From: Isurus oxyrinchus
Taxonomy: Eukaryota
DNA length: 64,000 nt
NCBI GenBank assembly: GCA_026770705.1
Contig: JANJGN010000010.1
Coordinates: 40,176,001 to 40,240,000 of the forward strand
Direction of reading: 5' to 3'
In this document: positions 1-64,000 of the stretch, piece by piece
Layout of the letters: the number at the start of each line of letters is the position of its first letter
Numbering within the stretch: position 1 is the stretch's first letter
Program-made: the position numbers and the translations under genes
The notes under the pieces: model-generated
The model's database searches: none
Told to the model about the DNA's origin: nothing
The model's input: only the letters and a program-made list of their open reading frames with translations

Positions 1-340
1 CTCCACCCAATTAGACAAGCCGAATTTTTACTCCTCAAGTCCAGTATTGATGATGTGACAGAAGGAAAACAGAAAAGTGAATGCTAACTTTGTCTAAATA
101 GACAAGTCCTGATCTGTTCCAAAGGATAGGGAATCTCCATTTGCACTAATGGGGCAGACATTCCGTTGCTCCAATACTGCATGAGTGATATCCACCTAGA
201 GCTCGGCCAAGAACGTTCCTGTGGCACCTGATCACTCAGAGCATGATAGAGGGAGCCAAGAAAGCGTCCAAACAACAAGATTGTTCTGTTCACCTTTGCT
301 TCTCATTTTGTTTAGTGTGTCAATCTTAAAAAAAACTGTT

Positions 341-381
341 GGCCTACATCATCACTGAGCTAGGCCTACATCATCAATGAG
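341..381 (+). repeat. Short direct repeat with 22-nt period inside each unit
   Basis: GGCCTACATCATCACTGAG at 341-359 and GGCCTACATCATCAATGAG at 363-381 (one mismatch); a degenerate third copy lies near 402-424. Confidence 0.85.
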
Positions 382-791
382 ATTTTGCTAACTGGACCAT
401 TCTCCTACATTCCACATCATCAATAAATTGTTTTTCTTTTTATTTGGTTAAATACTGCTTCCTCAGGGGAATCTTCCAAATACACAACCATTGGGATCTA
501 GATCAGGAGAAGCAGCAGGTACAGGGGCACACCAACACATGCAACTTCCTCTCTAAGACTTACAAAATCCGGACTTGGAAATATGTGTCAATCCGTCATG
601 GGCACTGGGTTGAAAACCAGAAACTGCCTCCCGATCAGCTCTGTGGATGTACCTAAACCACACGGATTGCAGCAATTCCAGAACCAGCATTAGCATCATA
701 CCAAGGACAATTAATGATGCTAATAAAAGTACGATCTGTCAAAATTACCCACATCCCATCGGCAAATAAATGAAAGCTTTGCGCAACTTAC

Positions 792-881
792 TATTTTCTT
801 CATTCTTTACACCGTCGGATCCCTGTTCTTCATTTTTACTGTTAGGATCACTTTTAGCATTTGTAGAGTTTCCCTGCAAAT
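792..881 (-). CDS. Repeat exon, 90 nt: xLQGNSTNAKSDPNSKNEEQGSDGVKNEEN
   Basis: Acceptor AG is CT at 882-883; donor GTAAGT is ACTTAC at 786-791; frame open. Confidence 0.72.
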
Positions 882-3800
882 CTACATGAACAAAAATATA
901 CATGCCATTGTAAACTCATTGCATACAGGCGCTGAAACTACACTGGTAATGCAGTTCAATAGTCATAAAAGAATACCTATGTATTTAGTTAAGCTTAATG
1001 TGCCTTCATCTCAGGACAGATATTATTATTTCTCAGCTAAATGCTGCATGAGGGGCCTTCAGAATAATGCAAAATTTCATCTCACAGTGAATAATAGTGC
1101 ATTGTAGGCTTCCCTCCTTTTCCTCAATATACATCAATCAATTAGCTTCAAATATTATTGGTAAAATTGTACAACGTAGATTCACATGCTAGCGACATAT
1201 CTTTTTGGGTTCAAATCATTGTACCAAGAACGTACTTTAAAGTACCAACACATCAATGAAGTTCTACGCTGAAAAATGGATCTATTTCTGAATTCTCTAT
1301 TTTGATCATTTTATCAAATATTATGACCAGTGTGAGAATTCAGCATTCCATCCAAAATGAGTTAGTTTTCAGACAGGATATCTGCTCAATTCCTGGACTG
1401 GAACATCAACACATATCCCCCTGACTGACAGAACAGGTTTCTGAATAATGGAGCTAATACTTCCTGGAATATGAGAAGGCACTTTGTGCTTTTGATTCTT
1501 TAGTGAAAAACAATTCATATTTTCTCCATTTCAAAGAATACATAAGCCATTTCATTACAACTATAGCCTCCACCATCCATTGCAATCCCTTAGTATATTT
1601 ACTTTCTCAGTACTTCCACTAGCATGCCTTATTTCTGCTGACTTCTCTACATCCCTTCTTTATTATGTGTTCTCTGTCCTTAACATAACATCAAGCAAAA
1701 GAAAGATATCTCAACTGGAGTCTTTTCAATCTTTCTGAGAAAGGAACCTCCACCCAATTAGACAAGCCGAATTTTTGCTCCTCAAGTCCAGTATTGATGA
1801 TGTGACAGAAGGAAAACAGAAAAGTGAATGCTAACTTTGTCTAAATAGACAAGTCCTGATCTGTTCCAAAGGATAGGGAAACTCCATTTGCACTAATGGG
1901 GCAGACATTCCATTGCTCCAATTCTGCATGAGTGATATCCACCTAGAGCTCGGCCAAGAACATTCCTGTGGCACCTGATCACTCAAAGCATGATAGAGGG
2001 AGTCAAGAAAGCGTCCAAACAACAAGATTGTTCTGTTCACCTTTGCTTCTCATTTTGTTTAGTGTGTCATGCTTAAAAAAAACTGTTGGCCTACATCATC
2101 ACTGAGCTAGGCCTACATCATCAATGAGATTTTGCTAACTGGAGCATTCTCCTACATTCCACATCATCAATAAATTGTATTTCTTTTTATTTGGTTAAAT
2201 ACTGCTTCCTCAGGGGAATCTTCCAAATACACAACCATTGGGATCTAGATCAGGAGAAGCAGCAGGTACAGGGGCACACCAACACATGCAACTTCCTCTC
2301 TAAGACTTACAAAATCCGGACTTGGAAATATGTGTCAATCCGTCATGGGCACTGGGTTGAAAACCAGAAACTGTCTCCCGATCAGCTCTGTGGATGTACC
2401 TAAACCACACGGATTGCAGCAATTCCAGAACCAGCATTAGCATCATACCAAGGACAATTAATGATGCTAATAAATGTACGATCTGTCAAAATTACCCACA
2501 TCCCATCGGCAAATAAATGAAAGCTTTGCGCAACTTACTATTTTCTTCATTCTTTACACCGTCGGATCCTTGTTCTTCATTTTTACTGTTAGGATCACAT
2601 TTAGCATTTGTAGAGTTTCCCTGCAAATCTACATGAACAAAAATATACATGCCATTGTAACCTCATTGCATACAGGCGCTGAAACTACACTGGTAATGCA
2701 GTTCAATAGTCATAAAAGAATACCTATGTACTTAGTTAAGCTTAATGTGCCTTCATCTCAGGACAGATATTATTATTTCTCAGCTAAGTGCTGCATGAGG
2801 GGCCTTCAGAATAATGCAAAATTTCAACTCACAGTGAATAATAGTGCCTTGTAGGCTTCCCCCCTTTTCCTCAATACACATCAATCAATTAGCTTCAAAT
2901 ATTATTGGTAAAATTGTACAACGTAGATTCACATGCTAGCGACATATCTTTTTGGGTTCAAATCATTGTACCAAGAACGTACTTTAAAGTACCAACACAT
3001 CAATGAAGTTCTACGCTGAAAAATGGATCTATTACTGAATTCTCTATTTTGATCATTTTATCAAATATTATGACCAGTGTGAGAATTCAGCATTCCATCC
3101 AAAATGAGTTAGTTTTCAGACAGGATATCTGCTCAATTCCTGGACTGGAACATCAACACATATCCCCCTGACTGACAGAACAGGTTTCTGAATAATGGAG
3201 CTAATACTTCCTGGAATATGAGAATGCACTTTGTGCTTTTGATTCTTTAGTGAAAAACAATTCATATTTTCTCCATTTCAAAGAATACATAAGCCATTTC
3301 ATTACAACTATAGCCTCCACCATCCATTGCAATCCCTTAGTATATTTACTTTCTCAGTACTTCCACTAGCATGCCTTATTTCTGCTGACTTCTCTACATC
3401 CCTTCTTTATTATGTGTTCTCTGTACTTAACATTACATCAAGCAAAAGAAAGATATCTCAACTGGAGTATTTTCAATCCTTTCTGAGAAAGGAACCTCCA
3501 CCCAATTAGACAAGCTGAATTTTTGCTCCTCAAGTCCAGTATTGATGATGTGACAGAAGGAAAACAGAAAAGTGAATGCTAACTTTGTCTAAATAGACAA
3601 GTCCTGATCTGTTCCAAAGGATAGGGAATCTCCATTTGCACTAATGGGGCAGACATTCCGTTGCTCCAATACTGCATGAGTGATATCCACCTAGAGCTCG
3701 GCCAAGAACGTTCCTGTGGCACCTGATCACTCAGAGCATGATAGAGGGAGCCAAGAAAGCGTCCAAACAACAAGATTGTTCTGTTCACCTTTGCTTCTCA

Positions 3801-6800
3801 TTTTGTTTAGTGTGTCAATCTTAAAAAAAACTGTTGGCCTACATCATCACTGAGCTAGGCCTACATCATCAATGAGATTTTGCTAACTGGACCATTCTCC
3901 TACATTCCACATCATCAATAAATTGTATTTCTTTTTATTTGGTTAAATACTGCTTAGTCAGGGGAATCTTCCAAATACACAGCCATTGGGATCTAGATCA
4001 GGAGAAGCAGCAGGTACAGGGGCACACCAACACATGCAACTTCCTCTCTAAGACTTACAAAATCCGGACTTGGAAATATGTGTCAATCCGTCATGAGCAC
4101 TGGGTTGAAAACCAGAAACTGCTTCCCGATCAGCTCTGTGGATTTAGCTAAACCACATGGATTGCAGCAATTCCAGAACCAGCATTAGCATTATACCAAG
4201 GACAATTAATGATGTTAATAAATGTACGATCTGTCAAAATTACCCACATCCCATCGGCAAATAAATGAAAGCATTGCGCAACTTACTATTTTCTTCATTC
4301 CTTACACCGTCGGATCCCTGTTCTTCATTTTTACTGTTAGGATCACTTTTAGCATTTGTAGAGTTTCCCTGCAAATCTACATGAACAAAAATATACATGC
4401 CATTGTAAACTCATTGCATACAGGCGCTGAAATTACACTGGTAATGCAGTTCAATAGTCATAAAAGAATACCTATGTATTTAGTTAAGCTTAATGTGCCT
4501 TCATCTCAGGACAGATATTATTATTTCTCAGCTAAGTGCTGCATGAGGGGCCTTCAGAATAATGCAAAATTTCAACTCACAGTGAATAATAGTGCCTTGT
4601 AGGCTTCCCTCCTTTTCCTCAATATACATCAATCAATTAGCTTCAAATATTATTGGTAAAATTGTACAACGTAGATTCACATGCTAGCGACATATCTTTT
4701 TGGGTTCAAATCATTGTACCAAGAACGTACTTTAAAGTACCAACACATCAATGAAGTTCTACGCTGAAAAATGGATCTATTTCTGAATTCTCTATTTTGA
4801 TCATTTTATCAAGTATTATGACCAGTGTGAGAATTCAGCATTCCATCCAAAATGAGTTAGTTTTCAGACAGGATATCTGCTCAATTCCTGGACTGGAACA
4901 TCAACACATATCCCCCTGACTGACAGAACAGGTTTCTGAATAATGGAGCTAATACTTCCTGGAATATGAGAAGGCACTTTGTGCTTTTGATTCTTTAGTG
5001 AAAAACAATTCATATTTTCTCCATTTCAAAGAATACATAAGCCATTTCATTACAACTATAGCCTCCACCATCCATTGCAATCCCTTAGTATATTTACTTT
5101 CTCAGTACTTCCACTAGCATGCCTTATTTCTGCTGACTTCTCTACATCCCTTCTTTATTATGTGTTCTCTGTACTTAACATTACATCAAGCAAAAGAAAG
5201 ATATCTCAACTGGAGTATTTTCAATCCTTTCTGAGAAAGGAACCTCCACCCAATTAGACAAGCTGAATTTTTGCTCCTCAAGTCCAGTATTGATGATGTG
5301 ACAGAAGGAAAACAGAAAAGTGAATGCTAACTTTGTCTAAATAGACAAGTCCTGATCTGTTCCAAAGGATAGGGAATCTCCATTTGCACTAATGGGGCAG
5401 ACAGTCCGTTGCTCCAATACTGCATGAGTGATATCCACCTAGAGCTCGGCCAAGAACGTTCCTGTGGCACCTGATCACTCAGAGCATGATAGAGGGAGCC
5501 AAGAAAGCGTCCAAACAACAAGATTGTTCTGTTCACCTTTGCTTCTCATTTTGTTTAGTGTGTCAATCTTAAAAAAAACTGTTGGCCTACATCATCACTG
5601 AGCTAGGCCTACATCATCAATGAGATTTTGCTAACTGGACCATTCTCCTACATTCCACATCATCAATAAATTGTATTTCTTTTTATTTGGTTAAATACTG
5701 CTTAGTCAGGGGAATCTTCCAAATACACAGCCATTGGGATCTAGATCAGGAGAATCAGCAGGTACAGGGGCACACCAACACATGCAACTTCCTCTCTAAG
5801 ACTTACAAAATCCGGACTTGGAAATATGTGTCAATCCGTCATGAGCACTGGGTTGAAAACCAGAAACTGCATCCCGATCAGCTCTGTGGATTTAGCTAAA
5901 CCACATGGATTGCAGCAATTCCAGAACCAGCATTAGCATTATACCAAGGACAATTAATGATGTTAATAAATGTACGATCTGTCAAAATTACGCACATCCC
6001 ATCGGCAAATAAATGAAAGCATTGCGCAACTTACTATTTTCTTCATTCCTTACACCGTCGGATCCCTGTTCTTCATTTTTACTGTTAGGATCACTTTTAG
6101 CATTTGTAGAGTTTCCCTGCAAATCTACATGAACAAAAATATACATGCCATTGTAAACTCATTGCATACAGGCGCTGAAATTACACTGGTAATGCAGTTC
6201 AATAGTCATAAAAGAATACCTATGTATTTAGTTAAGCTTAATGTGCCTTCATCTCAGGACAGATATTATTATTTCTCAGCTAAGTGCTGCATGAGGGGCC
6301 TTCAGAATAATGCAAAATTTCAACTCACAGTGAATAATAGTGCCTTGTAGGCTTCCCTCCTTTTCCTCAATATACATCAATCAATTAGCTTCAAATATTA
6401 TTGGTAAAATTGTACAACGTAGATTCACATGCTAGCGAAATATCTTTTTGGGTTCAAATCATTGTACCAAGAACGTACTTTAAAGTACCAACACATCAAT
6501 GAAGTTCTACGCTGAAAAATGGATCTATTTCTGAATTCTCTATTTTGATCATTTTATCAAGTATTATGACCAGTGTGAGAATTCAGCATTCCATCCAAAA
6601 TGAGTTAGTTTTCAGACAGGATATCTGCTCAATTCCTGGACTGGAACATCAACACATATCCCCCTGACTGACAGAACAGGTTTCTGAATAATGGAGCTAA
6701 TACTTCCTGGAATATGAGAAGGCACTTTGTGCTTTTGATTCTTTAGTGAAAAACAATTCATATTTTCTCCATTTCAAAGAATACATAAGCCATTTCATTA

Positions 6801-9800
6801 CAACTATAGCCTCCACCATCCATTGCAATCCCTTAGTATATTTACTTTCTCAGTACTTCCACTAGCATGCCTTATTTCTGCTGACTTCTCTACATCCCTT
6901 CTTTATTATGTGTTCTCTGTCCTTAACATAACATCAAGCAAAAGAAAGATATCTCAACTGGAGTATTTTCAATCCTTTCTGAGAAAGGAACCTCCACCCA
7001 ATTAGACAAGCTGAATTTTTGCTCCTCAAGTCCAGTATTGATGATGTGACAGAAGGAAAACAGAAAAGTGAATGCTAACTTTGTCTAAATAGACAAGTCC
7101 TGATCTGTTCCAAAGGATAGGGAAACTCCATTTGCACTAATGGGGCAGACATTCCATTGCTCCAATTCTGCATGAGTGATATCCACCTAGAGCTCGGCCA
7201 AGAACCTTCCTGTGGCACCTGATCACTCAGAGCATGATAGAGGGAGCCAAGAAAGCGTCCAGAAAACAAGATTGTTCTGTTCACCTTTGCTTCTCATTTT
7301 TTTTAGTGTATCAATCTTAAAAAAAACTGTTGGCTTACATCATCACTGAGCTAGGCCTACATCATCAATGAGATTTTGCTAACTGGAGCATTCTCCTACA
7401 TTCCACATCATCAATAAATTGTATTTCTTTTTATTTGGTTAAATACTGCTTCCTCAGAGGAATCTTCCAAATACACAACCATTGGGATCCAGATAAGGAG
7501 GGGCAGCAGGTACAGGGGCACACCAACACATGCAACTTCCTCTCTAAGACTTACAAAATCCGGACTTATGTGTCAATCCGTCATGGGCACTGGGTTGAAA
7601 ACCAGAAACTGCTTCCCGATCAGCTCTGTGGATGTACCTAAATCACATGGATTGCAGCAATTCCAGAACCAGCATTAGCATCATACCAAGGACAATTAAT
7701 GATGCTAATAAATGTACGATCTGTCAAAATTACCCACATCCCATCGGCAAATAAATGAAAGCTTTGCGCAACTTACTATTTTCTTCATTGTTCACACCGT
7801 CGGTTCCCTGTTCTTCATTTTTACTGTTAGGATCACTTTTAGCATTTGTAGAGTTTCCCTGCAAATCTACATGAACAAAAATATACATGCCATTGTAAAC
7901 TCATTGCATACAGGCGCTGAAAGTACACTGGTAATGCTGTTCAATAGTCATAAAAGAATACCTATGTATTTAGTTAAGCTTAATGTGCCTTCATCTCAGG
8001 ACAGATATTATTATTTCTCAGCTAAGTGCTGCATGAGGGGCCTTCAGAATAATGCAAAATTTCATCTCACAGTGAATAATAGTGCCTTGTAGGCTTCCCT
8101 CCTATTCCTCAATATACATCAATCAATTAGCTTCAAATATTATTGGTAAAATTGTACAACGTAGATTCACATGCTAGCGACATATCTTTTTGGGTTCAAA
8201 TCATTGTACCAAGAACGTACTTTAAAGTACCAACACATCAATGAAGTTCTACGCTGAAAAATGGATCTATTTCTGAATTCTCTATTTTGATCATTTTATC
8301 AAATATTATGACCAGTGTGAGAATTCAGCATTCCATCCATAATGAGTTAGTTTTCAGACAGGATATCTGCTCAATTCCTGGACTGGAACATCAACACATA
8401 TCCCCCTGACTGACAGAACAGGTTTCTGAATAATGGAGCTAATACTTCCTGGAATATGAGAAGGCACTTTGTGCTTTTGATTCTTTAGTGAAAAACAATT
8501 CATATTTTCTCCATTTCAAAGAATACATAAGCCATTTCATTACAACTATAGCCTCCATCATCCATTGCAATCCCTTAGTATATTTACTTTCTCAGTACTT
8601 CCACTAGCATGCCTTATTTCTGCTGAATTCTCTACATCCCTTCTTTATTATGTGTTCTCCGTCCTTAACATAACATCAAGCAAAAGAAAGATATCTCAAC
8701 TGGAGTATTTTCAATCCTTTCAGAGAAAGGAACCTCCACCCAATTAGACAAGCTGAATTTTTGGTCCTCAAGTCCAGTATTGATGATGTGACAGAAGGAA
8801 AACAGAAAAGTGAATGCTAACTTTGTCTAAATAGACAAGTCCTGATCTGTTCCAAAGGATAGGGAAACTCCATTTGCACTAATGGGGCAGACATTCCATT
8901 GCTCCAATTCTGCATGAGTGATATCCACCTAGAGCTCGGCCAAGAACATTCCTGTGGCACCTGATCACTCAAAGCATGATAGAGGGAGTCAAGAAAGCGT
9001 CCAAACAACAAGATTGTTCTGTTCACCTTTGCTTCTCATTTTGTTTAGTGTGTCATGCTTAAAAAAAACTGTTGGCCTACATCATCACTGAGCTAGGCCT
9101 ACATCATCAATGAGATTTTGCTAACTGGAGCATTCTCCTACATTCCACATCATCAATAAATTGTATTTCTTTTTATTTGGTTAAATACTGCTTCCTCAGG
9201 GGAATCTTCCAAATACACAACCATTGGGATCTAGATCAGGAGAAGCAGCAGGTACAGGGGCACACCAACACATGCAACTTCCTCTCTAAGACTTACAAAA
9301 TCCGGACTTGGAAATATGTGTCAATCCGTCATGGGCACTGGGTTGAAAACCAGAAACTGCCTCCCGATCAGCTCTGTGGATGTACCTAAACCACACGGAT
9401 TGCAGCAATTCCAGAACCAGCATTAGCATCATACCAAGGACAATTAATGATGCTAATAAATGTACGATCTGTCAAAATTACCCACATCCCATCGGCAAAT
9501 AAATGAAAGCATTGCGCAACTTACTATTTTCTTCATTCCTTACACCGTCGGATCCCTGTTCTTCATTTTTACTGTTAGGATCACTTTTAGCATTTGTAGA
9601 GTTTCCCTGCAAATCTACATGAACAAAAATATACATGCAATTGTAAACTCATTGCATACAGGCGCTGAAATTACACTGGTAATGCAGTTCAATAGTCATA
9701 AAAGAATACCTATGTATTTAGTTAAGCTTAATGTGCCTTCATCTCAGGACAGATATTATTATTTCTCAGCTAAGTGCTGCATGAGGGGCCTTCAGAATAA

Positions 9801-12800
9801 TGCAAAATTTCATCTCACAGTGAATAATAGTGCCTTGTAGGCTTCCCTCCTATTCCTCAATATACATCAATCAATTAGCTTCAAATATTATTGGTAAAAT
9901 TGTACAACGTAGATTCACATGCTAGCGACATATCTTTTTGGGTTCAAATCATTGTACCAAGAACGTACTTTAAAGTACCAACACATCAATGAAGTTCTAC
10001 GCTGAAAAATGGATCTATTTCTGAATTCTCTATTTTGATCATTTTATCAAATATTATGACCAGTGTGAGAATTCAGCATTCCATCCATAATGAGTTAGTT
10101 TTCAGACAGGATATCTGCTCAATTCCTGGACTGGAACATCAACACATATCCCCCTGACTGACAGAACAGGTTTCTGAATAATGGAGCTAATACTTCCTGG
10201 AATATGAGAAGGCACATTGTGCTTTTGATTCTTTAGTGAAAAACAATTCATATTTTCTCCATTTCAAAGAATACATAAGCCATTTCATTACAACTATAGC
10301 CTCCACCATCCATTGCAATCCCTTAGTATATTTACTTTCTCAGTACTTCCACTAGCATGCCTTATTTCTGCTGACTTCTCTACATCCCTTCTTTATTGTG
10401 AGTTCTCTGTCCTTAACATAACATCAAGCAAAAGAAAGATATCTCAACTGGAGTATTTTCAATCCTTTCTGAGAAAGCAACCTCCACCCAATTAGACAAG
10501 CCGAATTTTTGCTCCTCAAGTCCAGTATTGATGATGTGACAGAAGGAAAACAGTAAAGTGAATGCTAACTTTGTCTAAATAGACAAGTCCTGATCTGTTC
10601 CAAAGGATAGGGAATCTCCATTTGCACTAATGGGGCAGACATTCCGTTGCTCCAAGTCTGCATGAGTGATATCCACCTAGAGCTCGGCCAAGAACCTTCC
10701 TGTGGCACCTGATCACTCAGAGCATGATAGAGGGAGCCAAGAAAGCGTCCAGAAAACAAGATTGTTCTGTTCACCTTTGCTTCTCATTTTTTTTAGTGTA
10801 TCAATCTTAAAAAAAACTGTTGGCTTACATCATCACTGAGCTAGGCCTACATCATCAATGAGATTTTGCTAACTGGAGCATTCTCCTACATTCCACATCA
10901 TCAATAAATTGTATTTCTTTTTATTTGGTTAAATACTGCTTCCTCAGGGGAATCTTCCAAATACACAACCATTGGGATCTAGATAAGGAGGGGCAGCAGG
11001 TACAGGGGCACACCAACACATGCAACTTCCTCTCTAAGACTTACAAAATCCGGACTTGGAAATATGTGTCAATCCGTCATGGGCACTGGGTTGAAAACCA
11101 GAAACTGCCTCCCGATCAGCTCTGTGGATGTACCTAAACCACACGGATTGCAGCAATTCCAGAACCAGCATTAGCATCATACCAAGGACAATTAATGATG
11201 CTAATAAATGTACGATCTGTCAAAATTACCCACATCCCATCGGCAAATAAATGAAAGCTTTGCGCAACTTACTATTTTCTTCATTCTTTACACCGTCGGA
11301 TCCCTGTTCTTCATTTTTACTGTTAGGATCACTTTTAGCATTTGTAGAGTTTCCCTGCAAATCTACATGAACAAAAATATACATGCCATTGTAAACTCAT
11401 TGCATACAGGCGCTGAAACTACACTGGTAATGCAGTTCAATAATCATAAAAGAATACCTATGTATTTAGTTAAGCTTAATGTGCCTTCATCTCAGGACAG
11501 ATATTATTATTTCTCAGCTAAGTGCTGCATGAGGGGCCTTCAGAATAATGCAAAATTTCAACTCACAGTGAATAATAGTGCCTTGTAGGCTTCCCCCCTT
11601 TTCCTCAATACACATCAATCAATTAGCTTCAAATATTATTGGTAAAATTGTACAACGTAGATTCACATGCTAGCGACATATCTTTTTGGTTTAAATCATT
11701 GTACCAAGAACGTACTTTAAAGTACCAACACATCAATGAAGTTCTACGCTGAAAAATGGATCTATTTCTGAATTCTCTATTTTGATCATTTTATCAAATA
11801 TTATGACCAGTGTGAGAATTCAGCATTCCATCCAAAATGAGTTAGTTTTCAGACAGGATATCTGCTCAATTCCTGGACTGGAACATCAACACATATCCCC
11901 CTGACTGACAGAACAGGTTTCTGAATAATGGAGATAATACTTCCTGGAATATGAGAAGGCACTTTGTGCTTTTGATTCTTTAGTGAAAAACAATTCATAT
12001 TTTCTCCATTTCAAAGAATACATAAGCCATTTCATTACAACTATAGCCTCCACCATCCATTGCAATCCCTTAGTATATTTACTTTCTCAGTACTTCCACT
12101 AGCATGCCTTATTTCTGCTGACTTCTCTACATCCCTTCTTTATTATGTGTTCTCTGTACATAACATTACATCAAGCAAAAGAAAGATATCTCAACTGGAG
12201 TATTTTCAATCCTTTCTGAGAAAGGAACCTCCACCCAATTAGACAAGCAGAATTTTTGCTCGTCAAGTCCAGTATTGATAATGTGACAGAAGGAAAACAG
12301 AAAAGTGAATGCTAACTTTGTCTAAATAGACAAGTCCTGATCTGTTCCAAAGGATAGGGAATCTCCATTTGCACTAATGGGGCAGACATTCCGTTGCTGC
12401 AATACTGCATGAGTGATATCCACCTAGAGCTCGGCCAAGAACCTTCCTGGGGCACCTGATCACTCAGAGCATGATAGAGGGAGCCAAGAAAGCGTCCAAA
12501 CAACAAGATTGTTCTGTTCACCTTTGCTTCTCATTTTGTTTAGTGTATCAATCTTAAAAAAAACTGTTGGCTTACATCATCACTGAGCTAGGCCTACATC
12601 ATCAATGAGATTTTGCTAACTGGAGCATTCTCCTACATTCCACATCATCAATAAATTGTATTTCTTTTTATTTGGTTAAATACTGCTTCCTCAGGGGAAT
12701 CTTCCAAATACACAACCATTGGGATCTAGATAAGGAGGGGCAGCAGGTACAGGGGCACACCAACACATGCAACTTCCTCTCTAAGACTTACAAAATCCGG

Positions 12801-15800
12801 ACTTATGTGTCAATCCGTCAAGGGCACTGGGTTGAAAACCAGAAACTGCTTCCCGATCAGCTCTGTGGATGTACCTAAACCACATGGATTGCAGCAATTC
12901 CAGAACCAGCATTAGCATCATACCAAGGACAATTAATGATGCTAATAAATGTACGATCTGTCAAAATTACCCACATCCCATCGGCAAATAAATGAAAGCT
13001 TTGCGCAACTTACTATTTTCTTCATTGTTCACACCGCCGGTTCCCTGTTCTTCATTTTTACTGTTAGGATCACTTTTAGCATTTGTAGAGTTTCCCTGCA
13101 AATCTACATGAACAAAAATATACATGCCATTGTAAACTCATTGCATACAGGCGCTGAAAGTACACTGGTAATGCTGTTCAATAGTCATAAAAGAATACCT
13201 ATGTATTTAGTTAAGCTTAATGTGCCTTCATCTCAGGACAGATATTATTATTTCTCAGCTAAGTGCTGCATGAGGGGCCTTCAGAATAATGCAAAATTTC
13301 ATCTCACAGTGAATAATAGTGCCTTGTAGGCTTCCCTCCCTTTCCTCAATATACATCAATCAATTAGCTTCAAATATTATTGGTAAAATTGTACAACGTA
13401 GATTCACATGCTAGCGACATATCTTTTTGGGTTCAAATCATTGTACCAAGAACGTACTTTAAAGTACCAACACATCAATGAAGTTCTACGCTGAAAAATG
13501 GATCTATTTCTGAATTCTCTATTTTGATCATTTTATCAAATATTATGACCAGTGTGAGAATTCAGCATTCCCTCCAAAATGAGTTAGTTTTCAGACAGGA
13601 TATCTGCTCAATTCCTGGACTGGAACATCAACACATATCCCCCTGACTGACAGAACAGGTTTCTGAATAATGGAGCTAATACTTCCTGGAATATGAGAAG
13701 GCACTTTGTGCTTTTGATTCTTTAGTGAAAAACAATTCATATTTTCTCCATTTCAAAGAATACATAAGCCATTTCATTACAACTATAGCCTCCACCATCC
13801 ATTGCAATCCCTTAGTATATTTACTTTCTCAGTACTTCCACTAGCATGCCTTATTTCTGCTGACTTCTCTACATCCCTTCTTTATTGTGAGTTCTCTGTC
13901 CTTAACATAACATCAAGCAAAAGAAAGATATCTCAACTGGAGTATTTTTAATCCTTTCTGAGAAAGCAACCTCCACCCAATTAGACAAGCCGAATTTTTG
14001 CTCCTCAAGTCCAGTATTGATGATCTGACAGAAGGAAAACAGTAAAGTGAATGCTAACTTTGTCTAAATAGACAAGTCCTGATCTGTTCCAAAGGATAGG
14101 GAATCTCCATTTGCACTAATGGGGCAGACATTCCGTTGCTCCATGTCTGCATGAGTGATATCCACCTAGAGCTCGGCCAAGAACATTCCTGTGGCACCTG
14201 ATCACTCAGAGCATGATAGAGGGAGGCAAGAAAGCGTCCAAACAACAAGATTGTTCTGTTCACCTTTGCTTCTCATTTTGGTTAGTGTGTCATGCTTAAA
14301 AAAAACTGTTGGCCTACATCATCACTGAGCTAGGCCTACATCATCAATGAGATTTTGCTAACTGGAGCATTCTCCTACATTCCACATCATCAATAAATTG
14401 TATTTCTTTTTATTTGGTTAAATATTGCTTCCTCAGGGGAATCTTCCAAATACACAACCATTGGGATCTAGATCAGGAGAAGCAGCAGGTAGAGGGGCAC
14501 ACCAACACATGCAACTTCCTCTCTAAGACTTACAAAATCCGGACTTGGAAATATGTGTCAATCCGTCATGGGCACTGGGTTGAAAACCAGAAACTGCCTC
14601 CCGATCAGCTCTGTGGATGTACCTAAACCACACGGATTGCAGCAATTCCAGAACCAGCATTAGCATCATACCAAGGACAATTAATGATGCTAATAAAAGT
14701 ACGATCTGTCAAAATTACCCACATCCCATCGGCAAATAAATGAAAGCTTTGCGCAACTTACTATTTTCTTCATTCTTTACACCGTCGGATCCCTGTTCTT
14801 CATTTTTACTGTTAGGATCACTTTTAGCATTTGTAGAGTTTCCCTGCAAATCTACATGAACAAAAATATACATGCCATTGTAAACTCATTGCATACAGGC
14901 GCTGAAACTACACTGGTAATGCAGTTCAATAGTCATAAAAGAATACCTATGTATTTAGTTAAGCTTAATGTGCCTTCATCTCAGGACAGATATTATTATT
15001 TCTCAGCTAAGTGCTGCATGAGGGGCCTTCAGAATAATGCAAAATTTCATCTCACAGTGAATAATAGTGCCTTGTAGGCTTCCCTCCTTTTCCTCAATAT
15101 ACATCAATCAATTAGCTTCAAATATTATTGGTAAAATTGTAGAACGTAGATTCACATGCTAGCGACATATCTTTTTGGGTTCAAATCATTGTACCAAGAA
15201 CGTACTTTAAAGTACCCACACATCAATCAAGTTCTACGCTGAAAAATGGATCTATTTCTGAATTCTCTATTTTGATCATTTTATCAAATATTATGACCAG
15301 TGTGAGAATTCAGCATTCCATCCATAATGAGTTAGTTTTCAGACAGGATATCTGCTCAATTCCTGGACTGGAACATCAACACATATCCCCCTGACTGACA
15401 GAACAGGTTTCTGAATAATGGAGCTAATACTTCCTGGAATATGAGAAGGCACTTTGTGCTTTTGATTCTTTAGTGAAAAACAATTCATATTTTCTCCATT
15501 TCAAAGAATACATAAGCCATTTCATTACAACTATAGCCTCCACCATCCATTGCAATCCCTTAGTATATTTACTTTCTCAGTACTTCCACTAGCATGCCTT
15601 ATTTCTGCTGACTTCTCTACATCCCTTCTTTATTATGTGTTCTCTGTCCTTAACATAACATCAAGCAAAAGAAAGATATCTCAACTGGAGTATTTTCAAT
15701 CCTTTCTGAGAAAGGAACCTCCACCCAATTAGACAAGCTGAATTTTTGCTCCTCAAGTCCAGTATTGATGATGTGACAGAAGGAAAACAGAAAAGTGAAT

Positions 15801-18800
15801 GCTAACTTTGTCTAAATAGACAAGTCCTGATCTGTTCCAAAGGATAGGGAAACTCCATTTGCACTAATGGGGCAGACATTCCGTTGCTCCAATTCTGCAT
15901 GAGTGATATCCACCTAGAGCTCGGCCAAGAACCTTCCTGTGGCACCTGATCACTCAGGGCATGATAGAGGGAGCCAAGAAAGCGTCCAGAAAACAAGATT
16001 GTTCTGTTCACCTTTGCTTCTCATTTTGATTAGTGTATCAATCTTAAAAAAAACTGTTGGCTTACATCATCACTGAGCTAGGCCTACATCATCAATGAGA
16101 TTTTGCTAACTGGAGCATTCTCCTACATTCCACATCATCAATAAATTGTATTTCTTTTTATTTGGTTAAATACTGCTTCCTCAGGGGAATCTTCCAAATA
16201 CACAACCATTGGGATCTAGATAAGGAGGGGCAGCAGGTAGAGGGGCACACCAACACATGCAACTTCCTCTCTAAGACTTACAAAATCCGGACTTATGTGT
16301 CAATCCGTCAAGGGCACTGGGTTGAAAACCAGAAACTGCTTCCCGATCAGCTCTGTGGATGTACCTAAAACACATGGATTGCAGCAATTCCAGAACCAGC
16401 ATTAGCATCATACCAAGGACAATTAATGATGCTAATAAATGTACGATCTGTCAAAAATACCCAAATCCCATCGGCAAATAAATGAAAGCTTTGCGCAACT
16501 TACTATTTTCTTCATTGTTCACACCGTCAGTTCCCTGTTCTTCATTTTTACTGTTAGGATCACTTTTAGCATTTGTAGAGTTTCCCTGCAAATCTACATG
16601 AACAAAAATATACATGCCATTGTAAACTCATTGCATAAAGGCGCTGAAAGTACACTGGTAATGCTGTTCAATAGTCATAAAAGAATACCTATGTATTTAG
16701 TTAAGCTTAATGTGCCTTCATCTCAGGACAGATATTATTATTTCTCAGCTAAGTGCTGCATGAGGGGCCTTCAGAATAATGCAAAATTTCATCTCACAGT
16801 GAATAATAGTGCCTTGTAGGCTTCCCTCCTATTCCTCAATATACATCAATCAATTAGCTTCAAATATTATTGGTAAAATTGTACAACGCAGATTCACATG
16901 CTAGCGACATATCTTTTTGGGTTCAAATCATTGTACCAAGAACGTACTTTAAAGTACCAACACATCAATGAAGTTCTACGCTGAAAAATGGATCTATTTC
17001 TGAATTCTCTATTTTGATCATTTTATCAAATATTATGACCAGTGTGAGAATTCAGCATTCCATCCATAATGAGTTAGTTTTCAGACAGGATATCTGCTCA
17101 ATTCCTGGACTGGAACATCAACACATATCCCCCTGACTGACAGAACAGGTTTCTGAATAATGGAGCTAATACTTCCTGGAATATGAGAAGGCATTTTGTG
17201 CTTTTGATTCTTTAGTGAAAAACAATTCATATTTTCTCCATTTCAAAGAATACATAAGCCATTTCATTACAACTATAGCCTCCACCATCCATTGCAATCC
17301 CTTAGTATATTTACTTTCTCAGTACTTCCACTAGCATGCCTTATTTCTGCTGATTTCTCTACATCCCTTCTTTATTATGTGTTCTCTGTACTTAACATTA
17401 CATCAAGCAAAAGAAAGATATCTCAACTGGAGTATTTTCAATCCTTTCTGAGAAAGGAACCTCCACCTAATTAGACAAGCTGAATTTTTGCTCCTCAAGT
17501 CCAGTATTGATAATGTGACAGAAGGAAAACAGAAAAGTGAATGCTAACTTTGTCTAAATAGACAAGTCCTGATCTGTTCCAAAGGATAGGGAATCTCCAT
17601 TTGCACTAATGGGGCAGACATTCCGTTGCTCCAATACTGCATGAGTGATATCCACCTAGAGCTCGGCCAAGAACCTTCCTGTGGCACCTGATCACTCAGA
17701 GCATGATAGAGGGAGCCAAGAAAGCGTCCAAACAACAAGATTGTTCTGTTCACCTTTGCTTCTCATTTTGTTTAGTGTGTCAATCTTAAAAAAAACTGTT
17801 GGCCTACATCATCACTGAGCTAGGCCTACATCATCAATGAGATTTTGCTAACTGGAGCATTCTCCTACATTCCACATCATCAATAAATTGTATTTCTTTT
17901 TATTTGGTTAAATACTGCTTCGTCAGGGGAATCTTCCAAATACACAGCCATTGGGATCTAGATCAGGAGAAGCAGCAGGTACAGGGGCACACCAACACAT
18001 GCAACTTCCTCTCTAAGACTTACAAAATCCGGACTTGGAAATATGTGTCAATCCGTCATGGGCACTGGGTTGAAAACCAGAAACTGCTTCCCGATCAGCT
18101 CTGTGGATGTACCTAAACCACATCGATTGCAGCAATTCCAGAACCAGCATTAGCATCATACCAAGGACAATTAATGATGCTAATAAAAGTACGATCTGTC
18201 AAAATTACCCAAATCCCATCGGCAAATAAATGAAAGCTTTGCGCAACTTACTATTTTCTTCATTGTTCACACCGTCGGTTCCCTGTTCTTCATTTTTACT
18301 GTTAGGATCACTTTTAGCATTTGTAGAGTTTCCCTGCAAATCTACATGAACAAAAATATACATGCCATTGTAAACTCATTGCATAAAGGCGCTGAAAGTA
18401 CACTGGTAATGCTGTTCAATAGTCATAAAAGAATACCTATGTATTTAGTTAAGCTTAATGTGCCTTCATCTCAGGACAGATATTATTATTTCTCAGCTAA
18501 GTGCTGCATGAGGGGCCTTCAGAATAATGCAAAATTTCATCTCACAGTGAATAATAGTGCCTTGTAGGCTTCCCTCCTATTCCTCAATATACATCAATCA
18601 ATTAGCTTCAAATATTATTGGTAAAATTGTACAACGCAGATTCACATGCTAGCGACATATCTTTTTGGGTTCAAATCATTGTACCAAGAACGTACTTTAA
18701 AGTACCAACACATCAATGAAGTTCTACGCTGAAAAATGGATCTATTTCTGAATTCTCTATTTTGATCATTTTATCAAATATTATGACCAGTGTGAGAATT

Positions 18801-21800
18801 CAGCATTCCATCCATAATGAGTTAGTTTTCAGACAGGATATCTGCTCAATTCCTGGACTGGAACATCAACACATATCCCCCTGAATGACAGAACAGGTTT
18901 CTGAATAATGGAGCTAATACTTCCTGGAATATGAGAAGGCACTTTGTGCTTTTGATTCTTTAGTGAAAAACAATTCATATTTTCTCCATTTCAAAGAATA
19001 CATAAGCCATTTCATTACAACTATAGCCTCCACCATCCATTGCAATCCCTTAGTATATTTACTTTCTCAGTACTTCCACTAGCATGCCTTATTTCTGCTG
19101 ATTTCTCTACATCCCTTCTTTATTATGTGTTCTCTGTACTTAACATTACATCAAGCAAAAGAAAGATATCTCAACTGGAGTATTTTCAATCCTTTCTGAG
19201 AAAGGAACCTCCACCTAATTAGACAAGCTGAATTTTTGCTCCTCAAGTCCAGTATTGATAATGTGACAGAAGGAAAACAGAAAAGTGAATGCTAACTTTG
19301 TCTAAATAGACAAGTCCTGATCTGTTCCAAAGGATAGGGAATCTCCATTTGCACTAATGGGGCAGACATTCCGTTGCTCCAATACTGCATGAGTGATATC
19401 CACCTAGAGCTCGGCCAAGAACCTTCCTGTGGCACCTGATCACTCAGAGCATGATAGAGGGAGCCAAGAAAGCGTCCAAACAACAAGATTGTTCTGTTCA
19501 CCTTTGCTTCTCATTTTGTTTAGTGTGTCAATCTTAAAAAAAACTGTTGGCCTACATCATCACTGAGCTAGGCCTACATCATCAATGAGATTTTGCTAAC
19601 TGGAGCATTCTCCTACATTCCACATCATCAATAAATTGTATTTCTTTTTATTTGGTTAAATACTGCTTCGTCAGGGGAATCTTCCAAATACACAGCCATT
19701 GGGATCTAGATCAGGAGAAGCAGCAGGTACAGGGGCACACCAACACATGCAACTTCCTCTCTAAGACTTACAAAATCCGGACTTGGAAATAGGTGTCAAT
19801 CCGTCATGGGCACTGGGTTGAAAACCAGAAACTGCTTCCCGATCAGCTCTGTGGATGTACCTAAACCACATGGATTGCAGCAATTCCAGAACCAGCATTA
19901 GCATCATACCAAGGACAATTAATGATGCTAATAAATGTACGATCTGTCAAAATTACCCACATCCCATCGGCAAATAAATGAAAGCTTTGCGCAACTTACT
20001 ATTTTCTTCATTGTTCACACCGTCGGTTCCCTGTTCTTCATTTTTACTGTTAGGATCACTTTTAGCATTTGTAGAGTTTCCCTGCAAATCTACATGAACA
20101 AAAATATACATGCCATTGTAAACTCATTGCATACAGGCGCTGAAAGTACACTGGTAATGCTGTTCAATAGTCATAAAAGAATACCTATGTATTTAGTTAA
20201 GCTTAATGTGCCTTCATCTCAGGACAGATATTATTATTTCTCAGCTAAGTGCTGCATGAGGGGCCTTCAGAATAATGCAAAATTTCATCTCACAGTGAAT
20301 AATAGTGCCTTGTATGCTTCCCTCCTATTCCTCAATATACATCAATCAATTAGCTTCAAATATTATTGGTAAAATTGTACAACGCAGATTCACATGCTAG
20401 CGACATATCTTTTTGGGTTCAAATCATTGTACCAAGAACGTACTTTAAAGTACCAACACATCAATGAAGTTCTACGCTGAAAAATGGATCTATTTCTGAA
20501 TTCTCCATTTAGATCATTTTATCAAATATTATGACCAGTGTGAGAATTCAGCATTCCATCCATAATGAGTTAGTTTTCAGACAGGATATCTGCTCAATTC
20601 CTGGACTGGAACATCAACACATATCCCCCTGACTGACAGAACAGGTTTCTGAATAATGGAGCTAATACTTCCTGGAATATGAGAAGGCACTTTGTGCTTT
20701 TGATTCTTTAGTGAAAAACAATTCATATTTTCTCCATTTCAAAGAATACATAAGCCATTTCATTACAACTATAGCCTCCACCATCCATTGCAATCCCTTA
20801 GTATATTTACTTTCTCAGTACTTCCACTAGCATGCCTTATTTCTGCTGACTTCTCTACATCCCTTCTTTATTATGTGTTCTCTGTCCTTAACATAACATC
20901 AAGCAAAAGAAAGATATCTCAACTGGAGTATTTTTAATCCTTTCTGAGAAAGCAACATCCACCCAATTAGACACGCCGAATTTTTGCTCCTCAAGTCCAG
21001 TATTGATGATCTGACAGAAGGAAAACAGTAAAGTGAATGCTAACTTTGTCTAAATAGACAAGTCCTGATCTGTTCCAAAGGATAGGGAATCTCCATTTGC
21101 ACTAATGGGGCAGACATTCCGTTGCTCCAAGTCTGCATGAGTGATATCCACCTAGAGCTCGGCCAAGAACATTCCTGTGGCACCTGATCACTCAGAGCAT
21201 GATAGAGGGAGCCAAGAAAGCGTCCAAACAACAAGATTGTTCTGTTCACCTTTGCTTCTCATTTTGTTTAGTGTGTCATGCTTAAAAAAAACTGTTGGCC
21301 TACATCATCACTGAGCTAGGCCTACATCATCAATGAGATTTTGCTAACTGGAGCATTCTCCTACATTCCACATCATCAATAAATTGTATTTCTTTTTATT
21401 TGGTTAAATACTGCTTCCTCAGGGGAATCTTCCAAATACACAACCATTGGGATCTAGATCAGGAGAAGCAGCAGGTAGAGGGGCACACCAACACATGCAA
21501 CTTCCTCTCTAAGACTTACAAAATCCGGATTTGGAAATATGTGTCAATCCGTCATGGGCACTGGGTTGAAAACCAGAAACTGCCTCCCGATCAGCTCTGT
21601 GGATGTACCTAAACCACACGGATTGCAGCAATTCCAGAACCAGCATTAGCATCATACCAAGGACAATTAATGATGCTAATAAAAGTACGATCTGTCAAAA
21701 TTACCCACATCCCATCGGCAAATAAATGAAAGCTTTGCGCAACTTACTATTTTCTTCATTCTTTACACCGTCGGATCCCTGTTCTTCATTTTTACTGTTA

Positions 21801-24800
21801 GGATCACTTTTAGCATTTGTAGAGTTTCCCTGCAAATCTACATGAACAAAAATATACATGCCATTGTAAACTCATTGCATACAGGCGCTGAAACTACACT
21901 GGTAATGCAGTTCAATAGTCATAAAAGAATACCTATGTATTTAGTTAAGCTTAATGTGCCTTCATCTCAGGACAGATATTATTATTTCTCAGCTAAGTGC
22001 TGCATGAGGGGCCTTCAGAATAATGCAAAATTTCATCTCACAGTGAATAATAGTGCCTTGTAGGCTTCCCTCCTATTCCTCAATATACATCAATCAATTA
22101 GCTTCAAATATTATTGGTAAAATTGTACAACGTAGATTCACATGCTAGCGACATATCTTTTTGGGTTCAAATCATTGTACCAAGAACGTACTTTAAAGTA
22201 CCAACACATCAATGAAGTTCTACGCTGAAAAATGGATCTATTTCTGAATTCTCTATTTTGATCATTTTATCAAATATTATGACCAGTGTGAGAATTCAGC
22301 ATTCCATCCATAATGAGTTAGTTTTCAGACAGGATATCTGCTCAATTCCTGGACTGGAACATCAACACATATCCCCCTGACTGACAGAACAGGTTTCTGA
22401 ATAATGGAGCTAATACTTCCTGGAATATGAGAAGGCACTTTGTGCTTTTGATTCTTTAGTGAAAAACAATTCATATTTTCTCCATTTCAAAGAATACATC
22501 AGCCATTTCATTACAACTATAGCCTCCACCATCCATTGCAATCCCTTAGTATATTTACTTTCTCAGTACTTCCACTAGCATGCCTTATTTCTGATGACTT
22601 CTCTACATCCCTTCTTTGTTATGTGTTCTCCGTCCTTAACATAACATCAAGCAAAAGAAAGATATCTCAACTGGAGTATTTTCAATCCTTTCAGAGAAAG
22701 GAACCTCCACCCAATTAGACAAGCTGAATTTTTGGTCCTCAAGTCCAGTATTGATGATGTGACAGAAGGAAAACAGAAAAGTGAATGCTAACTTTGTCTA
22801 AATAGACAAGTCCTGATCTGTTCCAAAGGATAGGGAAACTCCATTTACACTAATGGGGCAGACATTCCATTGCTCCAATTCTGCATGAGTGATATCCACA
22901 TAGAGCTCGGCCAAGAACATTCCTGTGGCACCTGATCACTCAAAGCATGATAGAGCGAGCCAAGAAAGCGTCCAAACAACAAGATTGTTCTGTTCACCTT
23001 TGCTTCTCATTTTGTTTAGTGTGTCATGCTTAAAAAAAACTGTTGGCCTACATCATCACTGAGCTAGGCCTACATCATCAATGAGATTTTGCTAACTGGA
23101 GCATTCTCCTACATTCCACATCATCAATAAATTGTATTTCTTTTTATTTGGTTAAATACTGCTTCCTCAGGGGAATCTTCCAAATACACAACCATTGGGA
23201 TCTAGATCAGGAGAAGCAGCAGGTAGAGGGGCACACCAACACATGCAACTTCCTCTCTAAGACTTACAAAATCCGGACTTGGAAATATGTGTCAATCCGT
23301 CATGGGCACTGGGTTGAAAACCAGAAACTGCCTCCCGATCAGCTCTGTGGATGTACCTAAACCACACGGATTGCAGCAATTCCAGAACCAGCATTAGCAT
23401 CATACCAAGGACAATTAATGATGCTAATAAAAGTACGATCTGTCAAAATTACCCACATCCCATCGGCAAATAAATGAAAGCTTTGCGCAACTTACTATTT
23501 TCTTCATTCTTTACACCGTCGGATCCCTGTTCTTCATTTTTACTGTTAGGATCACTTTTAGCATTTGTAGAGTTTCCCTGCAAATCTACATGAACAAAAA
23601 TATACATGCCATTGTAAACTCATTGCATACAGGCGCTGAAACTACACTGGTAATGCAGTTCAATAGTCATAAAAGAATACCTATGTATTTAGTTAAGCTT
23701 AATGTGCCTTCATCTCAGGACAGATATTATTATTTCTCAGCTAAGTGCTGCATGAGGGGCCTTCAGAATAATGCAAAATTTCAACTCACAGTGAATAATA
23801 GTGCCTTGTAGGCTTTCCCCCCTTTTCCTCAATACACGTCAATCAATTAGCTTCAAATATTATTGGTAAAATTGTACAACGTAGATTCACATGCTAGCGA
23901 CATATCTTTTTGGGTTCAAATCATTGTACCAAGAACGTACTTTAAAGTACCAACACATCAATGAAGTTCTACGCTGAAAAATGGATCTATTTCTGAATTC
24001 TCTATTTTGATCATTTTATCAAATATTATGACCAGTGTGAGAATTCAGCATTCCATCCAAAATGAGTTAGTTTTCAGACAGGATATCTGCTCAATTCCTG
24101 GACTGGAACATCAACACATATCCCCCTGACTGACAGAACAGGTTTCTGAATAATGGAGCTAATACTTCCTGGAATATGAGAAGGCACTTTGTGCTTTTGA
24201 TTCTTTAGTGAAAAACAATTCATATTTTCTCCATTTCAAAGAATACATAAGCCATTTCATTACAACTATAGCCTCCACCATCCATTGCAATCCCTTAGTA
24301 TATTTACTTTCTCAGTACTTCCACTAGCATGCCTTATTTCTGCTGACTTCTCTACATCCCTTCTTTATTATGTGTTCTCTGTCCTTAACATAACATCAAG
24401 CAAAAGAAAGATATCTCCACTGGAGTATTTTCAATCCTTTCTGAGAAAGGAACCTCCACCCAATTAGACAAGCTGAATTTTTGCTCCTCAAGTCCAGTAT
24501 TGATGATGTGACAGAAGGAAAACAGAAAAGTGAATGCTAACTTTGTCTAAATAGACAAGTCCTGATCTGTTCCAAAGGATAGGGAAACTCCATTTGCACT
24601 AATGGGGCAGACATTCCGTTGCTCCAATTCTGCATGAGTGATATCCACCTAGAGCTCGGCCAAGAACCTTCCTGTGGCACCTGATCACTCAGGGCATGAT
24701 AGAGGGAGCCAAGAAAGCGTCCAGAAAACAAGATTGTTCTGTTCACCTTTGCTTCTCATTTTGTTTAGTGTATCAATCTTAAAAAAAACTGTTGGCTTAC

Positions 24801-27800
24801 ATCATCACTGAGCTAGGCCTACATCATCAATGAGATTTTGCTAACTGGAGCATTCTCCTACATTCCACATCATCAATAAATTGTATTTCTTTTTATTTGG
24901 TTAAATACTGCTTCCTCAGGGGAATCTTCCAAATACACAACCATTGGGATCTAGATAAGGAGGGGCAGCAGGTAGAGGGGCACACCAACACATGCAACTT
25001 CCTCTCTAATACTTACAAAATCCGGACTGATGTGTCAATCCGTCATGGGCACTGGGTTGAAAACCAGAAACTGCTTCCTGATCAGCTCTGTGGATGTACC
25101 TAAACCACATGGATTGCAGCAATTCCAGAACCAGCATTACCATCATACCAAGGACAATTAATGATGCTAATAAATGTACGATCTGTCAAAATTACCCACA
25201 TCCCATCGGCAAATAAATGAAAGCTTTGCGCAACTTATTATTCTCTTCATTGTTCACACCGTCGGTTCCCTGTTCTTCATTTTTACTGTTAGGATCACTT
25301 TTAGCATTTGTAGAGTTTCCCTGCAAATCTACATGAACAAAAATATACATGCCATTGTAAACTCATTGCATACAGGCGCTGAACGTACACTGGTAATGCT
25401 GTTCAATAGTCATAAAAGAATACCTATGTATTTAGTTAAGCTTAATGTGCCTTCATCTCAGGACAGATATTATTATTTCTCAGCTAAGTGCTGCATGAGG
25501 GGCCTTCAGAATAATGCAAAATTTCATCTCACAGTGAATAATAGTGCCTTGCAGGCTTCCCTCCTATTCCTCAATATACATCAATCAATTAGCTTCAAAT
25601 ATTATTGGTAAAATTGTACAACGTAGATTCACATGCTAGCGACATATCTTTTTGGGTTCAAATCATTGTACCAAGAACGTACTTTAAAGTACCAACACAT
25701 CAATGAAGTTCTACGCTGAAAAATGGATCTATTTCTGAATTCTCTATTTTGATCATTTTATCAAATATTATGACCAGTGTGAGAATTCAGCATTCCATCC
25801 ATAATGAGTTAGTTTTCAGACAGGATATCTGCTCAATTCCTGGACTGGAACATCAACACATATCCCCCTGACTGACAGAACAGGTTTCTGAATAATGGAG
25901 CTAATACTTCCTGGAATATGAGAAGGCACTTTGTGCTTTTGATTCTTTAGTGAAAAACAATTCATATTTTCTCCATTTCAAAGAATACATAAGCCATTTC
26001 ATTACAACTATAGCCTCCACCATCCATTGCAATCCCTTAGTATATTTACTTTCTCAGTACTTCCACTAGCATGCCTTATTTCTGCTGACTTCTCTACATC
26101 CCTTCTTTATTGTGAGTTCTCTGTCCTTAACATAACATCAAGCAAAAGAAAGATATCTCAACTGGAGTATTTTTAATCCTTTCTGAGAAAGCAACCTCCA
26201 CCCAATTAGACAAGCCGAATTTTTGCACCTCAAGTCCAGTATTGATGATGTGACAGAAGGAAAACAGAAAAGTGAATGCTAACTTTGTCTAAATAGACAA
26301 GTCCTGATCTGTTCCAAAGGATAGGGAAACTCCATTTGCACTAATGGGGCAGACATTCCATTGCTCCAATTCTGCATGAGTGATATCCAAATCAAGCTCC
26401 GGCAAGAACCTTCCTGTGGCACCTGATCACTCAGAGCATGATAGAGGGAGCCAAGAAAGCGTCCAGAAAACAAGATTGTTCTGTTCACCTTTGCTTCTCA
26501 TTTTGTTTAGTGTGTCAATCTTAAAAAAAACTGTTGGCTTACATCATCACTGAGCTTGGCCTACATCATCAATGAGATTTTGCTAAATGGAGCATTCTCC
26601 TACACTCCACATCATCAATAAATTGTATTTCTTTTTATTTGGTTAAATACTGCTTCCTCAGGGGAATCTTCCAAATACACAACCATTGGGATCTAGATAA
26701 GGAGGGGCAGCAGGTAGAGGGGCACACCAACACATGCAACTTCCTCTCTAAGACTTACAAAATCCGGACTTGGAAATATGTGTCAATCCTTCATGGGCAC
26801 TGTGTTGAAAACCAGAAACTGCCTCCCGATCAGCTCTGTGGATGTACCGAAACCACACAGATTGCAGCAATTCCAGAACCAGCATTAGCATCATACCAAG
26901 GACAATTAATGATGCTAATAAAAGTACGATGTGTCAAAATTACCCACATCCCATCGGCAAATAAATGAAAGCTTTGCTCAACTTACTATTTTCTGCATTC
27001 TTTACACTGTCGGTTCCCTGTTCTTCATATTTACTGTTAGGATCACTTTTAGCATTTGTAGAGTTTCCCTGCAAATCTACATGAACAAAAATATACATGC
27101 CATTGTAAACTCATTGCATACAGGCGCTGAAACTACACTGGTAATGCAGTTCAATAGTCATAAAAGAATACCTATGTATTTAGTTAAGCTTAATGTGCCT
27201 TCATCTCAGGACAGATATTATTATTTCTCAGCTAAGTGCTGCATGAGGGGCCTTCAGAATAATGCAAAATTTCATCTCACAGTGAATAATAGTGCCTTGT
27301 AGGCTTCCCTCCTATTCCTCAATATACATCAATCAATTAGCTTCAAATATTATTGGTAAAATTGTACAACGTAGATTCACATGCTAGCGACATATCTTTT
27401 TGGGTTCAAATCATTGTACCAAGAACGTACTTTAAAGTACCAACACATCAATGAAGTTCTACGCTGAAAAATGGATCTATTTCTGAATTCTCTATTTTGA
27501 TCATTTTATCAAATATTATGACCAGTGTGAGAATTCAGCATTCCATCCATAATGAGTTAGTTTTCAGACAGGATATCTGCTCAATTCCTGGACTGGAACA
27601 TCAACACATATCCCCCTGACTGACAGAACAGGTTTCTGAATAATGGAGCTAATACTTCCTGGAATATGAGAAGGCACTTTGTGCTTTTGATTCTTTAGTG
27701 AAAAACAATTCATATTTTCTCCATTTCAAAGAATACATCAGCCATTTCATTACAACTATAGCCTCCACCATCCATTGCAATCCCTTAGTATATTTACTTT

Positions 27801-30800
27801 CTCAGTACTTCCACTAGCATGCCTTATTTCTGATGACTTCTCTACATCCCTTCTTTGTTATGTGTTCTCCGTCCTTAACATAACATCAAGCAAAAGAAAG
27901 ATATCTCAACTGGAGTATTTTCAATCCTTTCAGAGAAAGGAACCTCCACCCAATTAGACAAGCTGAATTTTTGGTCCTCAAGTCCAGTATTGATGATGTG
28001 ACAGAAGGAAAACAGAAAAGTGAATGCTAACTTTGTCTAAATAGACAAGTCCTGATCTGTTCCAAAGGATAGGGAAACTCCATTTACACTAATGGGGCAG
28101 ACATTCCATTGCTCCAATTCTGCATGAGTGATATCCACATAGAGCTCGGCCAAGAACATTCCTGTGGCACCTGATCACTCAAAGCATGATAGAGCGAGCC
28201 AAGAAAGCGTCCAAACAACAAGATTGTTCTGTTCACCTTTGCTTCTCATTTTGTTTAGTGTGTCATGCTTAAAAAAAACTGTTGGCCTACATCATCACTG
28301 AGCTAGGCCTACATCATCAATGAGATTTTGCTAACTGGAGCATTCTCCTACATTCCACATCATCAATAAATTGTATTTCTTTTTATTTGGTTAAATACTG
28401 CTTCCTCAGGGGAATCTTCCAAATACACAACCATTGGGATCTAGATCAGGAGAAGCAGCAGGTAGAGGGGCACACCAACACATGCAACTTCCTCTCTAAG
28501 ACTTACAAAATCCGGACTTGGAAATATGTGTCAATCCGTCATGGGCACTGGGTTGAAAACCAGAAACTGCCTCCCGATCAGCTCTGTGGATGTACCTAAA
28601 CCACACGGATTGCAGCAATTCCAGAACCAGCATTAGCATCATACCAAGGACAATTAATGATGCTAATAAAAGTACGATCTGTCAAAATTACCCACATCCC
28701 ATCGGCAAATAAATGAAAGCTTTGCGCAACTTACTATTTTCTTCATTCTTTACACCGTCGGATCCCTGTTCTTCATTTTTACTGTTAGGATCACTTTTAG
28801 CATTTGTAGAGTTTCCCTGCAAATCTACATGAACAAAAATATACATGCCATTGTAAACTCATTGCATACAGGCGCTGAAACTACACTGGTAATGCAGTTC
28901 AATAGTCATAAAAGAATACCTATGTATTTAGTTAAGCTTAATGTGCCTTCATCTCAGGACAGATATTATTATTTCTCAGCTAAGTGCTGCATGAGGGGCC
29001 TTCAGAATAATGCAAAATTTCAACTCACAGTGAATAATAGTGCCTTGTAGGCTTTCCCCCCTTTTCCTCAATACACGTCAATCAATTAGCTTCAAATATT
29101 ATTGGTAAAATTGTACAACGTAGATTCACATGCTAGCGACATATCTTTTTGGGTTCAAATCATTGTACCAAGAACGTACTTTAAAGTACCAACACATCAA
29201 TGAAGTTCTACGCTGAAAAATGGATCTATTTCTGAATTCTCTATTTTGATCATTTTATCAAATATTATGACCAGTGTGAGAATTCAGCATTCCATCCAAA
29301 ATGAGTTAGTTTTCAGACAGGATATCTGCTCAATTCCTGGACTGGAACATCAACACATATCCCCCTGACTGACAGAACAGGTTTCTGAATAATGGAGCTA
29401 ATACTTCCTGGAATATGAGAAGGCACTTTGTGCTTTTGATTCTTTAGTGAAAAACAATTCATATTTTCTCCATTTCAAAGAATACATAAGCCATTTCATT
29501 ACAACTATAGCCTCCACCATCCATTGCAATCCCTTAGTATATTTACTTTCTCAGTACTTCCACTAGCATGCCTTATTTCTGCTGACTTCTCTACATCCCT
29601 TCTTTATTATGTGTTCTCTGTCCTTAACATAACATCAAGCAAAAGAAAGATATCTCCACTGGAGTATTTTCAATCCTTTCTGAGAAAGGAACCTCCACCC
29701 AATTAGACAAGCTGAATTTTTGCTCCTCAAGTCCAGTATTGATGATGTGACAGAAGGAAAACAGAAAAGTGAATGCTAACTTTGTCTAAATAGACAAGTC
29801 CTGATCTGTTCCAAAGGATAGGGAAACTCCATTTGCACTAATGGGGCAGACATTCCGTTGCTCCAATTCTGCATGAGTGATATCCACCTAGAGCTCGGCC
29901 AAGAACCTTCCTGTGGCACCTGATCACTCAGGGCATGATAGAGGGAGCCAAGAAAGCGTCCAGAAAACAAGATTGTTCTGTTCACCTTTGCTTCTCATTT
30001 TGTTTAGTGTATCAATCTTAAAAAAAACTGTTGGCTTACATCATCACTGAGCTAGGCCTACATCATCAATGAGATTTTGCTAACTGGAGCATTCTCCTAC
30101 ATTCCACATCATCAATAAATTGTATTTCTTTTTATTTGGTTAAATACTGCTTCCTCAGGGGAATCTTCCAAATACACAACCATTGGGATCTAGATAAGGA
30201 GGGGCAGCAGGTAGAGGGGCACACCAACACATGCAACTTCCTCTCTAATACTTACAAAATCCGGACTGATGTGTCAATCCGTCATGGGCACTGGGTTGAA
30301 AACCAGAAACTGCTTCCTGATCAGCTCTGTGGATGTACCTAAACCACATGGATTGCAGCAATTCCAGAACCAGCATTACCATCATACCAAGGACAATTAA
30401 TGATGCTAATAAATGTACGATCTGTCAAAATTACCCACATCCCATCGGCAAATAAATGAAAGCTTTGCGCAACTTATTATTCTCTTCATTGTTCACACCG
30501 TCGGTTCCCTGTTCTTCATTTTTACTGTTAGGATCACTTTTAGCATTTGTAGAGTTTCCCTGCAAATCTACATGAACAAAAATATACATGCCATTGTAAA
30601 CTCATTGCATACAGGCGCTGAACGTACACTGGTAATGCTGTTCAATAGTCATAAAAGAATACCTATGTATTTAGTTAAGCTTAATGTGCCTTCATCTCAG
30701 GACAGATATTATTATTTCTCAGCTAAGTGCTGCATGAGGGGCCTTCAGAATAATGCAAAATTTCATCTCACAGTGAATAATAGTGCCTTGCAGGCTTCCC

Positions 30801-33800
30801 TCCTATTCCTCAATATACATCAATCAATTAGCTTCAAATATTATTGGTAAAATTGTACAACGTAGATTCACATGCTAGCGACATATCTTTTTGGGTTCAA
30901 ATCATTGTACCAAGAACGTACTTTAAAGTACCAACACATCAATGAAGTTCTACGCTGAAAAATGGATCTATTTCTGAATTCTCTATTTTGATCATTTTAT
31001 CAAATATTATGACCAGTGTGAGAATTCAGCATTCCATCCATAATGAGTTAGTTTTCAGACAGGATATCTGCTCAATTCCTGGACTGGAACATCAACACAT
31101 ATCCCCCTGACTGACAGAACAGGTTTCTGAATAATGGAGCTAATACTTCCTGGAATATGAGAAGGCACTTTGTGCTTTTGATTCTTTAGTGAAAAACAAT
31201 TCATATTTTCTCCATTTCAAAGAATACATAAGCCATTTCATTACAACTATAGCCTCCACCATCCATTGCAATCCCTTAGTATATTTACTTTCTCAGTACT
31301 TCCACTAGCATGCCTTATTTCTGCTGACTTCTCTACATCCCTTCTTTATTGTGAGTTCTCTGTCCTTAACATAACATCAAGCAAAAGAAAGATATCTCAA
31401 CTGGAGTATTTTTAATCCTTTCTGAGAAAGCAACCTCCACCCAATTAGACAAGCCGAATTTTTGCACCTCAAGTCCAGTATTGATGATGTGACAGAAGGA
31501 AAACAGAAAAGTGAATGCTAACTTTGTCTAAATAGACAAGTCCTGATCTGTTCCAAAGGATAGGGAAACTCCATTTGCACTAATGGGGCAGACATTCCAT
31601 TGCTCCAATTCTGCATGAGTGATATCCAAATCAAGCTCCGGCAAGAACCTTCCTGTGGCACCTGATCACTCAGAGCATGATAGAGGGAGCCAAGAAAGCG
31701 TCCAGAAAACAAGATTGTTCTGTTCACCTTTGCTTCTCATTTTGTTTAGTGTGTCAATCTTAAAAAAAACTGTTGGCTTACATCATCACTGAGCTTGGCC
31801 TACATCATCAATGAGATTTTGCTAAATGGAGCATTCTCCTACACTCCACATCATCAATAAATTGTATTTCTTTTTATTTGGTTAAATACTGCTTCCTCAG
31901 GGGAATCTTCCAAATACACAACCATTGGGATCTAGATAAGGAGGGGCAGCAGGTAGAGGGGCACACCAACACATGCAACTTCCTCTCTAAGACTTACAAA
32001 ATCCGGACTTGGAAATATGTGTCAATCCTTCATGGGCACTGTGTTGAAAACCAGAAACTGCCTCCCGATCAGCTCTGTGGATGTACCGAAACCACACAGA
32101 TTGCAGCAATTCCAGAACCAGCATTAGCATCATACCAAGGACAATTAATGATGCTAATAAAAGTACGATGTGTCAAAATTACCCACATCCCATCGGCAAA
32201 TAAATGAAAGCTTTGCTCAACTTACTATTTTCTGCATTCTTTACACTGTCGGTTCCCTGTTCTTCATATTTACTGTTAGGATCACTTTTAGCATTTGTAG
32301 AGTTTCCCTGCAAATCTACATGAACAAAAATACACATGCCATTGTAAACTCATTGCATACAGGCGCTGAAACTACACTGGTAATGCAGTTCAATAATCAT
32401 AAAAGAATACCTATGTATTTAGTTAAGCTTAATGTGCCTTCATCTCAGGACAGATATTATTTCTCAGCTAAGTGCTGCATGAGGGGCCTTCAGAATAATG
32501 CAAAATTTCATCTCACAAAAATTATAGTGCCTTGTAGGCTTCCCTCCCTTTCCTCAATATACATCAATCAATTAGCTTCAAATATTTTTGGTAAAATTGT
32601 ACAACGTAGATTCACATGCTAGCGACATATCTTTTTGGGTTCAAATCATTGTACCAAGAACGTACTTTAAAATACCAACACATCAATGAAGTTCTACGCT
32701 GAAAAATGGATCTATTTCTGAATTCTCTATTTTAATCATTTTATCAAATATTATGACCAGTGTGAGAATTCAGCATTCCATCCATAATGAGTTAGTTTTC
32801 AGACAAGATATCTGCTCAAGTCCTCGACTGGAACATCAACACATATCCCCCTGACTGACAGAACAGGTTTCTGAATAATGGAGCTAATACTTCCTGGAAT
32901 ATGAGAAAGCACTTTGTGCTTTTGATTCTTTAATGAAAAACAATTCATATTTTCTCCATTTCAAAGAATACATAAGCCATTTCATTTCAACTATAGCCTC
33001 CACCATCCATTGCAATCCCTTAGTATATTTACTTTCTCAGTACTTCCGCTAGCATGCCTTATTTCTGCTGACTTCTCTACATCCCTTCTTTATTCTGAGT
33101 TTTCTGTCCGTAACATAACATCAAGCCAAAGAAAGATATCTCAACTGGAGTATTTTTAATCCTTTCTGAGAAAGCAACCTCCACCCAATTAGACAAGCCG
33201 AATTTTTGCTCCTCAAGTCCAGTATTGATGATGTGACAGAAGGAAAACAGAACAGTGAATGCTAACTTTGTCAACATAGACAAGTCCTGATCTGTTCCAA
33301 AGGATAGGGAATCTCCATTTGCACTAATGGGGCAGACATTCCGTTGCTGCAATTCTGCATGAGTGATATCCTCCTAGAGCTCGGCAAAGAACATTCCTGT
33401 GGCACCTGATCACTCAGAGCATGATAGAGGGAGTCAAGAAAGCGTCCAAACAACAAGATTGTTCTGTTCACCTTTGCTTCTCATTTTGTTTAGTGGGTCA
33501 ATCTTAAAAAAAACTGTTGGCCTACATCATCACTGAGCTAGGCCTACATCATCAATGAGATTTTGCTAACTGGACCATTCTCCTACATTCCACATCATCA
33601 ATAAATTGTATTCCTTTTTATTGGTTAAATACTGCTTCGTCAGGGGAATCTTCCAAATACACAACCATTGGGATCTAGATCAGGAGAAGCAGCAGGTAGA
33701 GGGGCACACCAACACATGCAACTTCCTCTCTAAGACTTACAAAATCCGGACTTGGAAATATGTGTCAATCCGTCATGGGCACTGGGTTGAAAACCAAAAA

Positions 33801-36800
33801 CTGCCTCCCGATCAGCTCTGTGGATGTACCTACACCACATGGATTGCAGCAATTCCAGAACCAACATTAGCATCATACCAAGGACAATTAATGATGCTAA
33901 TAAATGTACGATCTGTCAAAATTACCCACATCCCATCGGCAAATAAATGAAAGCTTTGCGCAACTTACTATTTTCTTCATTCTTTACACCGTCGGTTCCC
34001 TGTTCTTCATTTTTACTGTTAGGATCACTTTTAGCATTTGTAGAGTTTCCCTCCAAATCTACATGAACAAAAATATACATGCCATTGTAAACTCATTGCA
34101 TACAGGCGCTGAAACTACACTGGTAATGCAGTTCAATAATCATAAAAGAATACCTATGTATTTTGTTAAGCTTAATGTGCCTTCATCTCAGGACAGATAT
34201 TATTATTTCTCAGCTAAGTGCTGCATGAGGGGCCTTCAGAATAATGCAAAATTTCATCTCACAGTGAATAATAGTGCCTTGTAGGCTTCCCTCCCTTTCC
34301 TCAATATACATCAATCAATTAGCTTCAAATATTATTGGTAAAATTGTACAACCTAGATTCACATGCTAGCGACATATTTTTTGGGTTCAAATCATTGTAC
34401 CAAGAACGTACTTTAATGTAACGATACATCAATGAAGTTCTACGCTGAAAAATGGATCTATTTCAGAATTCTCTATTTTGATCATTTTATCAAATATTAT
34501 GACCAGTGTGTGAATTAAGCATTTCATCCAAAATGAGTTAGTTTTCAGACAGGATATCTGCTGAAGTCCTGGACTGGAACATCAACACATATCCCCCTGA
34601 CTGACAGAACAGGTTTCTGAATAATGGAGCTAATACTTCCTGGAATATGAGAAGGCACTTTGTGCTTTTGATTCTTTAATGAAAAACAATTCATATTTTC
34701 TCCATTTCAAAGAATACATAAGCCATTTCATTTCAACTATAGCCTCCACCATCCATTGCAATCCCTTAGTATATTTACTTTCTCAGTACTTCCACTAGCA
34801 TGCCTTATTTCTGCTGACTTCTCTACATCCCTTCTTTATTATGTGTTCTCTGTCCTTAACATAACATCAAGCAAAAGAAAGATATCTCAACTGGAGTATT
34901 TTTAATCCTTTCTGAGAAAGCAACCTCCACCCAATTAGACAAGCCGACTTTTTGCTCCTCAGGTCCAGTATTGATGATGTGACAGAAGGAAAACAGAAAA
35001 GTGAATGCTAACTTTGTCTAAATAGACAAGTCCTGATCTGTTTCAAAGGATACGGAATCTCCATTTGCACGAATGGGGCAGACATTCCGTTGCTCCAATT
35101 CTGCATGAGTGATATCCACCTAGAGCTCGGCCAAGAACCTTCCTGTGGCACCTGATCACTCAGAGCATGATAGAGGGAGCCAAGAAAGCGGCCAAACAAC
35201 AAGATTGTTCTGTTCACCTTTGCTTCTCATTTTGTTTAGTGTGTCAATCTTAAAAAAAACTGTTGGCCTACATCATCACTGAGCTAGGCCTACATCATCA
35301 ATGAGATTTTGCCATCAGGAGCATTCTCCTACATTCCACATCATCAATAAATTGTATTCCTTTTTATTTGGTTAAATACTGCTTCGTCAGGGGAATCTTC
35401 CAAATACACAACCATTGGGATCTAGATCAGGAGAAGCAGCAGGTAGAGGGGCACACCAACACATGCAACTTCCTCTCTAAGACTTACAAAATCCGGACTT
35501 GGAAATATGTGTCAATCCGTCAAGGGCACTGGGTTGAAAACCAAAAACTGCCTCCCGATCAGCTCTGTGGATGTACCTACACCACATGGATTGCAGCAAT
35601 TCCAGAACCAACATTAGCATCATACCAAGGACAATTAATGATGCTAATAAATGTACGATCTGTCAAAATTACCCACATCCCATCGGCAAATAAATGAAAG
35701 CTTTGCGCAACTTACTATTTTCTTCATTCTTTAGACCGTCGGTTCCCTGTTCTTCATTTTTACTGTTAGGATCACTTTTAGCATTTGTAGAGTTTCCCTC
35801 CAAATCTACATGAACAAAAATATACATGCCATTGTAAACTCATTGCATACAGGCGCTGAAACTACACTGGTAATGCAGTTCAATAATCATAAAAGAATAC
35901 CTATGTATTTAGTTAAGCTTAATGTGCCTTCATCTCAGGACAGATATTATTATTTCTCAGCTAAGTGCTGCATGAGGGGCCTTCAGAATAATGCAAAATT
36001 TCATCTCACAGTGAATAATAGTGCCTTGTAGGCTTCCCTCCCTTTCCTCAATATACATCAATCAATTAGCTTCAAATATTATTGGTAAAATTGTACAACG
36101 TAGATTCACATGCTAGCGACATATTTTTTGGGTTCAAATCATTGTACCAAGAACGTACTTTAATGTAACGATACATCAATGACGTTCTACGCTGAAAAAT
36201 GGATCTATTTCAGAATTCTCTATTTTGATCATTTTATCAAATATTATGACCAGTGTGTGAATTAAGCATTTCATCCAAAATGAGTTAGTTTTCAGACAGG
36301 ATATCTGCTCAAGTCCTGGACTGGAACATCAACACATATCCCCCTGACTGACAGAACAGGTTTCTGAATAATGGAGCTAATACTTCCTGGAATATGAGAA
36401 GGCACTTTGTGCTTTTGATTCTTTAATGAAAAACAATTCATATTTTCTCCATTTCAAAGAATACATAAGCCATTTCATTTCAACTATAGCCTCCACCATC
36501 CATTGCAATCCCTTAGTATATTTACTTTCTCAGTACTTCCACTAGCATGCCTTATTTCTGCTGACTTCTCTACATCCCTTCTTTATTATGTGTTCTCTGT
36601 CCTTAACATAACATCAAGCAAAAGAAAGATATCTCAACTGGAGTATTTTTAATCCTTTCTGAGAAAGCAACCACCACCCAATTAGACAAGCCGACTTTTT
36701 GCTCCTCAAGTCCAGTATTGATGATGTGACAGAAGGAAAACAGAAAAGTGAATGCTAACTTTGTCTAAATAGACAAGTCCTGATCTGTTCCAAAGGATAG

Positions 36801-39800
36801 GGAATCTCCATTTGCACTAATGGGGCAGACATTCCGTTTCTCCAATTCTGCATGAGTGATATCCACCTAGAGCTCGGCCAAGAACCTTCCTGTGGCACCT
36901 GATCACTCAGAGCATGATAGAGGGAGCCAAGAAAGCGGCCAAACAACAAGATTGTTCTGTTCACCTTTGCTTCTCATTTTGTTTAGTGTGTCAATCTTAA
37001 AAAAAACTGTTGGCCTACATCATCACTGAGCTAGGCCGACATCATCAATGAGATTTTGCTAACAGGAGCATTCTCCTACATTCCACATCATCAATAAATT
37101 GTATTCCTTTTTATTTGGTTAAATACTGCTTCGTCAGGGGAATCTTCCAAATACACAACCATTGGGATCTAGATCAGGAGAAGCAGCAGGTAGAGGGGCA
37201 CACCAACACATGCAACTTCCTCTCTAAGACTTACAAAATCCGGACTTGGAAATATGTGTCAATCCGTCATGGGCACTGGGTTGAAAACCAAAAACTGCCT
37301 CCCGATCAGCTCTGTGGATGTACCTACACCACATGGATTGCAGCAATTCCAGAACCAACATTAGCATCATACCAAGGACAATTAATGATGCTAATAAATG
37401 TACGATCTGTCAAAATTACCCACATCCCATCGGCAAATAAATGAAAGCTTTGCGCAACTTACTATTTTCTTCATTCTTTACACCGTCGGTTCCCTGTTCT
37501 TCATTTTTACTGTTAGGATCACTTTTAGCATTTGTAGAGTTTCCCTCCAAATCTACATGAACAAAAATATACATGCCATTGTAAACTCATTGCATACAGG
37601 CGCTGAAACTACACTGGTAATGCAGTTCAATAATCATAAAAGAATACCTATGAATTTAGTTAAGCTTAATGTGCCTTCATCTCAGGACAGATATTATTAT
37701 TTCTCAGCTAAGTGCTGCATGAGGGGCCTTCAGAATAATGCAAAATTTCATCTCACAGTGAATAATAGTGCCTTGTAGGCTTCCCTCCCTTTCCTCAATA
37801 CATATCAATCAATTAGCTTCAAATATTATTGGTAAAATTGTACAACGTAGATTCACATGCTAGCGACATATTTTTTGGGTTCAAATCATTGTACCAAGAA
37901 CGTACTTTAATGTAACGATACATCAATGAAGTTCTACGCTGAAAAATGGATCTATTTCAGAATTCTCTATTTTGATCATTTTATCAAATATTATGACCAG
38001 TGTGAGAATTAAGCATTTCATCCAAAATGAGTTAGTTTTCAGACAGGATATCTGCTCAAGTCCTGGACTGGAACATCAACACATATCCCCCTGACTGACA
38101 GAACAGGTTTCTGAATAATGGAGCTAATACTTCCTGGAATATGAGAAGGCACTTTGTGCTTTTGATTCTTTAGTGAAAAACAATTCATTTTTTCTCCATT
38201 TCAAAGAATACATAAGCCATTTCATTACAACTATAGCCTCCACCATCCATTGCAATCCCTTAGTATATTTACTTTCTCAGTACTTCCACTAGCATGCCTT
38301 ATTTCTGCTGACTTCTCTACATCCCTTCTTTATTATGTGTTCTCTGTCCTTAACATAACATCAAGCAAAAGAAAGATATCTCAACTGGAGTATTTTTAAT
38401 CCTTTCTGAGAAAGCAACCTCCACCCAATTAGACAAGCCGACTTTTTGCTCCTCAAGTCCAGTATTGATGATGTGACAGAAGGAAAACAGAAAAGTGAAT
38501 GCTAACTTTGTCTAAATAGACAAGTCCTGAACTGTTTCAAAGGATACGGAATCTCCATTTGCACGAATGGGGAGACATTCCGTTGCTCCAATTCTGCATG
38601 AGTGATATCCACCTAGAGCTCGGCCAAGAACCTTCCTGTGGCACCTGATCACTCAGAGCATGATAGAGGGAGCCAAGAAAGCGGCCAAACAACAAGATTG
38701 TTCTGTTCACCTTTGCTTCTCATTTTGTTTAGTGTGTCAATCTTAAAAAAAACTGTTGGCCTACATCATCACTGAGCTAGGCTGACATCATCAATGAGAT
38801 TTTGCTAACAGGAGCATTCTCCTACATTCCACATCATCAATAAATTGTATTTCTTTTTATTTGGTTAAATACTGCTTCGTCAGGGGAATCTTCCAAATTC
38901 AAAACCATTGGGATCTAGATCACGAGAAGCAGCCGGTAGAGGGGCACACCAACACATGCAACTTCCTCTCTAAGACTTACAAAATCCGGACTTGGAAATA
39001 TGTGTCAATCCGTCATGGGCACTGGGTTGAAAACCAGAAACTGCCTCCCGATCAGCTCTGTGGATGTACCTACACCACATGGGTTGCAGCAATTCCAGAA
39101 CCAGCATTAGCATCATACCAAGGACAATTAATGATGCTAATAAATGTACGATCTGTCAAAATTACCCACATCCCATCGGCAAATAAATGAAAGCTTTGCG
39201 CAACTTACTATTTTCTTCATTCTTTACACCGCCGGTTCCCTGTTCTTCATTTTTACTGTTAGGATCACTTTTAGCATTTGTAGAGTTTCCCTGCAAATCT
39301 ACATGAACAAAAATATACATGCCATTGTAAACTCATTGCATACAGGCGCTGAAACTACACTGGTAATGCAGTTCAATAATCATAAAAGAATACCTATGTA
39401 TTTAGTTAAGCTTAATGTGCCTTCATCTCAGGACAGATATTATTATTTCTCAGCTAAGTGCTGCATGAGGGGCCTTCAGAATAATGCAAAATTTCATCTC
39501 ACAGTGAATAATAGTGCCTTGTAGGATTCCCTCCTTTTCCTCAATATACATCAATCAATTAGCTTCAAATATTATTGGTAAAATTGTACAACATAGATTC
39601 ACATGCTAGCGACATATTTTTTGGGTTCAAATCATTGTACCAAGAACATACTTTAATGCAACGATACATCAATGAAGTTCTACGCGGAAAAATGGATCTA
39701 TTTCTGAATTCTCTATTTTAATCATTTTAGCAAATATTATGACCAGTTTGAGAATTCAGCATTCCATCCAAAATGAGTTAGTTTTCAGACAAGATATCTG

Positions 39801-42800
39801 CTCAAGTCCTGGACTGGAACATCAACACATATCCCCCTGACTGACAGAACAGGTTTCTGAATAATGGAGCTAATACTTCCTGGAATATGAGAAGGCAATT
39901 TGTGCTATTGATTCTTTAGTGAAAAACAATTCATATTTTCTCCATTTCAAAGAATACATAAGCCATTTCATTACAACTATAGCCACCACCATCCATTGCA
40001 AACCCTTAGTATATTTACTTTCACAGTACTTCCACTAGCATGCCTTATTTCTGATGACTTCTCTACATTCCTTCTTTATTATGTGTTCTCTGTACTTAAC
40101 ATAACATCAAGCAAAAGAAAGATATCTCAACTGGAGTATTTTCAATCCTTTCTGAGAAAGGAACCTCCACACAATTAGACAAGCTGAATTTTTGGTCCTC
40201 AAGTCCAGTATTGATGATGTGACAGAAGGAAAACAGAAAAGTGAATGCTAACTTTGTCTAAATAGACAAGTCCTGATCTGTTTCTAAGGATAGGGAATCT
40301 CCATTTGCACTAATGGGGCAGACATTCCGTTTCTCCAATTCTGCATGAGTGATATCCACCTAGAGCTCGGCCAAGAACCTTCCTGTGGCACCTGATCACT
40401 CAGAGCATGATAGAGGGAGCCAAGAAAGCGTCCAAACAACAAGATTGTTCTGTTCACCTTTGCTTCTCATTTTGTTTAGTGTGTCAATCTTAAAAAAAAC
40501 TGTTGGCCTGCATCATCACTGAGCTAGGCCTACATCATCAATGAGATTTTGCTAACTGGAGCATTCTCCTACATTCCCCATCATCAATAAATTGTATTTC
40601 TATTTATTTGGTTAAATACTGCTTCGTCAGGGGAATCGTCCAAATACACAACCATTGGGATGTAGATCAGGAGAAGCAGCAGGTAGAGGGGCACACCAAC
40701 ACATGCAACTTCCTCTCTAAGACTTACAAAATCCGGACTTGGAAATATATGTCAATCCGTCATGGGCACTGAGTTGAAAACTGCCTCCCGATCAGCTCTG
40801 TGGATGTACCTACACCACACGGATTGCAGCAATTCCAGAACCAGCATTAGCATCATACCAAGGACAATTAATGATGCTAATAAATGTACGATCTGTCAAA
40901 ATTACCCACATCCCATCGGCAAATAAATGAAAGATTTGCGCAACTTACTATTTTCTTCATTCTTTTCACTGTCGGTTCCCTGTTCTTCATTTTTACCGTT
41001 AGGTTCACTTTTAGCATTTGTAGAGTTTCCCTGCAAATCTACATGAACAAAAATATACATGCCATTGTAAACTCATTGCATACAGGCGCTGAAACTACAC
41101 TGGTAATGCAGTTCAATAATCATAAAAGAATACCTATGTATTTAGTTAAGCTTAATGTGCCTTCATCTCAGGACAGATATTATTTCTCAGCTAAGTGCTG
41201 CATGAGGGTCCTTCAGAATAATGCAAAATTTCATCTCGCAGTGAATAATAGTGCGTTGTAGGCTTCCCTCACTTTCCTCAATATACATCAATCAATTAGC
41301 TTCAAATATTATTGGTAAAATTGTACAACGTAGATTCACATGCTAGTGACATATCTTTTTGGGTTCAAATCATTGTACCAAGAACATATTTTAATGTAAC
41401 GATACATCAATGAAGTTCTACGCTGAAAAATGGATCTATTTCTGAATTCTCTATTTTGATCATTTTATCAAATATTATGACCAGTGTGAGAATTCAGCAT
41501 TCCATCCAAAATGAGTTAGTTTTCAGACAAGATATCTGCTCAAGTCCTGGACTGGAACATCAACACATATCCCCCTGACTGACAGAACAGGTTTCTGAAT
41601 AATGGAGCTAATACTTCCTGGAATATGAGAAGGCACTTTGTGCTTTTGATTCTTTAGTGAAAAACAGTTCATATTTTCTCCATTGCAAAGAATACATCAG
41701 CCATTTCATTACAACTATAGCCTCCACCATCCATTGCAATCCCTTAGTATATTTACTTTCTCAGTACTTCCACTAGCATGCCTTATTTCTGATGACTTCT
41801 CTACATCCCTTCTTTATTATGTGTTCTCTGTCCTTAACATAACATCAAGCAAAAGAAAGATATCTCAACTGGAGTATTTTCAATCCTTTCTGAGAAAGGA
41901 ACCTCCACCCAATTAGACAAGCTGAATTTTTGCTCCTCAAGTCCAGTATTGATGATGTGACAGAAGGAAAACAGAAAAGTGAATGCTAACTTTGTCTAAA
42001 TAGACAAGTCCTGATCTGTTTCTAAGGATAGGGAATCTCCATTTGCACTAATGGGGCAGACATTCCGTTTCTCCAATTCTGCATGAGTGATATCCACCTA
42101 GAGCTCGGCCAAGAACCTTCCTGTGGCACCTGATCACTCAGAGCATGATAGAGGGAGCCAAGAAAGCTTCCAAACAACAAGATTGTTCTGTTCACCTTTG
42201 CTTCTCATTTTGTTTAGTGTGTCAATCTTAAAAAAAACTGTTGGCCTGCATCATCACTGAGCTTGGCCTACATCATCAATGAGATTACGCAAACTGCAGC
42301 ATTCTCCTACATTCCCCATCATCAATATATTGTATTTCTTTTTATTTGGTAAAATACTGCTTCGTCAGGGGAATCTTCCAAATGCACAACCATTGGGATG
42401 GAGATCAGGAGAAGCAGCAGGTAGAGGGGCACACCAACACATGCAACTTCCTCTCTAAGACTTACAAAATCCGGACTTGGAAATCGGTGTCAATCCTTCA
42501 TGGGCACTGGGTTGAAAACCAGAAACTGCCTCCCGATCAGCTCTGTGGATGTACCTACACCACACGGATTGCAGCAATTCCAGAACCAGCATTAGCATCA
42601 TACCAAGGACAATTAATGATGCTAATAAATGTACGATCTGTCAAAATTACCCACATCCCATCGGCAAATAAATGAAAGCTTTGCGCAACTTACTATTTTC
42701 TTCATTCTTTTCACTGTTGGTTCCCTGTTCTTCATTTTTACTGTTAGGATCACTTTTAGCATTTGTAGAGTTTCCCTGCAAATCTACATGAACAAAAATA

Positions 42801-45800
42801 TACATGCCATTGTAAACTCATTGCATACAGGAGCTGAAACTACACTGGTAATGCAGTTCAATAATCATAAAAGAATACCTATGTATTTAGTTAAGCTTAA
42901 TGTGCCTTCATCTCAGGACAGATATTATTATTTCTCAGCTAAGTGCTGCATGAGGGGCCGTCAGAATAATGCAATTTTTCATCTCACAGTGAATAATGGT
43001 GCCTTGTAGGCTTCCCTCCTTTTCCAAAATATACATCAATCAATTTGCTTCAAATATTATTGGTAAAATTGTACAACATAGATTCGCATGCTAGCGACAT
43101 ATCTTTTTGGGTTCAAATCATTGTACCAAGAACGTACTTTAATGTAACGATACATCAATGAAGTTCTACGCTGTAAAATGGATCTATTTCTGAATTCTCT
43201 ATTTTGATCATTTTATCAAATATTATGACCAGTGTGAGAATTCAGCATTCCATCCAAAATGAGTTAGTTTTCAGACAAGATATCTGCTCAAGTCCTGGAC
43301 TGGAACATCAACACATATCCCCCTGACTGACAGAACAGGTTTCTGAATAATGGAGCTAATACTTCCTGGAATATGAGAAGGCACTTTGTGCTTTTGATTC
43401 TTTAGTGAAAAACAGTTCATATTTTCTCCATTGCAAAGAATACATCAGCCATTTCATTACAACTATAGCCTCCACCATCCATTGGAATCCCTTAGTATAT
43501 TTACTTTCTCAGTACTTCCACTAGCATGCCTTATTTCTGATGACTTCTCTACATCCCTTCTTTATTATGTGTTCTCTGTCCTTAACATAACATCAAGCCA
43601 AAGAAAGATATCTCAACTGGAGTATTTTCAATCCTTTCTGAGAAAGGAACCTCCACCCAATTAGACAAGCTGAATTTTTGCTCCTCAAGTCCAGTATTGA
43701 TGATGTGACAGAAGGAAAACAGAAAAGTGAATGCTAACTTTGTCTAAATAGACAAGTCCTGATCTGTTTCTAAGGATAGGGAATCTCCATTTGCACTAAT
43801 GGGGCAGACATTCCGTTTCTCCAATTCTGCATGAGTGATATCCACCTAGAGCTCGGCCAAGAACCTTCCTGTGGCACCTGATCACTCAGAGCATGATAGA
43901 GGGAGCCAAGAAAGCTTCCAAACAACAAGATTGTTCTGTTCACCTTTGCTTCTCATTTTGTTTAGTGTGTCAATCTTAAAAAAAACTGTTGGCCTGCATC
44001 ATCACTGAGCTAGGCCTACATCATCAATGAGATTACGCAAACTGCAGCATTCTCCTACATTCCACATCATCAATATATTGTATTTCTTTTTATTTGGTAA
44101 AATACTGCTTCGTCAGGGGAATCTTCCAAATGCACAACCATTGGGATGTAGATCAGGAGAAGCAGCAGGTAGAGGGGCACACCAACACATGCAACTTCCT
44201 CTCTAAGACTTACAAAATCCGGACTTGGAAATCGGTGTCAATCCTTCATGGGCACTGGGTTGAAAACCAGAAACTGCCTCCCGATCAGCTCTGTGGATGT
44301 ACCTACACCACACGGATTGCAGCAATTCCAGAACCAGCATTAGCATCATACCAAGGACAATTAATGATGCTAATAAATGTACGATCTGTCAAAATTACCC
44401 ACATCCCATCGGCAAATAAATGAAAGATTTGCGCAACTTACTATTTTCTTCATTCTTTTCACTGTCGGTTCCCTGTTCTTCATTTTTACCGTTAGGTTCA
44501 CTTTTAGCATTTGTAGAGTTTCCCTGCAAATCTACATGAACAAAAATATACATGCCATTGTAAACTCATTGCATACAGCCGCTGAAACTACACTGGTAAT
44601 GCAGTTCAATAATCATAAAAGAATACCTATGTATTTAGTTAAGCTTAATGTGCCTTCATCTCAGGACAGATATTATTATTTCTCAGCTAAGTGCTGCATG
44701 AGGGGCCGTCAGAATAATGCAATTTTTCATCTCACAGTGAATAATGGTGCCTTGTAGGCTTCCCTCCTTTTCCAAAATATACATCAATCAATTTGCTTCA
44801 AATATTATTGGTAAAATTGTACAACATAGATTCGCATGCTAGCGACATATCTTTTTGGGTTCAAATCATTGTACCAAGAACGTACTTTAATGTAACGATA
44901 CATCAATGAAGTTCTACGCTGTAAAATGGATCTATTTCTGAATTCTCTATTTTGATCATTTTATCAAATATTATGACCAGTGTGAGAATTCAGCATTCCA
45001 TCCAAAATGAGTTAGTTTTCAGACAAGATATCTGCTCAAGTCCTGGACTGGAACATCAACACATATCCCCCTGACTGACAGAACAGGTTTCTGAATAATG
45101 GAGCTAATACTTCCTGGAATATGAGAAGGCACTTTGTGCTTTTGATTCTTTAGTGAAAAACAGTTCATATTTTCTCCATTGCAAAGAATACATCAGCCAT
45201 TTCATTACAACTATAGCCTCCACCATCCATTGCAATCCCTTAGTATATTTACTTTCTCAGTACTTCCACTAGCATGCCTTATTTCTGATGACTTCTCTAC
45301 ATCCCTTCTTTATTATGTGTTCTCTGTCCTTAACATAACATCAAGCCAAAGAAAGATATCTCAACTGGAGTATTTTCAATCCTTTCTGAGAAAGGAACCT
45401 CCACCCAATTAGACAAGCTGAATTTGTGCTCCTCAAGTCCAGTATTGATGATGTGACAGAAGGAAAACAGAAAAGTGAATGCTAACTTTGTCTAAATAGA
45501 CAAGTCCTGATCTGTTTCTAAGGATAGGGAATCTCCATTTGCACTAATGGGGCAGACATTCCGTTGCTCCAATTCTGCATGAGTGATATCCACCTAGAGC
45601 TCGGCCAAGAACCTTCCTGTGGCACCTGATCACTCAGAGCATGATAGAGGGAGCCAAGAAAGCTTCCAAACAACAAGATTGTTCTGTTCACCTTTGCTTC
45701 TCATTTTGTTTAGTGTGTCAATCTTAAAAAAAACTGTTGGCCTGCATCATCACTGAGCTAGGCCTACATCATCAATGAGATTACGCAAACTGCAGCATTC

Positions 45801-48800
45801 TCCTACATTCCCCATCATCAATATATTGTATTTCTTTTTATTTGGTAAAATACTGCTTCGTCAGGGGAATCTTCCAAATGCACAACCATTGGGATGGAGA
45901 TCAGGAGAAGCAGCAGGTAGAGGGGCACACCAACACATGCAACTTCCTCTCTAAGACTTACAAAATCCGGACGTGGAAATATATGTCAATCCGTCATGGG
46001 CACTGAGTTGAAAACTGCCTCCCGATCAGCTCTGTGGATGTACCTACACCACACGGATTGCAGCAATTCCAGATCCAGCATTAGCATTATACCAAGGACA
46101 ATTAATGATGCTAATAAATGTACGATCTGTCAAAATTACCCACATCCCATCGGCAAATAAATGAAAGATTTGCGCAACTTACTATTTTCTTCATTCTTTT
46201 CACTGTCGGTTCCCTGTTCTTCATTTTTACTGTTAGGTTCACTTTTAGCATTTGTAGAGTTTCCCTGCAAATCTACATGAACAAAAATATACATGCCATT
46301 GTAAACTCATTGCATACAGGCGCTGAAACTACACTGGTAATGCAGTTCAATAATCATAAAAGAATACCTATGTATTTTGTTAAGCTTAATGTGCCTTCAT
46401 CTCAGGACAGATATTATTATTTCTCAGCTAAGTGCTGCATGAGGGGCCTTCAGAATAATGCAAAATTTCATCTCACAGTGAATAATAGTGCCTTGTAGGC
46501 TTCGCTCCTTTTCCTCAATATACATCAATCAATTAGCTTCAAATATTATTGGTAGAATTGTACAACATAGATTCGCATGCTAGCGACATATCTTTTTGGG
46601 TTCAAATCATTTTACCAAGAACGTACTTTAATGTAACGATACATCAATGAAGTTCTACGCTATAAAATGGATCTATTTCTGAATTCTCTATTTTGATCAT
46701 TTTATCAAATATTATGACCAGTGTGAGAATTCAGCATTCCATCCAAAATGAGTTAGTTTTCAGACAAGATATCTCCTCAAGTCCTGGACTGGAACATCAA
46801 CACATATCCCCCTGACTGACAGAACAGGTTTCTGAATAATGGAGCTAATACTTCCTGGAATATGAGAAGGCACTTTGTGCTTTTGATTCTTTAGTGAAAA
46901 ACAATTCATATTTTCTCCATTTCAAAGAATACATAAGCCATTTCATTACAACTATAGCCTCCACCATCCATTGCAATCCCTTAGTATATTTACTTTCTCA
47001 GTACTTCCACTAGCATGCCTTATTTCTGCTGACTTCTCTACATCCCTTCTTTATTATGTGTTCTCTGTACTTAACATAACATCAAGCAAAAGAAAGATAT
47101 CTCAACTGGAGTATTTTTAATCCTTTCTGAGAAAGGAACCTCCACCCAATTCGACAAGCTGTATTTTTGCTCCTCAAGTCCAGTATTGATGATGTGACAG
47201 AAGGAAAACAGAAAAGTGAATGCTAACTTTGTCTAAATAGACAAGTCCTGATCTGTTTCAAAGGATAGGGAATCTCCATTTGCACTAATGGGGCAGACAT
47301 TCCGTTGCTCCAATTCTGCATGAGTGATATCCACCTGGAGCTCGGCCAAGAACCTTCCTGTGGCACCTGATCACTCAGAGCATGATAGAGGGAGCCAAGA
47401 AAGCGTCCAAGCAACAAGATTGTTCTGTTCACCTTTGCTTCTCATTTTGTTTAGTGTGTCAATCTCAAAAAAACTGTTGGCCAACATCATCACTGAGCTC
47501 GGCCTACATCATCAATGAGATTTTGCAAACTGGAGCATTCTCCTACATTCCTCATCATCAATAAATTGTATTTCTATTTATTTGGTTAAATACTGCTTTG
47601 TCAGGGGAATCTTCCAAATACACAACCATTGGGATGTAGATCAGGATAAGCAGCAGGTAGAGGGGCACACCAACACATGCAACTTCCTCTCTAAGACTTA
47701 CAAAATCCGGACTTGGAAATATGTGTCAATCCTTCATGGGCACTGGGTTGAAAACCAGAAACTGCCTCCCGATTAGCTCTGTGGATGTACCTAGACCACA
47801 TGGATTGCAGCAATTCCAGAACCAGCATTAGCATCATACCATGGACAATTAATGATGCTAATAAATGTACGATCTGTCAAAATTACCCACATCCCATCAG
47901 CAAATAAGTGAAAGCTTTGCGCAACTTACTATTTTCTTCATTCTTTACACTGCCGGTTCCCTGTTCTTCATTTTTACTGTTAGGATCACTTTTAGCATTT
48001 GTAGAGTTCCCCTGCAAATCTACATGAACAAAAATATACATGCCATTGTAAACTCATTGCATACAGGTGCTGAAACTACACTGGTAATGCAGTTCAATAA
48101 TCATAAAAGAATACCTATGTATTTTGTTAAGCTTAATGTGCCTTCATCTCAGGACAGATATTATTATTTCTCAGCTAAGTGCTACATGAGGGGCCTTCAG
48201 AATAATGCAAAATTTCATCTCACAGTGAATAATAGTACCTTGTAGGCTTCCCTCCTTTTCCTCAATATACATCAATCAATTAGCTTCAAATATTATTGGT
48301 AGAATTGTACAACATATATTCGCATGCTAGCGACATATCTTTTTGGGTTCAAATCATTGTACCAAGAACGTACTTTAATGTAACGATACATCAATGAAGT
48401 TCTACGCTATAAAATGGATCTATTTCTGAATTCTCTATTTTGATCATTTTATCAAATATTATGACCAGTGTGAGAATTCAGCATTCCATCCAAAATGAGT
48501 TAGTTTTCAGACAAGATATCTCCTCAAGTCCTGGACTGGAACATCAACACATATCCCCCTGACTGACAGAACAGGTTTCTGAATAATGGAGCTAATACTT
48601 CCTGGAATATGAGAAGGCACTTTGTGCTTTTGATTCTTTAGTGAAAAACAATTCATATTTTCTCCATTTCAAAGAATACATAAGCCATTTCATTACAACT
48701 ATAGCCACCACCATCCATTGCAATCCCTTAGTACATTTACTTTCTCATTTCTTCCACTAGCATGCCTTATTTCTGCTGACTTCTTTACATCCCTTCTTTA

Positions 48801-51800
48801 TTATGTGTTCTCTGTCCTTAACATAACATCAAGCAAAAGAAAGATATCTCAACTGGAGTATTTTCAATCCTTTCTGAGAAAGGAACCTCCACCCAATTTG
48901 TCAAGCTGAATTTGTGCTCCTCAAGTCCAGTATTGATGATGTGACAGAAGGAAAACAGAAAAGTGAATGCTAACTTTGTCTAAAAAGACAAGTCCTGATC
49001 TGTTCCAAAGGATAGGGAATCTCCATTTGCACTAATGGGGCAGACATTCCGTTGCTCCAATTCTGCATGAGTGATATCCACCTAGAGCTCGGCCAAGAAC
49101 CTTCCTGTGGCACCTGATCACTCAGAGCATGATAGAGGGAGCCAAGAAAGCGTCCAAACAACAAGATTGTTCTGTTCACTTTTGCTTCTCATTCTGTTTA
49201 GTGTGTCAATCTTAAAAAAAACTGTTGGCCTACATCATCACTGAGCTAGGCCTACATCATCAATGAGATTTTGCTAACTGGAGCATTCTCCTACATTTCA
49301 CATCATCAATAAATTTTATTTCTTTTTATTTGGTTAAATACTGCTTCATCAGGGGAATCGTCCAAATGCACAACCATTGGGATGTAGATCAGGAGAAGCA
49401 GCAGGTAGAGGGGCACACCAACACATGCAACTTCCTCTCGAAGACTTACAAAATCCAGACTTGGAAATAGCTGTCAATCCTTCATGGGCACTGGGTTGAA
49501 AGCCAGAAACTGCCTCCCGATCAGCTCTGTGGATGTACCTACACCACACGGATTGCAGCAATTCCAGACCCAGCATTAGCATCATACCAAGGACAATTAA
49601 TGATGCTAATAAATGTACGATCTGTCAAAATTACCCACATCCCATCGGCAAATAAATGAAAGCTTTGCGCAACTTACTATTATCTTCATTCTTTTCACTG
49701 TCGGTTCCCTGTTCTTCATTTTCACTGTTAGGATCACTTTTAGCATTTGTAGAGTTTCCCTGCAAATCTACATGAACAAAAATATACATGCCATTGTAAA
49801 CTCATTGCATACAGGCGCTGAAACTACACTGGTAATGCAGTTCAATAATCATAAAAGAATACCTATGTATTTAGTTAAGCTTAATGTGCCTTCATCTCAG
49901 GACAGATATTATTATTTCTCAGCTAAGTGCTGCATGAGGGGCCTTCAGAATAATGCAAAATTTCATCTCGCAGTGAATAATACTGCGTTGTAGGCTTCCC
50001 TCCCTTTCCTCAATATACATCAATCAATTTGCTTCAAATATTATTGGTAAAATTGTACAACGTAGATTCACATGCCAGTGACATATCTTTTTGGGTTCAA
50101 ATCATTCTACCAAGAACGTACTTTAATGTAACGATACATCAATGAAGTTCTACGCTGAAAAATGGATCTATTTCTGAATTCTCTATTTTGATCATTTTAT
50201 CAAATATTATGACCAGTGTGAGAATTCAGCATTCCATCCAAAATGAGTTAGTTTTCAGACAAGATATCTCCTCAAGTCCTGGACTGGAACATCAACACAT
50301 ATCCCCCTGACTGACAGAACAGGTTTCTGAATAATGGAGCTAATACTTCCTGGAATATGAGAAGGCACTTTGTGCTTTTGATTCTTTAGTGAAAAACAAT
50401 TCATATTTTCTCCATTTCAAAGAATACATAAGCCATTTCATTACAACTATAGCCTCCACCATCCATTGCAATCCCTTAGTATATTTACTTTCTCAGTACT
50501 TCCACTAGCATGCCTTATTTCTGCTGACTTCTCTACATCCCTTCATTATTATGTGTTCTCTGTCCTTAACATAACATCAAGCAAAAGAAAGATATCTCAA
50601 CTGGCGTATTTTTAATCCTTTCTGAGAAAGGAACCTCCACCCAATTAGACAAGCTGAATTTTTGCTCCTCAAGTCCAGTATTGATGATGTGACAGAAGGA
50701 AAACAGAAAAGTGAATGCTAACTTTGTCTAAATAGACAAGTCCTGATCTGTTTCAAAGGAATCGGGAATCTCCATTTGCACTAATGGGGCAGACATTTCG
50801 TTGCTCCAATTCTGCATGAGTGATATCCACCTAGAGCTCGGCCAAGAAACTTCCTGTGGCACCTGATCACTCAGAGCATGATAGAGGGAGCCAAGAAAGC
50901 GTCCAAGCAACAAGATTGTTCTGTTCACCTTTGCTTCTCATTTTGTTTAGTGTGTCAATCTCAAAAAAAACTGTTGGCCAACATCATCACTGAGCTAGGC
51001 CTACATCATCAATGAGATTTTGCTAACTGGAGCATTCTCCTACATTCTCCATCATCAATAAATTGTATTTCTATTTATTTGGTTAAATACTGCTTCGTCA
51101 GTATTCGTCAGGGGAATCTTCCAAATACACAACCATTGGGATGTAGATCAGGAGAAGCAGCAGGTAGAGGGGCACACCAACACATGCAACTTCCTCTCTA
51201 AGACTTACAAAATCCGGACTTGGAAATATTTGTCAATCCTTCATGGGCACTGGGTTGAAAACCAGAAACTGCCTCCCGATCAGCTCTGTGGAGGTACCTA
51301 GACCACACGGATTGCAGCAATTCCAGAACCAGCATTAGCATCATACCAAGGACAATTAATGATGCTAATAAATGTACGATCTGTCAAAACTACCCACATC
51401 CGATCAGCAAATAAATGAAAGCTTTGCGCAACTTACTATTTTCTTCATTCTTTTCACTGTCGGTTCCCTGTTCTTCATTTTTACTGTTAGGATCACTTTT
51501 AGCATTTGTGGAGTTTCCCTGCAAATCTACATGAACAAAAATATACATGCCATTGTAAACTCATTGCATACAGGCGCTGAAACTACACTGGTAATGCAGT
51601 TCAATAATCATAAAAGAATACCTATGTATTTAGTTAAGCTTAATGTGCCTTCATCTCAGGACAGATATTATTATTTCTCAGCTAAGTGCTGCATGAGGAG
51701 CCTTCAGAATAATGCAAAATTTCATCTCGCAGTGAATAATAGTGCGTTGTAGGCTTCCCACCCTTTCCTCAATATACATCAATCAATTTGCTTCAAATAT

Positions 51801-54800
51801 TATTGGTAAAATTGTACAACGTAGATTCACATGCCAGTGACATATCTTTTTGGGTTCAAATCATTGTACCAAGAACGTACTTTAATGTAACGATACATCA
51901 ATGAAGTTCTACGCTGAGAAATGGATCTATTTCTGAATTCTCTATTTTGATCATTTTATCAAATATTATGACCAGTGTGAGAATTCAGCATTCCATCCAA
52001 AATGAGTTAGTTTTCAGACAAGATATCTCCTCAAGTCCTGGACTGGAACATCAACACATATCCCCCTGACTGACAGAACAGGTTTCTGAATAATGGAGCT
52101 AATACTTCCTGGAATATGAGAAGGCACTTTGTGCTTTTGATTCTTTAGTGAAAAACAATTCATATTTTCTCCATTTCAAGGAATACATCAGCCATTTCAT
52201 TACAACTATAGCCTCCACCATCCATTGCAATCCCTTAGTATATTTACTTTCACAGTACTTCCACTAGCATGCCTTATTTCTGATGACTTCTCTACATCCC
52301 TTCTTTATTATGTGTTCTCTGTCCTTAACATTACATCAAGCAAAAGAAAGATATCTCAACTGGAGTATTTTCAATCCTTTCTGAGAAAGGAAACTCCACC
52401 CAATTAGACAAGCTGAATTTTTGCTCCTCAAGTCCAGTATTGATAATGTGACAGAAGGAAAACAGAAAAGTGAATGCTAACTTTGTCTAAATAGACAAGT
52501 CCTGATCTGTTTCAAAGGATAGGGAATCTCCATTTGCACTAATGGGGCAGACGTTCCGTTGCTCCAATTCTGCATGAGTGATATCCACCTGGAGCTCGGC
52601 CAAGAACCTTCCTGTGGCACCTGATCACTCAGAGCATGATAGAGGGAGCCAAGAAAGCGTCCAAACAACAAGATTGTTCTGTTCACCTTTGCTTCTCATT
52701 TTGTTTAGTGTGTCAATCTCAAAAAAAACTGTTGGCCAACATCATCACTGAGCTAGGCCTACATCATCAATGAGATTTTGCTAACTGGAGCATTCTCCTA
52801 CATTCCCCATCATCAATAAATTGTATTTCTATTTATTTGGTTAAATACTGCTTCGTCAGGGGAATCTTCCAAATACACAACCATTGGGATGGAGATCAGG
52901 AGAAGCAGCAGGTAGAGGGGCACACCAACACATGCAACTTCCTCTCTAAGACTTACAAAATCCGGACTTGGAAATATGTGTCAATCCGTCATGGGCACTG
53001 GGTTGAAAACCAGAAACTGCCTCCCGATCAGCTCTGTGGATGTACCTAGACCACACGGATTGCAGCAATTCCAGAACCAGCATTAGCATCATACCAAGGA
53101 CAATTAATGATGCTAATAAATGTACGATCTGTCAAAATTATCCACATCCCATCGGCAAATGAATGAAAGCTTTGCGCAACTTACTATTTTCTTCATTCTT
53201 TACACCGTCGGTTCCCTGTTCTTCATTTTTACTGTTAGGATCACTTTTAGCATTTGTAGAGTTTCCCTGCAAATCTACATGAACAAAAATATACATGCCA
53301 TTGTAAACTCATTGCATACAGGCGCTGAAAATACATTGGTAATGCAGTTCAATAATCATAAAAGAATACCTATGTATTTAGTTAAGCTTAATGTGCCTTC
53401 TTCTCAGGACAGATATTATTATTTCTCAGCTAAGTGCTGCATGAGGGTCCTTCAGAATAATGCAAAATTTCATCTCGCAGTGAATAATAGTGCCTTGTAG
53501 GCTTCCCTCCTTTTCCTCAATATACATCAATCAATTAGCTTCAAATATTATTAGTAAAATTGTACAACATAGAATCACATGCGAGCGACATATCTTTTTG
53601 GGTTCAATCATTGTACCAAGAACGTACTTCAATGTAACGATACATCAATGAAGTTCTACGCTATAAAATGGATCTATTTCTGAATTCTCTATTTTGATCA
53701 TTTTATGAAATATTATGACCAGTGTGAGAATTCAGCATTCCATCCAAAATGAGTTAGTTTTCAGACAAGATATCTCCTCAAGTCCTGGACTGGAACATCA
53801 ACACATATCCCCCTGACTGACAGAACAGGTTTCTGAATAATGGAGCTAATACTTCCTGGAATATGAGAAGGCACTTTGTGCTTTTGATTCTTTAGTGAAA
53901 AACAATTCATATTTTCTCCATTTCAAAGAATACATCAGCCATTTCATTACAACTATAGCCACCACCATCCATTGCAATCCCTTAGTATATTTACCAACTC
54001 AGTACTTCCACTAACATGCCTTATTTCTGCTGACTTCTCTACATCCCTTCTTTATTATGTGTTCTCTGTCCTTAACATAACATCAAGCAAAAGAAAGATA
54101 TCTCAACTGGAGTATTTTCAATCCTTTCTGAGAAAGGAACCTCCACCCAATTAGGCAAGCTGAATTTTTGCTCCACAAGTCCAGTATTGATAATGTGACA
54201 GAAGGAAAACAGAAAAGTGAATGCTAACTTTGTCTAAATAGACAAGTCCTGATCTGTTCCAAAGGATAGGGAATCTCCATTTGCACTAATGGGGCAGACA
54301 TTCCGTTGCTCCAATTCTGCATGAGTGATATCCACCTAGAGCTCGGCCAAGAACCTTCCTGTGGCACCTGATCACTCAGAGCATGATAGAGGGAGCCAAG
54401 AAAGCGTCCAAACAACAAGATTGTTCTGTTCACCTTTGCTTCTCATTCTGTTTAGTGTGTCAATCTTAAAAAAAACTGTTGGCCTACATCATCACTGAGC
54501 TAGGCCAACATCATCAATGAGATTTTGCTAACTGGAGCATTCTCCTACATTCCACATCATCAATAAATTTCATTTCTTTTTACTTGGTTAAATACTGCTT
54601 CATCAGGGGAATCGTCCAAATACACAACCATTGGGATCTAGATCAGGAGAAGCAGCAGGTAGAGGGGCACACAAACACATGCAACTTCCTCTCTAAGACT
54701 TACAAAATCCGGACTTGGAAATATGTGTCAATCCTTCATGGGCACTGGGTTGAAAACCAGAAACTGCCTCCCGATCAGTTCTGTGGATGTACCTACACCA

Positions 54801-57800
54801 CACGGATTGCAGCAATTCCAGAACCAGCATTAGCATCATACCAAGGACAATTAATGATGCTAATAAATGTACGATCTGTCAAAATTACCCACATCCCATC
54901 GGCAAATAAATGAAAGCTTTGCGCAACTTACCATTTTCTTCATTGTTTACACCGTCCATTCCCTGTTCACGGTTTGCTGGTTTGTCATTATGAACCTCCA
55001 CCATTTCAGTCGTAGGTTCACTTTTATCATTTGAAGAGTTTCCCTTCGAAACTACATGAACAAAAATATACATGCCATTGTAAACTCATTGCATACTGGA
55101 TCTGAAACTAAACTGATAATGCATTTGAATAATCATAAAAGAATACCTGTGCTTTTAGTAAAGCTTAATTTTCCTTCACCTCAGGACAGATATTATTATT
55201 TCTCAGCTAAGTGCTGCATGAGGGACCTTCAGAATAATGCAAAATTTCATCTCACAGTGAATAATAGTTCCTTGTATGCTTCCCTCCCTTTCCTCAATAT
55301 ACATCAATCAATTAGCTTCAAGTATTATTGGTAAAATTGTACAACGTAGTTTCACATGCGGCCCAGGAACCTACTAGCAACATATCTTTTTGGGGTTAAA
55401 TCATTGTACAAAGAATGTACTTCAATGTAACGATACATCAGTGAAGTTCTATGCTGAAAAATGGATCTATTCCTGAATTCTACATTTTGATCATGCTATC
55501 AAATATTATGACAAATGTGTGAATTCATCATTTCATCCAAAATGAGTTAGGTTTCAGACAAGATATCAGCTCAAGTCCTGGACTGGAACATCAACATATT
55601 TCCCACAGACTGACAGACCAGGTTTCTGAATAATGGAGTTATTACTTCGATGAATATGACAAGGCATTTTGTGCTTTTGATGCTTCAGTGAAAAACAATT
55701 CATATTTTCTCCATTTCAAAGAGTACATAAGCCATTTCGTTACAACTATTGCCTCCACCATCCATTGCAATCCCTTAGTATATTTACTTTCTCAGTACTT
55801 CCACTAGCATGCCTTATTTCTGCTGACTTCTCTACATCCCTTCTTTATTATGTGTTCTCTGTCCTTAACATAACATCAAGCAAAAAATGATATCTCAACT
55901 GGATTATTTTTAATCCTTTCTGAGAAAGGAACCTCCACCCAATTAGACAAGCTGAATTTTTGCTCCTCAAGTCCAGTATTGATGATGTGACAGAAGGAAA
56001 ACAAAAAAGTGAATGCTAACTTTGTCTAAATAGACATGTCCTGATCTGTTTCAAGGGATAGGGAATCTCCATTTGCACTAATGGGGCAGACATTCCGTTG
56101 CTCCAATTCTGCATGAGTGATATCCACCTGGAGTTCGGCCAAGAACCTTCCTGTGGCAACTGATCACTCAGAGCATGATAGAGGGAGCCAAGAAAGCGTC
56201 CAAACAACAAGATTGTTCTGTTCACCTTTGCTTCTCATTTTGTTTAGTGTGTCAATCTCAAAAAAAACTGTTGGCCTACATCATCACTGAGCTAGGCCTA
56301 CATCATCAATGAGATTTTGCTAACTGGAGCATTCTCCTACATTCTCCATCATCAATAAATTGTATTTCTATTTATTTGGTTAAATACTGCTTCGTCAGTA
56401 TTCGTCAGGGGAATCTTCCAAATACACAACCATTGGGATCTAGATCAGGAGAAGCAGCAGGTAGAGGGGCACACCAACACATGCAACTTCCTCTCGAAGA
56501 CTTACAAAATCCGGACTTGGAAATATTTGTCAATCCTTCATGGGCACTGGGTTGAAAACCAGAAACTGCCTCCCGATCAGCTCTGTGGATGTACCTAGAC
56601 CACACGGATTGCAGCAATTCCAGAACCAGCATTAGCATCATACCAAGGACAATTAATGATGCTAATAAATGTACGATCTGTCAAAATTACCCACATCCCA
56701 TCGGCAAATAAATGAAAGATTTGCGCAACTTACTATTTTCTTCATTCTTTTCACTGTCGGTTCCCTGTTCTTCATTTTTACCGTTAGGTTCACTTTTAGC
56801 ATTTGTAGAGTTTCCCTGCAAATCTACATGAACAAAAATATACATGCCATTGTAAACTCATTGCATACAGCCGCTGAAACTACACTGGTAATGCAGTTCA
56901 ATAATCATAAAAGAATACCTATGTATTTAGTTAAGCTTAATGTTCCTTCATCTCAGGACAGATATTATTATTTCTCAGCTACGTGCTGCATGAGGGGCCT
57001 TCAGAATAATGCAAAATTTCATCTCGCAGTGAATAATAGTGCCTTGTAGGCTTCCCTCACTTTCCTCAATATACATCAATCAATTAGCTTCAAATATTAT
57101 TGGTAAAATTGTACAACGTAGATTCACATGCTAGTGACATATCTTTTTGGGTTTAAATCATTGTACCAAGAACATATTTTAATGTAACGATACATCAATG
57201 AAGTTCTACGCTGAAAAATGGATCTATTTCTGAATTCTCTAATTTGATCATTTTATCAAATATTATGACCAGTGTGAGAATTCAGCATTCCATCCAAAAT
57301 GAGTTAGTTTTCAGACAAGATATCTGCTCAAGTCCTGGACTGGAACATCAACACATATCCCCCTGACTGACAGAACAGGTTTCTGAATAATGGAGCTAAT
57401 ACTTCCTGGAATATGAGAAGGCACTTTGTGCTTTTAATTCTTTAGTGAAAAACAGTTCATATTTTCTCCATTGCAAAGAATACATCAGCCATTTCATTAC
57501 AACTATAGCCTCCACCATCCATTGGAATCCCTTAGTATATTTACTTTCTCAGTACTTCCACTAGCATGCCTTATTTCTGATGACTTCTCTACATCCCTTC
57601 TTTATTATGTGTTCTCTGTCCTTAACATAACATCAAGCCAAAGAAAGATATCTCAACTGGAGTATTTTCAATCCTTTCTGAGAAAGGAACCTCCACCCAA
57701 TTAGACAAGCTGAATTTTTGCTCCTCAAGTCCAGTATTGATGATGTGACAGAAGGAAAACAGAAAAGTGAATGCTAACTTTGTCTAAATAGACAAGTCCT

Positions 57801-60800
57801 GATCTGTTTCTAAGGATAGGGAATCTCCATTTGCACTAATGGGGCAGACATTCCGTTTCTCCAATTCTGCATGAGTGATATCCACCTAGAGCTCGGCCAA
57901 GAACCTTCCTGTGGCACCTGATCACTCAGAGCATGATAGAGGGAGCCAAGAAAGCTTCCAAACAACAAGATTGTTCTGTTCACCTTTGCTTCTCATTTTG
58001 TTTAGTGTGTCAATCTTAAAAAAAACTGTTGGCCTGCATCATCACTGAGCTAGGCCTACATCATCAATGAGATTACGCAAACTGCAGCATTCTCCTACAT
58101 TCCCCATCATCAATATATTGTATTTCTTTTTATTTGGTAAAATACTGCTTCGTCAGGGGAATCTTCCAAATGCACAACCATTGGGATGGAGATCAGGAGA
58201 AGCAGCAGGTAGAGGGGCACACCAACACATGCAACTTCCTCTCTAAGACTTACAAAATCCGGACGTGGAAATATATGTCAATCCGTCATGGGCACTGAGT
58301 TGAAAACTGCCTCCCGATCAGCTCTGTGGATGTACCTACACCACACGGATTGCAGCAATTCCAGATCCAGCATTAGCATTATACCAAGGACAATTAATGA
58401 TGCTAATAAATGTACGATCTGTCAAAATTACCCACATCCCATCGGCAAATAAATGAAAGATTTGCGCAACTTACTATTTTCTTCATTCTTTTCACTGTCG
58501 GTTCCCTGTTCTTCATTTTTACTGTTAGGTTCACTTTTAGCATTTGTAGAGTTTCCCTGCAAATCTACATGAACAAAAATATACATGCCATTGTAAACTC
58601 ATTGCATACAGGCGCTGAAACTACACTGGTAATGCAGTTCAATAATCATAAAAGAATACCTATGTATTTTGTTAAGCTTAATGTGCCTTCATCTCAGGAC
58701 AGATATTATTATTTCTCAGCTAAGTGCTGCATGAGGGGCCTTCAGAATAATGCAAAATTTCATCTCACAGTGAATAATAGTGCCTTGTAGGCTTCGCTCC
58801 TTTTCCTCAATATACATCAATCAATTAGCTTCAAATATTATTGGTAGAATTGTACAACATAGATTCGCATGCTAGCGACATATCTTTTTGGGTTCAAATC
58901 ATTGTACCAAGAACGTACTTTAATGTAACGATACATCAATGAAGTTCTACGCTATAAAATGGATCTATTTCTGAATTCTCTATTTTGATCATTTTATCAA
59001 ATATTATGACCAGTGTGAGAATTCAGCATTCCATCCAAAATGAGTTAGTTTTCAGACAAGATATCTCCTCAAGTCCTGGACTGGAACATCAACACATATC
59101 CCCCTGACTGACAGAACAGGTTTCTGAATAATGGAGCTAATACTTCCTGGAATATGAGAAGGCACTTTGTGCTTTTGATTCTTTAGTGAAAAACAATTCA
59201 TATTTTCTCCATTTCAAAGAATACATAAGCCATTTCATTACAACTATAGCCTCCACCATCCATTGCAATCCCTTAGTATATTTACTTTCTCAGTACTTCC
59301 ACTAGCATGCCTTATTTCTGCTGACTTCTCTACATCCCTTCTTTATTATGTGTTCTCTGTACTTAACATAACATCAAGCAAAAGAAAGATATCTCAACTG
59401 GAGTATTTTTAATCCTTTCTGAGAAAGGAACCTCCACCCAATTCGACAAGCTGTATTTTTGCTCCTCAAGTCCAGTATTGATGATGTGACAGAAGGAAAA
59501 CAGAAAAGTGAATGCTAACTTTGTCTAAATAGACAAGTCCTGATCTGTTTCAAAGGATAGGGAATCTCCATTTGCACTAATGGGGCAGACATTCCGTTGC
59601 TCCAATTCTGCATGAGTGATATCCACCTGGAGCTCGGCCAAGAACCTTCCTGTGGCACCTGATCACTCAGAGCATGATAGAGGGAGCCAAGAAAGCGTCC
59701 AAGCAACAAGATTGTTCTGTTCACCTTTGCTTCTCATTTTGTTTAGTGTGTCAATCTCAAAAAAACTGTTGGCCAACATCATCACTGAGCTCGGCCTACA
59801 TCATCAATGAGATTTTGCAAACTGGAGCATTCTCCTACATTCCTCATCATCAATAAATTGTATTTCTATTTATTTGGTTAAATACTGCTTTGTCAGGGGA
59901 ATCTTCCAAATACACAACCATTGGGATGTAGATCAGGATAAGCAGCAGGTAGAGGGGCACACCAACACATGCAACTTCCTCTCTAAGACTTACAAAATCC
60001 GGACTTGGAAATATTTGTCAATCCTTCATGGGCACTGGGTTGAAAACCAGAAACTGCCTCCCGATCAGCTCTGTGGATGTACCTAGACCACACGGATTGC
60101 AGCAATTCCAGAACCATCATTAGCATCATACCAAGGACAATTAATGATGCTAATAAATGTACGATCTGTCAAAATTACCCACATCCCATCGGCAAATAAA
60201 TGAAAGATTTGCGCAACTTACTATTTTCTTCATTCTTTTCACTGTCGGTTCCCTGTTCTTCATTTTTACCGTTAGGTTCACTTTTAGCATTTGTAGAGTT
60301 TCCCTGCAAATCTACATGAACAAAAATATACATGCCATTGTAAACTCATTGCATACAGCCGCTGAAACTACACTGGTAATGCAGTTCAATAATCATAAAA
60401 GAATACCTATGTATTTAGTTAAGCTTAATGTTCCTTCATCTCAGGACAGATATTATTATTTCTCAGCTACGTGCTGCATGAGGGGCCTTCAGAATAATGC
60501 AAAATTTCATCTCGCAGTGAATAATAGTGCCTTGTAGGCTTCCCTCACTTTCCTCAATATACATCAATCAATTAGCTTCAAATATTATTGGTAAAATTGT
60601 ACAACGTAGATTCACATGCTAGTGACATATCTTTTTGGGTTTAAATCATTGTACCAAGAACATATTTTAATGTAACGATACATCAATGAAGTTCTACGCT
60701 GAAAAATGGATCTATTTCTGAATTCTCTAATTTGATCATTTTATCAAATATTATGACCAGTGTGAGAATTCAGCATTCCATCCAAAATGAGTTAGTTTTC

Positions 60801-63799
60801 AGACAAGATATCTGCTCAAGTCCTGGACTGGAACATCAACACATATCCCCCTGACTGACAGAACAGGTTTCTGAATAATGGAGCTAATACTTCCTGGAAT
60901 ATGAGAAGGCACTTTGTGCTTTTAATTCTTTAGTGAAAAACAGTTCATATTTTCTCCATTGCAAAGAATACATCAGCCATTTCATTACAACTATAGCCTC
61001 CACCATCCATTGGAATCCCTTAGTATATTTACTTTCTCAGTACTTCCACTAGCATGCCTTATTTCTGATGACTTCTCTACATCCCTTCTTTATTATGTGT
61101 TCTCTGTCCTTAACATAACATCAAGCCAAAGAAAGATATCTCAACTGGAGTATTTTCAATCCTTTCTGAGAAAGGAACCTCCACCCAATTAGACAAGCTG
61201 AATTTTTGCTCCTCAAGTCCAGTATTGATGATGTGACAGAAGGAAAACAGAAAAGTGAATGCTAACTTTGTCTAAATAGACAAGTCCTGATCTGTTTCTA
61301 AGGATAGGGAATCTCCATTTGCACTAATGGGGCAGACATTCCGTTTCTCCAATTCTGCATGAGTGATATCCACCTAGAGCTCGGCCAAGAACCTTCCTGT
61401 GGCACCTGATCACTCAGAGCATGATAGAGGGAGCCAAGAAAGCTTCCAAACAACAAGATTGTTCTGTTCACCTTTGCTTCTCATTTTGTTTAGTGTGTCA
61501 ATCTTAAAAAAAACTGTTGGCCTGCATCATCACTGAGCTAGGCCTACATCATCAATGAGATTACGCAAACTGCAGCATTCTCCTACATTCCCCATCATCA
61601 ATATATTGTATTTCTTTTTATTTGGTAAAATACTGCTTCGTCAGGGGAATCTTCCAAATGCACAACCATTGGGATGGAGATCAGGAGAAGCAGCAGGTAG
61701 AGGGGCACACCAACACATGCAACTTCCTCTCTAAGACTTACAAAATCCGGACGTGGAAATATATGTCAATCCGTCATGGGCACTGAGTTGAAAACTGCCT
61801 CCCGATCAGCTCTGTGGATGTACCTACACCACACGGATTGCAGCAATTCCAGATCCAGCATTAGCATTATACCAAGGACAATTAATGATGCTAATAAATG
61901 TACGATCTGTCAAAATTACCCACATCCCATCGGCAAATAAATGAAAGATTTGCGCAACTTACTATTTTCTTCATTCTTTTCACTGTCGGTTCCCTGTTCT
62001 TCATTTTTACTGTTAGGTTCACTTTTAGCATTTGTAGAGTTTCCCTGCAAATCTACATGAACAAAAATATACATGCCATTGTAAACTCATTGCATACAGG
62101 CGCTGAAACTACACTGGTAATGCAGTTCAATAATCATAAAAGAATACCTATGTATTTTGTTAAGCTTAATGTGCCTTCATCTCAGGACAGATATTATTAT
62201 TTCTCAGCTAAGTGCTGCATGAGGGGCCTTCAGAATAATGCAAAATTTCATCTCACAGTGAATAATAGTGCCTTGTAGGCTTCGCTCCTTTTCCTCAATA
62301 TACATCAATCAATTAGCTTCAAATATTATTGGTAGAATTGTACAACATAGATTCGCATGCTAGCGACATATCTTTTTGGGTTCAAATCATTGTACCAAGA
62401 ACGTACTTTAATGTAACGATACATCAATGAAGTTCTACGCTATAAAATGGATCTATTTCTGAATTCTCTATTTTGATCATTTTATCAAATATTATGACCA
62501 GTGTGAGAATTCAGCATTCCATCCAAAATGAGTTAGTTTTCAGACAAGATATCTCCTCAAGTCCTGGACTGGAACATCAACACATATCCCCCTGACTGAC
62601 AGAACAGGTTTCTGAATAATGGAGCTAATACTTCCTGGAATATGAGAAGGCACTTTGTGCTTTTGATTCTTTAGTGAAAAACAATTCATATTTTCTCCAT
62701 TTCAAAGAATACATAAGCCATTTCATTACAACTATAGCCTCCACCATCCATTGCAATCCCTTAGTATATTTACTTTCTCAGTACTTCCACTAGCATGCCT
62801 TATTTCTGCTGACTTCTCTACATCCCTTCTTTATTATGTGTTCTCTGTACTTAACATAACATCAAGCAAAAGAAAGATATCTCAACTGGAGTATTTTTAA
62901 TCCTTTCTGAGAAAGGAACCTCCACCCAATTCGACAAGCTGTATTTTTGCTCCTCAAGTCCAGTATTGATGATGTGACAGAAGGAAAACAGAAAAGTGAA
63001 TGCTAACTTTGTCTAAATAGACAAGTCCTGATCTGTTTCAAAGGATAGGGAATCTCCATTTGCACTAATGGGGCAGACATTCCGTTGCTCCAATTCTGCA
63101 TGAGTGATATCCACCTGGAGCTCGGCCAAGAACCTTCCTGTGGCACCTGATCACTCAGAGCATGATAGAGGGAGCCAAGAAAGCGTCCAAGCAACAAGAT
63201 TGTTCTGTTCACCTTTGCTTCTCATTTTGTTTAGTGTGTCAATCTCAAAAAAACTGTTGGCCAACATCATCACTGAGCTCGGCCTACATCATCAATGAGA
63301 TTTTGCAAACTGGAGCATTCTCCTACATTCCTCATCATCAATAAATTGTATTTCTATTTATTTGGTTAAATACTGCTTTGTCAGGGGAATCTTCCAAATA
63401 CACAACCATTGGGATGTAGATCAGGATAAGCAGCAGGTAGAGGGGCACACCAACACATGCAACTTCCTCTCTAAGACTTACAAAATCCGGACTTGGAAAT
63501 ATGTGTCAATCCTTCATGGGCACTGGGTTGAAAACCAGAAACTGCCTCCCGATTAGCTCTGTGGATGTACCTAGACCACACGGATTGCAGCAATTCCAGA
63601 ACCAGCATTAGCATCATACCATGGACAATTAATGATGCTAATAAATGTACGATCTGTCAAAATTACCCACATCCCATCAGCAAATAAGTGAAAGCTTTGC
63701 GCAACTTACTATTTTCTTCATTCTTTACACTGCCGGTTCCCTGTTCTTCATTTTTACTGTTAGGATCACTTTTAGCATTTGTAGAGTTCCCCTGCAAAT
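792..63799 (-). CDS. Putative spliced, partial gene: 37 tandem phase-1 exons separated by ~1.66-kb introns, encoding a 30-aa Asn/Glu/Ser-rich repeat; start and stop lie outside the window
   Basis: Each unit reads TTTTTGTTCATGTAG | 90 nt | GTAAGT on the minus strand. Exon length is a multiple of 3, no copy has a stop or frameshift, GAAGAA enhancer-like motifs are present, and the divergent copy gains exactly 30 nt in frame. Confidence 0.75.
882..2538 (-). other. Representative GT-AG intron (1,657 nt), forming the rest of the repeat unit
   Basis: Starts GTAAGTTGCG and ends TTGTTCATGTAG on the minus strand; all frame-breaking indels seen in the array fall in this part of the unit. Confidence 0.7.
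2539..2628 (-). CDS. Repeat exon (AKCDP variant)
   Basis: AG/GTAAGT intact, 90 nt, open. Confidence 0.7.
4287..4376 (-). CDS. Repeat exon (QGSDGVRNEEN)
   Basis: AG/GTAAGT intact, 90 nt, open. Confidence 0.7.
6035..6124 (-). CDS. Repeat exon (QGSDGVRNEEN)
   Basis: AG/GTAAGT intact, 90 nt, open. Confidence 0.7.
7777..7866 (-). CDS. Repeat exon (QGTDGVNNEEN)
   Basis: AG/GTAAGT intact, 90 nt, open. Confidence 0.7.
9525..9614 (-). CDS. Repeat exon (QGSDGVRNEEN)
   Basis: AG/GTAAGT intact, 90 nt, open. Confidence 0.7.
11273..11362 (-). CDS. Repeat exon (QGSDGVKNEEN)
   Basis: AG/GTAAGT intact, 90 nt, open. Confidence 0.7.
13014..13103 (-). CDS. Repeat exon (QGTGGVNNEEN)
   Basis: AG/GTAAGT intact, 90 nt, open. 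Confidence 0.7.
14762..14851 (-). CDS. Repeat exon (QGSDGVKNEEN)
   Basis: AG/GTAAGT intact, 90 nt, open. Confidence 0.7.
16504..16593 (-). CDS. Repeat exon (QGTDGVNNEEN)
   Basis: AG/GTAAGT intact, 90 nt, open. Confidence 0.7.
18252..18341 (-). CDS. Repeat exon (QGTDGVNNEEN)
   Basis: AG/GTAAGT intact, 90 nt, open. Confidence 0.7.
20000..20089 (-). CDS. Repeat exon (QGTDGVNNEEN)
   Basis: AG/GTAAGT intact, 90 nt, open. Confidence 0.7.
21748..21837 (-). CDS. Repeat exon (QGSDGVKNEEN)
   Basis: AG/GTAAGT intact, 90 nt, open. Confidence 0.7.
23496..23585 (-). CDS. Repeat exon (QGSDGVKNEEN)
   Basis: AG/GTAAGT intact, 90 nt, open. Confidence 0.7.
25239..25328 (-). pseudogene. Repeat exon with inactivated donor (GTAAGT>ATAAGT), probable pseudo-exon
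   Basis: Plus strand reads CAACTTATTA instead of CAACTTACTA (C>T at 25238); the frame itself is still open. Confidence 0.6.
26987..27076 (-). CDS. Repeat exon (KYEEQGTDSVKNAEN)
   Basis: AG/GTAAGT intact, 90 nt, open. Confidence 0.7.
28735..28824 (-). CDS. Repeat exon (QGSDGVKNEEN)
   Basis: AG/GTAAGT intact, 90 nt, open. Confidence 0.7.
30478..30567 (-). pseudogene. Repeat exon with inactivated donor (GTAAGT>ATAAGT), higher-order-repeat copy of 25239-25328
   Basis: C>T at 30477 on the plus strand. Confidence 0.6.
32226..32315 (-). CDS. Repeat exon (KYEEQGTDSVKNAEN)
   Basis: AG/GTAAGT intact, 90 nt, open. Confidence 0.7.
33969..34058 (-). CDS. Repeat exon (LEGNST...QGTDGVKNEEN)
   Basis: AG/GTAAGT intact, 90 nt, open. 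Confidence 0.7.
35716..35805 (-). CDS. Repeat exon (LEGNST...QGTDGLKNEEN)
   Basis: AG/GTAAGT intact, 90 nt, open; the same substitution creates a stop in the overlapping plus-strand ORF. Confidence 0.7.
37463..37552 (-). CDS. Repeat exon (LEGNST...QGTDGVKNEEN)
   Basis: AG/GTAAGT intact, 90 nt, open. Confidence 0.7.
39209..39298 (-). CDS. Repeat exon (QGTGGVKNEEN)
   Basis: AG/GTAAGT intact, 90 nt, open. Confidence 0.7.
40949..41038 (-). CDS. Repeat exon (SEPNGKNEEQGTDSEKNEEN)
   Basis: AG/GTAAGT intact, 90 nt, open. Confidence 0.7.
42694..42783 (-). CDS. Repeat exon (QGTNSEKNEEN)
   Basis: AG/GTAAGT intact, 90 nt, open. Confidence 0.7.
44442..44531 (-). CDS. Repeat exon (SEPNGKNEEQGTDSEKNEEN)
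   Basis: AG/GTAAGT intact, 90 nt, open. Confidence 0.7.
46183..46272 (-). CDS. Repeat exon (SEPNSKNEEQGTDSEKNEEN)
   Basis: AG/GTAAGT intact, 90 nt, open. Confidence 0.7.
47930..48019 (-). CDS. Repeat exon (QGTGSVKNEEN)
   Basis: AG/GTAAGT intact, 90 nt, open. Confidence 0.7.
49678..49767 (-). CDS. Repeat exon (NSENEEQGTDSEKNEDN)
   Basis: AG/GTAAGT intact, 90 nt, open. Confidence 0.7.
51437..51526 (-). CDS. Repeat exon (QGTDSEKNEEN)
   Basis: AG/GTAAGT intact, 90 nt, open. Confidence 0.7.
53185..53274 (-). CDS. Repeat exon (QGTDGVKNEEN)
   Basis: AG/GTAAGT intact, 90 nt, open. Confidence 0.7.
54932..55051 (-). CDS. Divergent 120-nt repeat exon: xSKGNSSNDKSEPTTEMVEVHNDKPANREQGMDGVNNEEN
   Basis: Acceptor TTTTTGTTCATGTAG and donor ATG|GTAAGT intact; phase 1-1; net +10 codons; contained within ORF-track entry 54885..55073(-). 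Confidence 0.75.
56734..56823 (-). CDS. Repeat exon (SEPNGKNEEQGTDSEKNEEN)
   Basis: AG/GTAAGT intact, 90 nt, open. Confidence 0.7.
58475..58564 (-). CDS. Repeat exon (SEPNSKNEEQGTDSEKNEEN)
   Basis: AG/GTAAGT intact, 90 nt, open. Confidence 0.7.
60222..60311 (-). CDS. Repeat exon (SEPNGKNEEQGTDSEKNEEN)
   Basis: AG/GTAAGT intact, 90 nt, open. Confidence 0.7.
61963..62052 (-). CDS. Repeat exon (SEPNSKNEEQGTDSEKNEEN)
   Basis: AG/GTAAGT intact, 90 nt, open. Confidence 0.7.
63710..63799 (-). CDS. Repeat exon (QGTGSVKNEEN)
   Basis: AG/GTAAGT intact, 90 nt, open. Confidence 0.7.
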
Positions 63800-64000
63800 C
63801 TACATGAACAAAAATATACATGCCATTGTAAACTCATTGCATACAGGTGCTGAAACTACACTGGTAATGCAGTTCAATAATCATAAAAGAATACCTATGT
63901 ATTTTGTTAAGCTTAATGTGCCTTCATCTCAGGACAGATATTATTATTTCTCAGCTAAGTGCTACATGAGGGGCCTTCAGAATAATGCAAAATTTCATCT

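What the first reader, a model, noticed from the sequence alone, without database searches (positions are those of the whole stretch)
792..63799. The macrosatellite hides a coding array: one 90-nt symmetric exon per 1.75-kb unit
Seen: on the minus strand every unit has TATATTTTTGTTCATGTAG, then exactly 90 nt, then GTAAGT. The phase-1 frame has no stop in any of the 37 copies, and the 1-, 3-, 6-, 7-, 10- and 15-nt indels I noticed all lie outside the exon. Spliced exons join in frame (A+AT=Asn). The 35 donor-intact exons would give 3,180 nt, or 1,060 aa, and the array continues past both ends. Known: intragenic exon+intron tandem amplification occurs in NBPF/Olduvai, LPA KIV-2 and titin PEVK, but this peptide resembles none of them as far as I recognise. 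Inference: this is a large repeat protein that ORF finders miss and repeat masking would hide. Caveat: copies are young and the exon is only ~5% of the unit, so absence of stops alone is modest evidence.
Basis: partly seen in the sequence, partly recalled or inferred. Interest (0 to 1): 0.85.

Follow-up and report, generated by a model that had tools for sequence, protein, structure and literature searches.

The report
Shark macrosatellite carrying one exon per unit
A 1.75-kb tandem repeat filling this shark window carries one small in-frame exon per copy, and one public contig shows those exons joined exactly as predicted, so it is probably the repetitive core of an unannotated gene, though translation into protein is not shown.

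Summary
The acceptor motif occurs 37 times on the minus strand. It is followed by a 90-nt segment in 36 units and a 120-nt segment in one. GTAAGT follows in 35 units and ATAAGT in 2. One frame is stop-free in all 37. All other indels lie outside the exon. The array runs off both window ends.

Sequence alone is weak evidence for coding:
- The exon varies as fast as the intron (21 of 90 against 341 of 1658 variable columns).
- 6-10% of all 29-codon windows are stop-free in every unit.

Other evidence favours a real exon:
- It is the only splice-bounded, symmetric, open exon in the unit.
- The one exon-length change is 30 nt and in frame.
- The 44 nt before the acceptor are the least variable stretch of the unit.
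- One 120-nt contig in run X7 joins exon end to exon start exactly, and that run has no intron coverage.

I found no protein relative.

Verdict: spliced exon array about 0.8, translated repeat protein about 0.55. It is a new member of a known kind.

The scan also noted this array in the overlapping neighbouring window (s1-866805), and other coding macrosatellites elsewhere in this genome.

The parts
1..64000 (-). Tandem array of 1.74-1.78-kb units (36 complete units plus partial ones). It fills the window and runs off both ends.
   Evidence: Median pairwise divergence between units is 3.4%, maximum 7.1%.
63710..63799 (-). Candidate exon, 90 nt, phase 1/1, donor GTAAGT
61963..62052 (-). Candidate exon, 90 nt, donor GTAAGT
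60222..60311 (-). Candidate exon, 90 nt, donor GTAAGT
58475..58564 (-). Candidate exon, 90 nt, donor GTAAGT
56734..56823 (-). Candidate exon, 90 nt, donor GTAAGT. It lies in the most diverged unit.
54932..55051 (-). Divergent candidate exon, 120 nt (30 nt longer). Same phase, frame open, donor GTAAGT.
   Evidence: A 151-nt contig of run X1 covers 54964-55110 at depth 5.
53185..53274 (-). Candidate exon, 90 nt. The exon-exon junction contig of run X7 was laid here.
   Evidence: table 5 (joint 53274 to 53185, goes back 90) and table 8 (record 25).
51437..51526 (-). Candidate exon, 90 nt
49678..49767 (-). Candidate exon, 90 nt
47930..48019 (-). Candidate exon, 90 nt
46183..46272 (-). Candidate exon, 90 nt
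44442..44531 (-). Candidate exon, 90 nt
42694..42783 (-). Candidate exon, 90 nt
40949..41038 (-). Candidate exon, 90 nt
39209..39298 (-). Candidate exon, 90 nt
37463..37552 (-). Candidate exon, 90 nt
35716..35805 (-). Candidate exon, 90 nt
33969..34058 (-). Candidate exon, 90 nt
32226..32315 (-). Candidate exon, 90 nt. Its acceptor motif has the one mismatch.
30478..30567 (-). Candidate exon, 90 nt, donor mutated to ATAAGT
28735..28824 (-). Candidate exon, 90 nt
26987..27076 (-). Candidate exon, 90 nt
25239..25328 (-). Candidate exon, 90 nt, donor mutated to ATAAGT. Its unit is identical to the unit of exon 30478-30567.
23496..23585 (-). Candidate exon, 90 nt
21748..21837 (-). Candidate exon, 90 nt
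20000..20089 (-). Candidate exon, 90 nt
18252..18341 (-). Candidate exon, 90 nt
16504..16593 (-). Candidate exon, 90 nt
14762..14851 (-). Candidate exon, 90 nt
13014..13103 (-). Candidate exon, 90 nt
11273..11362 (-). Candidate exon, 90 nt
9525..9614 (-). Candidate exon, 90 nt
7777..7866 (-). Candidate exon, 90 nt
6035..6124 (-). Candidate exon, 90 nt
4287..4376 (-). Candidate exon, 90 nt
2539..2628 (-). Candidate exon, 90 nt
792..881 (-). Candidate exon, 90 nt, the last one in the window
2629..2672 (-). Example of the 44-nt region before the acceptor (likely branch point, pyrimidine tract and AG). It is the least variable 44-column stretch of the whole unit.
   Evidence: 3 variable columns of 44, against a median of 10. 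0.06% of windows have diversity as low.
21791..32332 (.). Exact block duplication of three units: 21791-27093 is identical to 27030-32332 (5,303 nt, offset 5,239). It carries both ATAAGT donors.
56630..63502 (.). Exact block duplication of two units: 56630-60014 is identical to 60118-63502 (3,385 nt, offset 3,488).

Best explanation
This is an intragenic macrosatellite in a shark genome. Each 1.75-kb unit holds one cassette exon on the minus strand and about 1.66 kb of intron. The exon is 90 nt in 36 units and 120 nt in one.

Every exon starts and ends after the first base of a codon, and its length is a multiple of three. So any number of units can be spliced head to tail, or skipped, without breaking the frame.

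The spliced array would encode a 30-residue repeat rich in Asn, Glu, Ser, Lys and Gly. It is acidic, almost free of hydrophobic residues, and carries one N-x-S/T sequon in every copy. The 35 donor-intact exons of this window alone would give about 1,060 residues.

I infer a long, disordered, probably glycosylated spacer or gel-like region of a larger, probably secreted or surface protein. Its first and last exons lie outside the window.

The array changes by unequal crossing-over of blocks of one to nine units.

Shown: the array, the splice-site anatomy, frame preservation, the constant acceptor region, and one exon-exon junction contig. Inferred: translation, glycosylation, location and function.
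For: -: the acceptor motif occurs 37 times.
- 36 exons of 90 nt and one of 120 nt. One frame is open in 37 of 37. The donor is GTAAGT in 35 of 37.
- on the gene strand the unit has only 2 GTRAGT donors. Of the 4 acceptor-donor pairs within 45-300 nt, only this one has a length that is a multiple of three and an open frame. The other strand has none.
- the single exon-length change is 30 nt and in frame, while the 15 distinct intron indel events include many of 1, 7 and 10 nt.
- the 44 columns before the acceptor have 3 variable columns against a median of 10. They are the lowest-diversity 44-column window of the unit.
- run X7 has a 120-nt contig (depth 4.7) that joins 53185 to 53274, exon end to exon start, with no ambiguity ('both' = 0) and 0 + 2 mismatches. 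X7 covers no intron (2 of 30 bins have depth). The DNA-like runs X1 and X3 cover introns but have no such joint.
- G4, N5 and S6 are invariant and position 7 is T or S, so the sequon is present in all 17 distinct exon peptides aligned, including the 120-nt exon.
- the exon is 69% purine against 52% for the intron.
Against: - No purifying selection on the exon is visible. 21 of 90 exon columns vary against 341 of 1658 intron columns (Fisher p = 0.51). Diversity is 0.044 against 0.032.
- Variants are 6 synonymous, 16 non-synonymous and 0 stop, against 48, 201 and 12 possible. About one stop is expected, so zero stops means little.
- 6.1% of 29-codon windows on this strand are open in all units anyway.
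- All 4 exon differences listed against the related organism's contig change the amino acid by my reading, table 3. The exon differs at 4 of 90 places, much like intron contigs at 3-6%.
- The junction is one short contig in 1 of 4 runs laid. That run is labelled 'RNA? (probably DNA)', and no listed holder is on record as RNA. The other RNA-guess run laid (X4) shows nothing on the exons.
- No protein relative was found: 0 hits among 1.84 billion representatives, 0 Pfam families, 0.
- No start, signal-peptide or terminal exon is visible in the window.
Confidence: 0.55

Rival explanations
1. Spliced but not translated. The units are spliced head to tail as above, but the product is a non-coding RNA, an untranslated part of a host transcript, or a set of low-level cryptic exons inside a host gene's intron. 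The open frame would be a by-product of young, near-identical copies.
For: - The exon evolves as fast as the intron, with a non-synonymous to synonymous ratio near neutral.
- An open frame of this length in all units is found in 6-10% of positions.
- The junction contig has a low depth of 4.7 and appears in one run only.
- No homologue exists in any library searched.
Against: - The one length change in an exon is 30 nt, and its new sequence stays open in the same frame. I estimate roughly a 1 in 10 chance if neutral.
- All exon lengths are multiples of three.
- The sequon and the first half of the peptide are kept even in the 60%-identical exon.
- None of this is decisive.
Confidence: 0.25
2. 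Inert macrosatellite. The splice-like sites and open frame are chance features of the amplified unit. The junction contig would come from DNA, such as an intronless 90-bp tandem copy elsewhere, from a single-exon circular RNA, or from an artefact.
For: - The tool labels X7 'RNA? (probably DNA)', and no listed holder of the stretch is on record as RNA.
- An end-to-start joint of one exon is also what a back-splice would give.
- There is no selection signal in the exon.
Against: - X7 shows no intron of a unit that occurs at least 37 times. Genomic DNA of this species at that depth should show the introns.
- The deep DNA-like runs X1 and X3 of the related organism hold the unit but have no such joint.
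- The joint falls exactly at the predicted AG and GT borders.
- The acceptor region is the most constant part of the unit.
Confidence: 0.15
3. Each unit is its own small gene, read without splicing. The candidates are the 52-codon ATG frame that runs from the pyrimidine tract through the exon into the intron, or the 126-codon frame on the opposite strand.
For: - The 52-codon frame is intact in 37 of 37 units. It is 62 codons in the 120-nt unit and 54 in one other.
- The opposite-strand frame is exactly 126 codons in 29 of 36 copies.
Against: - The opposite-strand frame is cut to 27 and 55 codons in 2 of 36 copies. Its variants are 21 synonymous, 48 non-synonymous and 1 stop, which looks neutral.
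- It has no Pfam family.
- The 52-codon frame has no relative. Its extra parts are only 7 and 15 codons, so staying open means nothing.
- The junction contig removes the intron part.
Confidence: 0.05

Closest known systems
Intragenic exon-bearing macrosatellites (coding VNTRs), for example the LPA kringle IV-2 array
   Same: Kilobase-sized tandem units each contain exon plus intron. Copy number sets the length of a repeat protein. PMC4063668 (passages read) states that macrosatellite units can include exons and treats LPA as an intragenic coding tandem repeat.
   Different: LPA units carry two exons that encode a folded kringle domain (recalled). Here there is one 90-nt exon encoding a low-complexity peptide with no Pfam match. 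At least 37 units lie in this window alone.
NBPF / Olduvai (DUF1220) arrays
   Same: These are tandemly amplified exon-plus-intron units inside a gene, with higher-order blocks. The abstract of 10.1101/2021.07.06.450945 (search listing) describes tandem three-domain blocks.
   Different: Olduvai is a defined Pfam domain encoded by an exon doublet, and the family is recalled as mammalian. The shark peptide matches no Pfam family, and each unit has a single exon.
Titin PEVK exon series
   Same: Many short (about 28-residue), same-phase cassette exons encode a disordered spring and can be skipped freely (recalled, not checked in any call).
   Different: PEVK is dominated by Pro, Glu, Val and Lys. 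This repeat has 1 Pro and 1 Val in 30 residues and 7 Asn. The introns here are near-identical 1.66-kb copies, which makes this a young macrosatellite.
Lineage-specific repeated exons in catshark Bgp (osteocalcin)
   Same: This is a shark precedent. RNA-seq-derived cDNA shows a series of imperfectly repeated extra exons between the signal peptide and the conserved domain. They have no predicted domain and are absent from elephant shark (PMC8006282, passages read).
   Different: There are about ten imperfect exons there, against at least 37 near-identical units here. No sequence from that gene was available to compare, so any link is untested.

Membership tests
Intragenic exon-bearing macrosatellite (coding tandem repeat) | Head-to-tail tandem units of at least 100 bp | tested here: met
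   37 motif copies at 1740-1777-nt spacing
Intragenic exon-bearing macrosatellite (coding tandem repeat) | Each unit has an exon with acceptor and donor sites | tested here: met
   AG acceptor with pyrimidine tract in 37 of 37 units. GTAAGT in 35 of 37. It is the only suitable site pair in the unit.
Intragenic exon-bearing macrosatellite (coding tandem repeat) | Exon length is a multiple of three, with the same frame open in all copies | tested here: met
   36 x 90 nt and 1 x 120 nt. The frame is open in 37 of 37. By itself this is weak.
Intragenic exon-bearing macrosatellite (coding tandem repeat) | Exon-exon junctions present in RNA | tested here: inconclusive
   One 120-nt contig with the exact junction, in 1 of 4 runs laid. 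The run's kind is only guessed. It has no intron coverage.
Intragenic exon-bearing macrosatellite (coding tandem repeat) | Flanked by unique in-phase exons of a host gene, and translated | not testable with these tools
   The array fills the window. No sequence beyond it could be read, and no proteomic data were available.
Titin PEVK | Composition dominated by Pro, Glu, Val and Lys | tested here: not met
   Consensus repeat: P 1, E 4, V 1, K 3 of 30, with N 7
Mucin PTS-type repeat | Pro, Thr and Ser make up a large share of the repeat | tested here: not met
   S 3 + T 2 + P 1 = 6 of 30 residues
Olduvai/DUF1220 and kringle (LPA) | Match to the Pfam domain | tested here: not met
   0 Pfam families at E up to 10 for the 30-aa and the 40-aa exon peptides

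The most novel reading that the evidence does not exclude
A lineage-restricted giant protein arose by runaway amplification of a single exon plus intron. It would now comprise at least 37 exons in this window, and about 50 or more if the neighbouring window's note is right. The exons would encode an orphan acidic, Asn-rich, one-sequon-per-30-residue polymer. Its length varies through block duplications that are still 100% identical. Selection acts on frame, splice sites and composition rather than on sequence. The protein is invisible to gene annotation and absent from 1.84 billion protein representatives.
Probability: 0.3. Interest if true: 0.6.

Novelty: new member of a known kind. Interest (0 to 1): 0.45.

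Why it matters
If the array is translated, a protein of well over 1,000 residues is missing from shark gene sets because repeat masking and ORF finders skip it. The scan has noted other coding macrosatellites in this genome, so this may be a systematic blind spot in large, repeat-rich genomes.

The locus would also be a clean case of a repeat protein whose length can change by whole exons through unequal crossing-over. Selection would be visible on splice sites and frame but not on the residues themselves.

If the array is only spliced and not translated, it is an ordinary transcribed macrosatellite.

Tried and rejected
- Protein relatives. A profile of 17 single-exon peptides against 1.84 billion representatives gave 0 hits. 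Pfam on the 30-aa and 40-aa exon peptides gave 0 families. The word-indexed search gave 0 candidates with the 40-aa exon and 0 with the 52-aa unspliced frame. That tool sees only proteins of 0.55-1.75 times the query length, so long proteins were out of reach there. A single copy of a 30-position profile cannot reach significance, so only multi-repeat or near-identical proteins are excluded.
- Selection tests came out neutral: exon against intron variability and synonymous against non-synonymous counts. They neither support nor exclude coding.
- Rfam on 3.7 kb gave only one sub-threshold chance match (S15 leader, 18.2 bits against a gathering score of 39.5).
- Other frames in the unit have no Pfam family (126, 69 and 70 aa). 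The 126-aa opposite-strand frame behaves neutrally.
- TRF with a maximum period of 500 does not see the 1.75-kb unit. Composition is flat across the window.
- Literature searches for a described shark case found none. 'shark' + 'macrosatellite' gave 3 unrelated papers. 'shark' + 'repeated exons' + 'tandem' gave 1 paper, on catshark Bgp. One search was uninformative. Supplements were not requested. Those of PMC8006282 hold the Bgp alignments, which might allow a comparison I could not make.
All protein queries were single exons or unspliced window frames. No structure prediction was run, because a 30-40-residue low-complexity piece would not give a usable model.

Full report
**What is there.** 36 matches are exact and one has a single mismatch, against 0.01 expected by chance. 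Spacing is 1740-1777 nt. Earlier notes of this scan identify the genome as a shark's; I did not test that. The window has no N and flat composition at 38% G+C. Window 1-791 and 63819-64000 align to the unit's intron, so the array runs off both ends.

**The candidate exon.**
- In 36 units the acceptor AG is followed by exactly 90 nt. In one unit (55051..54932) it is followed by 120 nt.
- The donor is GTAAGT in 35 units and ATAAGT in two.
- The frame beginning at exon base 3 is stop-free in all 37 exons. The other two frames have stops in many or all copies.
- Each exon ends with one base of a codon and starts with two, so neighbours join in frame.
- The indels of 1, 3, 6, 7, 10 and 15 nt all lie in intron columns.

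**How much of this is chance.**
- The open frame alone is weak evidence. 107 of 1748 (6.1%) 29-codon windows on this strand are stop-free in all 36 aligned units, and 9.6% over both strands.
- Among 35 units (the 120-nt unit left out), 21 of 90 exon columns vary against 341 of 1658 intron columns (Fisher p = 0.51). Diversity is 0.044 against 0.032.
- Exon variants are 6 synonymous, 16 non-synonymous and 0 stop, against 48, 201 and 12 possible. About one stop is expected by chance.

So there is no sign of purifying selection on the residues.

**What speaks for a real exon.**
- On the gene strand the unit consensus has only two GTRAGT donors and 13 acceptor-like sites. Of the 4 acceptor-donor pairs 45-300 nt apart, only this one has a length that is a multiple of three and an open frame. 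The other strand has no strong donor.
- The single length change inside an exon is 30 nt. Its divergent sequence is 60% identical as peptide and stays open in the same frame.
- The 44 columns before the acceptor hold the likely branch point, the pyrimidine tract and the AG. Only 3 of them vary, against a median of 10, and they are the lowest-diversity 44-column window of the unit. The window size was chosen after looking. With 25 columns it ranks in the lowest 2-6%, and with 60 columns it is unremarkable.
- The exon is 69% purine against 52% for the intron.

**Reads.**
- The look-up of sequencing runs listed 8 runs, and no listed holder is on record as RNA. I laid 4 of the 8 on 53150-56880.
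- X1 and X3 (organism A, kind unknown) cover exons and introns, mostly at 90-95% likeness (579 of 621 and 103 of 131 laid contigs). So a related organism's DNA holds the same unit at high depth. Typical pieces have depth of about 130-170, and the piece over the 120-nt exon has depth 5. These runs show no exon-exon joint.
- X7 (organism B, 'RNA? (probably DNA)') has one 120-nt contig at depth 4.7. Its first 46 letters are the end of an exon (0 mismatches) and its next 74 are the start of an exon (2 mismatches). They are joined exactly at 53185|53274 with no shared letters.
- X7 has depth in only 2 of 30 bins. One is this exon and the other is a ubiquitous short repeat at 54781-54823. It shows nothing on the introns of a unit that occurs at least 37 times, so at this locus it behaves like RNA and not like genomic DNA.
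- X4, the other RNA-guess run, shows only the ubiquitous repeat.
- Caveats: this is a single short contig. An end-to-start joint could also come from a back-splice. And contigs cannot show strand or expression level.

- A profile of 17 distinct single-exon peptides found 0 proteins among 1.84 billion representatives.
- Pfam found nothing for the 30-aa and 40-aa peptides.
- The word-indexed search found nothing with the 40-aa exon or the 52-aa unspliced frame.
- The repeat has N 7, E 4, G 3, S 3, K 3, Q 2, T 2, D 2 and L, A, P, V 1 each per 30 residues, with net charge -3.
- An N-S-T or N-S-S sequon is present in all 17 distinct peptides aligned.
- The composition fits neither PEVK nor a Pro/Thr/Ser mucin.

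**Array dynamics.**
- Units differ by a median of 3.4%, up to 7.1%.
- 21791-27093 is identical to 27030-32332 (5,303 nt, three units). 56630-60014 is identical to 60118-63502 (3,385 nt, two units).
- Both ATAAGT donors lie in the three-unit duplication, so they are one mutation copied once.
- These blocks are either very recent unequal exchanges or assembly duplications. I cannot tell which.

**Rival frames.**
- A 52-codon ATG frame through the unspliced exon is intact in 37 of 37 units. It adds only 7 and 15 codons to the exon.
- A 126-codon frame on the plus strand is 126 codons in 29 of 36 copies and is cut to 27 and 55 codons in two. It varies neutrally and has no Pfam family.

**Reading.**
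- Most likely (about 0.8) the units are spliced head to tail into a transcript.
- That the transcript is translated into a long, acidic, Asn-rich, probably glycosylated disordered repeat is plausible (about 0.55) but inferred only from frame preservation.
- The kind of thing is known. PMC4063668 (passages read) says that macrosatellite units can contain exons, with LPA as an intragenic coding repeat. PMC8006282 (passages read) describes lineage-specific repeated exons in catshark Bgp.
- My two shark-specific searches found no description of this array.
- Notes of this scan report the same array in the overlapping next window (s1-866805) and other coding macrosatellites in this genome (s1-900706, s1-900713). 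I did not check those.

Noticed in passing
window 54781-54823 (one copy per unit): A roughly 35-40-nt piece of the intron is a very high-copy interspersed repeat. Summed depth is about 107,000 in X1 and 600-7,200 in the other three runs. It sits inside long unrelated contigs of the RNA-guess run X4, for example near the end of a 3,571-nt contig. It is probably a fragment of a SINE or LINE tail.
   Followed up: no
window 21791-27093 = 27030-32332, and 56630-60014 = 60118-63502: These are perfectly identical block duplications of three units (5,303 nt) and two units (3,385 nt) inside an array whose units otherwise differ by about 3.4%. They are either very recent unequal crossing-over or an assembly duplication.
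   Followed up: partly
window 2474-2854 (+) and the same place in each unit: An opposite-strand ATG frame of 126 codons overlaps the exon and acceptor. It is 126 codons in 29 of 36 copies, longer in 4, 125 codons in 1, and cut to 27 and 55 codons in 2. It has no Pfam family and its variation looks neutral.
   Followed up: yes
window 2621-2628 and the same place in each unit: A second AG lies 8 nt inside the exon (TTTGCAG|GG). Using it would give an 82-nt, frame-breaking exon. The X7 contig uses the first AG. Three units (exons at 37552, 35805, 34058) read GGAG there.
   Followed up: no
window 26534-26576, 31773-31815, 42241-42283: In three units, TRF reports a 22-nt motif as two tandem copies at 90% match. 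Two of the three lie in the identical three-unit blocks.
   Followed up: no
window 53150-56880, laid runs X1 and X3: DNA-like runs of a differently coded organism hold the whole unit at mostly 90-95% likeness and high depth. They include a low-depth contig over the 120-nt exon variant. So both the array and its variant exon are shared with a related organism.
   Followed up: partly

Follow-up and report, generated by a model that had tools for sequence, protein, structure and literature searches.

A 120-nt repeat exon, one of eight long forms in a 67-exon array behind the transmembrane exon of a probable B7-H6-like gene of Isurus oxyrinchus

Array, host gene and anatomy of the unit with the 120-nt exon

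The window analysed here is a stretch of 64,000 nt from Isurus oxyrinchus (G000:C10:40176001-40240000), and the whole of it is one tandem array with a unit of about 1,748 bp (37 anchors, 36 full units). The larger exon-plus-intron array to which it belongs (Table 1) has 59 exons of 90 nt and eight of 120 nt in the region fetched around the window, and is flanked by two far older units with exons of 120 nt (40267711-40267830) and 117 nt (40142122-40142238). Tandem Repeats Finder does not detect the array because its period limit was 500.

Table 1. Position of the features described in the text; positions without prefix are those of the window.
Feature	Position	Strand	Basis or remark
Leader, V, C1, transmembrane and 93-nt exons	G000:C10:40300.7-40276.4 kb	-	upstream of array
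Exon-plus-intron tandem array, ~122 kb	G000:C10:40142.9-40264.5 kb; window 1..64000 is its middle	-	67 exons
Symmetric phase-1 exon, 120 nt, probably older class	54932..55051	-	reading frame and splice sites; class spliced in RNA-like contigs
5' splice donor GTAAGT	54926..54931	-	splice-site check; joint 55050 -> 54932 in run X1
Polypyrimidine tract and TAG acceptor	55052..55071	-	almost no variation between units
30-nt segment, absent from 90-nt exons	54968..54997	-	alignment; placement may slide by up to 9 nt
Putative older-haplotype intron tract, upstream of 120-nt exon	55052..55750	-	9.2% vs 90-type consensus; 99.7-99.9% vs four siblings
15-nt segment	55359..55373	.	in 7/65 units, including paralog unit and one 3'-edge 90-nt unit
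Adjoining downstream exon, 90-nt class	53185..53274	-	90-to-90 joint, 0 mismatches, run X4
Adjoining upstream exon, 90-nt class	56734..56823	-	unit anchors and exon annotation
Duplicated block, ~6.5 units, carries 120-nt unit	45000..56000	.	offset 15,780 bp, 16 mismatches/11,000 bases
Start of partner block, which runs beyond window end	60780..64000	.	contains sibling exon G000:C10:40246712-40246831

The leader, V, C1, transmembrane and 93-nt exons that precede the array are all in phase 1. The leader exon at 40300735 is intact, being identical to that of Cetorhinus at 16/16 positions and having an intact donor, the V and C1 exons match the Pfam V-set (E 9.9e-8) and C1-set (E 1.5e-12) models and both pass the cut-off, and the transmembrane exon (40279505-609), which has a hydropathy peak of 2.7, aligns together with the 93-nt exon with Mustelus and Scyliorhinus proteins. 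Neither side of the array shows an evident second transmembrane exon. The V domain is 92% identical to a Cetorhinus protein named “NCR3LG1-like” (P0001) and 72-78% to Mustelus and Scyliorhinus proteins, and the best PDB match of P0001 is human B7-H6 (E 4.9e-29), followed by CD276 (1.7e-15) and TAPBPR (1.2e-13). Taken as single exons of the gene itself, V slightly favours CD276 over B7-H6 and C1 favours IgM domains; a genome-wide C1-set search does not have the locus among the matches listed (150 of 973 candidates), and its domains were found locally. The host is likely a B7-H6/NCR3LG1-like gene with V and C1 domains and a type I layout. CD44 variable exons, a TGN46-like protein and an extracellular mucin stalk were also considered and dropped, as the array lies behind the transmembrane exon.

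Among the 36 full units of the window, which measure 1,740-1,759 bp, the unit starting at 54912 is the sole outlier in length (1,802 bp); it departs from the majority by 99 substitutions and the remaining 35 by 16-50, so that the description of an approximately 800-bp tract as the most diverged of the window in the initial annotation holds. The same applies to its account of the exon 54932-55051, which is 30 nt longer than the usual 90 nt, is stop-free, keeps its splice sites (...TTCATGTAG acceptor and GTAAGT donor) and the 1-1 phase, and to the extra 15 nt in the intron, which are present and start at 55359. The exon encodes 39 whole codons, rich in Asn, Glu, Ser and Gly, and is a cytoplasmic-tail repeat of the B7-H6-like gene; the base that precedes the donor is G in the 120-nt class and A in the 90-nt class.

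The divergence of this unit is concentrated, with 72 of its 83 diagnostic sites inside 54932-55750. In an alignment of 65 full-length units (64 of the 67 array units and one paralog unit, with three short or interrupted units excluded), it differs from the 90-type consensus at 18/90 sites in the exon, 63/684 in the intron tract and 19/953 (2.0%) in the remainder, which is in the range of 90-type units (mean 1.8%, maximum 3.1%). The remainder had been called ordinary, which is correct for its divergence and passes over a 10-nt insertion at 56391 that is common to four other units.

Age and spread of the 120-nt class

An exon search that took in the 4.98-Gb genome finds four siblings of the window exon with 98-99% identity, at G000:C10:40246712, 40252009, 40257306 and 40260844, and further, more diverged 120-nt exons beyond these. 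The four siblings lie 16-30 kb from the window copy on the 5' side of the array, the nearest being 6.7 kb beyond the window edge. All 47 exon matches are on the contig of the window among the matches listed (40 of 69 candidates), and a search with the intron tract recovers the same four siblings at 99% among the matches listed (40 of 67 candidates). Over the tract, the window copy differs from them at 2-4 of 819 sites (0.2-0.5%), and it has three private bases across the whole unit. The unit had been presented as a single one, which is true inside the window only, and its apparent singleness is a window-edge effect: exons of 120 nt are found at the 5' edge of the array, in three adjoining (90, 90, 120) triplets, once at the 3' edge, and in the window.

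A tandem paralog of the gene, located 170 kb away (G000:C10:40036-40083 kb) with flanks that are 96-98% identical, has repeat exons of 120 and 117 nt only. These exons and those of the most diverged unit types (40267711; 40142122 and 40052217) all have 120 or 117 nt and contain the 30-nt segment, and the 15-nt intron segment is also present in the unit of the paralog. Since the oldest unit types carry the 30-nt segment and the unit of the paralog the 15-nt segment, we infer that the two apparent insertions are deletions in the majority type, the 15-nt segment being presumably ancestral and then lost from most units. Of the 51 distinct exon-plus-flank sequences, 23 were used for a tree (254 columns, gap columns removed, built on recombining DNA and with non-homologous upstream sequence in three rows), which places all 11 sampled 90-nt exons in one clade with bootstrap 98, nested among long exons. 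The 120-nt form is thus likely ancestral and the 90-nt form derived, in agreement with the initial suggestion of an older exon. The split between long and short exons amounts to about 9% in the intron and the gene duplication to 2-4% in the unique flanks; as the former is older, the paralog may have lost its short units rather than never had them.

The oldest units (40267711-40267830, 40142122-40142238 and 40052217-40052333) lack a GT donor at the usual end and have an in-frame GTAAGC at +81 or +78. The corresponding place in the 30-nt segment, exon position 82, has GTAAGC in two oldest units, a weak GT in the 120-nt exons (window 54969-54970) and none in the 90-nt exons. The internal GTAAGC may be the trace of a donor that moved from 81 to 120 nt. 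In Mustelus, the protein continues through the residues that match this site, and the shift could have gone in either direction. The paralog looks decayed (L016-L020), with CT for GT at the leader donor and a first repeat exon truncated by a deletion. Downstream of the array, both paralogs have a degenerate CA/CT simple-repeat tract of 3-4 kb (G000:C10:40135-40139.5 kb and 40046-40049.7 kb).

The window copy is part of a block whose partner begins before the window end (Table 1). The five units downstream of unit 54912 differ from their partner units at 0-3 sites each, and the upstream intron of the window copy changes over to other array alleles, which resembles a crossover junction. Beyond the window, a 5,297-bp period has 3 mismatches in 9,500 bases, and the (90, 90, 120) triplet of this length is present three times in the array. 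The near-identity of blocks and siblings indicates that the window copy probably came recently within a block. The initial annotation regarded the tract as a probable relic that escaped homogenisation; its age stands, as the 120-nt form is likely the older one, while the copy itself is a recently duplicated member of a class amplified from the 5' edge.

These observations suggest the following course of events. As each unit consists of one symmetric phase-1 exon and its intron, unequal crossover would add or remove units and leave the frame intact. A single 30-nt in-frame deletion would have created the 90-nt form, which, judging from the tree, would then have spread along the array, and the apparently older 120-nt units survive at both array edges; edges of arrays tend to stay more diverged. 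The innermost 5'-edge unit would have been copied as the three-unit block of 5,297 bp, and a later duplication at the 15,780-bp offset would have set one copy in the window; the near-identity of these blocks is observed and their order is the most plausible one. The tract of about 820 bp would be the remainder of an old unit between two crossovers with 90-type sequence. Read in this way, the unit is a textbook outcome of unequal crossover and a case of ordinary array turnover, with the host gene as the more unusual element. It also marks the order of events, from the 120-nt form through one deletion and the expansion of the 90-nt form to the recent duplication of blocks, and provides an exon-specific tag for the array. 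We hold with good confidence that the exon is one of eight long forms in a 67-exon array behind a B7-H6-like transmembrane exon, likely ancestral and probably brought from the 5' edge into the interior when a block was recently duplicated.

Two other origins of the window copy have to be weighed. The 11-kb block and the 5.3-kb triplication could be false duplications of the assembly, from two haplotypes or an over-expanded repeat, in which case the 120-nt class would be real near the 5' edge only. Differences between blocks as small as 0.15% and 0.03% agree with this, and such values are compatible with allelic difference or read error; the private bases of the window copy and the allele switch of its upstream intron, as at a crossover junction, nevertheless argue against it, as do the other multi-unit periods found elsewhere in the array, though all of these are still compatible with an allelic origin. 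An assembly artefact is quite improbable. The initial annotation also proposed a conversion tract derived from a paralog, and the tandem paralog, which is only 170 kb distant, has only long exons and carries the 15-nt segment, would be the candidate donor. The tract differs from the paralog unit at 64/807 sites (7.9%), though the unique flanks of the two genes differ by only 2-4%, so it is closer to the siblings in its own gene than to the paralog, which is the reverse of what a tract donated by that gene would show. As no closer donor appears on another contig among the matches listed (40 of 69 and 40 of 67 candidates), donation by the paralog is hardly credible, and recent block duplication within the array is retained as the origin of the window copy.

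Other duplications occur in the array. At 23476-32206 of the window, a three-unit block is repeated at about 5.24 kb (23476, 25219 and 26967 against 28715, 30458 and 32206), and this is another recent multi-unit duplication. Two adjoining units, L008 and L009, have an insertion of about 2.9 kb (G000:C10:40151961-40154873 and 40156633-40159545) at an identical intron position, so the insertion was duplicated together with its unit.

Splicing and constraint of the repeat exons

Contigs assembled from sequencing runs were compared with the array. Among the holders listed, none is on record as RNA; runs X1-X4 were guessed to be RNA and judged RNA-like by their exon-only cover, with X1, X3 and X4 coming from two samples of two organisms. 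Out of 30 bins in window 53100-56900, X1 covers seven, X4 six and X3 eight, with X5 covering 25; the cover of X1, X3 and X4 consists of exon bins and one transcribed repeat fragment. The joint 53274 -> 53185 connects two 90-nt exons, with one 120-nt contig free of mismatches in X4, the joint 55050 -> 53185 connects a 90-nt and a 120-nt exon, and the joint 55050 -> 54932 two 120-nt exons. At the 5' edge of the array, the joint L003 963 -> 2636 is found, and an X2 contig matches a sibling exon over 106 nt with 0 mismatches. All contig joints of X1, X3 and X4 coincide with predicted splice sites and bear the first base of the siblings, not the private first base of the window copy; they show splicing between the long and the short class as such, rather than for the window copy itself. 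Among the matches listed for organism A, none has a 120-nt exon that ends in G joined exactly to a 90-nt exon, and the contigs collapse repeats, so that the number of exons per transcript lies outside what they resolve. In X5, from the second organism, ungapped contigs match the 90-nt exon with 10 differences in 180 and the 120-nt exon with 25 in 210; both classes therefore predate the split of the two organisms.

The transcribed repeat fragment is abundant, occurs in every intron (window ~54751-54823 and equivalents) and has very high contig cover. The donor GT is replaced by AT in two 90-nt exons (window 25239-25328 and 30478-30567); splicing probably skips these exons, or reading continues past the donor and meets a stop 16 codons further. 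At the final repeat exon of the array, the AG is gone. In all units, read-through of the donor (window ~54880-54931) gives a conserved 16-codon extension followed by a stop. This extension, which contains a Tyr-x-x-Met word, could be an alternative C-terminus; RNA support for it was not seen in the contigs.

The array can be regarded as coding, as initially proposed, since none of 73 exon copies has a stop and the exons are joined at predicted sites in RNA-like contigs. The 120-nt exon had been considered the strongest internal support for coding constraint, and this does not hold. For that exon alone, the probability of avoiding a stop over 18 substitutions is 0.36 under the intron mutation spectrum, which with the 1/3 chance of an in-frame indel gives about 0.12, and against the 90-nt consensus pN (0.19-0.20) is above pS (0.12-0.15), on few sites. 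The dN/dS comparison, which had been proposed as a check, was dropped as a proof of constraint. Stronger support comes from the spliced contigs and from acceptor conservation: the acceptor region 55052-55071 has one variant in 20 sites against 7.5 expected (Poisson P 0.005, 65 units). The donor, with three variants in six sites, shows no drop below background. The P of finding no stop is 0.02 among the 12 long exons; among the 59 short exons it is 0.11. One indel, of 30 nt, is found in the exon against 28 in the introns, of which five are multiples of 3; the 15-nt indel of the intron is likewise a multiple of 3. Across the exon copies, no amino-acid constraint was detected, the split of nonsynonymous and synonymous variants fitting neutrality (25:10, P 0.19; 50:17, P 0.29). 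What selection likely preserves is the reading frame and the splice sites rather than the residues.

A different force would be at work if the tail sequence were under diversifying selection, in response for instance to a pathogen or a partner protein, and if this maintained both exon classes in place of edge position and chance duplication. The exons do vary more than expected, with 35 distinct variants against 19 at intron rates (Poisson P 0.0006; four at CpG), in unit 54912 the exon outpaces the intron tract (18/90 vs 63/684, Fisher P 0.005), and a second species has both classes. Synonymous exon variants also exceed expectation (10 observed, 3.4 expected), so the faster exons do not demonstrate selection, and the neutral split given above and the pairwise comparisons among 120-nt exons, in which pN is mostly under pS, speak against it as well. 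The variant counts treat copies as independent despite their shared ancestry and mosaic history, and five near-identical copies from one chimeric unit are one count. Diversifying selection is for these reasons unlikely. Somewhat less unlikely, and still improbable, is that the array amounts to a largely neutral satellite within the gene, whose exons are dragged along and spliced through copied sites into transcripts that are mostly short or untranslated. The undetected residue-level constraint, the two dead donors and the dead last acceptor, the decayed look of the adjacent paralog and, weakly, the lack of a database match for the repeat peptide would fit such a satellite, which would have to be reconciled with 73 exons that contain neither stop nor frameshift, a conserved acceptor, intact leader, V, C1 and transmembrane exons, and head-to-tail splicing in two organisms. 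The reading kept here is a coding array under probable selection for splicing and frame.

The predicted tail, known coding repeats and other sharks

Since the array follows the transmembrane exon, its repeats are on the cytoplasmic side, and the product would be a type I membrane protein whose V and C1 domains face outward and whose cytoplasmic tail is long, acidic, of low complexity and probably disordered. If all 67 exons were joined, the predicted tail would have about 2,090 residues, with 21% Asn, 15% Glu, 12% Ser and 0.1% Tyr, and its length would follow copy number. Listing the ORFs in the 3' flanks of both genes revealed no terminal exon, and a search with the Mustelus C-terminus gave no support for one (705 of 3,000 shuffles reach the score). 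Neither repeat peptide matches a Pfam family, and the repeat peptide has five candidates in protein databases, none at E 1 or better, which is weak evidence.

With 67 head-to-tail phase 1-1 exons of 90 or 120 nt, which are spliced to each other in the guessed-RNA runs, the array has the features of a coding VNTR. Such a VNTR is kringle IV type 2 of LPA, which has a 5.6-kb two-exon unit in 1-40 copies and encodes a folded secreted domain; in its minority subtype KIV-2B the exon is similar to the one in the flanking KIV-3, and the subtype has about 100 intronic differences and synonymous changes, according to the available text of the source (PMC11201333). KIV-2B resembles the shark case as an edge-type unit within the core of an exon-plus-intron repeat inside a gene. 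The shark array differs in its 1.75-kb one-exon unit, 67 copies and low-complexity, cytoplasmic product, and its subtype in 10 residues of length and about 14 amino-acid changes. NBPF Olduvai repeats have coding units of about 1.6 kb in three-unit higher-order repeats, as described in the available part of PMC9584774, and this three-unit order is like that of the 5,297-bp triplet, while sequence and gene family are unrelated and the three copies of the shark triplet are a small part of the array. In the literature searched, mostly without subscription journals, no description of this exon array was found.

Human B7-H6 (NCR3LG1) is a ligand of NKp30 and a type I membrane protein with a distal IgV and a proximal IgC domain (PMC2715080, PMC6514059, available text), and its 454 residues include a Gag-like tail with ITIM, SH2- and SH3-binding motifs (PMC2715080, available text). 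The shark gene shares the V and C1 layout, and the basking-shark ortholog has human B7-H6 as its best PDB match, but a human-type Gag-like tail is absent from the shark repeats, with their 0.1% Tyr and no Pfam match; this tail is a human trait, not necessarily one of the family. Shark B7-H6 tails are not mentioned in the available portions of PMC10751288 and PMC13262535.

Gene models of Mustelus asterias (LOC144499271) and Scyliorhinus torazame (P0002-P0004) have the same V, C1, transmembrane and juxtamembrane exons, with 72-78% identity in V, but their tails consist of repeated Ig-like domains of about 140 residues, for which the array gene has no exon; the nearest such exons lie beyond other paralogs, some 175 kb downstream of the array. 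A Mustelus tail domain falls with C1-set clusters at 0.88-0.90 in an atlas search, which is a lead. Between the Ig-like domains, the Mustelus tail has short Asn/Ser/Glu linkers, and the oldest array exon matches them with scores that 7 and 2 of 3,000 shuffles reach, while exon 54932-55051 matches a linker no better than shuffles (606 of 3,000). The descent of the array exon from a linker exon is thus a supported lead and not a result.

B7-H6 tails vary widely, being Gag-like in human and chains of Ig-like domains in other sharks. Only as a tentative and rather doubtful proposal might a lamniform B7-H6 lineage have swapped the cytoplasmic Ig chain for a disordered acidic tail of about 2,100 residues, in which one linker exon was amplified about 67-fold, two exon classes were kept across species, exons evolve faster than introns, copy number varies and the product is an NK-cell ligand. 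If true, a 120-kb exon array behind a transmembrane exon would be a third solution for the B7-H6 tail and a testable example of an immune ligand with a coding VNTR in its cytoplasmic part.

The region G000:C10:39755-39968 kb (L037-L059) contains more V/C1 genes and about a dozen Ig-like exons of approximately 140 residues that match the Mustelus tail domain, several of which lie within a repeat of about 13.8 kb whose alternate copies are frameshifted.
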